The notes below the pieces were generated by a model, which was given only the letters and a program-made list of their open reading frames with translations, did not search any database and was not told where the DNA came from. The translations under genes and the position numbers were made by a program. A stretch of DNA of 64,000 bases from an uncultured Spirochaetota bacterium. GTDB lineage: Bacteria; Spirochaetota; Spirochaetia; SZUA-6; Fen-1364. The DNA lies in the NCBI GenBank assembly GCA_963734545.1, contig CAVTHO010000007.1:128001-192000 (forward strand), written 5' to 3'. Shown piece after piece: positions 1-64,000 of the stretch (position 1 is its first letter; every line of letters begins with the position of its first letter).

Positions 1-2
1 GC

Positions 3-1382
3 CCCAAGGGGGAGGTCAGCGTAACCCGGCAGTATGTGGCGTATCTCGAGAGGACATTTCCCGAACACCATTTCGAAGTCCTGCCCGTGGCTCAGAGGAT
101 CAGGGAGCTGGAGAGGGATGCCGCGGCCTTCGAAAGGGTGGTCGAAGAGGTGCGCGCAGCGGACGGCGTGATCTGGGCGTTTCCATTGTACATCCTGCTG
201 GTCTGCTCGCAGTACAAGAGATTCATCGAGCTGATCGATGAGCGCGGCGCAGCGGATGCCTTCGTGGGAAAGCATGCATGCACCCTCTCCACCTCGATAA
301 ACTATTTCGATTCGAGCGCCCATACCTACGTGCGTTCCGTGTGCGAGGACCTGGGACAGAGATTCGTGGGCACGTATTCGGCACAGATGCACGACCTTCT
401 CAAGCCGGAGGAGCGCCGGCGGCTGGAGCTTTTTGCCGAGGATTTCTTCGCCGCAATTGCGGGGAGAATGGAGTTTCCGCGTCTCTCGACGGCCCTCCCA
501 CGCACGCCGGCCTTGCGCTACCGGCCGGGAACACCCCTGCAGCGGGTCCGGACCGGTGGCCGGAAGATCGTGATCCTGAGCGATGCGCGGCCGGGACAGG
601 AGAATCTCCATGGCATGGTGGCGCGGCTTCGCAATGCCTGGGACGGGGACGTCAAGCTGGTGAACCTCCATGACCTGGACATCAAGGGAGGCTGCCAGGG
701 CTGTCTTCGCTGCGGGGCGGCGTATCGATGCGCCTATACGGGAAAAGACGGTTTCATCGGGTTTTACAATGAAGTCCTGCGGCCGGCTGATATCATCGTG
801 TTCGCGGGGGCAATAGTGAGCCGCCAGCTCTCCTGGAAATGGCGGGAGTTCTTCGACAGGAGCTTCTTCAATACCCACACGCCGTCCCTGGTCGGCAAGC
901 AGATGGCGTTTGTCGTTTCAGGGCCCCTGAGCCTGGTCCCCGAGCTTCGGGAGACCTACGAAGGCTGGGTCGAGCTCCAGCGCTCGCACCTGGTGTCCTT
1001 CGTCTCCGACGAGAGGGAAAACAGCGACGTTCTTGACCTCACTTTGCAGGGTCTGGCGGGGCGGCTCGTGCAGTTCGCCGGTTCCGGCTACATCAAGCCG
1101 CGCACGTTCCTCGGCGTTGCGGGGATGAAGATCTTCCGGGACGACATCTGGGCCCAGCTCCGGGTCGTTTTTCGCGCAGACCACAGGGCGTACAAACGGC
1201 TGGGATACTACGATTTCCCCCAGCGCAGGGTGGTCCGCAGGCTCGTCATGGGCCTCGCCTGGATCGCTACGGGGCTGCCCTTCATTCGCCGCCGATTTCC
1301 CTCCATGATCAGAACGCACATGATCATTCCCCTGCGAAAGGCAGCTTTGAGGGCTGTTCCTCAACCGCACGTTTCGGGATAG
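3..1382 (+). CDS. Two-domain flavodoxin-fold NAD(P)H-dependent oxidoreductase / iron-sulfur flavoprotein-like (5'-truncated by window edge)
   Basis: Frame is open from position 3 (PKGEVSVTRQY, part of the flavodoxin GSPK loop). It has ADGVIWAFPLY and, in a second domain, CQGCLRCGAAYRC (Cx2Cx2Cx5C, Isf-type). Confidence 0.75.
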   Translation, partial: PKGEVSVTRQYVAYLERTFPEHHFEVLPVAQRIRELERDAAAFERVVEEVRAADGVIWAFPLYILLVCSQYKRFIELIDERGAADAFVGKHACTLSTSINYFDSSAHTYVRSVCEDLGQRFVGTYSAQMHDLLKPEERRRLELFAEDFFAAIAGRMEFPRLSTALPRTPALRYRPGTPLQRVRTGGRKIVILSDARPGQENLHGMVARLRNAWDGDVKLVNLHDLDIKGGCQGCLRCGAAYRCAYTGKDGFIGFYNEVLRPADIIVFAGAIVSRQLSWKWREFFDRSFFNTHTPSLVGKQMAFVVSGPLSLVPELRETYEGWVELQRSHLVSFVSDERENSDVLDLTLQGLAGRLVQFAGSGYIKPRTFLGVAGMKIFRDDIWAQLRVVFRADHRAYKRLGYYDFPQRRVVRRLVMGLAWIATGLPFIRRRFPSMIRTHMIIPLRKAALRAVPQPHVSG

Positions 1383-1418
1383 GATGAGGGGGGCGCCGGA
1401 AGGGCGCCTGATCCGGCC

Positions 1419-2531
1419 ATGGGTGACGAACACATCATCTCAATTGTGCAGGGGTGGGATACCGTCCGATTCGAGCTGCTCAACACGCGGATCTCGGACC
1501 TGCCCCTGCAGATCGAGGGCTCATTCCTTGAGCCCTTTACCCGCCGGCTGCACAAGGAGCTCGACGCAAAGCGGATCGACTTCAAGCCCGATTTCTACCT
1601 CACGGACGGCTGGGGATGCCCGGACAGGGTGCCTGTCATCGGTATTCCATTCTACCTTGCGGACGCGAAATTGCGCCAGCTCGAGAAAGAGCAGACCGGG
1701 GAAATAGAGGACGAGACGGACATCATGAGGCTGCTTCGCCATGAGGCGGGGCACGCGCTCAACTACGCGTATCGTCTCTGGGAGAGGGAGGAATGGCGCA
1801 CGATCTTCGGCGTCTTTACAAAGCCCTATCGCGAAGATTTCCGCCCCGAGCGCTGGAGCAGGCAGTTCGTCAGGCACATCGAAGCATACGGACTCGGGCG
1901 CACCTACGCGCAAAAACACCCGGATGAGGATTTCGCGGAGACATTCGCGGTCTGGCTGACGCCACGGTCGGGATGGAGGAGGCTGTATCGCAACTGGCCT
2001 GCCATCCGCAAGCTCCAGTATGTGGACGTCCTGGCAAAAGAGCTCGGCCGGGTCCCGCCTCCGCGGTATCGCCAACGGCTGGCGCGCCCCGTTGCCTCCA
2101 TGCGCATTCTCCTGGCGGAGCACTACGGCCAGAAAGCCAAACGCCTGCGCGCCGCTGCCCAGGGTTACGTGGACGACAAGCTGCGCGAGGTCTTTCCCCC
2201 GGCGCGCACCAATGCGCCGATTCCCGCCGCAGAGATCTTCCGCCGCCACAAAGCGGGGCTGGTCAAGCGCACGGTGAGGTGGTCCGGGCTCGAGGAAGAA
2301 GAAGTAGAGGCGATTTTCAAGAAACTGGAGACCCGCGCGTCATCTCTGAAGCTCTTCTACCCCCGCAGCCAGGGGGCGGAAAAGACCATGGACACGGTGG
2401 CGCTGTTGATCTCTCTGGCCATCGAATACGCCACGACAGGCAGGCTGACCGGTGAGCGGGCGGGAGGGAGTCTGCCCGTACAGCTCAGGCCGGACTCCAT
2501 TGGGCAGACCTGGCTTTTCGTCCCTGCGTGA
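1419..2531 (+). CDS. Putative zinc-binding metallopeptidase (Peptidase_Mx-like)
   Basis: LRHEAGHA (HExxH) plus YAQKHPDEDFAETFAVW. The C-terminus overlaps the convergent gene, so the true stop may be earlier (near 2456). Confidence 0.75.
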   Translation: MGDEHIISIVQGWDTVRFELLNTRISDLPLQIEGSFLEPFTRRLHKELDAKRIDFKPDFYLTDGWGCPDRVPVIGIPFYLADAKLRQLEKEQTGEIEDETDIMRLLRHEAGHALNYAYRLWEREEWRTIFGVFTKPYREDFRPERWSRQFVRHIEAYGLGRTYAQKHPDEDFAETFAVWLTPRSGWRRLYRNWPAIRKLQYVDVLAKELGRVPPPRYRQRLARPVASMRILLAEHYGQKAKRLRAAAQGYVDDKLREVFPPARTNAPIPAAEIFRRHKAGLVKRTVRWSGLEEEEVEAIFKKLETRASSLKLFYPRSQGAEKTMDTVALLISLAIEYATTGRLTGERAGGSLPVQLRPDSIGQTWLFVPA

Positions 2532-3567
2532 AATGGATGGGGAGATCGAGATCGAACGGCGGGCCCTCGAAGGACGCCTTGATGATCAGCTGCATCAGCT
2601 CGGGGTAGGGGATGCCTGCTTTTTTCGCGGACCTGGCCAGCCCCACCCCCGCGTCCAGGAGGGGGTTGCAGTTTACCTCCAGCACGCGCGGCACGGACTC
2701 CTCGTCCAGCCGGATGTCCACGCGGCCGTACCCCCAGCCACCCACCGCGCGGAACGCGCGCACGGCTGTATCCGCGATCGATGCGGCCAGGCCGTCTTCC
2801 ACCCGGGCCGGACAGATCACCCGGGTTCTCTGGTATTCGATGGTATCTTCCATCCATTTGGACGCATAGGACATGATCGGGGGGATGTCGGGAGGCAGGC
2901 GGGAGTAGTCGACCTCCGCCAGCGGAAGCACGCGCAGCTTCTTCCCCCCGACGAACCCGACGTTGAATTCGCGCCCCGGCAGGAATTGCTGCGCCAGCGC
3001 GGGCTGGCGATAGGTGGCAAGGATGTCGCGGACCTTCGCGCGCAGCGCGCTCTTGCCTGCCACCACCGAATCGCGGTCCGTCCCTATGCCCGCGTGCTCC
3101 TGGCTGGGCTGGACGATGAGGGGAAACTGCCATTCGTGCTTGTCGATGTCTCCCAGTCTCTCCAGCAGGCGCGTGTACGGAGGGATCGGGATGCCCGCCC
3201 CCTGCAGAAGGCTCGCGCTCATGTACTTGTAGCGGCTCAGGCCCAGGCCCAGCGCGGGACTGCCCGTCATGGGAAATCCCATGATCCGAACGAGGGTGGC
3301 CACCCGCATCTCATAGAGAGCGCCGTGCACCACGTCGTCATACTGATTGAAGACGACATCGGGTTTCAGGCGCATCAGTTTTCTCTGGAATGCGTAAAGA
3401 TCGTTGGCCAGCGGCACCGCGGTGACCGTGTGTCCCAGCGAGCGCAGCGCGCGGGACATGCGGCGGATCATCAGCCGCAGATCGCTGATGCTGCCGCGGT
3501 CGGCGCGGGAATCGGGCACGGAATCCGTATAGGTATTGAAGATCAGGGCGATCCGGTAGCTCTTCAT
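2485..3567 (-). CDS. ATP-grasp protein, D-Ala-D-Ala ligase-like
   Basis: PDVVFN, PMTGSPALGL, QFLPGREFNVG, GYGRVDIRLD and LEVNCNP motifs of the Ddl-type ATP-grasp fold. Confidence 0.85.
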   Translation of the reverse strand: MKSYRIALIFNTYTDSVPDSRADRGSISDLRLMIRRMSRALRSLGHTVTAVPLANDLYAFQRKLMRLKPDVVFNQYDDVVHGALYEMRVATLVRIMGFPMTGSPALGLGLSRYKYMSASLLQGAGIPIPPYTRLLERLGDIDKHEWQFPLIVQPSQEHAGIGTDRDSVVAGKSALRAKVRDILATYRQPALAQQFLPGREFNVGFVGGKKLRVLPLAEVDYSRLPPDIPPIMSYASKWMEDTIEYQRTRVICPARVEDGLAASIADTAVRAFRAVGGWGYGRVDIRLDEESVPRVLEVNCNPLLDAGVGLARSAKKAGIPYPELMQLIIKASFEGPPFDLDLPIHFTQGRKARSAQWSPA

Positions 3568-3754
3568 TCAGGCTCTATGCAGCTCACGGGGACATGGAGC
3601 GATCAGAAGAAGGTCGCGCATCTCGTCATTGTAGGAGCGCGCACGCGCCGCGTCAAGGCGACACGCCGGCTTTGCCTTCCGGCGCCCGTGCTCGCTATTA
3701 TCTATACTGAGTCGCGGACGGCCACCCGGAGCGCCGTGAAGGAGTGTGTCATTC

Positions 3755-5035
3755 ATGATCGGTTCCAGACGCAGGCTTTTCATACCGGCAGCAGCCCTTT
3801 CCCTCCTGGCCATCGCATTTCTGGCGGGCTTTACCGTCGAACGCTCGTTGAACACTCAGGCGCCGTCGGGTTCGTCCCTGCTGGCCCTCGATGTTTCTCT
3901 GATCCGCGAGGCCGGGAACGTGATCGATCAGAACTACGTGGACCGCCCCGCCGTGCAAACCGAGTCACTCACCTATGGGGCCATCCAGGGCATGGTCGAC
4001 GCCCTCGGCGACACCGGCCATTCGAGGTTCCTCACGCCGCGGATGGTGCAGGCCGAGCGTTCCCTGCTGCGCGGCACGTATGTCGGCGTCGGCCTGGAGA
4101 TCGCGATGAGAAACGGGAGGGCGACGATCGTCGCGCCTCTGGACAATTCGCCTGCCTTCGCGGCAGGTCTTCACTCCGGGCAGCAGATCCTCAAGGTGGA
4201 AGGCCGGGACATCTCCACGCTTCCCATTGATCAGCTGGCCGGACGGATCATGGGGCCCGCCGGAAGCACCGTCACGCTCTCCATCTTCGACCCCCGGTCC
4301 GGCGCGACCTCCGAGGTGCTTCTCGTGCGCGCGGAGATAAGGGTGACCAATGTCTCCTGGCAGCCCATCCCCGGCTCCCGTTTCGCGGATCTTCGGGTCG
4401 CCGCGTTCAGCGCGGGGGTGACGGAGGGCGTCAGGACTGCCCTCGAGGAAATCCAGAGGCAGGGGCTGCCCGGCGCCGTCCTGGATTTGCGCAACAACCC
4501 CGGCGGACAGCTCAGCGAGGCCATCGGGGTGGCGAGCCAGTTCCTGGATTCGGGGGAAGTTCTCCTGGAAAAGGATGCCAAGGGCGTTGTCCGTCCTGAC
4601 CACGTGAAGCCGGGCGGGGTTGCGCTTTCCCTCCCGCTGGTGGTGCTGATAGACGGGGGGACGGCAAGCGCGGCGGAGATTGTTGCCGGCGCCCTGCAGA
4701 GCCACGGGCGCGCGTCCCTTGCCGGAGAGACGAGCTTCGGGACCGGAACAGTGCTCCAGATGTTCCGGCTGTCCGACGGCTCCCAGATTCTGCTGGCAGT
4801 CGAGGAATGGCTCACTCCCCAGGGCAGCACGATCTGGCACAAAGGCATCACGCCGGACATGCTGATCGGGCTGAAACCCGACGCGGAAATCATGACCCCT
4901 TCGTCTCTCAGGGACATGACCCGCGAAGCTTTTCTCTCGGGAAGTGATCTTCAGCTCATCAAGGCGGTGGAAATGCTTGCGGGAAAAACGAACCCGACCG
5001 GCCGGAGCACCGCCGGCCCGGGGACCGGGGGCTGA
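3755..5035 (+). CDS. S41 C-terminal processing protease with PDZ domain
   Basis: N-terminal TM, GVGLEI (PDZ), DLRNNPGG, GTASAAEIV (catalytic Ser), GITPD. The usual GKG Lys appears as SFGTG. Confidence 0.9.
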   Translation: MIGSRRRLFIPAAALSLLAIAFLAGFTVERSLNTQAPSGSSLLALDVSLIREAGNVIDQNYVDRPAVQTESLTYGAIQGMVDALGDTGHSRFLTPRMVQAERSLLRGTYVGVGLEIAMRNGRATIVAPLDNSPAFAAGLHSGQQILKVEGRDISTLPIDQLAGRIMGPAGSTVTLSIFDPRSGATSEVLLVRAEIRVTNVSWQPIPGSRFADLRVAAFSAGVTEGVRTALEEIQRQGLPGAVLDLRNNPGGQLSEAIGVASQFLDSGEVLLEKDAKGVVRPDHVKPGGVALSLPLVVLIDGGTASAAEIVAGALQSHGRASLAGETSFGTGTVLQMFRLSDGSQILLAVEEWLTPQGSTIWHKGITPDMLIGLKPDAEIMTPSSLRDMTREAFLSGSDLQLIKAVEMLAGKTNPTGRSTAGPGTGG

Positions 5036-5043
5036 TACCGGCG

Positions 5044-5730
5044 CTACCGCGAGATTTTTCCCAGGTCGATCGTCCAGGCGCCCCTCCTCCAGGACCCGAT
5101 ATCCCCGAGGGTTCCCGAGAGGAGAGTCTTCAGATCGTGAAGCTCGACCCTGAGCGTCTCCCGCCCTGTCATGAAGATATCCTTTTCCTGGTATTGAAGG
5201 TGCAAGCCCTTGTTCTCCGCTGCTCCTTCCTTCGGCTCGAAGCTCCACGGGGAGTCGCCGTAAAGTGTCTTGTCGTCGGAGCCGAGGAGCCAGACGTCAA
5301 CGGGGGTATCGGCGGAGTTCCTGACATAGAGCCATCCGCTGCCTGCGCTGAGCTCCGGGACGAGCTCCAGAAGCCACGAGCCGTCAGGCCGCGGCCGGGC
5401 AATGTCCGCGAGCGGCAGTATCCGCAGTGAGCCCCTTGACGCCGTGATCTCCAGACGAGCGTCCCGGCTCACGAGCAGCGGGCCCTTGTTCCGCAATTCC
5501 AGATAGCTTCCCTGGGGATCGCCGGCATGCTCGTAGGCCGCAAAGCTCCAATAGGTGTCCATGACCGGCGCCCCCTTTGCGTCAAGGATGCGTATGGTCA
5601 CGGGCGTGCTTGTCAGATTGCGCACGTAGAGCCGGCCGGTCTTCCCCGGCCCCGCGCCCGCCCCGGATACCGCGGGCTGCGTCCCGCCCTGCCTGACCTC
5701 GAAGAGCCACGCCGCGCCGTCCCATCTCCT
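5044..5730 (-). CDS. Hypothetical protein with internal repeats (C-terminal fragment; no own start)
   Basis: The frame extends upstream of the 5625 GTG (RWDGAAWLFEV...GRLYVRNLTSTPV). The module LYVRN..TPV...WSF...EG..L occurs twice. Confidence 0.6.
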   Translation of the reverse strand, partial: RRWDGAAWLFEVRQGGTQPAVSGAGAGPGKTGRLYVRNLTSTPVTIRILDAKGAPVMDTYWSFAAYEHAGDPQGSYLELRNKGPLLVSRDARLEITASRGSLRILPLADIARPRPDGSWLLELVPELSAGSGWLYVRNSADTPVDVWLLGSDDKTLYGDSPWSFEPKEGAAENKGLHLQYQEKDIFMTGRETLRVELHDLKTLLSGTLGDIGSWRRGAWTIDLGKISR

Positions 5731-6329
5731 TCCGCGAGCCCCAGTCCGTCCGAGACCCGGGCGGCAGCCTCCGGCAGCTCCGCCTGCAGATTCTTCAGCG
5801 TAAAGATCCTCTCTTTCCGGCTCGAGCCATCCAGGATGCCGGGGCCCGCGAGTGCGACGGTGCCCGTTGCGTCCCGCAGCGACATCTCGCTCCAGTAGCT
5901 GTCCACAAGCAGGACCTGCCCGCCGGCCTTGACCATCCCTTCCAGCGGCTCGGCAACCAGGCGGTAGGCCAGCGCTTTTCTTCCTGCGAGGGGGGCTTTC
6001 TTTTCAGGGCCTCCGGTAATGGAGCCGTTCAGGATGACGGAAATCGAGACTTCCTCCAGCATCTCGTCCGAGGCGAGGGCGGATTCGAGGTCCTTCACCT
6101 GGTAAGGCTGATGCTCCTTGTATTCGCTGAGGTCGGAGAGACGACGGCGGTACCCGGTCCTCTTGAAGAGCACCGCTGTTTCGATCAGGAAGTGGAGGCA
6201 GACAGCCGCGAGGAGCACAATCCCGATCCATGCATAATCCTTGTCTTTTGCGATAATAAAAAGGGCGACGACAATCGCTGCCGCCGACCAGTTGATGATC
6301 TTCAGGGTGTGTCTCAGCCGCATGGACAC
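5730..6329 (-). CDS. Membrane protein with 2 N-terminal TMs (GIDE-like soluble part suspected); changes frame near 5730
   Basis: Two hydrophobic helices, then APLAGRKALAYRL...LRDATGTV. The tail after about 5730 is low-complexity Arg/Gly. Confidence 0.55.
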
Positions 6330-6453
6330 CTGCCTTGGTGGGCGCGCCTGTCACACGTGTTGACGTGGGCACCACTCAATAATAGTCAGCACGCATCCAA
6401 ATGTCGAATTCTTCCGGCCGCTGTGCGCACCCGGCCGACGGAAGGCCGTGCAC

Positions 6454-6478
6454 GGCGCAGAATCCGCGGAGTACCGCG
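6454..6478 (-). repeat. 24-bp palindromic repeat unit (intergenic copy)
   Basis: ggcgcagaatccgcggagtaccgcg matches the reverse complement of the ftsQ array (cgcggtactccgcggattctgcgcc). Confidence 0.85.
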
Positions 6479-6506
6479 ATGCGCGCCGTGCGCGGCGCTG
6501 GTCATT

Positions 6507-7331
6507 TCAGTAGGAATTGAGCGACGTCGTGACGCCGCTCTCGATCTGCGTCAGCTCGCCCGTCGACGTCTGGTTGTTCTTCTTGCTCGTGTAGATCGAT
6601 TTCACCATGTAGCCGGGCACCTTCTCGTTCACCCAGCTCTCGGCGGTCCCCTTGCTCGATTCATCGGTATAGAGATAGTGGTCGGTCGTGAATTTCCCCG
6701 CTTCCACCTGCACGGTCTGCTTGCCGGTGTAATACTTGGCCATCTCCGCGCGGCTCTTCGGCGCGGAATCGGACCCCGTGCCCGGTTGCGGCTTCATCTG
6801 ATCCTTGCTGGGCACGAACTCGCCGATCGCGCCGGTGTCAGGGTCCTGGTAGCGCACCTTGGTGACGACCGTGTCGGGGCCGACGAGGAACTCGTACACC
6901 ATGTTCACCTTGCCGCTGGTCATCTTGAAGCGCCACCACTGGGAATTGCCGGGCATGACCTTCAGGAGAGCGCGCTCGAATGTGACGGGCTCCTTTGAGC
7001 TTCCGCCCGTGGTCGTGAACTTCCAGATGGTTCCCTGTCCGGCCTTGTAGTTGGCGTCCTTATACCCGAACCAGCCCATGCTCCAGAAGCCGGTGTAGAA
7101 TGCGCTGAACTGATACTGATACACCTGTGCCGGAACGGCGGACCCCTGCGCCTTGCCCTGATCCGTAGGCGGATTGTCCGCCTGCTTCGACTGGGTGGTG
7201 TTCTGCGTTGATCCGCTCCCCATCGCATTGGTCAGGGTGTTCAAGGTCGAGCACCCGGCGAGCAGAAGCGCCGCGATCGTGAGCGCGAGCGGCAGGAGAG
7301 CAACACCCGTGGATCGGTTTTTCTTTGTCAC
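6507..7331 (-). CDS. Hypothetical lipoprotein
   Basis: Signal peptide with lipobox LLAGC, a polar linker, then a beta-rich domain with the VQVEAGKF motif. SD AAAGGAGG upstream. Confidence 0.8.
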   Translation of the reverse strand: MTKKNRSTGVALLPLALTIAALLLAGCSTLNTLTNAMGSGSTQNTTQSKQADNPPTDQGKAQGSAVPAQVYQYQFSAFYTGFWSMGWFGYKDANYKAGQGTIWKFTTTGGSSKEPVTFERALLKVMPGNSQWWRFKMTSGKVNMVYEFLVGPDTVVTKVRYQDPDTGAIGEFVPSKDQMKPQPGTGSDSAPKSRAEMAKYYTGKQTVQVEAGKFTTDHYLYTDESSKGTAESWVNEKVPGYMVKSIYTSKKNNQTSTGELTQIESGVTTSLNSY

Positions 7332-7514
7332 CTTCAGTCCTCCTTTGTGAAAACGAATCGCTTATTTTGCGTACGTCTAAGTAGCGCATGGGACGGACCA
7401 AAGGCAACATCTTTCTGCACGGGTATCCGGCATCGTCGGCGGCCGGTTCGGCTCCGCTCTGCCGGGGCATCTCCCAACTTGACTATCGCTGCGTCTGTAC
7501 CGAAATTCCAGCAC

Positions 7515-8636
7515 ATGAAACGAACACTACTGGCAGCATTGATTGGTGTGTTTGCGTCCGTCGTCACCGTCCTGTCCGCGGCGCCCCTTCCGTCCGAGAT
7601 CAAGATCGGCGCGGTGGAGACCCTCACGGGTGACAACGCCGCTTATGGGCTCTCGATCCGCAGCGCTCTCGAGCTGGCAGCGGCCGAAGTGAACGGCACG
7701 CGGTTCCTCGGAGGGACACGGATCAGCCTCGTCGTGATGGACGACAAGGCGGACAAGCAGGAAGGCATCAGCGTCTTCACGCGGCTGATCAACGAGGAGA
7801 AGGTCTCCGCCATCATCGGCCCCACGCTCAGCAGCACGGCCTTTGCGGCGGACCCTGTCGCGCAGAAGGCGGGTGTGCCGGTGCTGGGAACGAGCAACAC
7901 GGCGACCGGCATCACGGCCATGGGCAACTTCGTATTCCGGGACAGCCTGCTGCAATCGGGCGTCATCCCGGGCACCCTGGCAGCCGTCAAGGCGAAGTTC
8001 CATCCTCAGAAGGCGGCCCTGCTCTACGAAGCCACTAATGAGTTCAGCAAGAGCGAGGCGGACGTTTTCAAGGCCGCGCTGAACAAGCTCGGCATCCAGC
8101 TCGTCGCTACGGAAAGCTACAGTAAGGGTGATTCCGACTTCCGCACCCAGCTCAGCAAGCTCAATGCGCGCAAGCCCGATATCCTGGTCCTGAGCTCCCT
8201 GGTCGGCGAGGCCATCCCCATCCTCCAGCAGGCGCGGGAGATCGGCATCACCCAGCCCATCGTCGGGGGCAACGGGTTCAACAGCCCCAACGTGCTCAAG
8301 AACGCTGCCGCGGCGGCGGAGGGGCTGATCGTCGGCTCCGCGTGGTTCATCGACAGCACCGCGCCGAAGAGCAGGTCATTCGTCATGGCGTACCGGGAAA
8401 AGTACGGGTCGGACCCGGACCAGTTCGCGGCGCAGGCCTATGACGGCTTTTACATCATGGCCACCGCGATCAAGAGCGCCGGCTCCGCCGACCGCGCCGC
8501 CATTCGGGACGCGCTGGCAGGGATCCGCAATCTCGACGGGGCCCTCGGCACCTTCTCCTTCGACGAGAACCGTGACCCGGTGCATCCGAGCGTCACGCTC
8601 GTGGTCAAGGACGGACATTTCGTCCTGTTCCAGTAG
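7515..8636 (+). CDS. Branched-chain amino acid ABC transporter substrate-binding protein (LivJ/K family)
   Basis: Signal peptide, IKIGAVETLTG, IIGPTLS, FAAQAYDG. Confidence 0.92.
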   Translation: MKRTLLAALIGVFASVVTVLSAAPLPSEIKIGAVETLTGDNAAYGLSIRSALELAAAEVNGTRFLGGTRISLVVMDDKADKQEGISVFTRLINEEKVSAIIGPTLSSTAFAADPVAQKAGVPVLGTSNTATGITAMGNFVFRDSLLQSGVIPGTLAAVKAKFHPQKAALLYEATNEFSKSEADVFKAALNKLGIQLVATESYSKGDSDFRTQLSKLNARKPDILVLSSLVGEAIPILQQAREIGITQPIVGGNGFNSPNVLKNAAAAAEGLIVGSAWFIDSTAPKSRSFVMAYREKYGSDPDQFAAQAYDGFYIMATAIKSAGSADRAAIRDALAGIRNLDGALGTFSFDENRDPVHPSVTLVVKDGHFVLFQ

Positions 8637-8648
8637 AGCCGCACCGGC

Positions 8649-9575
8649 GTGGACCTGACGCTCCTCGCCGACCCCGTCTTTTTTGCCCAGAATCTCGTGG
8701 ACGGCGCGTCCCGCGGCGCGCTCTACGCCGTGTACGCCATGGGTTTCACGCTGATCTTCGGGGTCCTGGACATCATCAACCTGGCGCACGCGGCAACCTT
8801 CATGTGGTGCGCCTTCGCGGGGTGGTTCGTCATGGCGCAGCTCGGCCTTCCCCTGCCCATCGGGCTCGCCGCCTCGATGCTGGCCGGCGCGGCCATCGCC
8901 CTCCTGCTCGAGCTCCTGGCCTTCAGACCCCTGCGGCGGACAGGCTCGGACCGGCTGGCCAGCATGATCAGCAGCATCGGCGCGTCCCTCATCATGGTGA
9001 GCATCGCCGAGGCGCTGTTCGGCGTGAGCACCCGCCGGTTCCCCGACCATGTTCTCGATCCCCGCCCGTTTTTCATCGGCGGAGCCGGCGGTCTGCGGGT
9101 GAGCCGCGCGCAGATCCTCATCGTCGTCGCCGCGGTCGTCCTGGCCGCCGCGCTCGGCTTCTTCATCCGGCGGACGCGCATGGGCAAGGCCATCAGGGCA
9201 ATCGCGGCCAACCTGAAGGCGTCGCGCCTCCTGGGGATCAACGTGGATGCGGTCGTTTCGGTCACATTCCTGGTCGCAGGGGCGCTTGCCGGAGCGGCGG
9301 GCATCCTCGTGGGACTCCTCACGAACAACATCGTCCCCGGCATGGGCGCGCAGATCGAGCTTCGCGGGCTTGCCGTCGTCATCCTGGGCGGCATGGGCAA
9401 CATCGAAGGGGCCGTGGCCGGCGGCCTGATCCTGGGCCTCATCGAGACATTCACCATCGCCTATCTCCCGGGGGGAAGCGACATCAAGGATGCCATCGCC
9501 TTTGTCATTCTCTTTCTCATTCTTCTGGTGCGGCCCAACGGCCTCCTGGGCCGCGCCGCGTCCGACCGGGCATGA
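8649..9575 (+). CDS. livH: BCAA ABC permease LivH
   Basis: YAMGFTLIFGVLDIINLAH, RTRMGKAIRA, VILGGMGNIEGA. Confidence 0.92.
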   Translation: MDLTLLADPVFFAQNLVDGASRGALYAVYAMGFTLIFGVLDIINLAHAATFMWCAFAGWFVMAQLGLPLPIGLAASMLAGAAIALLLELLAFRPLRRTGSDRLASMISSIGASLIMVSIAEALFGVSTRRFPDHVLDPRPFFIGGAGGLRVSRAQILIVVAAVVLAAALGFFIRRTRMGKAIRAIAANLKASRLLGINVDAVVSVTFLVAGALAGAAGILVGLLTNNIVPGMGAQIELRGLAVVILGGMGNIEGAVAGGLILGLIETFTIAYLPGGSDIKDAIAFVILFLILLVRPNGLLGRAASDRA

Positions 9576-11368
9576 TGCGCAGGGATTTCGCACGTCTTCT
9601 CCTGCCCTGGTCCATCGGTGCCGCAGTCGTCTGCGTGGATGCGGTGCTCGTCGCGCGCAACCCGGGTGACCTGGACCGGCTCCTGATCAACGCCATCCTC
9701 GCGTTCAGCGCATTCGTCACCCTGCACGCGCGGCTTCTCTCCCTTGCGAACGCCGGCTTCATGGCCATCGGCGCGTACGCCTCGGCCATCCTCGCCGTCA
9801 AGGCGGGCCTGCCTCTCATCCTCTCGATACCCGCGGCCGTCCTCGTCTGCGGTCTCGTTGCCCTTGTCATCGGCCTGCCGGTGCTGCGGCTGACGGACGT
9901 GTACCTCGCCATCTGCACCCTCGGGTTCGGCGAGGTGGTGCGCATCCTCATCGTGCTCCTTCCCGATCTCACGGGCGGCCCCACGGGGGCGAACCTCTCC
10001 ACGGGTTTTCCCTACGAGGTGATGCACCAGACGCAGACCTGGATGATCTTCCTGCTGCTGGCGCTCCTGAGCTATCTCTTCTGGTCGCTGTCTCCGTCAC
10101 GGACGGGCCGGGCCTTCCGCGCCCTGCGCGGGAACCCGCGGGCAGCGTCCTCCCTTGGCATCGACATCGTGGCCTACCGGAATCTGGCCTTCCTCATGAG
10201 CGCCCTGATCGCCGGCGCCGCCGGGGCGTTCTACGCTCACAGCGTGGGATCGCTGGAAAATGGCGACTTCAGGTTCACGCGCGCGGTGGACATCCTCAGC
10301 TTCGCCGTTCTGGGCGGCGCCGGTCAGTGGTTCGGGCCCCTGCTCGGGGCGGGGTTGTTGACCGCGCTGCCCATTCTCCTCCGCGACGCCCTGGGGGCCT
10401 CCATCGGCTTCCTGAAGGGTTTTGCCCAGCTTCCGAACATCCTGTCCGGCGTTGCCATTCTCCTGGTCATCATTTTCCTGCCCGGCGGGCTGGCCGCTGC
10501 TTTCAGTCCGGCATCGGGGCGCCGCCGGTCGAGGCATGCCTTCGTCTCCTTGCCCGAGCCCCGGGGCCGGGCCTTCCCGGGCCTTGCGGCGCAGGGATCG
10601 CCGGCGGTGAACCCCCTCCTGAGTCTTGACGGCGTCACCCGCTCTTTCGGGGGCCTGGAAGCCCTCAGCGGCGTGAGCTTCGATGTCGAGGAAGGGCGGA
10701 TCTACGGGCTCATCGGCCCGAACGGGTCAGGAAAGACGACGCTCGTCAATCTCGTTTCGGGGCTGGACTCACCCAGCGCGGGCCGCATCGTCTGGCAGGG
10801 CAGGGAGATCCAGCGGCGTCCTGCCCACCTGATCGCGCGCGCGGCAATCGGGCGCACCTATCAGAACATCCAGCTCTTTGCGGAGATGACCGTGCGGGAG
10901 AATGTCCATGTCGGGCGCCACGCCCACATCAGCACCGACCTTCTGAGCACCTGGCTCCGTCTTCCCCGTGAAGCCCGGGAGGAGGGGACATCGCTCGCAG
11001 CGTCCATGGAGCTTCTCGACCGGCTCGGCCTGGCCGATCTGGCCGAACGGAGAGCGGGCACATTGTCCTACGGCGACCAGCGCCGGGTCGAGATCGCCCG
11101 GGCCCTGGCCCTTCGCCCGCGTCTCCTTCTGCTGGACGAGCCGGCGGCCGGAATGAACGAGGTGGAGACCGCGGGTCTCGGCAGGCTCGTTCTCGAGCTG
11201 AAAAACGCGGGGCTCACCTTGATCGTGGTCGAGCATCACATGGACCTGATCATGGAGGTCTGCGATCAGATCGTTGTGCTCAATTTCGGCAGGAAGATCG
11301 CTCAGGGGTCTCCCGCCGAGGTCATGAGGGACCCGCTGGTGCTCGAAGCGTACCTGGGGAGGGATTGA
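9572..11368 (+). CDS. Fused BCAA ABC permease LivM + ATPase LivG
   Basis: Permease part (YLAICTLGFGE, LTGGPTG), then a linker and an ABC domain (GPNGSGKTT, LSYGDQRRVEIARA, LLLLDEP). ATG at 9572 overlaps the livH stop. Confidence 0.9.
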   Translation: MMRRDFARLLLPWSIGAAVVCVDAVLVARNPGDLDRLLINAILAFSAFVTLHARLLSLANAGFMAIGAYASAILAVKAGLPLILSIPAAVLVCGLVALVIGLPVLRLTDVYLAICTLGFGEVVRILIVLLPDLTGGPTGANLSTGFPYEVMHQTQTWMIFLLLALLSYLFWSLSPSRTGRAFRALRGNPRAASSLGIDIVAYRNLAFLMSALIAGAAGAFYAHSVGSLENGDFRFTRAVDILSFAVLGGAGQWFGPLLGAGLLTALPILLRDALGASIGFLKGFAQLPNILSGVAILLVIIFLPGGLAAAFSPASGRRRSRHAFVSLPEPRGRAFPGLAAQGSPAVNPLLSLDGVTRSFGGLEALSGVSFDVEEGRIYGLIGPNGSGKTTLVNLVSGLDSPSAGRIVWQGREIQRRPAHLIARAAIGRTYQNIQLFAEMTVRENVHVGRHAHISTDLLSTWLRLPREAREEGTSLAASMELLDRLGLADLAERRAGTLSYGDQRRVEIARALALRPRLLLLDEPAAGMNEVETAGLGRLVLELKNAGLTLIVVEHHMDLIMEVCDQIVVLNFGRKIAQGSPAEVMRDPLVLEAYLGRD

Positions 11369-12084
11369 GCGTGTCCCTGCTCGAGGTAAGGGACCTGCAG
11401 GTCCTCTATGGCGGCATCCAGGCGGTGCGCGGCTTTTCCTTCACGCTGGAGGAAGGACGGATCGTTGCGCTCATCGGCGCGAACGGCGCCGGCAAGAGCT
11501 CGACGCTTCTCGCGCTGAGCGGCCTGGTGCGCGCATCGGGGGGAAGCGTGCGTTTCCGCGGAGAGGAGCTCCTCGGCCGGCGGCCGGACAGGATCGTGCG
11601 CGCCGGGCTCGTTCAGGTGCCTGAAGGGAGAGCGATCCTCGGTCCCCTGAGCGTGCAGGAAAACCTCGAGCTGGGCGCATGGACCCGGCGCGGGGAGCCT
11701 TCCATCCGCACGGACCTCGAGCGGGTGTACGGGCTTTTCCCCAGCCTCGCCGCGCGCCGACGGCAGGCTGCCGGCAGCCTGAGCGGGGGCGAGCAGCAGA
11801 TGCTGGCAATAGGCCGCGCGCTCATGAGCGGCCCCCGGCTTCTCCTTCTCGATGAGCCGAGCATGGGCCTGGCTCCCCTCCTGGTTGCCTCCCTCTTCGC
11901 CATCATCGAGGAAATCAACAGATCCGGCACCTCCGTTCTGCTCGTCGAGCAGAACGCGCGCCAGGCGTTGCGCATCTCCCACCGCGCCCTCGTCCTCTCC
12001 CATGGCCGGCTGTTCCGGGAAGGGCCCAGCGCGAGCCTGCTGGCTGATCGCGACATCATCGAGGCATTCCTGGGCAAAGAGTAG
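11365..12084 (+). CDS. livF: BCAA ABC ATPase LivF
   Basis: GANGAGKSS, LSGGEQQMLAIGRALM, LLLLDEPSMGLAP, VEQNA. Confidence 0.93.
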   Translation: MSVSLLEVRDLQVLYGGIQAVRGFSFTLEEGRIVALIGANGAGKSSTLLALSGLVRASGGSVRFRGEELLGRRPDRIVRAGLVQVPEGRAILGPLSVQENLELGAWTRRGEPSIRTDLERVYGLFPSLAARRRQAAGSLSGGEQQMLAIGRALMSGPRLLLLDEPSMGLAPLLVASLFAIIEEINRSGTSVLLVEQNARQALRISHRALVLSHGRLFREGPSASLLADRDIIEAFLGKE

Positions 12085-13173
12085 ATGCGCACGCGCTGCC
12101 GGGCGTATCCTTGGATCATGTCCTCCCTCGTTGCCATGGCCGCCGCGAGTGTTCTCTTTCTTTCCGGCTGCGTAACCCAGCTCGGATACCTGGCAAAGCA
12201 GGGGGAGTACCTCTGGCGCTACAGCTCCGGCACGCAGCCCGTGCAGGCGCTGCTGCGGTCTTCCGCCACTGCGCCGGACACGCGGGACTTCCTGCTGCGC
12301 GTGAGCGAGATCAAGAGTTTTGCGGTCCGGGAGGTGGGGCTCAAAAACAATGAGAACTACACGCGGTACAGGGAGATGGACCGGGATCATCTTGTCGACG
12401 TGGTGTCCGCGTGCGACGCGCTCTCCTTCACCCCGTATCTGTGGGGCTACCCTTTCCTCGGCAAGCTCCCCTACAAGGGATTCTACGAGCGGGCCGACGC
12501 GGAGGCGGAAGCGGCGCGCCTGAAGAAAGAAGGGTACGACGTCATCATCCGTCCCGTGGATGCCTTCAGTACCCTCGGTTTCACGAAAGACCCGCTGTAC
12601 TCCTTCATGAAGAAATACCCGCCCTACCAGCTCGCTTCCCTGATCATTCACGAGCAGACTCACGCCACGCTGTTTCTCAACGGCCAGCCGCAGTTCAACG
12701 AGGAGCTCGCCACCTTCGTGGGCGAGGAAGGCGCCTTCGAGTGGCTGCGGGCCAGGTACGGCGAGGACTCCGACGAGTATCGGGCGGCGGTGGCAGAGGA
12801 CGAGGACTCGCAGGTTTTCATTTCCCTTTTACAAGATCTGGCCCGTGAGCTGGAGGGTGTGTACGGCGGATCGGACACGCGGCCGGAAAAGCTCGCGCGC
12901 AAGGTGGAGATCATTGAAGATTTCAAGAAGCGGTTTTCAGAGGACCTGGCCTCCCGTTTTCACTCCCGGGCCTACAAGGGCCTCGGGACCCTGCACGTGA
13001 ACAACGCCTATCTTGCTCTCTACCGGCTCTATTCGGACGACATCCCGCTCCTGCGGGCGTACTGGGCGCTCCGCTGCGGCGGTGACCTGAGCAGGTTCAT
13101 GAAGGCGGCGAAATACCTGGCCGGACGCGGAGACGTGAAGGCCCTGATGCGACAGGGGCTTACCGGCGCGTGA
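12085..13173 (+). CDS. Putative aminopeptidase lipoprotein (zincin)
   Basis: Lipobox LSGC, AFSTLGF..DP, LIIHEQTHAT (HExxH), FNEELATFV. Confidence 0.8.
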   Translation: MRTRCRAYPWIMSSLVAMAAASVLFLSGCVTQLGYLAKQGEYLWRYSSGTQPVQALLRSSATAPDTRDFLLRVSEIKSFAVREVGLKNNENYTRYREMDRDHLVDVVSACDALSFTPYLWGYPFLGKLPYKGFYERADAEAEAARLKKEGYDVIIRPVDAFSTLGFTKDPLYSFMKKYPPYQLASLIIHEQTHATLFLNGQPQFNEELATFVGEEGAFEWLRARYGEDSDEYRAAVAEDEDSQVFISLLQDLARELEGVYGGSDTRPEKLARKVEIIEDFKKRFSEDLASRFHSRAYKGLGTLHVNNAYLALYRLYSDDIPLLRAYWALRCGGDLSRFMKAAKYLAGRGDVKALMRQGLTGA

Positions 13174-14605
13174 CGGGGTCGGCGGACGAGACTTTCTGCG
13201 GCAGCGCGAAGAACTCCTCCGCGTTGTTGAAGCAGATGTCCCGCACCATCCCCCCGAGCAGGCTGAAGTCCGAAGGAATCTCGCCCCGCTGCACGCCAAG
13301 ACCCAGCATTTCGCAGAGGATCCGGCGGAAGTATTCGTGACGGGGGAACGAGAGAAAGCTGCGAGAATCAGTGACCATGCCCACGAACCGGGCGAGCAGC
13401 CCCATGTCGGCAAGGACCTTCATCTGCTCTTCCATCCCGTGGCGCTGGTCGTTGAACCACCACGCGGGGCCGAACTGCATCCTGCCCCGGACGTTCTCCT
13501 TCGGGAATCCGCCGATCATCGCGGCAAGCACCTGATTGTGCGCGGGATTCAGGCAGAAGAGAATCGTCTTGGGTAGCAGCCCTTCGGAATCCAGTCGATC
13601 CAGGTATCGGGCCAGCGGCCGCGCAATGGGAAGATCCCCGATAGTGTCGTATCCCGTGTTGGGCCCCTGCGCGCTGAAGGCGCGCGAATTGATGTCCCGC
13701 AGCGCCCCGATGTGAAGCTGTTGCACCCAGTTCCGTCTTGCATTCATCCGGGCCAGCTCGATCATGAGCGCGGACTTGAATGCGCGCGCTTCCGGAGCGG
13801 CCACCGCTTTGCCGGCCCGCGCGGACTGGAAAATCCGATCCGCCTCCTCGTCCGAGCACTCGTCCGCGTACGGCTCCTCCCACGCGTGGTCGGACGCCCG
13901 GCAGCCGTTTGCGTGAAAGTATTCGTGCCGTTTCCGCAGCGCCTCCAGAAAATCCCGCCACCCGCGTATTTCCACGCCCGCTGCCCCGCCGAGCTTCGCC
14001 ACCCACGCATTGAATGCCGCTGGATTGTCCACCGCCATGGCCGGATCGGGCCGGAACGTAGGCACCACGGTGACGGGAAACGAGGGGTCCTCTCGGAGGG
14101 CCGCGTGGTGCTCCAGAGAGTCGACGGGATCATCAGTCGTGGCAAGGATCTTGACATTCATCATGGTGAGCAGGGGGCGCACACGATACGCTTCACCTGA
14201 AAGAAGCGAGGAACATCTGTCGTAGATTGCCTGGCCCGTGTCGGGGCCCAGCAGCTCACGCGAGACATCGAAGTAGCGCGCCAGCTCCAGATGCGTCCAG
14301 TGATAGAGCGGGTTTCCGATCGTGGAGGGCACAATGGCTGCCCATGCCATGAACTTTTCCCTGTCAGGGGCATCTCCCGTGATCAGCCTCTCCGCCGCGC
14401 CGCTGGCCCGCAGGGCGCGCCACTTGTAGTGGTCTCCCCCCAGCCATGCCTCGGTGAGATTGCGAAAAGGCCTGTTTTCCGCGATGTCCTTCACCGGGAG
14501 GTGGCAGTGGAAATCGTGGATGGGCATTCGGGCCGCGTGGTCGTGATACAGACGTCGCGCGGTCCGGGTGGTGAGCAGGAAATTCTCGTGAATGAATTTT
14601 GACAT
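13160..14605 (-). CDS. uxaC: Glucuronate (uronate) isomerase
   Basis: PIHDFHCHL, WLGGDHYKWR, TTDDP, WWFND, GMVTDSRSFLSFPRHEYFRR. Confidence 0.96.
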   Translation of the reverse strand: MSKFIHENFLLTTRTARRLYHDHAARMPIHDFHCHLPVKDIAENRPFRNLTEAWLGGDHYKWRALRASGAAERLITGDAPDREKFMAWAAIVPSTIGNPLYHWTHLELARYFDVSRELLGPDTGQAIYDRCSSLLSGEAYRVRPLLTMMNVKILATTDDPVDSLEHHAALREDPSFPVTVVPTFRPDPAMAVDNPAAFNAWVAKLGGAAGVEIRGWRDFLEALRKRHEYFHANGCRASDHAWEEPYADECSDEEADRIFQSARAGKAVAAPEARAFKSALMIELARMNARRNWVQQLHIGALRDINSRAFSAQGPNTGYDTIGDLPIARPLARYLDRLDSEGLLPKTILFCLNPAHNQVLAAMIGGFPKENVRGRMQFGPAWWFNDQRHGMEEQMKVLADMGLLARFVGMVTDSRSFLSFPRHEYFRRILCEMLGLGVQRGEIPSDFSLLGGMVRDICFNNAEEFFALPQKVSSADPVTRR

Positions 14606-14644
14606 CACTGTTCCTTTCGGACGCCGGTCGCTCCCGGCGACATT

Positions 14645-15616
14645 TCAATATCCCGCTTTGGCGATGTTCTCCGCAACGAAACGCGCCGAGGCGAGGAGGC
14701 TCTCCTCTTCTCCAGGGGGAAGCCTGTAGTCCAGCACCTGGGACGCTCCGTCCCTTCCGACGATCGTGGGGAAGCTGAACGCGGTCTTCTTGATGCCCCT
14801 GAAGTCGACGTGCACGGTGGACACGGGAAGGATGCGTCTCTCGTCGCGCACGATGGATTCCACGATCAGCGACGCGGCCTGGGCGATTGCATAACAGGTG
14901 GAGCCCTTGGCCTCGATGATCTTGTAGGCTGTCTTGCGGATCTCTTCGGCCGCGTTGCGCTTGAAGTCGGGCAGGTCCTCGCACGCCCCGCAGACGGGGC
15001 AGAACTCGTCGAGGTGGATTCCGCCGATGGTGAGAAGCGACCACGCGGGAAACGAGGTGTCCCCGTGCTCGCCCAGCACGTACCCGTGGATATTCTTTGG
15101 ATTCACGCGGCAGCGGCGGGCGACGAACTCCCTCAGCCGCGCGGAGTCCAGCGTGGTGCCGCTGCCGATCACGCGCGAGGCGGGGAATCCGCTCTCCTTG
15201 AAGGTGACCCAGGTGAGGACGTCCACCGGATTGGTGATGAGAAGGAAGATGCCCTGGAAACCCGCCTCGGTCACCGAATGCACGATGCTTTTCACGATCC
15301 CCGCGTTGCGCTCCAGGAGATCCACGCGCGTCTCCCCCGGTCGCTGCCGGGCTCCCGCCGTGATGATGGTGATGCCGCAGTCGCGGCAGGCCGCGTACTC
15401 GGTGGACTCGATCTTTACCGGTCTTCCCAGGGACGCGCCTTGCTTGATGTCGAGGATCTCCGCCTCGGCCTTCTCCCGGTTGGAGTCTATGAGCGCGATC
15501 TCGGTCACCGCGCCCTTGAGAGCGAGGTTGTAGGCCAGCGTGGCGCCGACCGATCCGGCGCCGATGATCGCCACTTTGCTGCTTTTCAGTTCCATCTTCT
15601 CTGCCTTTTCCTTCAT
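14645..15616 (-). CDS. ldh: L-lactate dehydrogenase
   Basis: IIGAGSVG, GARQRPGETR (Gln at the lactate-specificity position), TNPVD, SGTTLDSAR, GEHGD. Start at 15616 or 15595. Confidence 0.9.
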   Translation of the reverse strand: MKEKAEKMELKSSKVAIIGAGSVGATLAYNLALKGAVTEIALIDSNREKAEAEILDIKQGASLGRPVKIESTEYAACRDCGITIITAGARQRPGETRVDLLERNAGIVKSIVHSVTEAGFQGIFLLITNPVDVLTWVTFKESGFPASRVIGSGTTLDSARLREFVARRCRVNPKNIHGYVLGEHGDTSFPAWSLLTIGGIHLDEFCPVCGACEDLPDFKRNAAEEIRKTAYKIIEAKGSTCYAIAQAASLIVESIVRDERRILPVSTVHVDFRGIKKTAFSFPTIVGRDGASQVLDYRLPPGEEESLLASARFVAENIAKAGY

Positions 15617-15617
15617 C

Positions 15618-16616
15618 CTACCACGCGTACGCCTTGGGCGCCTCTCCGCCGGGCCCGGGCCATATCTCGTCGAGCTTTGCGCGTGCCTGCGCGTCGAGGA
15701 CGAGGTCGGTTGCGCGCACGGCACTCTCGAGCTGTTCCACTGTACGGGGCCCTATGATGGGTGCCGTGACCGCGGGATTTGAAAGAAGCCAGGCAAGAGC
15801 CACCTCGGATGGAGCCGCGCCCAGCTCCCGGCAGAATGCCTCATATGCGGTGAGCGCCTTCCGATGCTTCTCCACCTGCTTTGCCAGGCTCTCTTCCGCC
15901 CTGCGTCCCGCTTTCGCCTTTTCCAGGGCTCCCCCCAGGAGTCCGCCCGCGAGCGGGCTCCAGGGGATGAGGCCCAGACCATAGTGCCGGCACGCGGGAA
16001 TGACTTCAAGCTCGAGCAGCCTGTTGCTCAGATTGTAGATGCTCTGCTCGCTCGCCAATCCCTGCATGTTCCTGCGAGAGGCCTCCTGGCATGCCGTCGC
16101 GATGTCCCACCCGGCGAAGTTGCTGGAGCCCACGTATGCGATTTTCCCCTGCTTCACCAGCGCGTCGAAGGCGCTCCAGATCTCATCCCACGGGCATTCG
16201 CGGTCGATGTGGTGCATCTGGTAGAGGTCGAGGCAGTCTGTCTGCAGTCTCTTCAGGCTCCCCTCACAGTGCCGCCGGATTTTCACCGCGGACAGATTGC
16301 GGCCATCCCTGTTCGGCTCAGGGGGGGCTCCCGGATTGTCGACCGGATTGAATACCTTGGTGGCAAGAACGATGCTCTCCCGCCTCGCGCCTCCCTGCGC
16401 AAGCCAGCGGCCGATTATTTCCTCGGTGTGCCCCCTGCGCACGGTCCACCCGTAGGTGTCCGCCGTATCGAAGAAATTGATGCCCAGCTCCAGCGCCCTG
16501 TCCATGATCGCGAAGCTGTCCTTCTCGCTGGTCTGCCAGCCGAGATTCATCGTGCCAAGGCAGATATTGCTCACGAGAGCGCCGTGTTTTCCGAGCCTGC
16601 GATGAGAAATAGCCAT
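15618..16616 (-). CDS. Aldo/keto reductase
   Basis: CLGTM, FFDTADTYG, VLATK, SLKRLQTDCLDLYQMH, PWSPLAGGLL, PIIGPRT. Confidence 0.93.
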   Translation of the reverse strand: MAISHRRLGKHGALVSNICLGTMNLGWQTSEKDSFAIMDRALELGINFFDTADTYGWTVRRGHTEEIIGRWLAQGGARRESIVLATKVFNPVDNPGAPPEPNRDGRNLSAVKIRRHCEGSLKRLQTDCLDLYQMHHIDRECPWDEIWSAFDALVKQGKIAYVGSSNFAGWDIATACQEASRRNMQGLASEQSIYNLSNRLLELEVIPACRHYGLGLIPWSPLAGGLLGGALEKAKAGRRAEESLAKQVEKHRKALTAYEAFCRELGAAPSEVALAWLLSNPAVTAPIIGPRTVEQLESAVRATDLVLDAQARAKLDEIWPGPGGEAPKAYAW

Positions 16617-16642
16617 GCGTCCTCCTGTTGTTCGACGCTAAT

Positions 16643-16734
16643 ATACTGACAAATGCGGATCTCAGCCTCTCCAATCAGGGAAGCCCGGCCCTTGACCTGT
16701 TTGTCAGTATTGGACATGATCGCTGCGTTGTCCA
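16643..16734. promoter_or_regulatory. Divergent promoter region with operator-like inverted repeats upstream of the Ehr operon
   Basis: TTGACC(16692)-17 nt-CATGAT(16715). Perfect 11-bp IR atactgacaaa (16643) / tttgtcagtat (16700), and tggaca-N12-tgtcca (16711-16734). Confidence 0.5.
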
Positions 16735-16762
16735 GGTTTGAGACCCTGGCGACACTCCATCT

Positions 16763-17503
16763 ATGCAGATCGACGTCAAGGAAGCAGCCCGTCTCCTCGG
16801 TGTTTCTGAAAAGACCATCTATCGATGGATCAAGCAGGGAGACCTGCCGACCTACAGGATCAATGACCTCTATCGATTCAATCGCGCGGAGCTCCTCGAA
16901 TGGGCCACTGCCCGGCGGGTGGGGGTATCACCCGACATATTCGATGACGGCGGCTCCGCATCGGACGCGCTGCCGGGGCTCGAGGAGGCCATAAAGGCCG
17001 GTGGAATCCACTACCGCGTGGCGGGCACAGCCAAGGAAGAAGTGCTTGCCGCCATCGTGGACCTCATGCATCTGCCGGAAGAGGTGGATCGCAAGTTCCT
17101 CCTCAGCGTCATCCTGGCCAGGGAATCACTCGGATCCACCGGCTTCGGCGGAGGAATCGCGATCCCTCACGTGCGCAATCCCATCGTGCTGCACATTCAG
17201 AGACCGATGATCACCCTTTGTTTCCTGGAGACTCCCGTCGAGTTTGGCGCCATCGATGGAAAGCCGGTGCACACCCTGTTCACCATGGTGAGCCCCACGG
17301 TCAGGGCGCATCTCCACCTGCTCTCCCGGCTCACCTACGGCCTTCGTCTCGGCGAGTTCCGCGGACCGGTGACTGAGCAGGCTTCGCGGGACGCGCTGCT
17401 GGCCGGCGCGCGTTTCGTCGACATTGCCGCCCGGCCCGCGCCGCCGAAGGCGGATTCCGCGCCGCGGTACCCCGCGGATTCCGCATCGCCGAAAGAGGTA
17501 TAG
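16763..17503 (+). CDS. Excisionase-type HTH fused to PTS EIIA (Ntr/Fru-type) domain
   Basis: VKEAARLLGVSEKTIYRWI (HTH_17), ARESLGSTGFGGGIAIPH (phospho-His), FGAIDGKPV. The C-tail carries the repeat peptide ADSAPRYPADSA. Confidence 0.9.
   Translation: MQIDVKEAARLLGVSEKTIYRWIKQGDLPTYRINDLYRFNRAELLEWATARRVGVSPDIFDDGGSASDALPGLEEAIKAGGIHYRVAGTAKEEVLAAIVDLMHLPEEVDRKFLLSVILARESLGSTGFGGGIAIPHVRNPIVLHIQRPMITLCFLETPVEFGAIDGKPVHTLFTMVSPTVRAHLHLLSRLTYGLRLGEFRGPVTEQASRDALLAGARFVDIAARPAPPKADSAPRYPADSASPKEV
17450..17486 (+). repeat. In-frame copy (about 1.5 units) of the 24-bp repeat in the EIIA C-terminus
   Basis: gcggattccgcgccgcggtaccccgcggattccgcat. Confidence 0.8.
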
Positions 17504-17508
17504 ACGAG

Positions 17509-19542
17509 ATGCTGCTGGTGGTGATGCCTCCCGCCCTGCTGGTCGCGTTCGGCCTCCTCTCCCTCCTCACCGGCCGGCTGCCACGTGTCTCTCACATGGT
17601 GGGTGCCATGGGCGCGGTTGCGGCGAGCATCATGGGCCTGGTCCTGTCCATCGCCGCCCTGGCCCAGGGGCAGACCTACACTATCGCGCTGCAATGGAAC
17701 GCGGCGATCGGCGCTTCCTTCACCGTGGGGTTCGATCCGCTCACGGGGCTCTTTCTCCTTCCGATCTACGGGCTCTCCGCCATCTGCGCGCTGTTCGGCG
17801 CCGGATATCTCGCTCATTTCCGCGGCCACCGCGGCCTGGGGAGCCAGTGGCTCTTTTACGGCCTGCTGGTGGCGAGCATGGCCCTGGTGGTCATGGCAAG
17901 GAACGCGGTCCTTTTCCTGACGGCCTGGGAGCTCATGTCCCTGTCCTCGTGGCTGCTCGTCACCTTCGAAAGCGAACGGGAGGAAGCGCGGCAGGCGGGC
18001 ATCACGTACCTCGTGGCCACGCAGATCGGCACGGCCTTCCTTCTCGTCATGTTCCTTGTCCTCGGCGCTGCCCCTGCTTCCGCCGGATACGGGAGTACCG
18101 GTGCGGGGAATACCCCGTACGCAGGCGCCGCCCTCGATTTCGCCGGGTTCACGCAGCTGCCGGGGCCTGCAGCGGGCGTCGTGTTTCTGCTCGCGCTGGC
18201 GGGTTTCGGCACCAAGGCAGGCATCGTGCCGCTGCACACCTGGCTCCCGGAGGCGCACCCGGCGGCGCCGTCGCACGTGAGCGCCCTGATGAGCGGCGTC
18301 ATGATCAAGACCGGAATCTACGGCATCCTGCGTACGCTCTCCTTTCTCGGCGCGCCTCCCGCGTGGTGGGGATGGACGCTCGCGTGCGTCGGCGCCGTGT
18401 CCGGCATCGTCGGCGTGCTCTTCGCCCTGGCACAGCATGATATCAAGCGGCTGCTGGCCTACCACAGCGTGGAGAACATCGGCATCATCTGCCTCGGCCT
18501 CGGCGTCGGACTTCTCGGCGTGAGCTATGGCGCCCCGCTCGTCGCCGTTCTCGGCTTTGCCGGCGGCCTCCTGCACGTCGTCAACCACGCCTTGTTCAAG
18601 GGACTGCTCTTTCTCGGCGCAGGGGCGGTTGCGCAGGCCGCCGGTACGCGCGAGATGGACAGGCTCGGCGGGCTGTTGAAGAAGATGCCGCTGACGGGCG
18701 CGGCGTTTCTGATCGGCGCCGCAGCCATCTGCGGCCTGCCGCCTCTCAACGGGTTCGTGAGCGAGCTCCTCGTATTCACGGGCGCGTTCAAGGCGGTGAG
18801 CCTGCAGTCCCTGCCGCACGCGGCCGCCGCGGCCGTCGTGGTGGCAGCTCTTGCCCTGGTGGGGGGGCTGGCAGCCGCCTGCTTTACCAAGGCATTTGGA
18901 ATCGTCTTTCTCGGTGAGCCGCGGTCTGCCGCGGCCGCAGACGGGAGAGAGCCAGGGCCTTCCCTGCTCGTGCCGATGCTTCTCCTTGCCGCCGGTTGCG
19001 CGGCGGTCGGTCTCCTCGGCTCCCTTGCGGTCTGGGCCATCGCGCCCCTGGCGGCGCAGCTGGCCGGCCTCCCTTCGTCCGCCGGCACGGGACTGCTCGA
19101 GCCGATGAGAGCGGGTCTGCGCACGGTGCTCGGGATTGCAGGCGTCTTCGCCGGGCTGGTCGCCGCGCTGGCGCTCCTGCGCGCGGTCCTGCTGCGTGGA
19201 CGGAAAGTGACGCGCGAACCGACCTGGGACTGCGGCTACATCAAGCCGGATGCCCGCATGCAGTACACCTCTTCGTCCTTTGCCCAGCCTCTCACGGAGA
19301 TGTTCCGTGGTCTTCTCTCGACGCACAAGCGGGGAGCCCCGATCGGCCGTCTCTTCCCGGTGGAATCGAGCTTCTCCACCGAGACGCCGGATGTTTTTTC
19401 CGTGCGTTTCCTCAGGCCGGGAATCAGGGGCGTGGGCGCGCTTCTCTCCAGCCTGCGCTGGCTGCAGCACGGCAGGCTCCAGCTGTACGTGCTCTATATC
19501 GCTGTTGCCCTCGTTGCGCTCCTCGTGTGGAGGCTTGCCTGA
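17509..19542 (+). CDS. hyfB: Hydrogenase-4 component B-like / antiporter-like membrane subunit (Ehr)
   Basis: FLTAWELMS, GFGTKAGIVPLHTWLPEAHPAAPSHVSALMSG, KRLLAYHSVENIG, PPLNGFVSE, TWDCGY...RMQYTSSSF. Confidence 0.88.
   Translation: MLLVVMPPALLVAFGLLSLLTGRLPRVSHMVGAMGAVAASIMGLVLSIAALAQGQTYTIALQWNAAIGASFTVGFDPLTGLFLLPIYGLSAICALFGAGYLAHFRGHRGLGSQWLFYGLLVASMALVVMARNAVLFLTAWELMSLSSWLLVTFESEREEARQAGITYLVATQIGTAFLLVMFLVLGAAPASAGYGSTGAGNTPYAGAALDFAGFTQLPGPAAGVVFLLALAGFGTKAGIVPLHTWLPEAHPAAPSHVSALMSGVMIKTGIYGILRTLSFLGAPPAWWGWTLACVGAVSGIVGVLFALAQHDIKRLLAYHSVENIGIICLGLGVGLLGVSYGAPLVAVLGFAGGLLHVVNHALFKGLLFLGAGAVAQAAGTREMDRLGGLLKKMPLTGAAFLIGAAAICGLPPLNGFVSELLVFTGAFKAVSLQSLPHAAAAAVVVAALALVGGLAAACFTKAFGIVFLGEPRSAAAADGREPGPSLLVPMLLLAAGCAAVGLLGSLAVWAIAPLAAQLAGLPSSAGTGLLEPMRAGLRTVLGIAGVFAGLVAALALLRAVLLRGRKVTREPTWDCGYIKPDARMQYTSSSFAQPLTEMFRGLLSTHKRGAPIGRLFPVESSFSTETPDVFSVRFLRPGIRGVGALLSSLRWLQHGRLQLYVLYIAVALVALLVWRLA
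18079..18120 (+). repeat. 42-bp palindromic element inserted in-frame in hyfB
   Basis: 38/42 identical to 49336-49377 in topA. Confidence 0.8.
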
Positions 19543-19544
19543 CA

Positions 19545-20456
19545 ATGACCGGCCCCGGGTTCGCCGCACTGCAGCTTTTCATCGGTCTCCTCCTCGCTCC
19601 GCTTTTGCCGGCTGTGATCAATCGCACGAAGGCGAAATTCGCGGGCCGCAAGGGGCCGCCTCTCGTGCAGGGGTATGTGGACCTGGCCAAGCTGCTGTCC
19701 AAGGCCGCCGTGTACAGCCGCACAACGACCTGGATCTTTCGTGCCGGGCCGACCGCGGGGCTCGCCGCCGTGGTGATTGCACTTGCCATGCTCCCCTGGG
19801 CAGGGGGAGAAGCGCTGGTGTCATTCGCGGGGGATATGATCCTGTTTGCGACTCTCTTCGGGCTGGCGAGATTTCTCACGATCCTTGCCGCCCTCGACAC
19901 CGGGTCCGCCTTCGAGGGCATGGGCGCGAGCCGGGAGGCTTGGTTCTCCGCCCTCACGGAGCCGGCGCTCCTTCTGGCGCTCGCAGCGCTCGCCCGGCTT
20001 TCCGGCAGCCTTTCCCTTTCCGGCATACTGGGCGGGCCGGGCGTGGGCGGAGGGGCGGGGGCCGCGCTGCTGCTCGCCGCGGGGGCCGCCCTGGTGGTCT
20101 TTCTGGCTGAGAACGCGCGGATACCGGTGGACGACCCGGAGACACACCTCGAGCTCACGATGATCCACGAGGTAATGGTTCTCGATCACTGCGGAGTCGA
20201 TCTTGCCTACATCCAGTACGGCTCGGCCGTAAAGCTGTGGGCGCTCGGAGGGGTGGTGGTGTCGATGCTTGCGCCGAGGACCGGTTTCTGGCTGGCAGAT
20301 GCGGGCATCGGCCTTGCGGGGATGGCGTGCGTCGCGGTGGCCACGGGTGTTCTGGAATCGGTGACAGCCCGCCTGCGTCTCGCGCGGGTGCCGCAGCTCC
20401 TGGTCGCGGCAATCGCCATGGCGGCCCTGGCGATGGCGCTCGCCCTGGTGAGGTGA
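19545..20456 (+). CDS. hyfC: HycD/HyfC (NuoH-like) membrane subunit
   Basis: KAKFAGRKGPPLVQ, DTGSAFEGMGASRE, ENARIPVDDPETHLELTMIHEVMVLD. ATG at 19545. Confidence 0.88.
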   Translation: MTGPGFAALQLFIGLLLAPLLPAVINRTKAKFAGRKGPPLVQGYVDLAKLLSKAAVYSRTTTWIFRAGPTAGLAAVVIALAMLPWAGGEALVSFAGDMILFATLFGLARFLTILAALDTGSAFEGMGASREAWFSALTEPALLLALAALARLSGSLSLSGILGGPGVGGGAGAALLLAAGAALVVFLAENARIPVDDPETHLELTMIHEVMVLDHCGVDLAYIQYGSAVKLWALGGVVVSMLAPRTGFWLADAGIGLAGMACVAVATGVLESVTARLRLARVPQLLVAAIAMAALAMALALVR

Positions 20457-20460
20457 AGCT

Positions 20461-21115
20461 GTGACGACCTCCGTCGAAGGCTTTCTCGTCATTCTCATGC
20501 TCACCAATCTCTGGCTCCTCGGGTCGAGCCGGTCTGCTTTCCTGCATTGCGGCGGTGTCGGTCCAGGGGGTTCTCCTGGGCCTGCTTCCCCTGGTCATCG
20601 GCATCGACGCCCCGCTGTGGCGCCTGATTCTCCAGGCAGCCATCAGCATAGGTTTCAAGGGCATCGCCCTCCCGCTCCTGCTTCTGCGCGCCGCGCGCTC
20701 CGTCGATGTGCGACGAGAGGTCGAGCCCTTCGTCGGCTACTCGGCTTCCCTCCTGATCGGGGTCGTGGTTCTCGCCGTCTCCCTTTTCATCGGGCTTCGT
20801 CTGCCCATCCACGGCTGGAATGCGCCGCTTCTGCTCGTGCCTGCGGCCCTGTTCACCGCGCTCACGGGCCTTTTCATCATCGTCAGCAGGAGATCCGCGA
20901 TTGTCCAGGCCCTGGGATACCTCGCAATGGAAAGCGGCATTGCCGCTTTCGGTCTTGCGCTTGCCGAGCAGGAGCCGCTCCTGATAGAGATGGGCACATT
21001 CCTGGACGCGTTCGTTGCGATCTTTGTGATGGGGATCACGATTTATCACATCAGCCGCGAGTTCGACCACATTGACGCGGACCGGCTTTCGAGCCTGAAG
21101 GACTCGCCCCAATGA
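20461..21115 (+). CDS. hyfE: HyfE-like membrane subunit (1-base frameshift near 20533)
   Basis: Frame 20461 reads ...LLGSSR, then continues in frame 20555 (LLSCIAAVSVQGV...REVEPFVG...QALGYLAMESGI). Confidence 0.8.
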
Positions 21116-22716
21116 TACTCGCCCTCATCGCCCTGCCGGGCTTCGCTGCCATTGCCGCATTTTTCATTCGCTCTCATTCCCTGCGTCGATCTCTCCTCGT
21201 GACGGTCGCCGTTCTGCAGGCAGGCCTTGTCAGCTGGCTGTGGATCGACCCGGCCCGGTTTCCGCCGCTGGGGAGCTGGCTTGCCGCGGATGCGCTGGGC
21301 AGGCTCTTCCTTGCGATTGCCAGCCTGCTGTTTCTGGCGGTCTCCGTGTCCGCCGTCGGGTTCCTTCAGAAGGAGAGCGGCGCGACACGGGCGGACACGG
21401 AGGAGGGATTTCTTTTCGGCAACGCCCCCGAGGCGGTCTTCACCGCCTGTCTGCTCGGGTTTCTCTCCACCATGACGCTCGTGACCGTGAGCCAGCACTT
21501 CGGGCTCCTCTGGGTTTCCATCGAGGCGACCACGCTCGTCAGCGCTCCCCTCATCCACTACCACCGGCACCACAGGTCGCTGGAAGCCACCTGGAAGTAC
21601 CTCCTGGTCTGCTCGGTGGGGATTGCCGTGGCCCTGCTCGGCACCTATTTTCTCGCGGCCTCCGTGCCTTCGGGTATCGGCGCCAAATCCGCCGAATACG
21701 TCGGCGGTTCCGCCGTTTCACTTACGTTCTCCGGGCTCGCACGAAATGCCGCGCGCCTGGACACAGGCTGGCTGAAGGCAGCGTTCCTGCTGCTCCTGGT
21801 GGGGTATGGAACCAAGATGGGGCTGGCGCCCATGCACACGTGGCTTCCCGACGCCCACAGCGAAGCCCCTTCGGTCGTTTCCGCACTGCTCTCCGGTGCG
21901 CTGCTGAACTGCGCCTTCCTGGCCGTGCTCCGCATCCTGTCGGTATGCGCGGCGGCCGGTCTCGGCGGGTTCGGCAGGCAGACCATCCTGGTCCTCGGCC
22001 TGGTCTCGATGGCGGTGGCGGCAGGGCTGATCATCGGCCAACCGGACTACAAGCGGATGCTCGCGTACTCGAGCGTGGAGCACATGGGGATCCTCTGCGT
22101 GGGAATCGGGCTCGGCGGGCTCGGAGACTGGGGCGCCCTCTTCCAGGCGGTCAATCATTCGCTCACAAAGGCCGCGCTCTTTCTCCTGGCCGGCAATTTC
22201 CTCGCTGCGTACGGAACCAAGAAGTCATCCGACGTCGACGGGGCGGTCCGCACCCTGCCGGTCACGGCGGCCTTGTGGATTGCGGGACTCTTTGCCATCA
22301 CCGGTGCACCGCCATTCGGCCTGTTCTCGAGCGAGCTCACGATCCTGCGGGCCGGTGTGAACGCGGGCGCCTGGGCCGTCGTTGCCGTCTACTCCTTTCT
22401 CCTTGCCGCCGTGTTCGTCGGGATGATCACCATGCTCCTGCGAATGGGGAGGAATGCCGCCCTTCCACGGTACGGGAGTGCGCGAGTACGCGCTCGGCCC
22501 GAAGGCCGTACCGGTTCGGCGAATGCGCCGTACACCGCGGCAGGAGGCCTCGGAATCGCGCGCGCCGCCGCCGCGCCGCCCTTGCGCGCCGGTGAGTCGG
22601 TGCTCAGCGTCGCGGCACCGCTCGTCCTCCTGGTCCTCACCGGCGTGCTCGGCCTGTTCATTCCGGGGTTTCTCGACACGGTGTTGAAGCAGGCCGCTCT
22701 TCTGCTGGGGGTATAG
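21112..22716 (+). CDS. hyfF: HyfF-like antiporter membrane subunit
   Basis: LWVSIEATTLVSAPL, SLEATWKY, GYGTKMGLAPMHTWLPDAHSEAPS, KRMLAYSSVEHMG. Confidence 0.9.
   Translation: MILALIALPGFAAIAAFFIRSHSLRRSLLVTVAVLQAGLVSWLWIDPARFPPLGSWLAADALGRLFLAIASLLFLAVSVSAVGFLQKESGATRADTEEGFLFGNAPEAVFTACLLGFLSTMTLVTVSQHFGLLWVSIEATTLVSAPLIHYHRHHRSLEATWKYLLVCSVGIAVALLGTYFLAASVPSGIGAKSAEYVGGSAVSLTFSGLARNAARLDTGWLKAAFLLLLVGYGTKMGLAPMHTWLPDAHSEAPSVVSALLSGALLNCAFLAVLRILSVCAAAGLGGFGRQTILVLGLVSMAVAAGLIIGQPDYKRMLAYSSVEHMGILCVGIGLGGLGDWGALFQAVNHSLTKAALFLLAGNFLAAYGTKKSSDVDGAVRTLPVTAALWIAGLFAITGAPPFGLFSSELTILRAGVNAGAWAVVAVYSFLLAAVFVGMITMLLRMGRNAALPRYGSARVRARPEGRTGSANAPYTAAGGLGIARAAAAPPLRAGESVLSVAAPLVLLVLTGVLGLFIPGFLDTVLKQAALLLGV
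21677..21706 (-). repeat. In-frame repeat copy in a hyfF loop (GAKSAEYVG)
   Basis: 28/30 identical to 34541-34570. Confidence 0.75.
22471..22533 (+). repeat. 42-bp-family element with nested 30-bp hairpin insert, in-frame in hyfF
   Basis: tacgggagt + [22480-22509] + accggttcggcgaatgcgccgtac. The flanks match 18088-18120. Confidence 0.65.
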
Positions 22717-22717
22717 G

Positions 22718-24241
22718 ATGGCGAAACAGAGCCATCTCGAGCTTCACAACGGCGCCGCCTCCGATGCGGCGCGGGTGCCCGTGCTCTCCACCGATGCGTG
22801 GCGCGACTTCGTGAAGAGTCGGGTGCAGGACGGCGCTGAAATCACGGCGCTTTTCGGCATGCCGGAACATTCAGGCGCAGGCAGGGGCGCGCGCTTTCTG
22901 CTCTACGCGGTGCTCGCCGAGCACGCAACCGGCGCGCTTCGCGTCGCCCGCACGCGTGTGACGGGCTCGTGGCCCTCCCTGACAATTGATTGTCCCGCCG
23001 CACACTGGTTCGAGCGGGAGATCGCGGAGCAGTGGAACCTCGTGCCGGAGGGGCACCCCTGGCTGAAGCCGATCCGCTTCCAGCCGGCCATGCGGGGCGC
23101 CCTGCCCGGCAGGGAGTCGCCGCCCATAGGGGATGCGCAGTTCTTCCGGGTGGAGGGGGAGGAAGTGCACGAGGTGGCCGTGGGCCCGGTGCATGCGGGA
23201 GTGATCGAGCCGGGGCACTTTCGGTTCCAGTGCCACGGGGAAACGGTCCTGCACCTGGAAATCTCGCTCGGGTACCAGCACCGCGGCATCGAGCGCGCGC
23301 TCCTGGGCGGTCCGGACGTACGCTCGATCCACTATGCCGAAACGCTCGCCGGGGATACGACGGTGGGGCACGCCACCGCATACTGCGAAGCGTTGGAGGC
23401 CCTTGCGGGGCGCGAGGCGCCCCCCCGGGCGCAGGCAATCCGCGCCATTGCGCTCGAGCTGGAGCGTGCCGCCAGCCACGTGGGAGACCTCGGCGCGCTG
23501 GCAGGGGACATCGGATTTCTCCCCACGGCGTCGTGGTGCGGCCGTCTCAGGGGCGACCTTCTGAACATGACGGCGCTCATCTCCGGGAGCAGGTTCGGCC
23601 GTGGCCTCGTGAGGCCCGGCGGCGTCGTGTTCGACCTTGACGAAGAGATGGCGGGCGAGCTGCGCCGCCGGCTTCGGTCCTGTGCGCGTGACGCGGCCGG
23701 CGCGTGCGAGCTCCTCTGGCGGTCCCCGTCCGTCGTTGCCCGGTTCGAGGGCACAGGGATGCTTTCCGAGCGGACGGCGCGGGAGATCGGCCTCACCGGT
23801 CCTGCCGCGCGCGCGTGCGGAGTGGACCGTGACGCGCGGCGCGACCTGCCCTCCGGCATCTGGCGGTTTTCGCAGGTGCCGGTTTCCACGTGGCGCACGG
23901 GCGACGTTTTCGCCCGCGCGTATGTGCGGTGGCTCGAAGCGCAGAGGTCCTTCGCGTTCATCGAGGACCAGCTCGGGGCGCTCCCCGCGGGAGACATACG
24001 GGTTTCCCTTCCCCCGCTCGCGCGCGGCGCGGTGGCGGTGAGCGTGGTGGAGGGCTGGCGGGGGAGCATCTGCCACGTCGTCCTCACGGACAGCCGTGGA
24101 AAGTTTGCGCGCTACAAGGTCGTGGACCCTTCATTCCGCAACTGGTTCGGGCTCGGCCTGGCGATGCGCGGCCAGCAGGTGTCGGACTTTCCGTTGTGCA
24201 ACAAGAGCTTCAACCTGTCCTACAGCGGACACGATCTGTGA
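22718..24241 (+). CDS. Ehr large subunit (HycE/NuoCD-like, no NiFe ligands)
   Basis: AAHWFEREIAEQW, VGPVHAGVIEPGHFRF, LGYQHRGIE, EGWRG. It ends DFPLCNKSFNLSYSGHDL and has neither CxxC motif. Confidence 0.88.
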   Translation: MAKQSHLELHNGAASDAARVPVLSTDAWRDFVKSRVQDGAEITALFGMPEHSGAGRGARFLLYAVLAEHATGALRVARTRVTGSWPSLTIDCPAAHWFEREIAEQWNLVPEGHPWLKPIRFQPAMRGALPGRESPPIGDAQFFRVEGEEVHEVAVGPVHAGVIEPGHFRFQCHGETVLHLEISLGYQHRGIERALLGGPDVRSIHYAETLAGDTTVGHATAYCEALEALAGREAPPRAQAIRAIALELERAASHVGDLGALAGDIGFLPTASWCGRLRGDLLNMTALISGSRFGRGLVRPGGVVFDLDEEMAGELRRRLRSCARDAAGACELLWRSPSVVARFEGTGMLSERTAREIGLTGPAARACGVDRDARRDLPSGIWRFSQVPVSTWRTGDVFARAYVRWLEAQRSFAFIEDQLGALPAGDIRVSLPPLARGAVAVSVVEGWRGSICHVVLTDSRGKFARYKVVDPSFRNWFGLGLAMRGQQVSDFPLCNKSFNLSYSGHDL

Positions 24242-24250
24242 GGGTGTGAC

Positions 24251-25016
24251 ATGCTGCGAATTCTCACGAGAAAGACTGCGGCAGGGACGCCGCACCATGC
24301 GCTTTCCGCGCGGGGAACCGCCTGCCCTCCCGGCGCGGTTCCGCGGGCTTCCCGTCATCGACCAGTCGCGGTGCAAAGGCGGCTGCGACGCCTGCATGGA
24401 TGCGTGTCCCACCGGGGCCCTGTCACGGGGCTCCGACCGCATGCTGAAGATAGACCTGGGCAAATGCCTGTTCTGCGGCGACTGCACGGCTGCCTGCCCG
24501 ACAGGCGCCATCTCGTTCAGCAACGACTATCGGCTGGCCGCCCGCAACCGCGAGGACCTCGTGATCGGCGTGAAGCGGCTGCGCCTCGCCGAAGCCCTCG
24601 GCAGGGATCTGCGGAGACTGCTGGGCAGATCTCTCCGACTGCGCCAGGTAAGCGCCGGCGGCTGCAGCGCCTGCGAAGCCGACGCGAATGTTCTCACGAC
24701 CGTCGGATGGGACATGGGGAGATTCGGCATACAGTTCGTGGCGTCTCCGCGACACGCGGACGGTCTCCTGGTGACGGGCCCTGTCACGCTGAACATGCGC
24801 CACGCCCTGGAGAAGACGTACGCGGCCGTGCCGGAGCCGAAGATAGTGATCGCCTCCGGCGCCTGCGCCATATCGGGAGGTCCCTATGCCGGTGCGCCGG
24901 AGGCGAGCGACGGGGTGGCGGGAATACTGAAAGTGGATCTCTTCGTGCCCGGCTGTCCTCCGCATCCTCTCACCCTGCTCGACGGCCTCCTGCGGCTGCT
25001 CGGCAGGATCCGCTGA
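24251..25016 (+). CDS. Ehr small subunit: 2x[4Fe-4S] ferredoxin fused to NuoB/HycG domain (frameshift near 24266)
   Basis: CKGGCDACMDACP, CLFCGDCTAACP, SAGGCSACE, SPRHADG, GACA, PGCPPHP. The ATG at 24251 is one base out of frame. Confidence 0.85.
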
Positions 25017-25022
25017 GGGACC

Positions 25023-25961
25023 GTGCGCGCACACCTTGCGGGGGTCCGCGGGCAGGCAGCCCCCTATCCCGTGCTCGCCATCGGCGTGGCCGCCGTCTCC
25101 TCCGCCGCCCTCCTGATCTCCCTGGCGCGCGCGCAGGGCGTTCCCGCACTCGCAATAGCCGCCCTCAGGATGAGCATCGCCGGGCTCGTGATGGGGCCGA
25201 TCGCCGTCCTGCGCTGTCGGCAGGAGATCCGCGGCCTCGCGGTTGTCGAGACTCTGACCGCCGCGGCCGCGGGGGTCTTCCTTGCGCTTCACTTCGCGTT
25301 CTGGATCAGCTCACTTGACGATACGTCGGTCATGAGCTCGGTTGTCTTTGTCAGCACCAGTCCGATATTCGTCGGCCTGGCATCCGTATTCCTGTTGAGA
25401 GAGCGGATGGGGACGCCGACGATCATCGGAATAGCGGTCGCGATCGTCGGCGCGGCGTTCGTCGGTCTCTCGGATCTCGGCCAGCCCGGGAGGCATCTGC
25501 TGAGGGGCGATCTGTTCGCGCTGCTGGGCGCCGTCTCCGCCTCCGGCTACCTTCTCATCGGCAGACGCGTGAGGAAGAAGATGTCCCTCACGCTTTACGT
25601 CGGGATCGCCTATCTGAGCGCCGCGCTCATCCTCCTCGGCGTCGTCGGCGTGACGGGCACCGGGCTCGCAGGCTATCCGCGCGAAGGGTATCTCTGGGTT
25701 GCGCTCCTCGCCGCAGGGCCGCAGCTCCTCGGCCATACCGCGTACAACTGGGCATTGAGATACGTGTCGGCCACCTTCGTCACGGTGACCCTCCTTGCCG
25801 AGCCGATCGGCGCGACCCTGCTCGCAATTGTCTTTCTTTCACAGGTGCCTTCCGCGCTCAGGATTGCCGGCGGCGTCTGCATACTTGCGGGAATCCTTCT
25901 CGCCGCGCGCGGAGAATCGCGCGGGAAAGAATCACCGGAGAAACTGCCCCATGCCGTGTAA
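25023..25961 (+). CDS. DMT/EamA family transporter
   Basis: About 10 TMs, FLALHFAFWISSL, GDLFALLGA, PQLLGHTAYNWAL, LAEPIGA. Confidence 0.9.
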   Translation: MRAHLAGVRGQAAPYPVLAIGVAAVSSAALLISLARAQGVPALAIAALRMSIAGLVMGPIAVLRCRQEIRGLAVVETLTAAAAGVFLALHFAFWISSLDDTSVMSSVVFVSTSPIFVGLASVFLLRERMGTPTIIGIAVAIVGAAFVGLSDLGQPGRHLLRGDLFALLGAVSASGYLLIGRRVRKKMSLTLYVGIAYLSAALILLGVVGVTGTGLAGYPREGYLWVALLAAGPQLLGHTAYNWALRYVSATFVTVTLLAEPIGATLLAIVFLSQVPSALRIAGGVCILAGILLAARGESRGKESPEKLPHAV

Positions 25962-25991
25962 CCAAATCGTCCGAAGGGTGTTTACATTTTT

Positions 25992-26092
25992 GAGACAAGA
26001 CGGAGTCCAAATTCGTAAGGGGCAAGTTTCACCTCCTTTCCTTGTCCCTGTGTCTCGCCCGGGGGATAGGTGTTACCTATCCCCACATTTTT
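25992..26092 (+). ncRNA. Candidate structured sRNA / leader with anti-SD loop and terminator
   Basis: Stems gagaca/tgtctc, acgga/ttcgt and aggggcaag/cttgtccct enclose the loop tttcacctcctttc, followed by a terminator hairpin. Confidence 0.45.
26062..26092 (+). terminator. Rho-independent terminator-like hairpin
   Basis: ggggataggt-gtt-acctatcccc (perfect 10-bp stem) followed by acattttt. Confidence 0.65.
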
Positions 26093-26117
26093 CCGCGCGA
26101 CGTAAACGGAGGCTCTC

Positions 26118-26897
26118 CTGCGCATTCTGCTGATCTGCCCCATACCTCTGGAATACACCGTGTGCCGGACTACTCTTGTCCTGCGCGACGCGCAGGAAGT
26201 CCTGGGCTGCAAGACCGCCCGCGGGTCCGTGGGAAACATCGATATCATGGCGATGGAGACCGGCCCTGCAAAAGCGAGGGTCGCCACCGCGACCATCGGA
26301 GGCATCGATCACTTCCAGCCGGATCTCGTCGTCGACACCGGTACCTGCGGCGCCATTGACGGACAGCTCATTGTCAGGGCGGTTGTTCTCGGTCTGTCCT
26401 GCCTCGAGTACGATATCTCCGGCAATGGTCTGCCTCACCGGATAATTCAGGAAATGAAGCTGCCGTCAGCCTTCGATTTTCTCCCCCGCCGCGAGGCGCA
26501 GAAGCTCGTGCGGAGTCTGACGGAGCTCGGCAAGGATCGGGGGCTGCACCTGCGGGCCGGCGTGCAGGCATGCGGCGAATTCTTCATCCAGTCCGCCGAG
26601 GTCCGGGAGTCCCTGTTCGCCCTGAGCGGGGCCACGGCGTGCAACTGGGAGACGGCGGGCGTGTTTGTAGGTTCCCTGCGCGCGTGCATTCCCCCGCTCA
26701 GCCTCCGTGTCGTGTCCGATCTCGGCGACGAGAATTCGCTGCGCGACTTCCGCCGCAATGCACGAAAATGCTCACAGGACCTCTACCGATTCCTTCGGGA
26801 CGGGTTGGAGTCGGGATGGTTCGCCGCGTTTTACGAGCAGTGGAAAACTGTTCCACGGGGCCTGGTGGACAAGATGCCCCAGAGGGTGTTGCCGTAG
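26118..26897 (+). CDS. MTA/SAH nucleosidase-like (PNP/UDP phosphorylase family) protein, probable CTG start
   Basis: RILLICPIPLE, ETGPAKARVA, FQPDLVVDTGTCGA, YD, CGEFFI, NWETAG, LRVVSD. GGAGG at 26108, in-frame TAA at 26103. Confidence 0.75.
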   Translation: MRILLICPIPLEYTVCRTTLVLRDAQEVLGCKTARGSVGNIDIMAMETGPAKARVATATIGGIDHFQPDLVVDTGTCGAIDGQLIVRAVVLGLSCLEYDISGNGLPHRIIQEMKLPSAFDFLPRREAQKLVRSLTELGKDRGLHLRAGVQACGEFFIQSAEVRESLFALSGATACNWETAGVFVGSLRACIPPLSLRVVSDLGDENSLRDFRRNARKCSQDLYRFLRDGLESGWFAAFYEQWKTVPRGLVDKMPQRVLP

Positions 26898-27124
26898 GCA
26901 CGGATGCCGAGCGGCGCCGAGTACATGGATGCGTAGGGCGGCAGGCGGCTGCGTAGCAGACGCCGAGAGCCTACGGAAGGCGCCGCGTAGACAGGATGTC
27001 GAGGTCGAGCGAGTACAGGGATGTGCGGAAGGAGGCCGTAGACTCCGCGGTATTCCGCGGAGTTGGATGCCGAGCGGCGCCGAGTACACGAGGTCGGAAG
27101 GCGCCGCTAGACACGGATGTCGAG
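26892..27124 (+). repeat. Composite GTAG-tagged REP-like element (BIME-like)
   Basis: Modules gtaggcacggatgcc, gtagacaggatgtc and gtag-actccgcgg-tatt-ccgcggagt. Internal duplications at 26902-26925 and 27065-27088. Confidence 0.85.
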
Positions 27125-27139
27125 CGGCCGATCTGAAGC

Positions 27140-27168
27140 TTGATTTCGCCGGCGGGCCGGGGTAGTAT
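27140..27168 (+). promoter_or_regulatory. Sigma70-type promoter for RHH-USP-pcm
   Basis: TTGATT-17 nt-TAGTAT. Confidence 0.5.
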
Positions 27169-27246
27169 CGCCCCAGCACGCGAGAGCAATTAATCCGCGA
27201 AACTGCACGGAGGACCGTGCAAGGTACCGCGGCGGGAGGGATTGCA

Positions 27247-27456
27247 GTGTCGAAAACCTACGTGGAAACCTCGACCGAGCTGCTCGAGGGGCTGGACGAA
27301 ATGGTCCGGGAAGGCTACTACGCCAATCGGACCGAGGGGATCAATGATGCGATCCGCCTCCTGCTGAAGCAGTACAAGCTGTCCAAGCTCCATGCAAAAG
27401 ACTCCACCCTGCTGGGCAAATCGGCTGTCGCGGGCGGGGAGAAACGAACGGAGTGA
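27247..27456 (+). CDS. CopG/ribbon-helix-helix family small regulator
   Basis: LLEGLDEMVREGYYANRTEGINDAIRLLL. GTG start after GGAGG. Confidence 0.75.
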   Translation: MSKTYVETSTELLEGLDEMVREGYYANRTEGINDAIRLLLKQYKLSKLHAKDSTLLGKSAVAGGEKRTE

Positions 27457-28313
27457 TCGGACAGATCGTCGCGGGCATCGACGGATCGCTCAACTCCCTG
27501 ACGGCGTTCCAGTACGCGCTTGACCTGGCGCGCCGGGTCAAGGCGGAAGTCAAAGTCGTATTCGTGGTGGATGCCCGCAAGACCGATCTCCCCATTATCT
27601 ATACGGCCAGCCATTTCGACTACGGATTCGAGCGCGTTTACATTCCCCCCGAGCCCGGCCTGAAGGGCTTCTACGACCGGGTCAGACAGGACATCAAGGC
27701 ATTCGGCGATAATTGCCTCTCGCTCTGCAAGAAGGACGCGGAGGCGGGCCAGGTCCACGTGACCCCCGTGCTGCGGGAAGGGCTTCCGTCGGGGATTCTC
27801 ACGGAAGAAGCCCGGTCCGGCGACCTTCTGGTCATCGGCCAGAAGGGGGAGAATGCCCATATCGAAAGGGCGATCGTGGGCTCCACAACGGAGGACGTGG
27901 TGCGCTCCACCCCGCGGCCGGTCCTCGTCTGCCCGGCCAGGTTTCAGAGTCCCACGCGCGTGCTCTTTGCCTACGACGGCAGCCCCGTCGCGGAAGGGGC
28001 GCTGCAGTTCTTCGTCAACGCGTTCGGCAGCATCTGGGAAGAGATGGCGGTGCTCACCGTCACGGAAAAGATGGAAGAGAGCTTTCCCTTCGACACGGAG
28101 CTGAGCTACCTGGGCACGCACGGTATTCCGTACCGGCTGCTGATGGAGGCGGGCAAGCCTGTTGATACGATTCCCCGCGTGGCCAAACGGGAAAGCTCCG
28201 AGCTCATCCTTATCGGCGCGCACGGCCGGCACAAGATACGCGACTACCTGCTGGGCTCCACGGCTTCCCACCTGATCCGCCGCAGCGAGCTGCCGGTCCT
28301 CGTGGCATTCTGA
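27453..28313 (+). CDS. Tandem universal stress protein
   Basis: IVAGIDGS, DLLVIGQKG, VGSTTEDVVR..PRPVLV, second domain LILIGAHG...LLGSTASHL. Confidence 0.93.
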   Translation: MIGQIVAGIDGSLNSLTAFQYALDLARRVKAEVKVVFVVDARKTDLPIIYTASHFDYGFERVYIPPEPGLKGFYDRVRQDIKAFGDNCLSLCKKDAEAGQVHVTPVLREGLPSGILTEEARSGDLLVIGQKGENAHIERAIVGSTTEDVVRSTPRPVLVCPARFQSPTRVLFAYDGSPVAEGALQFFVNAFGSIWEEMAVLTVTEKMEESFPFDTELSYLGTHGIPYRLLMEAGKPVDTIPRVAKRESSELILIGAHGRHKIRDYLLGSTASHLIRRSELPVLVAF

Positions 28314-28330
28314 GAGCGGGGCTTGCCGCC

Positions 28331-28987
28331 GTGCCGGCCGCCAATGAGCAGAACGCCGCGGCCGAGCGGATGGTGAAGCTGCAGCTCGAAAAAAGGGACA
28401 TCAGGGACGCACGTGTGCTGGACGCGATGCGCAGGGTGCCGCGGCATCTCTTCGTCCCTCCCGGAAGCCGGTCGCTCGCCTACGAGGACCACCCCATACC
28501 GATCGGACAAGGCCAGACCATATCCCAGCCGTACATGGTGGCATTCATGACTCAGGCGCTGGAGCTCCGCGGCGGGGAGCGGGTGCTGGAGATCGGCACC
28601 GGAAGCGGCTACCAGACCGCCATCCTGGCGGAGATCTGTCGCGAGGTGTTCTCCATCGAGCGCATCCACGAGCTTGCCGCGGCGGCAGAGAGCGCGCTGA
28701 CGGCACTCGGGTACAGGAACATCAGGCTTCTCGTCGGCGACGGCAGCGAAGGCTGGCCCGCGCAAGCCCCGTTCGACGGCATCCTCGTTGCTGCCGCGGC
28801 CCCTTCCATTCCGCAGAAGCTCCGCGACCAGCTCGCGGACAACGGAGTCATGGTGATCCCCGTGGGAGACTGGCGGCGCACGCAGGAAATCCTTGTGGCA
28901 CGCAGGACAGGGGGCACGGTGACGGTCGAGCGGAGCATCGGGTGCCGTTTCGTGCCCCTGATCGGCGCGGGAGGGTTTCCCGAGTAG
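28331..28987 (+). CDS. pcm: Protein-L-isoaspartate O-methyltransferase
   Basis: VPRHLFV, IGQGQTISQPYMVA, VLEIGTGSGYQTA, APFDGILVAAA. Confidence 0.96.
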   Translation: MPAANEQNAAAERMVKLQLEKRDIRDARVLDAMRRVPRHLFVPPGSRSLAYEDHPIPIGQGQTISQPYMVAFMTQALELRGGERVLEIGTGSGYQTAILAEICREVFSIERIHELAAAAESALTALGYRNIRLLVGDGSEGWPAQAPFDGILVAAAAPSIPQKLRDQLADNGVMVIPVGDWRRTQEILVARRTGGTVTVERSIGCRFVPLIGAGGFPE

Positions 28988-29064
28988 GAGAGAGCGCCTG
29001 TGTCGGCTCACCGCTCAGGTGGGGCGTTGACAAAGGGGGCGCTCCGGCGCCCAATACCTCAACC

Positions 29065-30117
29065 ATGGCATTACCAGTTTTCCGTCCGACCGTGAAGAGG
29101 AAGGACATGGGCAGCGTCCTGTCCTGCATCGTATCCGACAAGATCGGCCCCGGCGAAATATCCCGGGAGCTTGTTGCACGCGCGTGCCACCTGCTGGGAC
29201 ATGCCGGAGGTGTCACGCTCCGCAATTCCTACCTCGCCCTTTCTGTGGCGCTTGAAGCCCTTGGGCTGGGCCCGTCGGACCCGGTCATCCTGCCCGCCCT
29301 TTCTCCCTCCCTCTGGCTGCGCGTGCTCCTGGACAAGGGAATGGTGCCGCTCGTGGCCGATGTCGAGCTCGAATCCGGAACCATCGATCCTCAGCAAGTC
29401 GCTGCTCTGGCGCAGAAGGGGGCAAAGGCCATACTCGTGCCCCACACCCTCGGCATCATCGCCGACATCGAGAGTCTGCGGGCGCACGGGATTCCCCTGC
29501 TGGAAGATGCGTCGCAGGGACTGGGCGGCAGGATCGGGGAGCTTCCCTGCGGCGGCGCGGCGGACATCTGTCTCATCTCCCTGGACCCCGAGGACATCGT
29601 GACCTGCGGCGGCGGCGCGCTCGTCCTGGCCCGGCAGAAACCAGTGGCAGCGGCGCTGCGGAAGACGCAGGAGGGATCGCCGCTGCACTCTCCGCTCATG
29701 GACATGAACGCGGCCCTGGGAATATCGCAGCTCGCGGCGCTGGAGAGCTTTGTCGGCGCCCGTCGGGAAATCGCGCTTGTCTACGGTCAGTCGCTGCTGA
29801 GGTCGCGGCATGCGTCCCTGGTCCAGAAGACACAGAATTCGCCGGGTACGGCGATGCTCGACGCGGAGAGCGTCCTGTCGTCCTTTCCCGTCGCATTGGC
29901 GGACGGCATGAAGGAAGTGCGCCAGTACGCGCTCAAGAAGAACGTCGACACGGCGCCCGCCTTCGCGGACACCATTGCCGCCCTGGAGGAATCTCCGGCA
30001 GCCCACTGCGCCAACGCCCGGTCACTCGTGCTGCGCTGCCTGCTTTTCCCGCTGTACCCCATGCTGGGAAAGCGCGACGTGGAGGCGGTTTGCAAGGTCC
30101 TGGCCACCCTGCCGTAG
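29065..30117 (+). CDS. DegT/DnrJ/EryC1/StrS aminotransferase-like protein lacking the PLP lysine
   Basis: KAILVPHTLG, LLEDASQGLG, AALGISQL, LFPLYPML. The expected SFxxxK motif reads SLDPEDIVTCGGG. Confidence 0.8.
   Translation: MALPVFRPTVKRKDMGSVLSCIVSDKIGPGEISRELVARACHLLGHAGGVTLRNSYLALSVALEALGLGPSDPVILPALSPSLWLRVLLDKGMVPLVADVELESGTIDPQQVAALAQKGAKAILVPHTLGIIADIESLRAHGIPLLEDASQGLGGRIGELPCGGAADICLISLDPEDIVTCGGGALVLARQKPVAAALRKTQEGSPLHSPLMDMNAALGISQLAALESFVGARREIALVYGQSLLRSRHASLVQKTQNSPGTAMLDAESVLSSFPVALADGMKEVRQYALKKNVDTAPAFADTIAALEESPAAHCANARSLVLRCLLFPLYPMLGKRDVEAVCKVLATLP
29833..29856 (-). repeat. Degenerate in-frame 24-bp repeat copy (QNSPGTAM)
   Basis: cagaattcgccgggtacggcgatg is 20/24 identical to 6458-6481. 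Confidence 0.6.
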
Positions 30118-30334
30118 GCAGGGATGCCGAGGGCGAGCGAGGTCAGGGATGGCCTTGAGCGAGCCCGTAGCCCTTCCGCGGTACTCCGCGGAGTTGGATG
30201 GCGAGGGCCGACGAGCACAGGGATGCGCAGCACGCCGAAGGCGTGGGGAGGGCGGCAGGCGGCTGCGGAGCAGACGCCGAGAGCCTGCGAAAGGAGGCCC
30301 GTAGCCCTTCCGCGGTACTCCGCGGAGTGGGATG
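30112..30334 (+). repeat. Second composite GTAG-tagged REP-like element
   Basis: gtaggcagggatgccgag. 38-bp direct repeat at 30163-30200 and 30297-30334 (1 mismatch) containing ccgcgg-tact-ccgcgg. Module 30250-30286 is 36/37 identical to 26936-26972. Confidence 0.88.
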
Positions 30335-30397
30335 TCTATCGCGCCAGATGACGCGCAACTCCGCCAGGAGCGGAAGGCGCGTCGGGCGCGATCAGGC

Positions 30398-30426
30398 TTG
30401 CCAACGCCACGCCCCGCAACTATAGT
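30398..30426 (+). promoter_or_regulatory. Sigma70 promoter of nadK-recN
   Basis: TTGCCA-17 nt-TATAGT, 8 nt before the ATG. Confidence 0.65.
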
Positions 30427-30434
30427 ATGCGCAC

Positions 30435-31298
30435 ATGGCCGTCAAGCGGCGAGAAATCCGTAAGGTACTGACAGTCATCAACTCGCGTAAAGACGACGTG
30501 CAGAGCGTCGTGCGCTCCATAGAGGAGTTCGCGCGGGCGCGGAACATCGACACGGTGTCCCTGGATTTCGCCAACCACGCCAGCGCCAAGAACTTTGCGG
30601 ATGTGGATCTCGCCATCACCCTGGGGGGAGACGGTACGCTCCTTTCCTGCGCGCGCATGCTGGCCGAGCGTGACGTTCCCATCCTCGCGGTCAACATGGG
30701 AGACTTCGGCTTCATCACGGAGGTGTCGAAGAGCGAGCTGATCGACACCTGGGAGAAATTTCTGGACGGACGGCTGCGCGTGAGCGAGCGGCTGATGCTC
30801 TCCGTGGCCGTGTACAGGGACGGCGCGGAGGTCGCGGCGTTTGTCGGCCTCAATGAGGCGGTGATCGGCATCAAGGGAATCTCCCGCATGATCCGGCTGA
30901 AGGTCTACCTCTCGGATACCTACATGGGCCGCTACCGCGCGGACGGAGTCATCGTGGCCACGCCGACCGGCTCAACGGCGTATTCCATGGCCGCCGGCGG
31001 GCCGATCCTGCACCCGGAGATGGAAGCCTTCATCCTCACGCCCATCTGCCCCTTCACGCTCTCCAACAGGCCTACGGTCGTCCCCGCCACGGAAATCCTC
31101 CGCATCGAGGTGGAGGAGCCGCAGAAAGTGGAGACGGTGCTGACCATGGACGGCCAGGAGTCACTGCCCCTCCTGCCCCGGGACAGTCTCCTCGTCCGCC
31201 GGGCGCCGCACAAGGCACGCATCGTGCATACGGACAAGCGAACGTTCTACGAGGTCCTCCGGAGGAAGCTCAACTGGACGGGGGAGCCCAATGCTTGA
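30435..31298 (+). CDS. nadK: NAD kinase
   Basis: LGGDGTLL, LNEAV, ADGVIVATPTGSTAYSMAAGGP, TPICP. Confidence 0.96.
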   Translation: MAVKRREIRKVLTVINSRKDDVQSVVRSIEEFARARNIDTVSLDFANHASAKNFADVDLAITLGGDGTLLSCARMLAERDVPILAVNMGDFGFITEVSKSELIDTWEKFLDGRLRVSERLMLSVAVYRDGAEVAAFVGLNEAVIGIKGISRMIRLKVYLSDTYMGRYRADGVIVATPTGSTAYSMAAGGPILHPEMEAFILTPICPFTLSNRPTVVPATEILRIEVEEPQKVETVLTMDGQESLPLLPRDSLLVRRAPHKARIVHTDKRTFYEVLRRKLNWTGEPNA

Positions 31299-32994
31299 AG
31301 AGCTGCACGTCCACAACTACGCCATCATCGACAAGCTGCAGGTGCGCTTCACCAATGGTCTGAACATCCTGAGCGGGGAAACAGGCGCGGGCAAGTCCAT
31401 CCTTGTCGGGGCGCTCGGTCTTCTGCTGGGGGACAAGACCGACACGTCCATCATCCGCTCAGGCGCGGAGGAGACCACCGTGTCCGGCATCGTGTCCGTG
31501 TCGGGGAACACGGAGGCGGCCCAATGGCTTGCCGCGCACGGCATCGAGGCGGAGGAGGGCGGCGTCATCCTGCGCCGGATGCTGAAGTCCAACGGCAGGG
31601 GTTCGCTCTTCATTCAGTCCACGCCGGTCACGCGCGCGGACCTTCACGAGTTCTCCACGCTTCTGTTCGACCTTCACGGCCAGCACGAGCACCAGTCGCT
31701 GCTGGACCTGGAAAACCACCGCAGGCTTGTGGACCGCTGGTCCGGCACCGAGCAGCTCGCGGAGCGCTTTCACGCGCTCTACGCGTCTCTGGCGTCACTG
31801 CGCGAGCGCCTTTCCAAGCTCGTGAGCGACGAGCGCGAGCGGCTGCGGCGGATCGACCTTCTCTCCTACGCGGTCACCGAGATCAAGGCACTTGACCCGA
31901 AGCCCGGTGAAGAGGAAGAGCTGGAGAAGGAGCTCGCCATCCTCGTCCATCACGAGAAGCTTTTCACGCTGCTGGAGGAGGTGCACTCCCAGACTGCGGA
32001 GAGCGCCGGAGGAGTGCTGGCCAGCCTGCGCAGGAGCCGGCATGCCATGGACGAGATCCTCGGAATCGACAGCTCGCTCTCCAAGCTCTCCCACCAGCTC
32101 GAGGACGCGTTCTACGAGATCGAGGACTTCTCGGAGAACATACGCCAGTACAAGTCGAGGGCGGACTTCAGCCCCGGCCGGCTGGATGACGTGCAGTCGC
32201 GGCTCTCGTCCATCCGCGCGCTGGAGAAGAAGTACGGAGACACGATCGAGGCGGTCCTCGAGTATTGCCGCACCGGTGAACAGGAGCTGGCCGGCATGGA
32301 GAACTGGGAACAGGAGAAAAAGAACCTCGAGACGGACATCGCCCGGACGGAGAAAGAGATTGCGGAGGTGGCCCGCGAGCTCTCCGAAAAACGCAAGGCG
32401 GCGAGCCAGGTTCTCCAGAAGAAGATAGAGCAGGAGCTTCGCGAGCTGGGCATGCCCAAGGTGAGCTTCCGCGTGCTGATCGCGGACGCGGCCCGGGCGG
32501 ACGGCGTGGCCGTGCTGACTCCCTGGGGAAGGGACTCGATCGAGTTCGTCATCTCTCCCAATCTGGGGGAACCCTTCAAACGGCTGCGCTCAATCGCATC
32601 CGGCGGAGAGCTGTCACGCGTCATGCTCGCCATCAAGGGAGTCCTTGCGGAATCCGACCACGTGAGCACGCTGATCTTCGACGAGGTGGACGCGGGTATC
32701 GGCGGCGAGGTGGCCCTGTCCGTCGGGCAGCGTCTTTCGGCCATTTCCCGGCACAAGCAGGTGCTTTCCATTACACATCTCGCCACCATCGCCGTTCGCG
32801 CCGATAATCATCTCAAGATCGAGAAGGTGACGCAGGGGGGGCGCACGGTGACAAAGGTGGAGAGAGTCACGGGCTCCACGCGGCGGGAAGAGATCGCGCG
32901 GATGCTGGCGGGGGACAGGAAAGGGGAGCTTTCACTCCAGCACGCGGGTGAGCTCCTTTCGAAATATGGACCTGAAAAGGACAAGGGCGGATGA
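31291..32994 (+). CDS. recN: DNA repair protein RecN
   Basis: SGETGAGKSIL, DLHGQHEHQSLL, IASGGELSRVMLA, LIFDEVDAGIGG. Confidence 0.97.
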   Translation: MLEELHVHNYAIIDKLQVRFTNGLNILSGETGAGKSILVGALGLLLGDKTDTSIIRSGAEETTVSGIVSVSGNTEAAQWLAAHGIEAEEGGVILRRMLKSNGRGSLFIQSTPVTRADLHEFSTLLFDLHGQHEHQSLLDLENHRRLVDRWSGTEQLAERFHALYASLASLRERLSKLVSDERERLRRIDLLSYAVTEIKALDPKPGEEEELEKELAILVHHEKLFTLLEEVHSQTAESAGGVLASLRRSRHAMDEILGIDSSLSKLSHQLEDAFYEIEDFSENIRQYKSRADFSPGRLDDVQSRLSSIRALEKKYGDTIEAVLEYCRTGEQELAGMENWEQEKKNLETDIARTEKEIAEVARELSEKRKAASQVLQKKIEQELRELGMPKVSFRVLIADAARADGVAVLTPWGRDSIEFVISPNLGEPFKRLRSIASGGELSRVMLAIKGVLAESDHVSTLIFDEVDAGIGGEVALSVGQRLSAISRHKQVLSITHLATIAVRADNHLKIEKVTQGGRTVTKVERVTGSTRREEIARMLAGDRKGELSLQHAGELLSKYGPEKDKGG

Positions 32995-33800
32995 GGAAAC
33001 CCAGCGACGAAGCCAGGCACCGGTATACCGAATACATCAAGGACTACAAGAACAACATCGAATCGGTATTGGAGAAGGAAAGGAAGATCAAGGAACAGAT
33101 CGCCAAGACGCCCGAAGGAGCTAATTATCAGAAGCTCGCCCTTGCGGACGACAACCTCAATATCGTCGCCAACTACCTCCTGATGAGCTCCCTCTCCACG
33201 TCGTTCCTGGGCGTCAAGAACGAGCTGTACCTCAGCGAAGCCCGCAAGTGCATCTACAAGGCCCTCGTCTACCTCGAGGAGATCGTTTCCGCGGTGATCG
33301 ACGCGCCGTTTTCAGAATACGAGGCGGGGCTGGAGACCATCTCCACATTTTCCGACGAGAACCGCTACAACCTCGTGCGCAAGCTCGGATTCACAATCGA
33401 CTCCCTGGAAGAGGGGTACGGCGAGAACTCCAAGTGGAAGTGGTCTTTCGTGGAGCTGGAAGGCAGGTTTGCCGCCGTGACGAAGAACCTGCTGAACCTG
33501 AAGACGTTCGTCGGCAGCATGGACCCCCGCTCGGAAGGATACGACGCGCGGATGTCGCACCTCAGCCTTGCCAAGGAGCTTCTCCAGCAGGCGGCGGACC
33601 GGTACCGGGAGAAGTACGAGCTCTCCACTTTACGCATCGACGACATCAAGGTGGGCATCAATTTCCTGACCGCGGTGAGAAGGCTGCACATCGTGCTCGG
33701 TGAAGCCGACCACGCCGACGTGGTGAAGAAGAAGGCGGAAATCTGGCGCACCAAGATGGAGAATGACCTCAAGAAATCAGAGGAGTCGGCAAAGCGATAG
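32991..33800 (+). CDS. Hypothetical helical protein, translationally coupled to recN
   Basis: 269-aa ORF with native codon usage and ATGA overlap with the recN stop. Confidence 0.75.
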   Translation: MRKPSDEARHRYTEYIKDYKNNIESVLEKERKIKEQIAKTPEGANYQKLALADDNLNIVANYLLMSSLSTSFLGVKNELYLSEARKCIYKALVYLEEIVSAVIDAPFSEYEAGLETISTFSDENRYNLVRKLGFTIDSLEEGYGENSKWKWSFVELEGRFAAVTKNLLNLKTFVGSMDPRSEGYDARMSHLSLAKELLQQAADRYREKYELSTLRIDDIKVGINFLTAVRRLHIVLGEADHADVVKKKAEIWRTKMENDLKKSEESAKR

Positions 33801-33826
33801 CGCGCCGCCCGGCGGATTCTGCCCTG

Positions 33827-34340
33827 TCAGTGCGTGGGCGCCGGGCCTTTCTCTCCTGTCGTGTCCTTCAGCCCATGCAGAGAATCCCTGGGGATCAGCT
33901 CGCCGATCGTGGTCGTCAGGTACTTTCCGTCCCTGCCCGCATAGTACACGGGCGTCTCCGGCGGGCAGAACTCGCTGAGCGCCTGCCGGCATGCGCCGCA
34001 GGGAGAGACCGGCGCGTCGGCGGCAGGGCAGAATACCGCGACCGCGCGGAAGCTCGTCTTGCCCTGTGAGACGGCGGCGAAGAGCGCGCTTCTCTCCGCG
34101 CAATTGCTGAGACCGAACGACCTGTTCTCCACGTTCGCGCCCGTCACGATGCTTCCATCCGCGCACAGGAGCGCGGCGCCGACGGGGAACCGCGAGTAGG
34201 GCGAGTAGGTGAAGCGTGCCGCGTCACGCGCCCTGCCGATCAGCTCACTCTGCAGAGGGATTCTGCGCTGACGTACTCGGCGGATTCTGCGCTGACGTAC
34301 TCGGCGGATTCTGCGCCGATGTATCCGGCGGATTCTGCAT
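33827..34340 (-). CDS. cdd: Cytidine deaminase with repeat-derived N-terminal extension (1-base frameshift near 34258)
   Basis: YSPYSRFPVGAALL, GANVEN, CAERSA, SPCGACRQ. SD GGAGG and ATG at 34340 are one base out of frame. Confidence 0.9.
34258..34339. repeat. Tandem array of about 3.4 x 24-bp units
   Basis: ggattctgcgctgacgtactcggc x2, then ggattctgcgccgatgtatccggc and ggattctgca. Confidence 0.92.
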
Positions 34341-34368
34341 TGACAGACACCTCCCTGGCGACTACCAT
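34340..34368 (+). promoter_or_regulatory. Sigma70 promoter overlapping the cdd start (divergent)
   Basis: TTGACA-17 nt-TACCAT. Confidence 0.65.
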
Positions 34369-34393
34369 GGCGCGAGCCGAAGGAACGACGATA

Positions 34394-35505
34394 TTGGCAT
34401 TTTCCGTCAAAAAGAAACGACCAGCGCGCGTCTTCTTCGTCGCACTCATCGTCATCGTACTGTATTTCGTCCTCTTTCCCTATCCCCTGGGACGCGAGAT
34501 CGTTGCGAAGCCCGTCTGGTCAGTGACCTTACCGGATCCTTCGGCGCCGAATCCGCCGAGTACGTCGGCGCAGGCGCCTGACGGCGCAAAGACGACTGCC
34601 GCGCCCTTTCAGCTCGGTGACCTTTTCGGCTATGTCGGCGGCAGACGGGGGTATCCTGCATGCGGAGAAGGCGCTCTTCCGGGTGGCGCTTTCCGAGGCG
34701 GGATTCGTGAACTACACCCGGCTGGGAACGAACTGGATTCTCCAGAATACGCGGGGCGCGCGCGTCTTCCGCTTTTCAGGCTTTGGCTATCCCCTTCTGA
34801 GCAGGGACGGCAGAAGGATATTCATCCTCAAAGCCGATCTGAGCGGCATCATCGAGCTCGACCGGGCAGGTGATATGCTGTGGAGCAGGGATTTTTCCGC
34901 GCTCCTGACCAGCGTGTCCGTGCCGGGGGACTCTCTGCTGGTCGGTCTGCTGAACGGAACTCTTCTCCTTTTGGACGAGCCGGGGATCACCGGTGTACGA
35001 ACAGGTGATGGGGGGGAGCCGTCTCCCCGTGATACTCGGTGCCGCGGTCTCGACGGACGGCTCGCTCATGGCTTCGGTCTCCGGCATCGCTCCTCAATTC
35101 CTGACCGTGCTGCGCCGGCAGGGCTCGGGCTACGGGGAGATCGCGAAGGAGGTTCTTGCGTCGGATTTCCGCCGCGAAGCGCGGGTGAGTTTTTCCCCCG
35201 ACTCGCGCTACCTGCTCGTCGAGGGCGAGCGAGCCGCGGGAGTTTTCGATCCCGCTGCCCCGCGGCTCGCCTGGCTGCCCCTGCCGGGGGGCCTTGCGGA
35301 GGTGGCCTTCCCGGGCGGCGGCCGGTTCACCGCCGTGGCTGCGCACAGCGGCACGCTCGTGCAGCTCCGAGTCGTTCGTCCCTTCACTTCCCCGATCATC
35401 GACGCGACCTTCTCCGCGCAGCAGCTCTTTCTCGGGACCGTCGAAGGGGATCTCCTCCTGGGAATGGATGGCCGGCTGCTCAGGATAGGGATGGTGGAGC
35501 TCTGA
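34394..35505 (+). CDS. Membrane-anchored beta-propeller-like protein (frameshifts near 34641 and 34980)
   Basis: N-terminal TM, then three consecutive frames (34319, 34617, 34993) with WD-like motifs (SRDGRRIF, STDGSLMA, FSPDSRYL). TTG start. Confidence 0.7.
34541..34570 (-). repeat. In-frame repeat copy (SAPNPPSTSA)
   Basis: tcggcgccgaatccgccgagtacgtcggcg matches the cdd array and the hyfF copy. Confidence 0.8.
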
Positions 35506-36385
35506 TGAGGATGAGGCGGCTCCGTCGGTTGCTCTTTCCGCGGCTCTCCTGCTCCCGATCCTGCCGCTTGGCGCGCTTGACTGGCCCGTGAAGGACAGGA
35601 TTCTCACCGGCACCTTCGGTGAGGACCGGGGCGACCATTTCCACCTCGGGATAGACATCGGCGGCGGTGAGCAGGAAGTACGCCCTGTGCTCGGCGGCGA
35701 GCTCCTGTTCCGCTACGACGAGGGAGACAGCTATACCTCCGTTCCGCGGGGTGTGGGCAGTTTCGTGGTGCTGCACCACAGCCAGGACATCCTCTCCTTC
35801 TACTTCCACCTCGCCAACGGAAGCCTCGGTCCCGTCCGCACGGCCTACTCGCCCTCGGACAGGATCGGAATTATCGGAGACTCGGGACACTCGGAGGGAA
35901 AACACCTGCATTTTTCCGTGTATGACGAGGAGACCGGCTCCTGGATCAACCCCCTCTCGATCCTTCCCCCCATACCCGATGCCCAGCCGCCGGTGATAAA
36001 ACGGGTCCTGCTTTCTGTCGGGGACCAGATCCAGCCGCTGGCAAACGGCGTGACGGTACGGCCGGGGCACGGGGAAATTCTCGCGGAGGTGTACGATCTT
36101 CGCGAAGACGTGAAATTTCATTGGCCCCTCGCGCCGTACAGCGTGAGGTTCAGCCTCGACGGCAAGGAAGTGGCGAGGATCCTCTTCGACTCCCTCCAGG
36201 CGCGTGCGGGCCGCATGGTCGTCGGCGCAGCCGGCCTTACCAGGGAGAACGTGTACCGAGGGGAAGGCCTGCTGCGCTGCGGGACCGTGGAGCTGCGCGC
36301 CGGCGAATCTCGGCTGCACCTTGCCGTCCGTGATTTCGCCGGCAACGAAGCGGTGCGGGACATACCGTTCACCGTGGCCGAATAA
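35505..36385 (+). CDS. M23 family peptidase (frameshift in signal peptide near 35537)
   Basis: DWPV, HFHLGIDI (HxxxD), YFHL, HLHF, INPL. Confidence 0.88.
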
Positions 36386-36395
36386 GGAGGCGCAC

Positions 36396-37239
36396 ATGCC
36401 GAAGACCTACTCCTCGGCACCGGGCGCGGAGCGCCAGGAGACCATTCCGTGTCCCGGCTGCGGCGGCTCCCGCGCGACACGGATGCTGGCCTGTGACGGA
36501 TTCGCATTCGTGCGCTGCGGCGGCTGTTCTCTGGTCTACCAGAACCCGCGACCGGTTTTCGAAGACGTGCGCAAGCGGTACGCAGGGCAGTACTTCGCCT
36601 ATGAGCTGGAGAATGAACGCAACTTTTTCGGCCTGATGCGGCTGGGGCTCGGCGATATCGGGTTCGAAACCCTTGCGCGAAGCCTTCCCGCGCCGCGCTC
36701 ATTCCTCGATATCGGCTGCGCCACGGGAATGCTCATCGAATCGATGAAGGGGGAGGGATGGGACGCGAGCGGGGTGGATGTGTGTCGAGAGTCGGCCGAG
36801 TACGGAATGGCCCATCGGGGAGTCACCATCTTCGTCGGCACCCTCGAGGAGGCGGAATTCCCTGCTGAATCCTTTTCCGTCGTTCATTTCTCTCACCTCA
36901 TAGAGCACGTCCCCGATCCACGGGCGTTCCTGGGTGAAGTCAGGCGGATACTGAAGCCGCAGGGGTACGCGATCATCACCACTCCCAACGTGGACGGCTT
37001 CCAGGCGCGGCTTTTCGGCAGCGGGTGGAGGTCCGCAATTGCCGACCATCTGACCCTGTTTTCCAAGCGTACACTTGGAAAAATGATACTCTGAATCTGG
37101 CTTCGAAATTCGGCAAACCGTCACCTGGGGGGGGCTCGCGGTGGGAACAGCGCCGGGTTTTGTCAAGAAACCAATTGACTGGCTTTCAAAGAAGTGCGGA
37201 TTTGGCGATGTTGTTCTTTTCTTAGCGGCGAAACGTTGA
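36396..37239 (+). CDS. Class I SAM-dependent methyltransferase with N-terminal Zn ribbon (frameshift near 37091)
   Basis: CPGC..CGGC, FLDIGCATG, HLIEHVPDP, ITTPN. It continues in another frame as ESGFEIRQTVTWGG to TGA at 37239. Confidence 0.85.
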
Positions 37240-37250
37240 GCTGCGACCCT

Positions 37251-37556
37251 TTATTTCTCTACGGAGATCAGTGTATCGAACTTTATCATCTGAAAGGTCT
37301 TGAAAAGCGTTTCGCTGCATCCGCGGATCTGCAGCGTCCGTTCTCTTTCCGCGAGCTGCTTTCGAAACAACAGTATTTTGCCAAGTGCCGATGAGTTTAT
37401 GCTCGGCGTCTTGGAGAGATCGAGTGTTATCCTGCTCCAGTTCCCCGCGGAGAGCTCTTCGACCTTTTTCTGGAACTCATTCGTGGTCTCGCCGGTCAAG
37501 GAGCCGATTACCGAAAGGACCACCTCGTCTTTGGAGACACTCTTCTGGTCAAACAT
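37251..37556 (-). CDS. STAS domain anti-sigma factor antagonist
   Basis: ITLDLSKTPSINSSALGKIL (phosphorylatable Ser motif), 101 aa. Confidence 0.88.
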   Translation of the reverse strand: MFDQKSVSKDEVVLSVIGSLTGETTNEFQKKVEELSAGNWSRITLDLSKTPSINSSALGKILLFRKQLAERERTLQIRGCSETLFKTFQMIKFDTLISVEK

Positions 37557-37559
37557 GGC

Positions 37560-37808
37560 TCATTCCCCTCTTCTCATCGCGCTCTCCAGCTCGGGCCGGG
37601 TGACAAGCTCCAGGTGGTAGCTGACCTGATCGGAATGCCGTTCCGCCTGGGTTGAAACCTTCCACACGCGATACACGATCATTTTCGCACTCGGCAGTGG
37701 GAGGGCGAGCGGATTGCCGTTCAAGTCCACGAGCTGGTTCACCCGGAGCTCGTGCTCGATCTCCCTGCTGTCTCCTTCCGGATAGACGATAAAGATCGTT
37801 CGCTCCAC
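37560..37808 (-). CDS. Small hypothetical protein
   Basis: 82-aa ORF with natural composition, co-directional with its neighbours. Confidence 0.65.
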   Translation of the reverse strand: MERTIFIVYPEGDSREIEHELRVNQLVDLNGNPLALPLPSAKMIVYRVWKVSTQAERHSDQVSYHLELVTRPELESAMRRGE

Positions 37809-37867
37809 CTACCGGCATTCTATCCACGTTGCGGTGAGATATCAATCCCGGCTCGCGGCCGGGAACG

Positions 37868-38149
37868 CTATTCGGCATCTTCGAGGAGGGAAAAGGGCAT
37901 TACTTTTCCTGTAGCATTATCCGGCAGCTCCTCGATCAGGACGACGGTCTGGAACGGGATCATCAGGTGATCGGCCCTCCCGAAGGTCTTTCGAGTCTCC
38001 TCTTCCCCGGGGTTGATCACGAGCTTCTGTTCGGTCGAGAAGACGAGGTTCTTTATCGAGACAAAGTAGGGGTGGGTGAGGTCGAGGCTCCTCGCCATCA
38101 ACTCCACTTCCTTTTCTTTCCATTTGAAGTGAACACGATAAAGGGACAC
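37868..38149 (-). CDS. DUF1820-like small protein
   Basis: LYRVHF...ELMARSL...FVSI..LVF...VINPGEE...IP...V.LIEE pattern. Confidence 0.65.
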   Translation of the reverse strand: MSLYRVHFKWKEKEVELMARSLDLTHPYFVSIKNLVFSTEQKLVINPGEEETRKTFGRADHLMIPFQTVVLIEELPDNATGKVMPFSLLEDAE

Positions 38150-38279
38150 GCCGCTGTACTCCGGCGGAGATGATATCGCAGCGAGGGCATGCGTGTCAAT
38201 TTTCAGGATCTACTACACATAAGTTACATAGTTCCGATAATTATGCTGCTTTTTTGCACTTTTTCCGTACTGAGCACTG

Positions 38280-38354
38280 TTGACATCTCGTGTTTCAGAG
38301 GTATTATCTGCACCAGGAGGTGGGAAAAAGTGGGGGAGATTAGGAAAAAGTGGT
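38280..38354 (+). promoter_or_regulatory. dcw promoter with MraZ-binding GTGG boxes
   Basis: TTGACA(38280)-16 nt-TATTAT. Boxes GTGGG (38320), GTGGG (38330), TTAGG (38340) and GTGGT (38350) at 10-nt period. Confidence 0.8.
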
Positions 38355-38364
38355 GAAGTGAACC

Positions 38365-38805
38365 ATGATAACAGGAGAATTCCGTTGTTCATTGGATGAG
38401 AAGGGCAGACTGCTCATTCCGGCGAGAATGAGGACAGAAGTCGCCGGAAATGAGGTTATCCTCACCCGGGGCGTGGAAAACTGCCTCTGGCTCTTCCCTC
38501 CTGAAGAATGGAAGATATTCTCTGAAAACCTCATCGGTTCAACGTCGCTCTTCCAGGAAAAAGCAAGACTGATCCAGCGCCGCATGATCGCTCCCGCCCA
38601 GGAGACGGAGATCGACAAGGCGGGCAGAATCGTCATTCCCCAGACTCTGAGAGAATACGCGGACCTCAGGAAGGAATGCCTGATCCTGGGGCTGAAGAAG
38701 TACATGGAGATCTGGTCCGAGGCCTCCTACCAGGACTACCTGTCGGAGAACGAGGCGAAGTTCAAGGAAGCGGCCGAAGAGCTCGGGGGGAGGATCACCC
38801 TTTGA
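38365..38805 (+). CDS. mraZ: Transcriptional regulator MraZ
   Basis: LDEKGRLLIP, IDKAGRIVIP..LREYA, MEIW. Confidence 0.96.
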   Translation: MITGEFRCSLDEKGRLLIPARMRTEVAGNEVILTRGVENCLWLFPPEEWKIFSENLIGSTSLFQEKARLIQRRMIAPAQETEIDKAGRIVIPQTLREYADLRKECLILGLKKYMEIWSEASYQDYLSENEAKFKEAAEELGGRITL

Positions 38806-39782
38806 TTTTTCACCAGCCGGTGCTTGCGCAGTCGGTCCTCGCGCTTCTCGTGCCGCCCTCCGATGCCGGGCTGATCATCGATGCCACGCTGGGTGAAGGA
38901 GGGCACGCGGAGGCGTTCCTGTCGAAGTATCCCGGCCTGTTTCTCATCGGCATTGATGCGGATGGCTCGATCCTGCAGGCGGCGCAGGCCAGGCTTTCAC
39001 CGTTCACCGACCGGATCCGGCTGGTCAACGTCTGGTTTGCGGACTTCCTGGCGCGCTACGCGGAGGAAAAGAGTCCGGACCTCATCCTGATGGACCTGGG
39101 GGTTTCCCGCTACCATTACGAGGGAAGCGCCCGCGGCTTCTCATTCGACAGGGACGAGGACCTGGACATGCGGCTGGGCAGCGATCTCACCACGACGGCG
39201 GCAGACATCGTCAACTCGGCGGACGGAGCGGAGATCGCTGATATCCTGTTCCGCTATGGCGAAGAGAAGTTCGCCCGTCTCATCGCCTCCCGCATCGTCA
39301 GGGAGCGCGCCGAAGCGCCCATCACGCGCGCGAGGCGTCTGGCGAATCTCGTGGCCGCCGCGGTGCCTGACCGCTATCGGCACAGGCGGATCCATCCTGC
39401 CACCCGCACTTTCCAGGCCCTGCGGATCGCGGTGAACCGCGAGCTCGAGCAGCTGGAAACAGGTCTCAAGGAAGCGTTGAGGGTCCTGAAGCCCGGCGGC
39501 AGGATCGGCGTCATCACTTTCCACTCGCTGGAGGACCGGATCGTCAAGCGGTTCTTCCGGGACAAGAGCAAGGAGTGTACGTGCCCACCGGAATGGCCGA
39601 TCTGTCAATGTGGGGGAAAAGCGGAGCTGCGCCTCGTCACCGGCAAGCCCGTCACCGCCTCCGAGGAGGAGGTCTCCCACAACCCGGCGAGCCGCAGCGC
39701 CAAGCTGAGGGTGGCGGAGAAGCCCCTTCTGCAGGGAGCGGCCGCTCCCGTACGCGCGAGACGCGGGAAGGGGGACAAATGA
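38802..39782 (+). CDS. rsmH: 16S rRNA m4C1402 methyltransferase
   Basis: HQPVL, DATLGEGGHA, DLGVS, LDMR, HPATRTFQALRIAVN, FHSLEDRIVK, NPASRSAKLR. TTG start. Confidence 0.96.
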   Translation: MIFHQPVLAQSVLALLVPPSDAGLIIDATLGEGGHAEAFLSKYPGLFLIGIDADGSILQAAQARLSPFTDRIRLVNVWFADFLARYAEEKSPDLILMDLGVSRYHYEGSARGFSFDRDEDLDMRLGSDLTTTAADIVNSADGAEIADILFRYGEEKFARLIASRIVRERAEAPITRARRLANLVAAAVPDRYRHRRIHPATRTFQALRIAVNRELEQLETGLKEALRVLKPGGRIGVITFHSLEDRIVKRFFRDKSKECTCPPEWPICQCGGKAELRLVTGKPVTASEEEVSHNPASRSAKLRVAEKPLLQGAAAPVRARRGKGDK

Positions 39783-40072
39783 GAAGAATCATGTGGGCGC
39801 TGCTCTGCCTGGCGATCCCCGGGCTCCTCTTTCTGAACGCATGGCAGGGCTTCCGGTACAATGACCTCACGGATCGGGTCGGAGCGCTGGAAAAGCAGCA
39901 GAAAGACCTGCTGGAAAAAAACAGGGACACGATCGCCCAGATCGCATATGAGACCTCCCCGGAACGGGTGGGGCAGAAGGCAGCCCGGATCGAGGGGCTG
40001 ATACCCCTGGACCAGTCCGCCATCACGCGCCTCCGGGCGGATGCGGCTGCACAGGGAGGACCGGCGCAGTGA
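39779..40072 (+). CDS. ftsL: Cell division protein FtsL-like
   Basis: One TM plus coiled coil ending SPERV; located after rsmH. Confidence 0.75.
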   Translation: MRRIMWALLCLAIPGLLFLNAWQGFRYNDLTDRVGALEKQQKDLLEKNRDTIAQIAYETSPERVGQKAARIEGLIPLDQSAITRLRADAAAQGGPAQ

Positions 40073-41505
40073 TGGCAATCGGCACCAGGCTGTTTTCCTT
40101 TGCCGACGTCCTCCGCGCCACCGGCGGGCGGGTCGTCGTCGAGGCCCGTGACCCGGAGGGAATTTCCTCCGTGGTCACCGATTCGCGCGCGAGCGGGGAG
40201 GGCTCCCTCTTTGTCGCCCTGCGCGGTGAAAGGACCGACGGCCATGAGTTTCTCGAGCAGGTCGCGCGCGCGGGCGGCGCGGCGCTTCTCGTCTCCGCGG
40301 AGCAGGCCGCCCGCCGCCGGGACGAGCTCGCCGCCCTGCACGCCGCTCATGGCGTGGGAGCGATCGCGGTCGAGGATACCCTTGCCGGTCTGCAGGACCT
40401 TGCCCGGTTCCACATGCGCCGGCTCCAATCGGTGACACGAATCGGGATTACCGGCTCCAACGGCAAGACCACCACGAAGGAGATCATCGGGCTCATTCTC
40501 TCCCGCTCCGCGGCGACTGCGAAGAACGAGGGGAACCTGAACTCGGAGATCGGCCTGCCGCTTTCATGCTTCACGGTGGAGCAGAAGCACAGGTACGCCG
40601 TGTTCGAGATGGGCATGAACCACCGGGGAGAGATGGGGGTGCTCGCCGATATCGCACGTCCCGACCTCGCGCTGGTGACCAATATCGGCACCGCGCACGT
40701 CGGAATTCTGGGATCGCAGGACGAGATAGCAAAAGAGAAGAAGAAGATCTTCGCCCATTTCGACGGCCGCCAGGTCGGCCTGTTGCCCGAGGACGAACGC
40801 TACAGGGAGTTCCTTGCCGAGGGCGTGAAGGGCAGGATCGTCCTCTTCGGACCGAAGAGCACACCGGGCTACGGGGGAAGCGAAAGCTTGGGACTGGGTG
40901 GAACGCTCATCCACTGGGAGGGGTTCCGGGTCCGCTTCCCGCTCTTCGGTCCGTACAATCTCGCCAACGCGCTCGGAGCGGTCTCCGTCGCGCGCGAGCT
41001 GGGCGTCCCGAACGCGGAGATACGTGACGGGCTCGAGGCCGTCACTCCGCTGTTCGGGCGGTCCCAGATCGTCACGGGACCTGTCACCGTGATCGTCGAT
41101 TGTTACAATGCAAACCCCGATTCCATGGCCAGCGCACTCTCCTTCGTCGAAGCGCTGCCCTGGAAAGGGAAGAAAATCGCGGTGCTGGGAGGGATGCGGG
41201 AGCTCGGAGACTCGTCCACGGCCGCGCACAGCGCGCTCGGCTGGCGGCTGCGTCAGACCGGGCTCGATACGGTCTTCCTGTTCGGTGAAGAGATGGAACA
41301 TGCGTGGAAGGCCATCGCGGGCTCTCCGGCCGAGCGGCGCGGGCGCTGGACGGTCGATCTTGCTTCGCTGGACGCCCAGCTGAATCGGCTCGTGGCGCCG
41401 GGGGACCTCGTATTGCTGAAGGGTTCACGCGGGCTGGAGCTGGAAAGGCTCCTTCCCCGTCTCACCGGTCGAGGATCCGTCGACCAGGGGGAAACAAGGT
41501 GCTGA
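40069..41505 (+). CDS. murF: UDP-MurNAc-tripeptide D-Ala-D-Ala ligase
   Basis: GITGSNGKTTTKE, NSEIGLP, EMGMNHRGE, DCYNANP, LLKGSRG. Confidence 0.95.
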   Translation: MMAIGTRLFSFADVLRATGGRVVVEARDPEGISSVVTDSRASGEGSLFVALRGERTDGHEFLEQVARAGGAALLVSAEQAARRRDELAALHAAHGVGAIAVEDTLAGLQDLARFHMRRLQSVTRIGITGSNGKTTTKEIIGLILSRSAATAKNEGNLNSEIGLPLSCFTVEQKHRYAVFEMGMNHRGEMGVLADIARPDLALVTNIGTAHVGILGSQDEIAKEKKKIFAHFDGRQVGLLPEDERYREFLAEGVKGRIVLFGPKSTPGYGGSESLGLGGTLIHWEGFRVRFPLFGPYNLANALGAVSVARELGVPNAEIRDGLEAVTPLFGRSQIVTGPVTVIVDCYNANPDSMASALSFVEALPWKGKKIAVLGGMRELGDSSTAAHSALGWRLRQTGLDTVFLFGEEMEHAWKAIAGSPAERRGRWTVDLASLDAQLNRLVAPGDLVLLKGSRGLELERLLPRLTGRGSVDQGETRC

Positions 41506-42572
41506 AGTTTCTCTACCCGCTCAGGCAGTACTTCTCGGTCCTCAACATATTCCAGTACATCACTTTCCGCGCCGCGTATGCGGCCATCACGGCCCTCCTC
41601 ATTGCGTTCCTGTTCGGGCCCTGGGTCATTGCCCGACTGCGTGCCCTCAAGACAGGGTGGACCGCGCGGGAGGACACGCCGACGACCCACAAGGCCAAGG
41701 CGGGAACACCGACCATGGGAGGCGTCCTGATCATACTCTCCGTCGGCGTCTCGACGCTCCTCTGGCAGGACCCGGCCAGCATGTACACCTGGCTGCTCCT
41801 CTTCGCCGCTTTGGGCTTCGGGGCGATCGGCTTTGTCGATGACTGGTTGAAAATGTCGCGACGCAAGAAGGGCATCAGCGCCGGGGTGAAGATCGGCGGG
41901 CAGTTCCTGGTTTCCACCCTCATCGTCATGGCCCTCTACCTGCAGAGGGGAGAGACGACCACGCTGCTGTACCTCCCGTTTTTCAAGCGCGCCGTCCTCG
42001 ACCTGTCCTGGCTCTACATCCCGTTCGCCGTCGTCCTGATGGTCGGATATTCGAATGCGGTGAACCTCACCGACGGCCTGGACGGCCTGGCGATCGGGCT
42101 CGTCATCATGGTCGCGCTGGCGCTCACCGTGCTCGCCTATCTCACCGGGAGGGTGGACTACGCGGAATACCTCCAGATCCCATTCGTCAAGGGAAGCGGG
42201 GAAGTCGCCATCTTCTGCCTCGCGGTGGTCGGCGCCTCGGTGGGCTTCCTCTGGTTCAACTCGCACCCGGCCGAGGTGTGGATGGGAGACACGGGCAGCC
42301 TGCCCCTCGGCGGCGTGCTGGGAGTCGTCGCGCTGATACTGAAGAAGGAGATCCTGATCCTCATCCTGGGAGGGGTTTTCGTCCTGGAAATCCTCTCGGT
42401 CACGATCCAGGTTATTTCGTTCAAGCTCACGGGAAAGCGCGTCTTCAAGATGGCCCCGCTGCACCACCACTTCGAGCTCAGCGGCTGGCCCGAGAGCAAG
42501 GTGGTGACGCGGCTGTGGATTCTCGGCGGGCTCTTTGCGATCCTGGGCCTGTCCACGTTGAAGATCCAGTAG
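41499..42572 (+). CDS. mraY: Phospho-MurNAc-pentapeptide transferase
   Basis: KAGTPTMGG, DDWLK, NAVNLTDGLDGL, MGDTGS, MAPLHHHFE. Confidence 0.97.
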   Translation: MLKFLYPLRQYFSVLNIFQYITFRAAYAAITALLIAFLFGPWVIARLRALKTGWTAREDTPTTHKAKAGTPTMGGVLIILSVGVSTLLWQDPASMYTWLLLFAALGFGAIGFVDDWLKMSRRKKGISAGVKIGGQFLVSTLIVMALYLQRGETTTLLYLPFFKRAVLDLSWLYIPFAVVLMVGYSNAVNLTDGLDGLAIGLVIMVALALTVLAYLTGRVDYAEYLQIPFVKGSGEVAIFCLAVVGASVGFLWFNSHPAEVWMGDTGSLPLGGVLGVVALILKKEILILILGGVFVLEILSVTIQVISFKLTGKRVFKMAPLHHHFELSGWPESKVVTRLWILGGLFAILGLSTLKIQ

Positions 42573-42585
42573 GCGGAGCGTGGGA

Positions 42586-43692
42586 ATGGAACGCGTCGAA
42601 AAAGAACGCAGCGATATGCTCCTCGTGATGCTCGTTGTCGCCGTTCTGGGCGTCGGTGTCGCGCTCCTGTTCTCCAGCTCCTACCCGTTCGCAAGCCGCG
42701 TGTACAGGGATCCCCTCTATCTCGTCAAGCGGCAGCTTCTGTGGGCGGGGCTCGGCGCGGTGGCGGCATTCGTGCTCTCCCTGACGCCGCTGGAGGTCTT
42801 TCGCCGTTCCATGCCCCTGATCCTGCTCGGCACGCTGGCCGTGGCGGTGCTGCCGTTCGTGCCGGTCCTGGGCGCGTCGGTGCTCGGATCCCGGCGCTGG
42901 ATCACCCTCTTCGGCCTTTCCTTTCAGCCTTCCGAGCTCGTGAAGGTCACCCTGATCCTCTATCTCGCCTCCTATTTCGCCAACCGGGAAGGGGCGGCGA
43001 CCATGTCGCTCAACTCTCTCATTCCCCCCTTCATAGTCATTTGCGTGTTTTCGGCCATCATCCTTCTGCAGAACGACTACTCGACGTCGATCTTTGTCCT
43101 GACGATCGGGCTCGCCATGCTTTACGTCGCCCGGGTGCGGGGCCTGCATCTGCTGGTGGTGACGCTCTTCACCGTGCCGATGGGGTTTCTTCTCCTTTTC
43201 ACCCGCGAGCACCGGGTGCAGCGTCTCCTGGCGTTTCTCGATCTGTCCTCGTATCGCTCAGGGACCGGCTACCAGATCGTCAACGCGAAGTCCGCGCTGG
43301 TGAGCGGCGGCCTGTGGGGCAAGGGACTGGGAAGGAGCACGGCAAAGCTGGGCTCGCTTCCCATGGCGCATTCGGATTTCATCTACGCCGTCATCGGCGA
43401 GGAGACGGGCCTTCTGGGAGCGCTCTTCGTGCTCGCCCTGTTCGCGCTGCTCGTCTGGCGGGGCTTTCAGATCGCCTTCCACACGGAAGACCATTTTTCC
43501 TACCTCGTCGCGTTCGGTGTCACCGCCTCCCTGGGCCTGCAGGCGCTTCTCAACATGGCCGTGGCCGTGGGTCTGGTTCCGACGACCGGAGTCACGCTTC
43601 CGTTCTTTTCCGCCGGCGGGTCGTCCCTGTTCGTGACCCTCGTCATGTGCGGGCTGCTGGTGAACGTGTCGCGGAGGGCTTCGCATGTCTAG
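42586..43692 (+). CDS. ftsW: SEDS peptidoglycan polymerase FtsW
   Basis: RRWI, FQPSELVK, HSDFIYAVIGEE, PTTGVTLPFFSAGGSS. Confidence 0.95.
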   Translation: MERVEKERSDMLLVMLVVAVLGVGVALLFSSSYPFASRVYRDPLYLVKRQLLWAGLGAVAAFVLSLTPLEVFRRSMPLILLGTLAVAVLPFVPVLGASVLGSRRWITLFGLSFQPSELVKVTLILYLASYFANREGAATMSLNSLIPPFIVICVFSAIILLQNDYSTSIFVLTIGLAMLYVARVRGLHLLVVTLFTVPMGFLLLFTREHRVQRLLAFLDLSSYRSGTGYQIVNAKSALVSGGLWGKGLGRSTAKLGSLPMAHSDFIYAVIGEETGLLGALFVLALFALLVWRGFQIAFHTEDHFSYLVAFGVTASLGLQALLNMAVAVGLVPTTGVTLPFFSAGGSSLFVTLVMCGLLVNVSRRASHV

Positions 43693-44674
43693 CGTCTTCG
43701 CGCTTCGCGACAGGACGGGCAGGCGCGAGGAAAGACCGTTCTCTCGATGGGCGCGGCCCTTTCTTGTCATCCTCTCCGCGCTCTGCGCCCTCGCGCTGTT
43801 TGCGCGATTTGCCGCCGTGCCGATCATGGAGATCCGCCACGTCGTGGTGCAGAGCGACATGCCGCTCACGGACGCGCAGGTTCTCGCGATATCGGGAATT
43901 CATGGTGACGAGCACTGGTACTCGATTGCCACGACGGACATACAGAAGCGCCTCGAGGCAAATCCCCTGATCCGCCGGGCGGAAGTGCGGAGGATATTCC
44001 CCAATACGGTGCACATGAGCGTGTGGGGACGCCAGCCGGCGGCGCTCGTTCTGGCCGCCTCGGCCGGGCGCAGTCTCCCCGTTCTGGTCGACGGGGACGG
44101 GGTCGTCTTCAAGATCTGTACCACCGCTGCCGAAGTCGACCTCCCGGTCATCACCGGGCTCGACGTGGGAGAGACGGGCCTGGGCGACAGGCTTCCACAC
44201 GCGTACGCATCCCTGTTCGCGGACCTGAAAGCCCTGCGGGAGCGCGCTCCTTCCCTGTACCGGCTGGTATCCGAGGTGCGCATCATTGCGCCGCGGTACT
44301 CCGCGGATTCTGCGCCGCGGTACTCCGCGGATTCTGCGCCGCGGTACTCCGCGGATTCTGCGCCGAGAGACACGGCATCCGCTGCGAGCTTCGACATGCT
44401 GCTCTATCTCACCAATTCCCAGGTGCCCGTGCGCGCCCGAGGCGCGATCGACGAAAGCCTGCTGAAGTACACTCTCATGGTCCTGGACCTCTTGTCGAAG
44501 CAGGGCATTGTGCAGGATATTCAGGAACTCGACTTTCGGAGCGGGAACGTGGTCTACAGAATGAGTGCGCGGAGTACCGACGCCGCGAGTGCGCGGAGTA
44601 CCGACGCCGCGAATGCGCGGAGTACCGACGCCGCGAATGCGCGGAGTACCGACGCCGCGTTGAAGGGGGGATAG
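43685..44674 (+). CDS. ftsQ: FtsQ/DivIB with two tandem repeat insertions
   Basis: TM, POTRA (LEANPLIRRAEVRRIFPNTV), DLPVITG, ELDFR; located between ftsW and ftsA. Confidence 0.9.
   Translation: MSSVFALRDRTGRREERPFSRWARPFLVILSALCALALFARFAAVPIMEIRHVVVQSDMPLTDAQVLAISGIHGDEHWYSIATTDIQKRLEANPLIRRAEVRRIFPNTVHMSVWGRQPAALVLAASAGRSLPVLVDGDGVVFKICTTAAEVDLPVITGLDVGETGLGDRLPHAYASLFADLKALRERAPSLYRLVSEVRIIAPRYSADSAPRYSADSAPRYSADSAPRDTASAASFDMLLYLTNSQVPVRARGAIDESLLKYTLMVLDLLSKQGIVQDIQELDFRSGNVVYRMSARSTDAASARSTDAANARSTDAANARSTDAALKGG
44288..44365 (+). repeat. 3 x 24-bp perfect tandem repeat in ftsQ (APRYSADS)
   Basis: gcgccgcggtactccgcggattct x3 + gcgccg. Confidence 0.97.
44564..44659 (-). repeat. 4 x 24-bp tandem repeat at the ftsQ 3' end (S/N-ARSTDAA), inverted variant
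   Basis: a(g/a)tgcgcggagtaccgacgccgcg x4. Its reverse complement shares cggtactccgcg with the first array. Confidence 0.95.
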
Positions 44675-44679
44675 CTCAG

Positions 44680-45917
44680 GTGGCGGCATCAGAAGAACTG
44701 ATCGTCGGACTGGACATCGGCACGACGAAAGTGTGCGCCATCATCGGCGAATTCAGCGAGACGGGCCAGCTCGAGATCATCGGCGTCGGCACCACTCCCT
44801 CGCGCGGCCTGCGCCGCGGCGTCGTGATCAACATCGAGTCCACCGTCAAGTCGATCCAGAACGCCGTGGAGTCCGCGGAGCTGATGTCCGGGCGCGAGGT
44901 GCACGGGGTTTTCACCGGCGTCGCCGGGGGGCACATCGAAGGTATCAACTCCCGCGGAGTCGTGGCCGTGACGGGCAAGGACAGGGAGATCACGAAGGAA
45001 GACGTCGACCGGGTGATCGACGCGGCCAAGGCAATCGTCATCCCGATGGACCGTGAAGTCCTGCATGTCATCCCGCAGGAGTTCATCGTCGATCAGCAGG
45101 GCGGAATCAAGAACCCCGTGGGAATGGTCGGCGTCCGGCTCGAGGCGGAGGCGCACATCATCACCGGCGCGGTGACCTCCGCCCAGAACATCGTAAAATG
45201 CGTCAATCGTGCGGGCTTCAAGGTCAACGACATCGTGCTCGAGCCGCTGGCATCTTCCAAGGCTGTGCTCACCGCGGACGAAAAGGAGCTGGGAGTGCTG
45301 CTCATCGACCTCGGCGGCGGCACGACCGACGTTCTGGTGCACCTCGAAGGCGCCCCTTATCACACCGAGGTGCTCTCGATCGGCGGGGAACAGGTGACCA
45401 GTGACGTCTCGATCATGCTGAAGACGCCCCTGGAAGTGGCGGAAAAGATCAAGAAGGAGCACGGCTGCTGCTATGTTCCCGCCGTTCTCGACGACGTCGA
45501 AGTGGTGATTCCCGGAGTCGGGGGAGGGCGCCTCGGAAGATCGGCCGCCGCGGCATGGCGGAGATCATTCAGCCGCGCATGGCGGAGATACTCGGCATGG
45601 TGAAGGAGCAGATCGAGAAGAGAGGGTACCTGCACCTGCTGGGCGGCGGCGTGGTGTTGACGGGCGGCGGTTCCCTTCTTTCGGGGGCCGGCGAGCTGGC
45701 CTCCGAGATATTCGGGCTCCCCGCCCGGGTGGGCTACCCGGTGAAGCTCGGCGGCCTCGTGGAAGAATACCACGATCCGATGTACGCCACCGGCGTGGGA
45801 CTGGTCATGTACGGCGCCTCCCGTGAGGGAAGTGAGGGTTTCGATACGAGCTCCAGCGAGAGCACATTCACGAGCGTATGGGAGAGGATGAGGACCTGGT
45901 TCAAGGATTTTTTCTAA
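44680..45917 (+). CDS. ftsA: Cell division protein FtsA (frameshift in G-run near 45525)
   Basis: GLDIGTTKV, LIDLGGGTTD, then in the second frame VVLTGGGS and YATGVGL. Confidence 0.95.
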
Positions 45918-45925
45918 ACTGATAA

Positions 45926-45989
45926 CCGACGCGCGGTCGGCCTTTCGGCCATCCCTGGCCTCGGCCGACCTCGACATCCATGTCTACGG
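45926..45989 (-). repeat. GTAG-tagged REP-like element between ftsA and ftsZ
   Basis: Minus strand ccgtagacatggatgtcgaggtcggccgaggccagggatggccgaaaggccgacc, homologous to 26986-27026 and 30112-30166. Confidence 0.8.
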
Positions 45990-45998
45990 GAGGGGGAC

Positions 45999-47156
45999 AT
46001 GAACATCGAGCTTTTCAATAACGAGGGCACAAGCCCGACCGTGATCAAGGTTGTCGGCGTGGGCGGCGGCGGCAGCAACGGCGTCAACCGCATGATCGCC
46101 ATGGGGTTGAAAAATGTGTCGTTCGTCGCCATCAACACCGACCAGCAGGCGCTGCACAGCTCCAATGCCCAAACCAGGTTTGCGATCGGGACGAAACTCA
46201 CGGGGGGCCTCGGCGCGGGAGGGATACCGGAGATCGGAGAGAAGGCCGCGCTGGAAGACCAGGAGAGCGTCCAGAACCTTCTGAAGGGCGCCGATATGGT
46301 CTTCATCACCGCCGGCATGGGGGGCGGGACCGGCACGGGGGCGGCGCCCGTGGTGGCGCACGTGGCCCGCCAGATGGGCGCGCTGACCGTTGCCGTGGTG
46401 ACGAAGCCCTTTGACTTCGAGGGAAAGCGCAAGATGCAGCTTGCGGAAGAGGGCATCGAGAAGCTGCGCCAGGAAGTCGACACCCTCATCACCATTCCCA
46501 ACCAGTATCTCCTGAAGATCGCGGAAAAGCGCACTCCCATCCGGGAGGCCTTTTTCATGGCGGACGAGGTGCTGCGCCAGGGAGTGCAGGGCATCTCGGA
46601 CCTCATCACGGAGCCGGGCGAGATCAACATCGACTTCGCCGACGTGCGCACGATCATGAAAGGCAAAGGCGATGCCCTCATGGGGATCGGCATCGGCAGC
46701 GGCGAGAACAGGGCGACAGACGCCGCCACGAACGCGATCAACAACCCGCTCCTGGAGGACGCGCGCGTCGAGGGGGCAAAGGGAATCCTTGTCAACGTCA
46801 CTGGCGGATTCGATTTCTGTCTCTCCGAGTACGAGGAGGTCCTGAAGATCATCACGGCGAACGCGGACGACGACGCGATGATCATCGCCGGGACCTCGAT
46901 CGTGGAATCGATGAACGACAGGCTGCGCGTGACGGTGATCGCCACAGGCTTTTCGACGGAGAAGCCGCGCGCGGCGGTCCAGGAACCGGAGCGGGCCGAG
47001 GCGGAGATCATCCCGTACGAGGAATGGGCCTCGATGGGAAAAACCGGCACCCGCACGCATGCGGAAGATTTCCTCCTGGGCAGAAACTCCCGCGAGGCGG
47101 ATCTGAGCGTCCCGACTGTGCTGCGTGAGAAGCGGACCGCCGGTCAAAAGGACTAG
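45999..47156 (+). CDS. ftsZ: Cell division protein FtsZ
   Basis: [17 protein letters not shown] (tubulin signature), INIDFADV, C-terminal LSVPTVLR. Confidence 0.98.
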
Positions 47157-47241
47157 GAGTCTGTAAGGTGATGGCAAGCAAAAAGCAGCCAGGTCCGCGC
47201 GTGGGCTCCCTTCCGCTCCTGGCGGAGTTGCGCGCAGAGCG

Positions 47242-47278
47242 CGCCTGCCGCCCTACGGACAGCCGCGCTTCGCGCGGC
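47242..47278 (-). repeat. Partial REP-like module between ftsZ and xerD
   Basis: Minus strand ccgtagggcggcaggcg matches 26932-26947. Adjacent hairpin gccgcgc-ttc-gcgcggc. Confidence 0.6.
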
Positions 47279-47298
47279 GCGGGCTAGAGGGCGCCGGC

Positions 47299-48258
47299 AT
47301 GGCTGACACGAACGCCCGCACCCCCGCAGCTGATGGCTTTGCCGACTACCTGTCGGCGGAGCGCGGCCTCTCGCCGACCACGGTCGCCACGTACGCCTCG
47401 GAGGCACGCGGGTTCGAGGCCTTTCTCGCGCGCTGCGGGAAGGAGGCTGCGCAGGCCGACGTGGGGGACATCGAGGCATACATGACCGAGCGCCGCGTGC
47501 ACAACATCGACTCCCGTACGCTGGCAAAGGCGGCATCTGCGATTCGGTCCTTCTATCGCTATCTCGTGCTGGAAGGGAAAATCGAAACCAATCCGGCGCG
47601 CCTGGTGGATGCCCAGCGGGTGACGATGAGAATCCCCCGTTTCCTGCAGGAGGAGGAAATCCAGAGACTCCTCGATGCCTGTGACCCCGGCCAGCCTCTC
47701 GGCATCAGGGACCGCGCGCTTTTCGAGCTGATCTACTCCTGCGGTCTGCGCGTGAGCGAAGCGGTGAATCTTACCGTGGATCGTATTTCGATGCCCGAGG
47801 CGGCACTGCGCGTCATGGGCAAAGGATCCCGGGAGAGGATGGTTCCGCTGGGAGAGCGCGCCAGGAAGCAGCTCGAATTGTATCTCTCGTCTGCGCGCCC
47901 TGCGCTCGCTGGCCGGGCTCCCGTGAACGAGTTGTTTCTCGGACGGGGCGGAAAGAAACTTTCTCGCAAGACGGTCTGGAAGTGCTTCAAGCGGCTGGCC
48001 ATTCTCGCGGGACTGGACGCAAAAGTGCATACCCTGCGTCACTCATTCGCGACGCACCTCCTGCAGGGCGGGGCGGACCTGCGTTCCGTCCAGGAGCTCC
48101 TCGGCCACGCGGATATCGGCACCACGCAGATCTACACGCACGTCAGCCAGGAAGTCTTGAAGAAAACCCATGAAGAGTTCCATCCCCGCGGCACCCCCCA
48201 CGACGCCGCACCGCGGCACTCCGCGGATTCTGGCGCACACGATCGGGGCGCGCCGTGA
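47299..48258 (+). CDS. xerD: Tyrosine recombinase XerD
   Basis: [57 protein letters not shown]. Confidence 0.88.
   Translation: MADTNARTPAADGFADYLSAERGLSPTTVATYASEARGFEAFLARCGKEAAQADVGDIEAYMTERRVHNIDSRTLAKAASAIRSFYRYLVLEGKIETNPARLVDAQRVTMRIPRFLQEEEIQRLLDACDPGQPLGIRDRALFELIYSCGLRVSEAVNLTVDRISMPEAALRVMGKGSRERMVPLGERARKQLELYLSSARPALAGRAPVNELFLGRGGKKLSRKTVWKCFKRLAILAGLDAKVHTLRHSFATHLLQGGADLRSVQELLGHADIGTTQIYTHVSQEVLKKTHEEFHPRGTPHDAAPRHSADSGAHDRGAP
48208..48231 (+). repeat. In-frame 24-bp copy in the xerD tail (APRHSADS)
   Basis: gcaccgcggcactccgcggattct is 22/24 identical to the ftsQ unit. Confidence 0.85.
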
Positions 48259-49298
48259 AAGCCGGAAATCCGATTTTGCCGTTAGAGAAAGGCATGAATA
48301 AACATGAAAAAACATGCCTGCTGGGACTCTCTACGGTGGAATTCCTCACGCCGCGCGAAAAGCTTGCGCTCATGGAGATGCGGGGCGGGCCCTTGGAGCT
48401 TCTGGACCTCACGCTGCGCGACCTCGGAAGGCTGACCGGCAGAAAACTCCGCACCGCGCCGTGGAATCCGGAACAAATTCTCCGCGCCGGGGAGGAGATT
48501 GAAAAGCGCTTGACCGAGGGCGGGATGGAGAGCATCTTTTACTCGGACACGGCGTACCCACCGCAGCTTCGCGAGATCTATGATCCGCCCGTGACGCTTT
48601 TCCTTCGCGGATCGCTTCCCGACAACGGACTTCTTCTCGCAGGGATCGTCGGAACGCGTTTTCCCACCGGCGCGGCGCGTACGGCGGGGTTTCGGCTCGG
48701 CTTTGAGCTGGGCAGAGAGGGGATCGGGGTCGTTTCCGGACTCGCGCGAGGCATCGACAGGGAAGCGCATGAGGGGTGCACCGAGGCAGGGGGTATCTCG
48801 GTGGCCGTGCTGGGAAACGGCATCGACCTGATTTACCCCGCGTCCAGCTCGTCCGCAGGTCACGCCATCCTGCAGCGCGGCGGGGCCATTCTCAGCGAAT
48901 ACCCGCCGGGGATACCGCCCCTGCGTTATCACTTTCCCGCAAGAAACCGGATCATAAGCGGTTTGTGTCGGTCTGTGGTGGTGGTGCAGGCGCCGGAGCG
49001 TTCCGGAGCGCTTATCACCGCGGAATACGCGTTGGATCAGGGAAGGGACCTCTATGTGCACGCTGCCGGGACCGTGGGGACCGCAGGAGCGGGCACGCGC
49101 CGGTTGGCGGAGTCAGGAGCACCAATCATCCGCGGGAGTGCCGAGATCTTGAGGGATTGGGGAATGAAACCGCGCGCGGATCGAGCTTGTCTCCTGCCGA
49201 AAGAGCTGCCCGAGGGCGAGCGGCTTGCCGCTGTTTTAAAGGAAGAAATCGCTGGTGCCTGCGCCACAAGAGGCGGGGAAACCTACTGGAGAGCATGA
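48255..49298 (+). CDS. dprA: DNA processing protein DprA/Smf
   Basis: YPPQLREIYDPP, VVSGLARGID, FPARNRIISG, SGALITA. Confidence 0.95.
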   Translation: MKAGNPILPLEKGMNKHEKTCLLGLSTVEFLTPREKLALMEMRGGPLELLDLTLRDLGRLTGRKLRTAPWNPEQILRAGEEIEKRLTEGGMESIFYSDTAYPPQLREIYDPPVTLFLRGSLPDNGLLLAGIVGTRFPTGAARTAGFRLGFELGREGIGVVSGLARGIDREAHEGCTEAGGISVAVLGNGIDLIYPASSSSAGHAILQRGGAILSEYPPGIPPLRYHFPARNRIISGLCRSVVVVQAPERSGALITAEYALDQGRDLYVHAAGTVGTAGAGTRRLAESGAPIIRGSAEILRDWGMKPRADRACLLPKELPEGERLAAVLKEEIAGACATRGGETYWRA

Positions 49299-51670
49299 TG
49301 CAGACAGAAAATCCGCGGGATACCGCAATGCCGAGTTCGCCGGATACGGGAGTACCTGTTCGGGGAGTACCCCGTACCGCGGTAGACAGCGAGCACGACG
49401 CCGGCATGAAAACTCCGGCGAAGAAACCGCGGGGTACGGCGCCGAAGAAACCGCGGAGCACGGCGGCGCGCAAGCCACGGCACACACTCCTCATCGTCGA
49501 GTCGCCCGCAAAAGGCAAGACAATCGAGAAGTATCTGGGCAAAGGCTACACCGTGGCGGCCTCCATGGGTCATCTCATCGACCTGCCCAAGTCGCGTCTC
49601 GCTATCGACGTGGAGGACACATTCGAGCCCGAGTACATCACCGTCCGCGGCAAGGCGAAGATCCTCAAGGATCTGAAGCAGCAGGCGAAAAAGGCGGACG
49701 CGATCCTCCTTGCCTCGGATAATGACCGGGAAGGGGAGGCAATCTCCTTCCATCTGAGAAATACGCTGCAGAACGGAACGACCGAGAAAAGCATCCAGCG
49801 CATCACATTCAATGAGATCACTCCCAAGGCCATCCGGGAGGCCGTGGCACATCCTGGCCTCATCGATATGTCCAAGGTCAATGCGCAGAAGGCCCGGCGC
49901 GTTCTGGACAGGCTTGTGGGGTACTATCTCTCACCGCTTCTGTGGAAGAAAGTGAAGAACGGCCTCTCCGCGGGAAGGGTGCAGTCCGTTGCGCTCCGGC
50001 TCATCTGTGAGCGCGAAGCTGAGCTCGAGGCCTTCATCCCTGAAGAGTACTGGAGCCTGGACGCCGAGCTGCGTAAAGGCAAGCACCACTTCATGGCCCA
50101 GCTGGTCGGCATCGCCGGGGCAAAGCCCGCGCTGACGACGGAAAAAGCCACCGGGGAGTGCATCGAAGCTCTGCAGAACATGGCGTTCCGCGTGGCGGAG
50201 GTGAAGATTTCCGAGAAGATCTCCCGGCCCCGGGCCCCCTTCACGACCTCCACCCTGCAGCAGACGGCGGCGAACAGATTCGGCTTCACGGCGCGCAAGA
50301 CCATGCAGATCGCGCAGGGTCTCTACGAAGGGGTGAATATCGGCGCCCAGCGGCTGGGCCTCATCACCTACATGCGCACCGACTCCACGCGTATTGCGGA
50401 GAGTGCGCTCGCCGAGGTGCGGGAATACATCGGGAAGGAATTCCCGGAGGACCTTCCCGAATCGCCCGTCCTGTACGCGGCGGGCAAAGGCGCGCAGGAC
50501 GCCCACGAGGCCATCCGCCCCACCTATGTGACACGCACGCCCACCGAGTTGAAGAAGCACCTGACCTCGGAAGAGTTCCGTCTGTATTCCATCATTTGGG
50601 AGAGGTTCGTTTCCTCGCAGATGTCTCCTTCGAAGGCCAGCACCACGAGCGTGGATTTTTCAGCCGGTGAATACCTCTTCCGTTCATCCAGCACAAAAGT
50701 GGTGGAGAAGGGTTTCCAGAAGGCTCTCTCTCTCCTGGCTTCGAAGGAACAGACCAAGGCGCTTCCCCCGCTGGAGACCGGTGAGGAGGTGGAGCGGGTG
50801 AAGCTCATTCCGGAGCAGCACTTCACCATGGGACCCCCGCGCTTCACGGATGCGACAATCGTGAAAACCCTGGAAGAGAAAGGGATCGGAAGGCCGTCCA
50901 CGTACGCGCCCATCATCTCGGTCCTGCTGGACCGCTACTACGTGGTGCGCAAGGCACGCCAGCTCATTCCGACCATTCTCGGCAAGATCATCAACGACAT
51001 GCTCAGCAAGTCTTTTCCCGAGCTTCTGGACCCCAACTTCACCGCGGCCATGGAGCTTCGTCTGGACGAGGTGGAAGAAGGCAAGACCGAATGGCACGCG
51101 ATGATCCGTGACTTCTACGGTCCATTCCGGGACAAGGTGGCATCGGTCCAGGAGACTCTCGAATCGGTGAAGGGCGTGATGGACGAGCCGACGGACGTCG
51201 TCTGCGACGTGTGCGGAAGGCCCATGGTGAAGAAGCTGGGGCGCTTTGGCTTCTTCATCGCCTGCACGGGATTTCCAGAATGCAAGAACACGAAGCCGGT
51301 GCCGCTGGCGGCCTGTCCCCGGCCGGGCTGCGGCGGGCAGATCGTGGCGCGCAAGAGAAAGCGCGGCAGGGGGCGCGAGTTCTACGGCTGCACCAACTAC
51401 CCGACGTGCGATTTCGTGACGTATTTCAAGCCCACGGACTCCAAATGCCCCAAGTGCGGCTGGTTTCTCGTGGAGAAGGAAGACCGGCAGCGCGGGGCGT
51501 ACAGGACCTGCATCAACCCGTCGTGCGACTACCTGCACAGCAAGGAAATGCCGCTGGGAGCGGCCGGGGAAATGCCCCAGCCGCATCAGCACGCCGGGGG
51601 CGGCCGGCGACGAGGAGGAAGACCCCTCATCAGCAGAGAGAGTGCCCGCGGGGGCAGGAGCCGAAGGTGA
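49295..51670 (+). CDS. topA: DNA topoisomerase I with repeat-derived N-terminal extension
   Basis: IVESPAK, DNDREGE, SAGRVQ, LITYMRTDS (catalytic Tyr), GIGRPSTY, C-terminal Zn ribbons. The tail probably has an indel near 51598. Confidence 0.97.
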   Translation: MMQTENPRDTAMPSSPDTGVPVRGVPRTAVDSEHDAGMKTPAKKPRGTAPKKPRSTAARKPRHTLLIVESPAKGKTIEKYLGKGYTVAASMGHLIDLPKSRLAIDVEDTFEPEYITVRGKAKILKDLKQQAKKADAILLASDNDREGEAISFHLRNTLQNGTTEKSIQRITFNEITPKAIREAVAHPGLIDMSKVNAQKARRVLDRLVGYYLSPLLWKKVKNGLSAGRVQSVALRLICEREAELEAFIPEEYWSLDAELRKGKHHFMAQLVGIAGAKPALTTEKATGECIEALQNMAFRVAEVKISEKISRPRAPFTTSTLQQTAANRFGFTARKTMQIAQGLYEGVNIGAQRLGLITYMRTDSTRIAESALAEVREYIGKEFPEDLPESPVLYAAGKGAQDAHEAIRPTYVTRTPTELKKHLTSEEFRLYSIIWERFVSSQMSPSKASTTSVDFSAGEYLFRSSSTKVVEKGFQKALSLLASKEQTKALPPLETGEEVERVKLIPEQHFTMGPPRFTDATIVKTLEEKGIGRPSTYAPIISVLLDRYYVVRKARQLIPTILGKIINDMLSKSFPELLDPNFTAAMELRLDEVEEGKTEWHAMIRDFYGPFRDKVASVQETLESVKGVMDEPTDVVCDVCGRPMVKKLGRFGFFIACTGFPECKNTKPVPLAACPRPGCGGQIVARKRKRGRGREFYGCTNYPTCDFVTYFKPTDSKCPKCGWFLVEKEDRQRGAYRTCINPSCDYLHSKEMPLGAAGEMPQPHQHAGGGRRRGGRPLISRESARGGRSRR
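49307..49468. repeat. Cluster of repeat units in the topA 5' end
   Basis: 24-bp variants at 49307-49330, 49421-49444 and 49445-49468, plus the 42-bp element at 49336-49377. Confidence 0.8.
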
Positions 51671-51684
51671 AGCGGACGACCACG

Positions 51685-52581
51685 GTGCGTGAGGACTACC
51701 TGGTCTACCTCGGCGCGGTGCGCAATCTCTCTCCCCACACCCTCGATTCCTACGGCAAGGACCTGGAGAAATACGCGCAGTACCTCAGCGCACGTCAGGT
51801 CGCCCCTGAGCAGGCTGGGATCGCGGATGCGCGCGGATTTGTGAGCTGGCTCACCCGGGAGGGACTCTCCCCGCGGTCGGTCAACAGGATGGTCTCCGGG
51901 GTGCGCGGGTGGTACCGGTTCATGGAGCGCAGAAGCATCGTCGACTCGAATCCCTTCGCCGAGATACGCAGTCTTCGCACCGAGAAACGACTGCCCTCGT
52001 TTCTTTTCGAAGAGGAGATGGCGCGGTTGATCGAGATGCCCAGCCGCGAACCGTGCGCGGACGGGGACGCGTTCTGGAAACTCCGGGACAGGGCCGTGCT
52101 GGAGACCCTGTATTCGACCGGCTGCCGAATCTCGGAGCTCGTCTCCCTGGACCTCGCCGACGTGGACCTGAAGAATCACACCGCCCGCGTGATGGGGAAG
52201 GGGTCGAAGGAGCGCAACGTGTTTCTCGGTCCGGCGGCAATCGGCGCGCTCCGTGACTACATGGCGCGCCGTCGGTTCCATGCGCAGAAGGCCGACGCCC
52301 TGCGGGCCCTCTTCATCAACCAGCGAGGCGGAAGGATTACGGACAGGGGCGTGCGCTTCATTCTCAGCGAATACCTCTCGAGGGCAAACCTGGGAAAAAG
52401 GGTGACGCCGCACACATTCCGACATTCCTTTGCCACGCACCTTCTTGACAGGGGCGCCGACATAAGGGCCGTGCAGGAGCTGCTCGGTCACGCCAGCCTT
52501 TCCACCACGCAAGTGTATACCCACGTGGGCATGGAGAAGCTGAAAAAGGTCTACAGGAGGGCTCATCCCCATGCAACGTGA
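51685..52581 (+). CDS. xerC: Tyrosine recombinase XerC
   Basis: [57 protein letters not shown]. Upstream of hslVU; GTG start at 51667 or 51685. Confidence 0.88.
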
Positions 52582-53109
52582 GAGGATTCGGGGCACGACC
52601 GTGGTCGCCGTGCGAAGGGGAGACAAGGTTGCCATGGCCGGCGACGGACAGGTGACCATGGGCAACACGGTCATGAAATCGAACGCCAGGAAAATCAGGA
52701 AGATCTACGACGGGAAGATCCTCGTCGGTTTCGCCGGCGCCACCGCGGATGCCTTCACGCTGTTCGAGCGGTTCGAGGGAAAAGTGAAGGAGTATGGCGG
52801 CGACATCACCCGCGCGGCGGTGGAGCTTGCCAAGGACTGGCGCACGGACCGGATCCTTCGGCGGCTGGAGGCGCTGCTGCTCGTGGCGGACCGGCGGGCG
52901 ACATTCCTCATCTCGGGCACCGGGGACGTCGTCGAGCCGGATGAGGGAGTGATTGCCATCGGTTCAGGCGGCAGCTACGCGTACGCAGCGGCGCGCGCGT
53001 ACCTGGAAGCCTCCGAGCTCAGCGCGCACGACATCGCGGAAAAATCGCTGCGTATCGCGGCGGAGATCTGCATCTACACCAATTCGGTGATACTCGTGGA
53101 GGAGCTGGC

Positions 53110-53113
<4 letters not shown>
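52571..53113 (+). CDS. hslV: ATP-dependent protease peptidase subunit
   Basis: [27 protein letters not shown]. Confidence 0.97.
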
Positions 53114-54536
<1,423 letters not shown>

Positions 54537-54548
54537 GAAGCAGGCGGT

Positions 54549-54575
54549 TCAGGAGGGCTGAAAAGAGGCCGAAAA
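54549..54575 (+). promoter_or_regulatory. Sigma28 (FliA)-like promoter upstream of flgB
   Basis: TCAG-15 nt-GCCGAAAA, against consensus TAAA-N15-GCCGATAA. Confidence 0.55.
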
Positions 54576-54602
54576 TGGAAGGGAAATGAGAGGACGGGCA
54601 GA

Positions 54603-55022
54603 ATGACATTTTCAGGGGCCTTTGGACGGAATCTGGAGATTCTCGCACGCGAAATGGGGGTGAGCACGCTCCGCAGGAACGTGATCGCCAACAATATCGC
54701 CAACGCCGGCACGCCGAATTTCAAGCGGAGCGACGTGAACTTCGAAAGCCAGCTCAAGCGGGCGCTGGACTCCGAAAGGCGGGTCTCGGATTTTCCCCAG
54801 TTCATCACGAACCCGAGGCACATCGCGTTCGACAAGCCGATGGACTGGCGGGAGGTAAGGCCGCGCAGGGTTCTGGACTACCTGACGGAGGCCAAGAACA
54901 ACGGGAACAACGTGGACATCGAGCAGGAAGGCATGGATTCCCTGAACAACCAGCTCCTGTACACCACGCTCGCGCAGGTGATTTCCAGCGAATTCCAGCG
55001 CGTCAACCTCGTGCTGAGATAG
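54603..55022 (+). CDS. flgB: Flagellar basal-body rod protein
   Basis: VIANNIANAGTPNFKRSDV, NGNNVDIEQE. Confidence 0.96.
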   Translation: MTFSGAFGRNLEILAREMGVSTLRRNVIANNIANAGTPNFKRSDVNFESQLKRALDSERRVSDFPQFITNPRHIAFDKPMDWREVRPRRVLDYLTEAKNNGNNVDIEQEGMDSLNNQLLYTTLAQVISSEFQRVNLVLR

Positions 55023-55035
55023 AAGGTAAACGCAG

Positions 55036-55494
55036 ATGGGCATGTTCAGCAGCATCAACATAGCAGGATCAGGGCTCACGGCGGAGAGGCTCCGGCTGGA
55101 TGTCATCGCCGACAACATCGCCAACGTCAACACCACGCGCACGACGGAGGGCGGACCGTTCCGCCGCAGCCGCGTCGTCTTCGCCTCCCGGGTGGAACAG
55201 CCCTACTGGCGAAGCCCCTTCCTGCCCCGTTACCTCCAGGACGCGGTGGGCCAGGGGGTGCGCGTCAAGTCCGTGCAGAAGGATTATGCGGCCGAGACCC
55301 GGCTCGTGTACGATCCGACGCACCCGGACGCCATAAAGACCGGGCCGAAGGCGGGGTACGTCGAGTACCCGAATGTCAACATCGTGAACGAAATGGTGGA
55401 CATGATCGAAGCGAACAGAGCGTACGAGGCCAACTCCGCGGTGATCGCCGGAACAAAGGCCATGTTCCTCAAAGCGCTCGAGATCGGGAGGTAG
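55036..55494 (+). CDS. flgC: Flagellar basal-body rod protein
   Basis: DNIANVNTT, YDPTHPDA, GYVEYPNVN, RAYEAN. Confidence 0.97.
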   Translation: MGMFSSINIAGSGLTAERLRLDVIADNIANVNTTRTTEGGPFRRSRVVFASRVEQPYWRSPFLPRYLQDAVGQGVRVKSVQKDYAAETRLVYDPTHPDAIKTGPKAGYVEYPNVNIVNEMVDMIEANRAYEANSAVIAGTKAMFLKALEIGR

Positions 55495-55497
55495 TGA

Positions 55498-55836
55498 ATG
55501 GGACCCATGGATCCGGTTCAGGCAACGGGAGACGTGGTAAAGCTCGCGCGGACCAACCCCCTGCATTTCGCGGGCGCCGGTGAAGCCGCGGCCGGTGCGG
55601 CGCGCGGGGATACCGAGCAGAAGTTCGGCACGCTGCTGATGGGCGCGCTGGGCAGCGTGAACAACAGCCAGCTGAAGGCCATGGATCTTTCCAAGGCAAT
55701 GGTGACTGATCCCAACTCGGTGAACGTGGAAGATGTGACCATCGCGCTTGCGGACGCCAACCTGGCGCTCTCGATGACCAAGGCCATCGTGGACCGCGCC
55801 TTGGCGGCTTACAGGGAAATAATCAACGTAAGGTAG
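55498..55836 (+). CDS. fliE: Flagellar hook-basal body protein
   Basis: Ends AYREIINVR; located between flgC and fliF. Confidence 0.93.
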   Translation: MGPMDPVQATGDVVKLARTNPLHFAGAGEAAAGAARGDTEQKFGTLLMGALGSVNNSQLKAMDLSKAMVTDPNSVNVEDVTIALADANLALSMTKAIVDRALAAYREIINVR

Positions 55837-55856
55837 TTGGACAAAGGGGCGGAAAT

Positions 55857-55874
55857 GCCACGGAATACCGTGGC
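55857..55874. repeat. Hairpin variant of the repeat core between fliE and fliF
   Basis: gccacgg-aata-ccgtggc, against ccgcgg-aata-ccgcgg (compensatory change). Confidence 0.5.
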
Positions 55875-55895
55875 CGGGCATGACGGGGAGGGGAC

Positions 55896-57596
55896 ATGAA
55901 CGAGTGGTTGAAGAGGATCCGTGAGCAGCTTGCGGGGCTGTGGTCACGCTGGAACGGGACGCAGAAGATAATCCTGTTCTCGATTATCGGCGCGAGCATT
56001 CTCGCGATCATTCTGCTCTTCGCGCTCAGCGCGACTCCGGCCATGGTGCCGCTCATCACCAATCCGGTCACGGACACGGACGCGCGGCTCCAGATAGCGG
56101 CCAAGCTGGACCAGATGCAGGTCAAATACCAGCTGCGGACGGATAACGTCTTTTACGTTGCCGACGAACAGACGGCCCGCCGTGTCAGGGTCGTCCTGAA
56201 CGAGGAGAATCTCATTCCCAAGGGGACGGATCCGTGGGCCCTCTTCGACATGGAACGGTGGACGACCACCGATTTCGAGCGGGACGTGAACCTGCAAAGA
56301 GCCGTGACGAAACAGCTCGAGCAGCACATCATGGCCCTGGACGACGTGGACAATGTCAGCGTCACCCTGGTGGTGCCCAAGACGGAGCTGTTCCAGGCCG
56401 ATCAGAAGCCCACCAGCGCATCGATCATCCTCACCCCCAAGCCCGGCTCGGACATCTCGGCCAACCGCAAGAAGATCGAGGGCGTGCAGAGGCTCATCAA
56501 GATGGCCGTTGCCGGTCTCCAGGACGAGAATATCGTCATCACGGACCAGACGGGCATACAGATAAATGACTTCACGGGCCTCGCCCAGATGGACCGGCTG
56601 GAGCTGGCCAAGCGGGAGCTCAAGGTCAAGCAGGACCTGGAGCAGAAGTACAACGCGGAAATCACCAAGGCCCTGGCAGATATCTTCAACCCGGACAGGG
56701 TGCGGATCCTCAAGATCGACATCAAGCTCGACATGAGCAAGGAAAACTCCACGTCCAAGGAGTTTTCCCCCATCGCGGTGGTGCCTGCCACCCGGTACGC
56801 GCCCGCCCAATACGCGCCCTCCATCGCCCGTTCCACCCAGAATATCGAGGAGCATTTCCAGGGCTCCGGGTTCAATCCCGAGGGGCCTGCCGGCGTGGAG
56901 GGCCAGACCCCTCCCGCGTACAAGGACCTGTCGAATCTCGTCGGCAAGTACGACAAGACCTCGCAGACCACCAACAATGAGATCAACGAGAAGACGACCA
57001 CCTCGGAAAAGCAGCCCTGGGAGATCAGGAGAATCACGACGGGTGTCGCCATCGACGGCGTCTGGAAAGAGAAGTATGATAAGAGTGGGAGAGTGATGCT
57101 GAACCCGGACGGCAGCATCCAGAGGGACTATACGGCGGTAAGCGATGACGACCTGGCGAAGGCCAAGTCGCTGATCCAGGGCGCCATCGGATTCGACCGG
57201 GATCGAGGCGACGTGGCGGAAGTGCAGACGCTCCAGTTCGACCGCACCCTCCAGTTCGAGAAGGAGGACGGCGTGTACCGCAAGCAGATGGCGGTGCGCC
57301 GTACGATATACGCGGTCCTCATCGGCCTGGGCGCTCTGCTTGTCCTCGTGCTCGCCTACCGGCTGATCGCCAAGGAGCTCGAGCGGCGGAGGAGGCTGCG
57401 GGAAGAGGAGCTGGCCCGGCAGCATCAGGCGATGCGCGAGGCGGCACTCAGAACCGCGGAGGAGCAGGGTGTGGATGTGGAGCTGTCGGTGGAGGACAGG
57501 GCGCGACTGGAGATGCAGGAGAACGCGTCAAACATGGCGCGCGAGCATCCCGAGGATGTTGCCCAGCTCATCCGCACCTGGCTGGTAGAGGAGTAA
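55896..57596 (+). CDS. fliF: Flagellar MS-ring protein
   Basis: Two TMs, TTDFERDVN, PTSASIIL, ends PEDVAQLIRTWL. Confidence 0.95.
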   Translation: MNEWLKRIREQLAGLWSRWNGTQKIILFSIIGASILAIILLFALSATPAMVPLITNPVTDTDARLQIAAKLDQMQVKYQLRTDNVFYVADEQTARRVRVVLNEENLIPKGTDPWALFDMERWTTTDFERDVNLQRAVTKQLEQHIMALDDVDNVSVTLVVPKTELFQADQKPTSASIILTPKPGSDISANRKKIEGVQRLIKMAVAGLQDENIVITDQTGIQINDFTGLAQMDRLELAKRELKVKQDLEQKYNAEITKALADIFNPDRVRILKIDIKLDMSKENSTSKEFSPIAVVPATRYAPAQYAPSIARSTQNIEEHFQGSGFNPEGPAGVEGQTPPAYKDLSNLVGKYDKTSQTTNNEINEKTTTSEKQPWEIRRITTGVAIDGVWKEKYDKSGRVMLNPDGSIQRDYTAVSDDDLAKAKSLIQGAIGFDRDRGDVAEVQTLQFDRTLQFEKEDGVYRKQMAVRRTIYAVLIGLGALLVLVLAYRLIAKELERRRRLREEELARQHQAMREAALRTAEEQGVDVELSVEDRARLEMQENASNMAREHPEDVAQLIRTWLVEE

Positions 57597-57599
57597 GAT

Positions 57600-58724
57600 A
57601 TGGCAAAGATGGGGAGGGCGGCTCCTGCTCCCGCAAGGGAGAGACCCGGTGCGGCGGAGGAAAAAGCCCCCGCGGCGGGGATGACACCGAGCAAACGCGA
57701 AGGCAAAGGCGCCGGCGCCCACAAGAAGGCTCTCACCGGTCGGCAGAAAGCGGCCGTGTTCCTGGTCACGCTGGGATCCGAGGTCGCCTCCGAGATATTC
57801 AAGCACCTGCGTGAGGACGAGATAGAGCAGCTCACCTTCGAGATCGCGCGCCTGGAGAGCATCGAGCCCCAGGAGCGCGACCTGGTGCTGATGGAGTTCC
57901 ACGAGCTGATGATGGCCCAGGAGTTCATCTCCACGGGCGGCATCGACTATGCCCGCGAGCTGCTGGAAAAATCCCTGGGCACTCAGAAGGCGGTGGACAT
58001 CATCAACAGGCTCACCAGCAGCCTGCAGGTGAGGCCTTTCGACTTCATCCGCCGCACCGATCCGTCGCACCTGCTGAACTTCATCCAGCAGGAGCACCCG
58101 CAGACCATTGCGCTGATCCTCGCGTACCTGGAGCCGCAGAAGGCCTCCGTGATCCTCGGCAGCCTCCCGCACGAGATCCAGTCGGACGTGGCCAAACGGA
58201 TCGCCACGATGGACCGGACCTCGCCCGAGGTCCTCCGCGAGGTGGAAAGGGTTCTGGAGAAGAAGCTCTCCACCCTCTCTTCAGAAGACTACACCGCCGC
58301 GGGCGGCGTGGAGAGCATCGTGGAGATCCTCAACATGGTGGACCGCTCGACGGAAAAGACCATCGTGGAGTCTCTCGAAGAAGACGATCCCGAGCTCGCG
58401 GAAGAGATCAAGAAGCGTATGTTCGTGTTCGAGGACATCGTGCTCCTCGACGACCGCGCCATCCAGAAAGTCATGCGCGAGGTGGACACGGCGGAGCTGG
58501 CCAAGGCCCTCAAGAGCGTGGACTCCGAGGTGCAGGACAAGATCTACCGCAACATGTCGAAGCGCGCATCGACGCTTCTGAAGGAAGACATGGACTACAT
58601 GGGCCCCATCCGGTTGAAGGACGTGGAAGAGGCGCAGCAGAGGATCGTGGCCATCATCAGGAAGCTGGAAGAGCAGGGCGAAATCGTGGTTGCCCGGGCC
58701 GGCGAGGAAGAGCTGGTCGTATGA
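57600..58724 (+). CDS. fliG: Flagellar motor switch protein
   Basis: GGIDYA, EHPQTIA, MFVFED, NMSKR. Confidence 0.97.
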   Translation: MAKMGRAAPAPARERPGAAEEKAPAAGMTPSKREGKGAGAHKKALTGRQKAAVFLVTLGSEVASEIFKHLREDEIEQLTFEIARLESIEPQERDLVLMEFHELMMAQEFISTGGIDYARELLEKSLGTQKAVDIINRLTSSLQVRPFDFIRRTDPSHLLNFIQQEHPQTIALILAYLEPQKASVILGSLPHEIQSDVAKRIATMDRTSPEVLREVERVLEKKLSTLSSEDYTAAGGVESIVEILNMVDRSTEKTIVESLEEDDPELAEEIKKRMFVFEDIVLLDDRAIQKVMREVDTAELAKALKSVDSEVQDKIYRNMSKRASTLLKEDMDYMGPIRLKDVEEAQQRIVAIIRKLEEQGEIVVARAGEEELVV

Positions 58725-58744
58725 GGACCGCAGGTCATCATACG

Positions 58745-58815
58745 ACGAAGGCGGCAGGTGGCTCGCGAAGCGAGACACCGAGAGCCTCGTTGTTTAGGCC
58801 CGAAGGGCCTCAACA
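58745..58815 (+). repeat. Structured REP-associated module between fliG and fliH
   Basis: ggcggcaggtggctcgcgaagcgagacaccgagagcc, homologous to 26937-26971 with covariation, then hairpin aggccc-gaa-gggcct. Confidence 0.75.
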
Positions 58816-58855
58816 GAGTCGTGTAGCGCGGCGGGCTGGATAGAGGAGATCGGAC

Positions 58856-59776
58856 TTGGCGAAGAATGTATTCAAGCCGCAGGAGATCATGTACCTCTCC
58901 CGGAAGGTCTTCATCGAGCCTCCCAAAATCGTGGCGGAAGAGCCGGTCGAAGAGGTGGAGGCCGTCGAGGAGACCAGAGGGGAGTTCACCGGTCCGACCG
59001 TGGAGGACATCCGGCGGGAAGCGGAACGCTTCCGCAAGGACTGGGAAAAAGAGAAAGAGCGCCTCCTGAACCAGGCCCAGGCAGAGGCGGACAAGATCCG
59101 CAAGGATGCCGAGAAGGTGGCATTCGACGAGGTCAAGCGGAAGAACAACCAGGCGCAGAAGATCCGCCAGGAAGCGGAGGACCAGGCGCAGGTGATTCTT
59201 GCCGAGTCCCGGCAGAGGGCCGCGGACCTGGAATCGGACATCAAGCAGCGTGTGACGCAGACCGAGCGGGAGGCATACGAGCGCGGCTACGCGGACGGCC
59301 ACGCAAAGGGGTATGACGAGGGCCGCGCGGAAGTCGAGCGGCTCGTGGAGAGCCTGCATGCGATCATCACCAAGGCCATCGAGAAGAGAAACGAGATCAT
59401 CGAGGAAGCCGAGACCCAGATCATCAACCTTGTGCTCCTCATCGTGAAGAAGGTCATCAAGGTCATCTCCGAGAATCAGAAGAATGTCGTCATCAACAAC
59501 GTGGTGCAGGCGCTGCGCAAGCTCAAGAGCCGGGGGGACGTCGTGATCCGCGTCAATCTGGCCGACCTGGAGCTCACTTCAGAGCACGTGAAGGACTTCA
59601 TGAAAATGGTGGAGAACGTCAAGTCGATCACCGTCCTGGAAGACTCTTCCGTGGACAGGGGGGGGTGCATCATCGAGACAGACTTCGGCCAGATCGACGC
59701 CCGCATCTCGTCGCAGCTGCACGAGATCGAGGAGCGCATCCTCGAGCTCATGCCCATCCGATCCAAGGGCGAGTAG
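58856..59776 (+). CDS. fliH: Flagellar assembly protein
   Basis: AYERGYADGHAKGYDEG (GxxxG repeats), GGCIIETDFGQIDA. Confidence 0.95.
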   Translation: MAKNVFKPQEIMYLSRKVFIEPPKIVAEEPVEEVEAVEETRGEFTGPTVEDIRREAERFRKDWEKEKERLLNQAQAEADKIRKDAEKVAFDEVKRKNNQAQKIRQEAEDQAQVILAESRQRAADLESDIKQRVTQTEREAYERGYADGHAKGYDEGRAEVERLVESLHAIITKAIEKRNEIIEEAETQIINLVLLIVKKVIKVISENQKNVVINNVVQALRKLKSRGDVVIRVNLADLELTSEHVKDFMKMVENVKSITVLEDSSVDRGGCIIETDFGQIDARISSQLHEIEERILELMPIRSKGE

Positions 59777-59788
59777 GGAGGCCGGGCA

Positions 59789-61150
59789 GTGGGAGTATTC
59801 GACAAGTACACCGCGGTGCTGGAAAACCTGGATCCCATCAAGTTTACCGGGGCGGTCGAGCGCGTGCAGGGCCTTCTCATCGAGAGCAATGGTCCATCCG
59901 CGCAGGTGGGGGAGCTCTGCCAGATCCTCGTGCCCAAGGGCAGGGGCGCCGTGTGGGCGGAGGTGGTGGGGCTGCGCGGCAAGACCGTGCAGCTCATGCC
60001 CTACGACGAAATGGAAGGAATCGAGATCGGAAATCTCGTCATCGGGATGGGGGAAACCCTCCGTGTTGCCGTGTCGGACAAGCTTCTGGGCCGGACTCTG
60101 GACTCGATGGGAAAACCCATCGACGGAAAAGGCGATATAGGCTCAGAGGAGTGGTACTCGGCATTCAATACCCCTCCTGACGTGCTGAAGCGGAAGCGGA
60201 TACGCGAGATTCTCGCCACCGGCGTGCGCTCGATCGATTCCCTCCTCACGGTGGGCAAAGGCCAGCGCATGGGGATTTTTTCAGGGAGCGGCATCGGAAA
60301 GTCGACCCTTCTCGGAATGATCGCGCGCAATACGTCGGCCGACGTGAACGTCATCGCTCTCATTGGAGAGCGTGGCCGTGAGGTACGGGAGTTCATCGAG
60401 AACGACCTCGGGCCGGAAGGCCTCGCCCGGTCCGTGATCGTTGTCTCATCCTCCAACAAGCCGCCCCTTGCCAGGATCCGCGGCGCGTACGTGGCCACCG
60501 CCATCGCGGAGTATTTCCGAGACAGGGGCAAGGACGTGATGCTTCTCTTCGATTCCGTGACCCGGTTTGCGCGCGCGCAGCGCGAGATCGGGCTTGCCAT
60601 CGGCGAGCCCCCCGCGAACAGGGGCTTCACGCCCTCGGTGTTTTCCCTGCTTCCCAAGCTCCTGGAGCGGAGCGGCACATCGGACCGGGGCAGCATCACC
60701 GGGTTCTACACGATTCTGGTGGAAGGCGATGATATCGACGATCCGGTGTCCGACAACGTACGGGGCATCCTGGATGGACATATCGTGCTCACCCGCAAGC
60801 TGGCCAGCCGCAACCACTACCCGGCGGTGGACGTGCTGCAGTCGATCTCGAGGCTTGCCGTCATAGTGGCGGATCCCCGCACCCGGGAGGCCTGCGGCTA
60901 CATCCGGAGGCTCCTCGCCACCTACTACGGCGCGGAGGACCTTATCAGCGTGGGCGCATACGTCAAGGGCAGCAATCCGGAAATAGACGAGTCCATCGAC
61001 AAGTTTGCCGCCATCGAGCAATTCCTGATCCAGCGGGTGGAAGAGAAAGCCCCGCTGGCGGAAACGCTCCGAATGGCGGCGCAAATCGCGGGAATGGAAG
61101 TCCCCGAGGAGGAGCGGGCAAAGGATGCGGCGGTTCCAGTTCAGGCTTGA
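59789..61150 (+). CDS. fliI: Flagellar export ATPase
   Basis: SGSGIGKS, LIGERGREV, DSVTRFA, ILDGHIVL, YPAVDVLQSISR. Confidence 0.97.
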   Translation: MGVFDKYTAVLENLDPIKFTGAVERVQGLLIESNGPSAQVGELCQILVPKGRGAVWAEVVGLRGKTVQLMPYDEMEGIEIGNLVIGMGETLRVAVSDKLLGRTLDSMGKPIDGKGDIGSEEWYSAFNTPPDVLKRKRIREILATGVRSIDSLLTVGKGQRMGIFSGSGIGKSTLLGMIARNTSADVNVIALIGERGREVREFIENDLGPEGLARSVIVVSSSNKPPLARIRGAYVATAIAEYFRDRGKDVMLLFDSVTRFARAQREIGLAIGEPPANRGFTPSVFSLLPKLLERSGTSDRGSITGFYTILVEGDDIDDPVSDNVRGILDGHIVLTRKLASRNHYPAVDVLQSISRLAVIVADPRTREACGYIRRLLATYYGAEDLISVGAYVKGSNPEIDESIDKFAAIEQFLIQRVEEKAPLAETLRMAAQIAGMEVPEEERAKDAAVPVQA

Positions 61151-61590
61151 GCGTTTCCTCGAGCTGCGCAGGTGGAAAGAGCGTGAGTGGGAGATTGCCC
61201 TCGCAAAGGTGCTCGGCGAATGCCTGCTGCTGGAGAAGCGCATAGAGGAGATCGCAAAGGAGGTCTCCGCGAGCATGCTGTCCGCGTTCGTGGCCGGCGT
61301 CCAGATCGATGTCCGTGGCATGGCCCGAAGGGAGCTGTACCTGCAGAGACTCGCGCACGAGCGGGAGCGCACCCAGGCCGCGCTCGTGGAGGGACGCAAG
61401 GAGCTGGAGAAGGTGCGGGCGAAGTACCTCGATGCCGCGAAAGAACGGAAGGTTCTCGACAAGCTGAAGGATCGCAGATCAGAAGAGTACTACGCACATC
61501 AGCTCGATGAGGAGTACAAGAGCATCGACGACATGAACACATCTAGCCGCGACGCGGCTCGAGGCCGCCGGGCGCGAACGATGGTAGGGA
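61125..61590 (+). CDS. fliJ: Flagellar export protein FliJ (stop not seen in frame; reads through into flbB)
   Basis: MRRFQFRLERFLELR...KVLDKLK...EEYKSIDD. An out-of-frame TAG at 61585 precedes the flbB SD. Confidence 0.85.
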
Positions 61591-61598
61591 GGGGGGAC

Positions 61599-62222
61599 GT
61601 GGCAGAGTTTTCCGAAGTCCGACCGGGAGTGAGAATCTTCATTCTCTTTCTTCTTCTGATCGTTCTCACCCTCGGCGGGATCATCTGGTTCGACTACCTC
61701 GGGCTTGTGGACGCGAAGGCGATCATCTCCCCGGTGTACAGGCTGCTCGGGTTCGAAAAACGCAGCAACGTGGCGAGCGCCGATGACCCGAATCTCCTGG
61801 ACAGGGAACGTCTTGCCAAGGAGCAGGATGCCCTTGCCCTTCGTCAGCAGGATCTGGACACGCGCAGCGCCAGCCTGGCGCAGAAGGAAAAGGAGCTCAA
61901 CCAGCTCGGGCAGGATCTCAACGACCGGGACGCGGCGCTCACGGCCCGGGAAAAAGCGTTTAATGACCAGGTCAAAGCATTCGACAATAGAAGGGTGAAC
62001 ATCGCTCAGAATGCGACCTATCTGACGAGCATGCCGCCCGCCAATGCGGTGGCAATCATGGCGAAGATGGGAGACCAGGACGTCATCGACATTTTCAGAA
62101 CAGTGGAGCAGCAGGCCCAGAAGGCGGGAGTCGACTCTGTGGTTCCCCTCTGGCTGTCCATGTTGTCCGCGGACAAGGCGGCGGACCTGCAGCGAAAAAT
62201 GGCCGGGAAGACGGGAGGCTGA
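61599..62222 (+). CDS. flbB: Periplasmic flagellar collar protein FlbB
   Basis: SD GGAGGGG + GTG, TM ending GGIIWFDYLG, coiled coil, MPPANAV..M, VPLWLSML; located between fliJ and fliK. Confidence 0.82.
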   Translation: MAEFSEVRPGVRIFILFLLLIVLTLGGIIWFDYLGLVDAKAIISPVYRLLGFEKRSNVASADDPNLLDRERLAKEQDALALRQQDLDTRSASLAQKEKELNQLGQDLNDRDAALTAREKAFNDQVKAFDNRRVNIAQNATYLTSMPPANAVAIMAKMGDQDVIDIFRTVEQQAQKAGVDSVVPLWLSMLSADKAADLQRKMAGKTGG

Positions 62223-62225
62223 TTC

Positions 62226-63377
62226 GTGAACGCGCAGAGTGCCGCCACGGACGCGAAAGTCACGGCGCAGGAAGCGCTTCCCACCCGACAGGGCAAGGGC
62301 AGGAAAGCCGCGGGCAAGACAGGCCTCGCGGCGGCGCTCCTTCCCGTTTCCCGCAAAGGGGCCGCCACTTTTGCGCACCTCATGAGCGCAAAAGTTGCCG
62401 TGGCGGCGGGCGGGAAGACGGGGGAGAAGAGTCTTGCGTCTCTGCTTATGGCGGCCGCGTCAGGCATCAAGGGCGCCGGGCGCGCAGTGCCTGCCGCGCA
62501 TGGTGAGCAGGCGGATGCGCTCAAGCTGCCTTCCGGTCTCCTCAAGGCTCTGGAAGAAAGTGAAAAACTGGCACTCGGAAAAGAAGAAAAGTCGGACGGC
62601 AGGAAAAAGATCGCCAGACTGATCGCTCCTCACGCGGGCGCAGCTGCAGACGCAGGCGCCGACAAGTCCAGGACCGCCGAAAGCGCGGCGGTTGCTGAAA
62701 AACGCGGCGATGCGCCTGCCGTGCAGGTGGGCGGAACACGCACTGCGCAGAACCCGCGGACCGTGCTCATCCACGTCGTGGACCTTCGCAAACGCGCGGC
62801 AGACAAGTCCCCGGACGGAACCGGCAGCTCGCAGAAGATCGCTCAGGCGTCCCCTGCAGCAAAGGAGCCGGGCGCGCTGTTCATGCTTCAGCCGGGGACG
62901 CTGAAGGATATCGAGGCTCCCCGGAAGGTCGCACCCGCGTCTGCCGCTGCGTCGCAGTCAGGTCTGGAACGGCTGCGGGAGATGGCAGGCTCCGAGCTTC
63001 TGCGCGCCTCCAACCTCGTGCTCAGGGATGGAGGCGGGGAGATTCGCCTCCTCTTGAAGCCGGAATCCCTCGGGAGCGTGCGGATCCGCATGAATCTTGT
63101 CGATAATAAGGTCGAGGGCAGGATCATCGTGGACACCTCCGCGGTCAAACAGGTGATCGACCAGAGTATCGATGCTCTGAGCCGGGCACTGACCGCGGGA
63201 GGATTCCAGACGTCCTCTCTCGAGGTCTCCGTCGGCGGACAGAACGCCGACAACGGGAGGCGGATGCAGGAGCCGCCCGCAGAGGTGCGCAGGGTGGCGG
63301 CGCAGGGCTTTGAGCGCAACATTCCGGGAGAGGAAAGCCTCAGCATGGGCGACCTTCTCGTGAATCTTTTCGTGTAG
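62226..63377 (+). CDS. fliK: Flagellar hook-length control protein
   Basis: Low-complexity N-terminus, GEIRLLLKPESLGSVRI. Confidence 0.9.
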   Translation: MNAQSAATDAKVTAQEALPTRQGKGRKAAGKTGLAAALLPVSRKGAATFAHLMSAKVAVAAGGKTGEKSLASLLMAAASGIKGAGRAVPAAHGEQADALKLPSGLLKALEESEKLALGKEEKSDGRKKIARLIAPHAGAAADAGADKSRTAESAAVAEKRGDAPAVQVGGTRTAQNPRTVLIHVVDLRKRAADKSPDGTGSSQKIAQASPAAKEPGALFMLQPGTLKDIEAPRKVAPASAAASQSGLERLREMAGSELLRASNLVLRDGGGEIRLLLKPESLGSVRIRMNLVDNKVEGRIIVDTSAVKQVIDQSIDALSRALTAGGFQTSSLEVSVGGQNADNGRRMQEPPAEVRRVAAQGFERNIPGEESLSMGDLLVNLFV

Positions 63378-63396
63378 CAGGACGGAGGAAGGGAAC

Positions 63397-63849
63397 ATGG
63401 ACATTTCATTGTCACTCACCCCGCAGGAGCAGGCCCGGGTGAGCCAGCAGGTGGACGCCTTCAACAAGACCCTGAACGAGGGCCGGGGGGCGAAGGCCAA
63501 TGCGGCGCTGGACAAGAATGACTTCCTGAAAATCCTCATCACGCAGCTCAGCCACCAGGACCCCACACAGCCCATGGACGACAAGGCGTTCGTCGCCCAG
63601 ATGGCGCAGTTTTCCAGCCTCGAGCAGATGACGAACATGAGCGAGGGTCTCGCAAGGGTTGCGGACCTGATTTCGAGAAGCCAGGCGGTCAATCTCCTGG
63701 GCAACGCGGTCGAGATCTCCGAAGGCGGATCGACCGTTTCGGGGATCGTGGAAGCGGTGACGAGCGGCGACTTTCCCCAGGTCATGGTCAACGGCCAGTA
63801 CTATGACTTCGCCAATGTGCAAAAGGTCAAGAGAGACTTGAAGGAGTAA
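63397..63849 (+). CDS. flgD: Flagellar hook capping protein
   Basis: LDKNDFLKILITQLSHQDPTQPM, AQMAQFSSLEQM. Confidence 0.96.
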   Translation: MDISLSLTPQEQARVSQQVDAFNKTLNEGRGAKANAALDKNDFLKILITQLSHQDPTQPMDDKAFVAQMAQFSSLEQMTNMSEGLARVADLISRSQAVNLLGNAVEISEGGSTVSGIVEAVTSGDFPQVMVNGQYYDFANVQKVKRDLKE

Positions 63850-63855
63850 CGAACC

Positions 63856-64000
63856 ATGATGCGATCGCTCTGGGCCGGGGTCTCCGGCCTGCAGAACCAC
63901 CAGACACGCATGGACGTGCTGGGCAACAACATCTCGAACGTCAACACCAATGGGTTCAAAAAGGGCAGAGTCACATTCCAGGACATGCTCTCCCAGACGC
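63856..64000 (+). CDS. flgE: Flagellar hook protein (partial, runs off window)
   Basis: [43 protein letters not shown]. Confidence 0.93.

What the first reader, a model, noticed from the sequence alone, without database searches (positions are those of the whole stretch)
6454..49468. A 24-bp palindromic repeat, open in all six frames, has invaded many unrelated protein genes in-frame
Seen: the unit gcgccgcggtactccgcggattct (hairpin CCGCGG-tact-CCGCGG) and variants occur intergenically at 6454, 27042, 30175 and 30309. They also occur inside CDSs: EIIA tail (17450, APRYPADS), hyfF (21677, AKSAEYVG), DegT-like (29833, QNSPGTAM), cdd N-terminus (34258, QNPPSTSA), propeller protein (34541, PNPPSTSA), ftsQ (44288 APRYSADS x3; 44564 ARSTDAA x4), xerD tail (48208, APRHSADS) and topA N-terminus (49307, 49421, 49445). 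The DNA is conserved while the peptide differs with strand and frame, so the element spreads as DNA. In tandem it has no stop codon in any frame (APRYSADS, RRGTPRIL, AAVLRGFC, RIRGVPRR, ESAEYRGA, NPRSTAAQ), and its length is a multiple of 3. Known parallel: Rickettsia palindromic elements inserted in proteins. Inference: a lineage-specific, translation-safe selfish micro-element that remodels housekeeping proteins. I know of no description of this in spirochaetes.
Basis: partly seen in the sequence, partly recalled or inferred. Interest (0 to 1): 0.88.

Follow-up and report, generated by a model that had tools for sequence, protein, structure and literature searches.

The report
Tiny hairpin repeat colonising spirochaete genes
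A 22-30 base hairpin-forming DNA repeat has multiplied to several hundred copies in one group of uncultured spirochaetes; most copies lie between genes, but dozens sit in frame inside real proteins, much like the palindromic repeats already known from Rickettsia and other bacteria.

Summary
The repeat is real and far above chance. The exact core occurs 9 times in the window against 0.04 in shuffles. A pair-aware scan of the 5.14 Mb genome finds 445 copies at 316 loci, against 3 in the reversed-genome control.

It is a 6-bp stem, a TAYY loop and a 6-bp stem, followed by ATT. The stems covary and the loop stays constant.

About two thirds of copies are intergenic, roughly ten times denser than in genes. 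135 copies (96 loci) lie in called ORFs, in loops, linkers and termini of genuine proteins.

Orthologue alignments show clean in-frame insertions and copy-number changes between sister species in DegT, FtsQ, a HyfF-like protein, TopA and ScpA.

Tandem spacing is a multiple of 3 in 36 of 38 coding intervals but only 39 of 90 intergenic ones. The arginine-rich frames are nearly absent inside proteins. So 3n length and frame are a selection filter, not a design feature.

The family is confined to one genus.

No RAYT, GTAG/CGTC tag, target duplication or strand bias was found. It is a new variant of REP/RPE-type repeats.

The parts
6459..6482 (-). single class-A unit, intergenic between two minus-strand ORFs
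   Evidence: 34.9 bits
17438..17498 (+). C-terminal tail of an HTH_17 + PTS_EIIA_2 protein (16763-17503). It holds a GAA-loop variant unit, one TACC-loop unit (17459-17482) and a partial unit. The order of the units differs in G022.
21681..21707 (-). unit inside the HyfF-like Proton_antipo_M protein (21112-22716), read as AKSAEYVG. G022 has two units, G002 a decayed one, and three other congeners none.
22461..22540 (+). a different, roughly 75-nt composite repeat made of several AGTA-loop hairpins, in frame in a C-terminal loop of the same protein; absent from G007/G008 orthologues
   Evidence: 17 blast hits in G000
27036..27066 (+). class-B unit (…CT-CCGCGG-TATT-CCGCGG-AGTTGGATG), intergenic; no counterpart in the aligned G022/G002 DNA
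29833..29859 (-). clean 27-nt insertion in the DegT-like aminotransferase, read as (T)QNSPGTAM. Present in G000 and G022. Absent from G002 and from all other congeners that aligned at this position.
30167..30197 (+). class-B unit, intergenic downstream of DegT
30301..30331 (+). class-B unit, intergenic upstream of the NAD kinase gene
34258..34337 (+). array of three 24-nt units upstream of cdd (minus strand) and next to a promoter-like TTGACA-N17-TACCAT (my reading of the sequence). G022 has four units, G002 half a unit. Not in the cdd reading frame as claimed.
34544..34572 (-). single unit inside an unverified ORF (34319-34873); partly missing in G022, degenerate in G002
44288..44359 (+). three exact 24-nt units in FtsQ (43685-44674), read as APRYSADS x3, after the POTRA domain. 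G022 has one unit, G002 a degenerate one, and the other aligned congeners none.
44564..44659 (-). four degenerate 24-nt units (hairpin broken) forming the FtsQ C-terminal tail, read as (S/N)ARSTDAA x4. Copy number is 6, 2 or 0 in congeners. Two congeners carry SAEYRD (another frame) at the same place.
48208..48231 (+). unit in the C-terminal extension of the XerD-like recombinase (47299-48258; Pfam domain ends at aa 284, unit at about aa 303-311). G022 has three units there, one of them inverted.
49307..49468 (-). N-terminal extension of TopA built from decayed units (ENPRDTAM, VRGVPRTA, KKPRGTAP, KKPRSTAA). The start ATGATG at 49295-49300 is conserved. Five congeners have a short repeat-free leader. 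A relative 95% identical in TopA has a different set of units.
55850..55880 (-). class-C unit (CCACGG-TATT-CCGTGG-CATTTCC) upstream of fliF. In G022 a second unit is nested inside its loop.

Best explanation
This is a genus-restricted family of very small (about 22-30 nt) non-coding palindromic repeats of the REP/RPE kind. A unit has a short 5' lead (GCG, CCTT or CGG), a 6-bp GC-rich stem, a TAYY loop, the complementary stem, and an ATT-containing tail.

Shown:
- Units appear at new sites as discrete 22-27 nt insertions.
- They then multiply locally by tandem duplication, sometimes taking a few flanking bases along. This explains the range of array spacings (20-42 nt, mostly 23-28).
- They can land inside the loop of an existing unit.
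- They decay by point mutation and partial deletion.
- They differ in presence or copy number at most orthologous sites between species about 88% identical in DNA.

Inferred:
- Insertion is roughly indifferent to coding status and strand.
- Selection then removes coding insertions that break the frame, that read as the arginine-rich frames, or that hit structured parts of a protein.
- What survives in genes is therefore 3n-long, lies in loops, linkers and termini, and encodes small polar or Gly/Ala/Pro-rich peptides.
- The element is most likely neutral to mildly deleterious 'junk', not a functional module.

Unknown: the agent that moves it. Either a trans-acting enzyme that recognises single-stranded hairpins, or a replication template-switch process, would fit.
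For: Abundance and chance: (445 copies against 3 in the control).

Hairpin with covarying stems:
- 274 of 445 copies are perfect 6/6 and 120 more are 5/6, with 19 distinct stem sequences.
- Selecting sites only by loop and tail gives 97 of 542 perfect stems, against 10.5 expected with shuffled partners.
- Loops TACT, TACC and TATT are enriched several-fold over other loops.

Extragenic bias: 303 copies intergenic, 135 in ORFs and 7 on edges, with about 81% of the genome called coding.

Real host proteins:
- 8 of 10 window ORFs tested, and 19 of the 20 host ORFs I fetched out of 33 hosting the 34 robust internal loci, have Pfam domains.
- Hosts include UvrD, a Mur ligase, NadE, an MFS transporter, MacB/FtsX and a histidine kinase.

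Insertions absent from orthologues:
- DegT: 27 nt absent from G002 and from all other congeners that aligned at the site.
- FtsQ: 3 units against 1 or 0.
- HyfF-like protein, TopA leader, ScpA tail.

Turnover between G000 and G022 at orthologous sites:
- Of 24 G000 loci, 6 had the same number of units, 7 a different number and 11 none in G022.
- Of 29 G022 loci, the figures were 8, 8 and 13.

Selection filter:
- Array spacing is a multiple of 3 in 36 of 38 coding intervals and 39 of 90 intergenic intervals.
- G000-G022 length differences are a multiple of 3 at 6 of 8 loci called CDS. One exception carries no indel at the element; the other lies after a stop codon. For intergenic loci the figure is 4 of 16.
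- Among 34 internal loci with coding flanks on both sides, the two arginine-rich frames occur once. One third would be expected; the binomial p is about 2e-5 by my arithmetic.

Array growth that includes flank: (the G022 locus where GGCTTCA is repeated).

Nesting: (site 55858).

Genus restriction.

Independent short-read contigs reach from unique FtsQ sequence into the array on both sides without differences (run X1). That run may be the source sample.
Against: - No mobilising gene was found. The only Y1/HUH transposase in G000 is an ordinary IS200-like copy with its own, different terminal hairpins and no elements beside it.
- G002 carries 103 pattern matches and no Y1 gene in a 96%-complete assembly.
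- No target-site duplication or consistent target sequence was seen in the clean empty/filled pairs. Transposition in the strict sense is therefore not shown.
- Neutrality is inferred. A conserved loop with covarying stems could also mean that something reads the hairpin.
- My gene calls come from a home-made codon-usage caller, so coding and intergenic counts are approximate.
- The assembly is a metagenome-assembled genome (89% complete, 4.9% contamination). Single-base indels, as at scpA-scpB, may be errors.
Confidence: 0.72

Rival explanations
1. The hairpins are functional DNA signals, bound or cut by a host protein. Candidates are nucleoid organisation, uptake-signal-like self-recognition, or recombination sites. 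Their spread would then be driven by that function, and the coding copies would be tolerated by-products.
For: - Constant loop (TAYY) and tail (ATT) with freely covarying stems, which is the pattern expected when a protein reads a hairpin.
- No strand bias relative to transcription (54 against 68) or GC skew (65 against 53). This fits a double-strand or strand-symmetric signal.
- A slight excess in convergent intergenic regions (20% of loci against 12% of intergenic bp).
Against: - Presence and copy number differ at most orthologous sites between close relatives.
- 6 of 20 congeners have no match at all.
- Density is low (about 1 per 11.5 kb) and patchy, with local tandem arrays.
- Covarying stems can also arise without selection, through intrastrand templated correction in palindromes (my knowledge, not tested).
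Confidence: 0.12
2. The units act as RNA structures, such as 3'-end stabilisers, terminators or attenuators, as proposed for classical REPs.
For: - GC-rich stable stem-loops.
- In tandem-gene intergenic regions they lie somewhat closer to the upstream gene's end: median 59 nt against 108 nt, and 71 against 51 loci.
Against: - No orientation preference relative to transcription (54 same, 68 opposite).
- No depletion from divergent promoter regions (24% of loci against 25% of bp).
- No match in the window to any Rfam family.
- I did not see a T-run after the hairpin in the sequences I inspected. This is my reading of the logos and was not formally scanned.
Confidence: 0.07
3. The coding copies are protein-level repeats selected for what the peptide does, such as flexible linkers or tails, and the DNA similarity is secondary.
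For: - Coding copies sit in linkers and tails.
- They encode low-complexity polar or Gly/Ala/Pro-rich peptides.
- Copy number varies as in known linker repeats.
Against: - The same DNA unit is read in at least five of the six frames in different proteins.
- At the FtsQ C-terminal tail, different species carry two different frames.
- 68% of copies are non-coding.
- Peptide sequences are unrelated across frames while the DNA is conserved.
Confidence: 0.03
4. Assembly or binning artefact of a metagenome-assembled genome.
For: - The genome is a MAG.
- Short-read unitigs break in the arrays, and one joins across two units of the FtsQ tail array.
Against: - The same family, at orthologous and non-orthologous sites, occurs in 14 independently assembled congeners.
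- Junctions are supported by independent contigs.
- Coding arrays keep the frame.
Confidence: 0.01

Closest known systems
REP elements (repetitive extragenic palindromes) and their RAYT transposases, including the GTAG and CGTC super-families of Di Nocera et al. 2013 (PMC3733652; abstract and passages read)
   Same: - 20-40 nt GC-rich stem-loops, hundreds of copies, mostly extragenic.
- Heterogeneous stems and loops within a family, and a short unpaired tail.
- Copy number very uneven between related species.
- A minority inside ORFs, including replication and repair genes (UvrD here too).
- CGTC REPs likewise lack a dedicated transposase.
   Different: - No GTAG or CGTC tag in class A.
- No RAYT.
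- Neighbours are almost always head-to-tail: 147 direct against 12 inverted pairs. The paper reports head-to-head dimers as predominant and head-to-tail as negligible.
- No depletion from divergent regions.
- The stem is only 6 bp.
Rickettsia palindromic elements (RPE). RPE-4 and RPE-6 are equated with CGTC REPs in PMC3733652. That RPE-1 is about 100-150 bp and was first reported by Ogata et al. 2000 is recalled, not read here.
   Same: Palindromic repeats inserted in frame into many unrelated, often essential proteins, adding peptide segments at tolerated sites. Lineage-restricted.
   Different: - Much shorter unit.
- Free-living, GC-rich host with a 5 Mb genome rather than a reduced intracellular genome.
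- Frequent in-frame tandem arrays with copy-number differences between sister species.
- All six frames observed.
MITEs (e.g. Correia/NEMIS, ERIC; reviews PMC10969869 and PMC3184786, seen in search listings only)
   Same: Non-autonomous small repeats that can extend or interrupt ORFs.
   Different: MITEs are usually 100-400 bp with terminal inverted repeats and target-site duplications (recalled). Here a unit is a single 16-nt hairpin with short flanks, and no duplication was seen in the clean empty/filled pairs.
IS200/IS605-family ends
   Same: The IS200-like copy in G000 and in two congeners ends in a hairpin (…AAATCCACCGCC-loop-GGCGGTGGATT…). Its stem core CCACCG/CGGTGG and its ATT tail equal one element variant. 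Genomes with at least 9 pattern matches more often carry a Y1 gene or fragment (9 of 11) than those with fewer (3 of 10).
   Different: - Different loop, an 8-12 bp stem, and no TTAG-like ends on the small units.
- No replication-strand bias.
- G002 and G010 have many units and no Y1 gene.
- The genomes compared are related and incomplete, so the association is weak.

Membership tests
REP (repetitive extragenic palindrome) | short (about 20-40 nt) GC-rich imperfect palindrome present in many copies | tested here: met
   16-nt hairpin plus conserved flanks from -3 to about +26; 445 copies
REP (repetitive extragenic palindrome) | predominantly extragenic | tested here: met
   303 of 445 copies lie in the roughly 19% of the genome called intergenic
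REP (repetitive extragenic palindrome) | conserved GTAG or CGTC tetranucleotide at one end (the two super-families of PMC3733652) | tested here: not met
   Logos of 80 class-A, 87 class-B and 70 class-C singletons show GCG, CCTT or CGG leads and ATT tails. A weak T[A/G]G about 6-8 nt upstream occurs in part of class B only.
REP (repetitive extragenic palindrome) | associated RAYT (REP-associated tyrosine transposase) flanked by REPs | tested here: not met
   PF01797 gives one hit in G000, an IS200-like gene with its own hairpins and no census copy between C4:150000 and 170000. The genome is 89% complete.
REP (repetitive extragenic palindrome) | inverted (head-to-head) doublets / REPINs predominate | tested here: not met
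   Neighbours within 150 nt: 147 direct, 12 inverted
Rickettsia-type RPE | in-frame insertion into unrelated protein-coding genes, absent from orthologues | tested here: met
Rickettsia-type RPE | sequence or size relationship to RPE families | not tested
   No RPE sequence was at hand. The unit here is 22-30 nt.
MITE | terminal inverted repeats plus target-site duplication | tested here: not met
   No duplication at the DegT site or at three clean G022-only insertions. The sample is small.
IS200/IS605-derived miniature element | subterminal hairpins matching those of a resident Y1 transposon, with a strand-biased distribution | tested here: inconclusive
   Partial hairpin similarity; no strand bias; weak co-occurrence

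The most novel reading that the evidence does not exclude
The units are the smallest class of actively moving bacterial DNA yet seen. On this reading, single 22-27 nt hairpins are inserted as discrete pieces by a hairpin-reading mechanism that is not a RAYT. They land preferentially next to the TA of existing hairpin loops. This builds nested multi-hairpin composites, such as the roughly 75-nt repeat in the HyfF-like protein. Because they carry no stops, they are able to colonise essential genes and even weld neighbouring genes together, as in the scpA-scpB single ORF of this genome.
Probability: 0.2. Interest if true: 0.8.

Novelty: new variant of a known kind. Interest (0 to 1): 0.55.

Why it matters
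It adds a free-living, GC-rich, uncultured spirochaete lineage to the few cases where palindromic repeats visibly remodel proteins. The affected proteins include cell-division, topoisomerase, repair and cell-wall enzymes.

Sister species differ in copy number at the same sites. This gives a natural before-and-after series for asking how proteins tolerate random peptide insertions and how such repeats move without a known transposase.

There are practical consequences for annotation. Gene callers will mis-set starts and stops and may fuse genes around these stop-free units. Short-read assemblies will break or collapse at them.

Tried and rejected
- Structure mapping. AlphaFold2 of the DegT-like protein with an 11-sequence genus alignment gave mean pLDDT 44. 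The model is unusable, so 'inserts lie in loops' rests on alignment gaps and Pfam domain borders only.
- PDB sequence search for DegT. The first try at E 1e-20 found nothing. At 1e-3 the printed alignments stop before the insert.
- Rfam on the whole window: 0 matches.
- RAYT search: only IS200-like Y1 genes.
- Target-site duplication or a common target: none seen. One nested insertion and several nested structures share the junction TA|CCTT…AG|TT. However, most 'outer stems' are just neighbouring array units.
- Strand bias relative to transcription, gene-strand majority or GC skew: none.
- 'Stop-free by design': weakened by the 38% background. Random 16-mers with a central TA are stop-free only 26% of the time, against 80-91% of the hairpins. 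But the copies are one family, not independent trials.
- Expression: no RNA holder was listed among the sequencing runs.
- Read support: only Logan contigs could be laid, so copy numbers inside arrays could not be checked.
Additional file 3 of PMC3733652 (the list of intragenic REPs) could not be seen and may name spirochaete cases.
- Literature. Two full-text searches found no description of this family. RepRanger (PMC12306157, passages read) reports REPs in three cultured Spirochaetota, but the passages I saw give no sequences.
- Rows dropped. Census copies below 16 bits were excluded, as were copies whose loop no longer starts with TA; several such copies are visible in G022. The census is therefore an undercount.
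- Subfamily labels A, B and C drifted together during model iteration and are descriptive only.
- Of the 33 host ORFs carrying the 34 robust internal loci, I fetched and scanned 20.

Full report
WHAT IS THERE.

The window is G000:C7:128001-192000 of a 5.14 Mb, 10-contig, 62-63% GC genome. The genome is 89% complete with 4.9% contamination. Record titles of its nearest relatives call them uncultured Spirochaetota MAGs.

- CCGCGG-N4-CCGCGG occurs 9 times in the window against 0.04 in shuffles.
- The 24-mer with up to 3 mismatches occurs 7 times against 0.
- Words from it are the commonest 12-, 16- and 20-mers of the whole genome.

Among all perfect hairpins with a 6-bp stem and a 4-nt loop in the genome, the loops TACT/AGTA, TACC/GGTA and TATT/AATA stand out. 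They come with several different but always complementary stems: CCGCGG, CCACGG/CCGTGG, GCGCGG/CCGCGC, CCGCCG/CGGCGG, TCACGG/CCGTGA and others.

I trained three pair-aware position models on the perfect copies. Their flanks were roughly GCG…ATTCTG, CCTT…AGTTGG and CGG…CATTC. I scanned both strands, using the reversed genome as control. At 16 bits or more there are 445 copies against 3.
- 274 copies have perfect stems and 120 have one mismatch, with 19 distinct stem sequences.
- Choosing sites by loop and tail alone, 97 of 542 have perfect stems against 10.5 with shuffled partners.
- Conservation runs only from about -3 to +26 around the 16-nt hairpin, so a unit is 22-30 nt.
- The 445 copies form 316 loci: 237 singletons and 79 head-to-tail arrays of 2-6 units.

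WHERE THE COPIES LIE.

No gene predictor was available. I wrote a codon-usage caller trained on long GC3-rich ORFs. It,378 genes and about 81% of the genome as coding.

By this caller, 303 copies are intergenic, 135 are inside ORFs and 7 straddle an edge. Intergenic density is therefore roughly ten times the coding density.

By locus, 217 are intergenic and 96 are in ORFs. The 96 break down as follows:
- 34 are internal, with clear coding signal in the same frame on both sides.
- 33 lie within 40 codons of the C-terminus.
- 12 lie within 40 codons of the called start.
- 17 have a weak flank.

Pfam confirms the window hosts: HTH+EIIA, a Proton_antipo_M subunit, DegT, FtsQ (POTRA), a XerD-like integrase and TopA.

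Pfam also confirms 19 of the 20 internal hosts I fetched, out of 33 host ORFs. They include UvrD, DUF4147/MOFRL, an ABC fusion, PMT_2, MFS, glyoxalase, an adenylate cyclase, a xanthine-dehydrogenase-type protein, a response regulator, MacB/FtsX, ScpA-ScpB, a Mur ligase, NadE, an Lhr-like helicase, an AraC regulator and a histidine kinase. The units fall between domains or in gaps of the domain alignments.

Intergenic loci are spread over tandem, divergent and convergent regions about as intergenic base pairs are (56/24/20% of loci against 63/25/12% of bp). They show no preference of strand relative to transcription (54 against 68) or GC skew (65 against 53). Neighbouring copies are direct 147 times and inverted 12 times.

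ARE THE CODING COPIES INSERTIONS?

Yes, where I could check.

- DegT. G000 has exactly 27 extra nucleotides (TQNSPGTAM). They are absent from G002 (91% protein identity) and from all other congeners that aligned at the site, and shared with G022.
- FtsQ. APRYSADS occurs three times in G000, once in G022, degenerate in G002 and not at all in the rest. The C-terminal tail (S/N)ARSTDAA occurs 4 times in G000, against 6, 2 or 0 elsewhere. Two species carry the same DNA family read as SAEYRD.
- HyfF-like protein. AKSAEYVG is missing in three congeners, doubled in G022 and decayed in G002.
- TopA. Six congeners share the start context …LLE(N/S)MM. Five of them have a short leader free of repeats. 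G000 has 63 residues before LLIVESPAK, built from decayed units. A relative 95% identical in TopA has a different set of units. The dprA stop overlaps this ATGATG.
- ScpA. A unit in the C-terminal tail is shared with G022 and absent from G002.

To measure turnover I fetched 447 kb of G022, about 88% identical in DNA to G000.
- Of 24 G000 loci with an orthologous site, 6 have the same number of units in G022, 7 a different number and 11 none.
- Of 29 G022 loci, the figures are 8, 8 and 13.
- Some 'empty' sites keep half a unit, so both gain and loss occur.

WHAT SELECTION DOES.

Array spacing is a multiple of three in 36 of 38 intervals inside ORFs, but in only 39 of 90 intergenic intervals, where 23, 25 and 26 nt are common.

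G000-G022 length differences tell the same story:
- They are multiples of three at 6 of 8 loci called CDS. The two exceptions are a locus with no indel at the unit and a locus that lies after a TAG stop.
- They are multiples of three at 4 of 16 intergenic loci.

Among the 34 robust internal loci the frames are ESAEYRGA 12, NPRSTAA 9, APRYSADS 6, AAVLRGFC 6, RIRGVPRR 1 and RRGTPRIL 0. In C-terminal tails all six frames occur.

The unit is therefore not built to be translated. Insertions that keep the frame and avoid arginine-rich peptides are simply the ones that remain.

The stop-free property of the consensus is real but shared by 38% of random 24-mers here. 62% of intergenic units and 76% of coding units are stop-free over 28 nt.

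HOW IT SPREADS.

Shown:
- Discrete 22-27 nt insertions.
- Tandem duplication that can include flanking bases. One G022 locus repeats unit+GGCTTCA where G000 has a single GGCTTCA.
- One insertion of a unit into the TATT loop of another (site 55858). At least six similar nestings exist in G000.
- Composite repeats of 50-75 nt made of several such hairpins, one of them in frame in the HyfF-like protein.

Not shown: the agent.
- PF01797 finds one Y1 transposase in G000. It is an IS200-like gene whose end hairpins resemble one stem variant plus the ATT tail but differ in loop and length.
- Genomes with many units more often have a Y1 gene, but G002 (103 matches) and G010 (25 matches) have none.
- No target duplication, common target or strand bias was seen.

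I therefore commit only to this: a REP-like non-autonomous repeat, inserted by an unidentified hairpin-dependent process, amplified by slippage and filtered by selection.

DISTRIBUTION.

- CCGCGGTAYYCCGCGGATT is found in 12 of 20 congeners and in none of 20 genomes from other genera of the order.
- The degenerate SCRCSGTAYYCSGYGSATT is found in 14 of 20 congeners, with 1 to 130 matches each. It gives one non-complementary hit among 4 family members of other genera, and none in 67 genomes of seven other families.
- Nearly all listed matches have complementary stems although the pattern did not require it.
- The six congeners without matches group together in the FtsQ alignment. This suggests one origin inside the genus.

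COMPARISON WITH WHAT IS KNOWN.

Di Nocera et al. 2013 (PMC3733652; abstract and passages read) describe GTAG- and CGTC-tagged REPs. They report intragenic REPs in several species, with the most in O. terrae and R. conorii. Many lie in replication and repair genes, and they equate RPE-4 and RPE-6 with CGTC REPs. They also report CGTC REPs in Spirochaetes, and that CGTC REPs lack a transposase. Head-to-head dimers predominate in their families.

The present family shares the kind but not the tags, the dimers, the RAYT or the positional bias. It forms in-frame head-to-tail arrays. Two full-text searches found no description of it. I file it as a new variant of a known kind.

- The cdd claim fails. 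The Pfam match of ORF 33827-34147 starts at profile position 39. The frame continues through the array as RIRRVRQR… with no start codon. G002 has ATG, and G022 has TTG one codon upstream, where G000 reads CTG ATC.
- The 'propeller' host is unverified.

READ SUPPORT.

Contigs of one public run match, without differences, from unique FtsQ sequence into the first unit (44049-44313) and from the last unit onward (44336-44565). One contig skips two units of the tail array. That run may be the source sample. A second run has a diverged contig reaching into the first unit.

Noticed in passing
G000:C7:623892-625070 (outside the window; loci L127, L134): scpA and scpB form one 392-aa ORF in this genome only. 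The 18 congeners with matches show two genes, or a stop between them. A unit sits in the ScpA tail. A 1-nt deletion just 5' of it, relative to G022, shifts ScpA into the ScpB frame, and no stop intervenes. This is either a real fusion or a long-read indel error.
   Followed up: partly
window 33827-34340, minus strand: cdd appears to lack a canonical start codon in this genome. G002 has ATG, and G022 has TTG one codon upstream, where G000 reads CTG ATC. The three-unit array begins a few codons upstream. Possibilities are a non-canonical start, a damaged gene or an assembly error.
   Followed up: partly
window 22461-22540 and 18079-18129: Two longer repeats (about 75 and 50 nt; 17 and 11 blast hits in G000, many more in G022 and G002) made of several AGTA/AATA-loop hairpins with other stems. 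The first is in frame in the HyfF-like protein and absent from G007/G008 orthologues.
   Followed up: partly
genome-wide, e.g. window 30350-30375: A second hairpin family with a constant CAGGA loop and variable stems (AATG-YCGC-CAGGA-GCGR-CCG), 15-21 exact copies of its commonest 16- and 20-mers.
   Followed up: no
genome-wide: Two AT-richer 20-mers (GGCAACTGAACTCTATGTTA, 19 copies; ACAAATCGTTGCAGTTGTCC, 18 copies), probably parts of a longer repeat or a CRISPR-like array. Not located.
   Followed up: no
G000:C4:159300-160200: A low-GC IS200-like insertion sequence, the only Y1 transposase in the assembly. Its terminal hairpins are CCACCGCC-TAT-GGCGGTGG and CCACCGCC-TCT-GGCGGTGG-ATTC. Two IS200 types exist in the genus.
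   Followed up: yes
window 49295-49300: The dprA stop (TGA) overlaps the conserved ATGATG start of topA, suggesting translational coupling.
   Followed up: no
window 34617-35591 and 34319-34873: An N-terminal membrane-anchor ORF and a downstream 324-aa ORF with beta-propeller-like sequence are in different frames. My caller chose a third frame (34993-35505). There may be frameshifts in this region.
   Followed up: no
whole genome: The dinucleotide TA is 2.7 times rarer than AT (165,644 against 445,635 occurrences on both strands).
   Followed up: no
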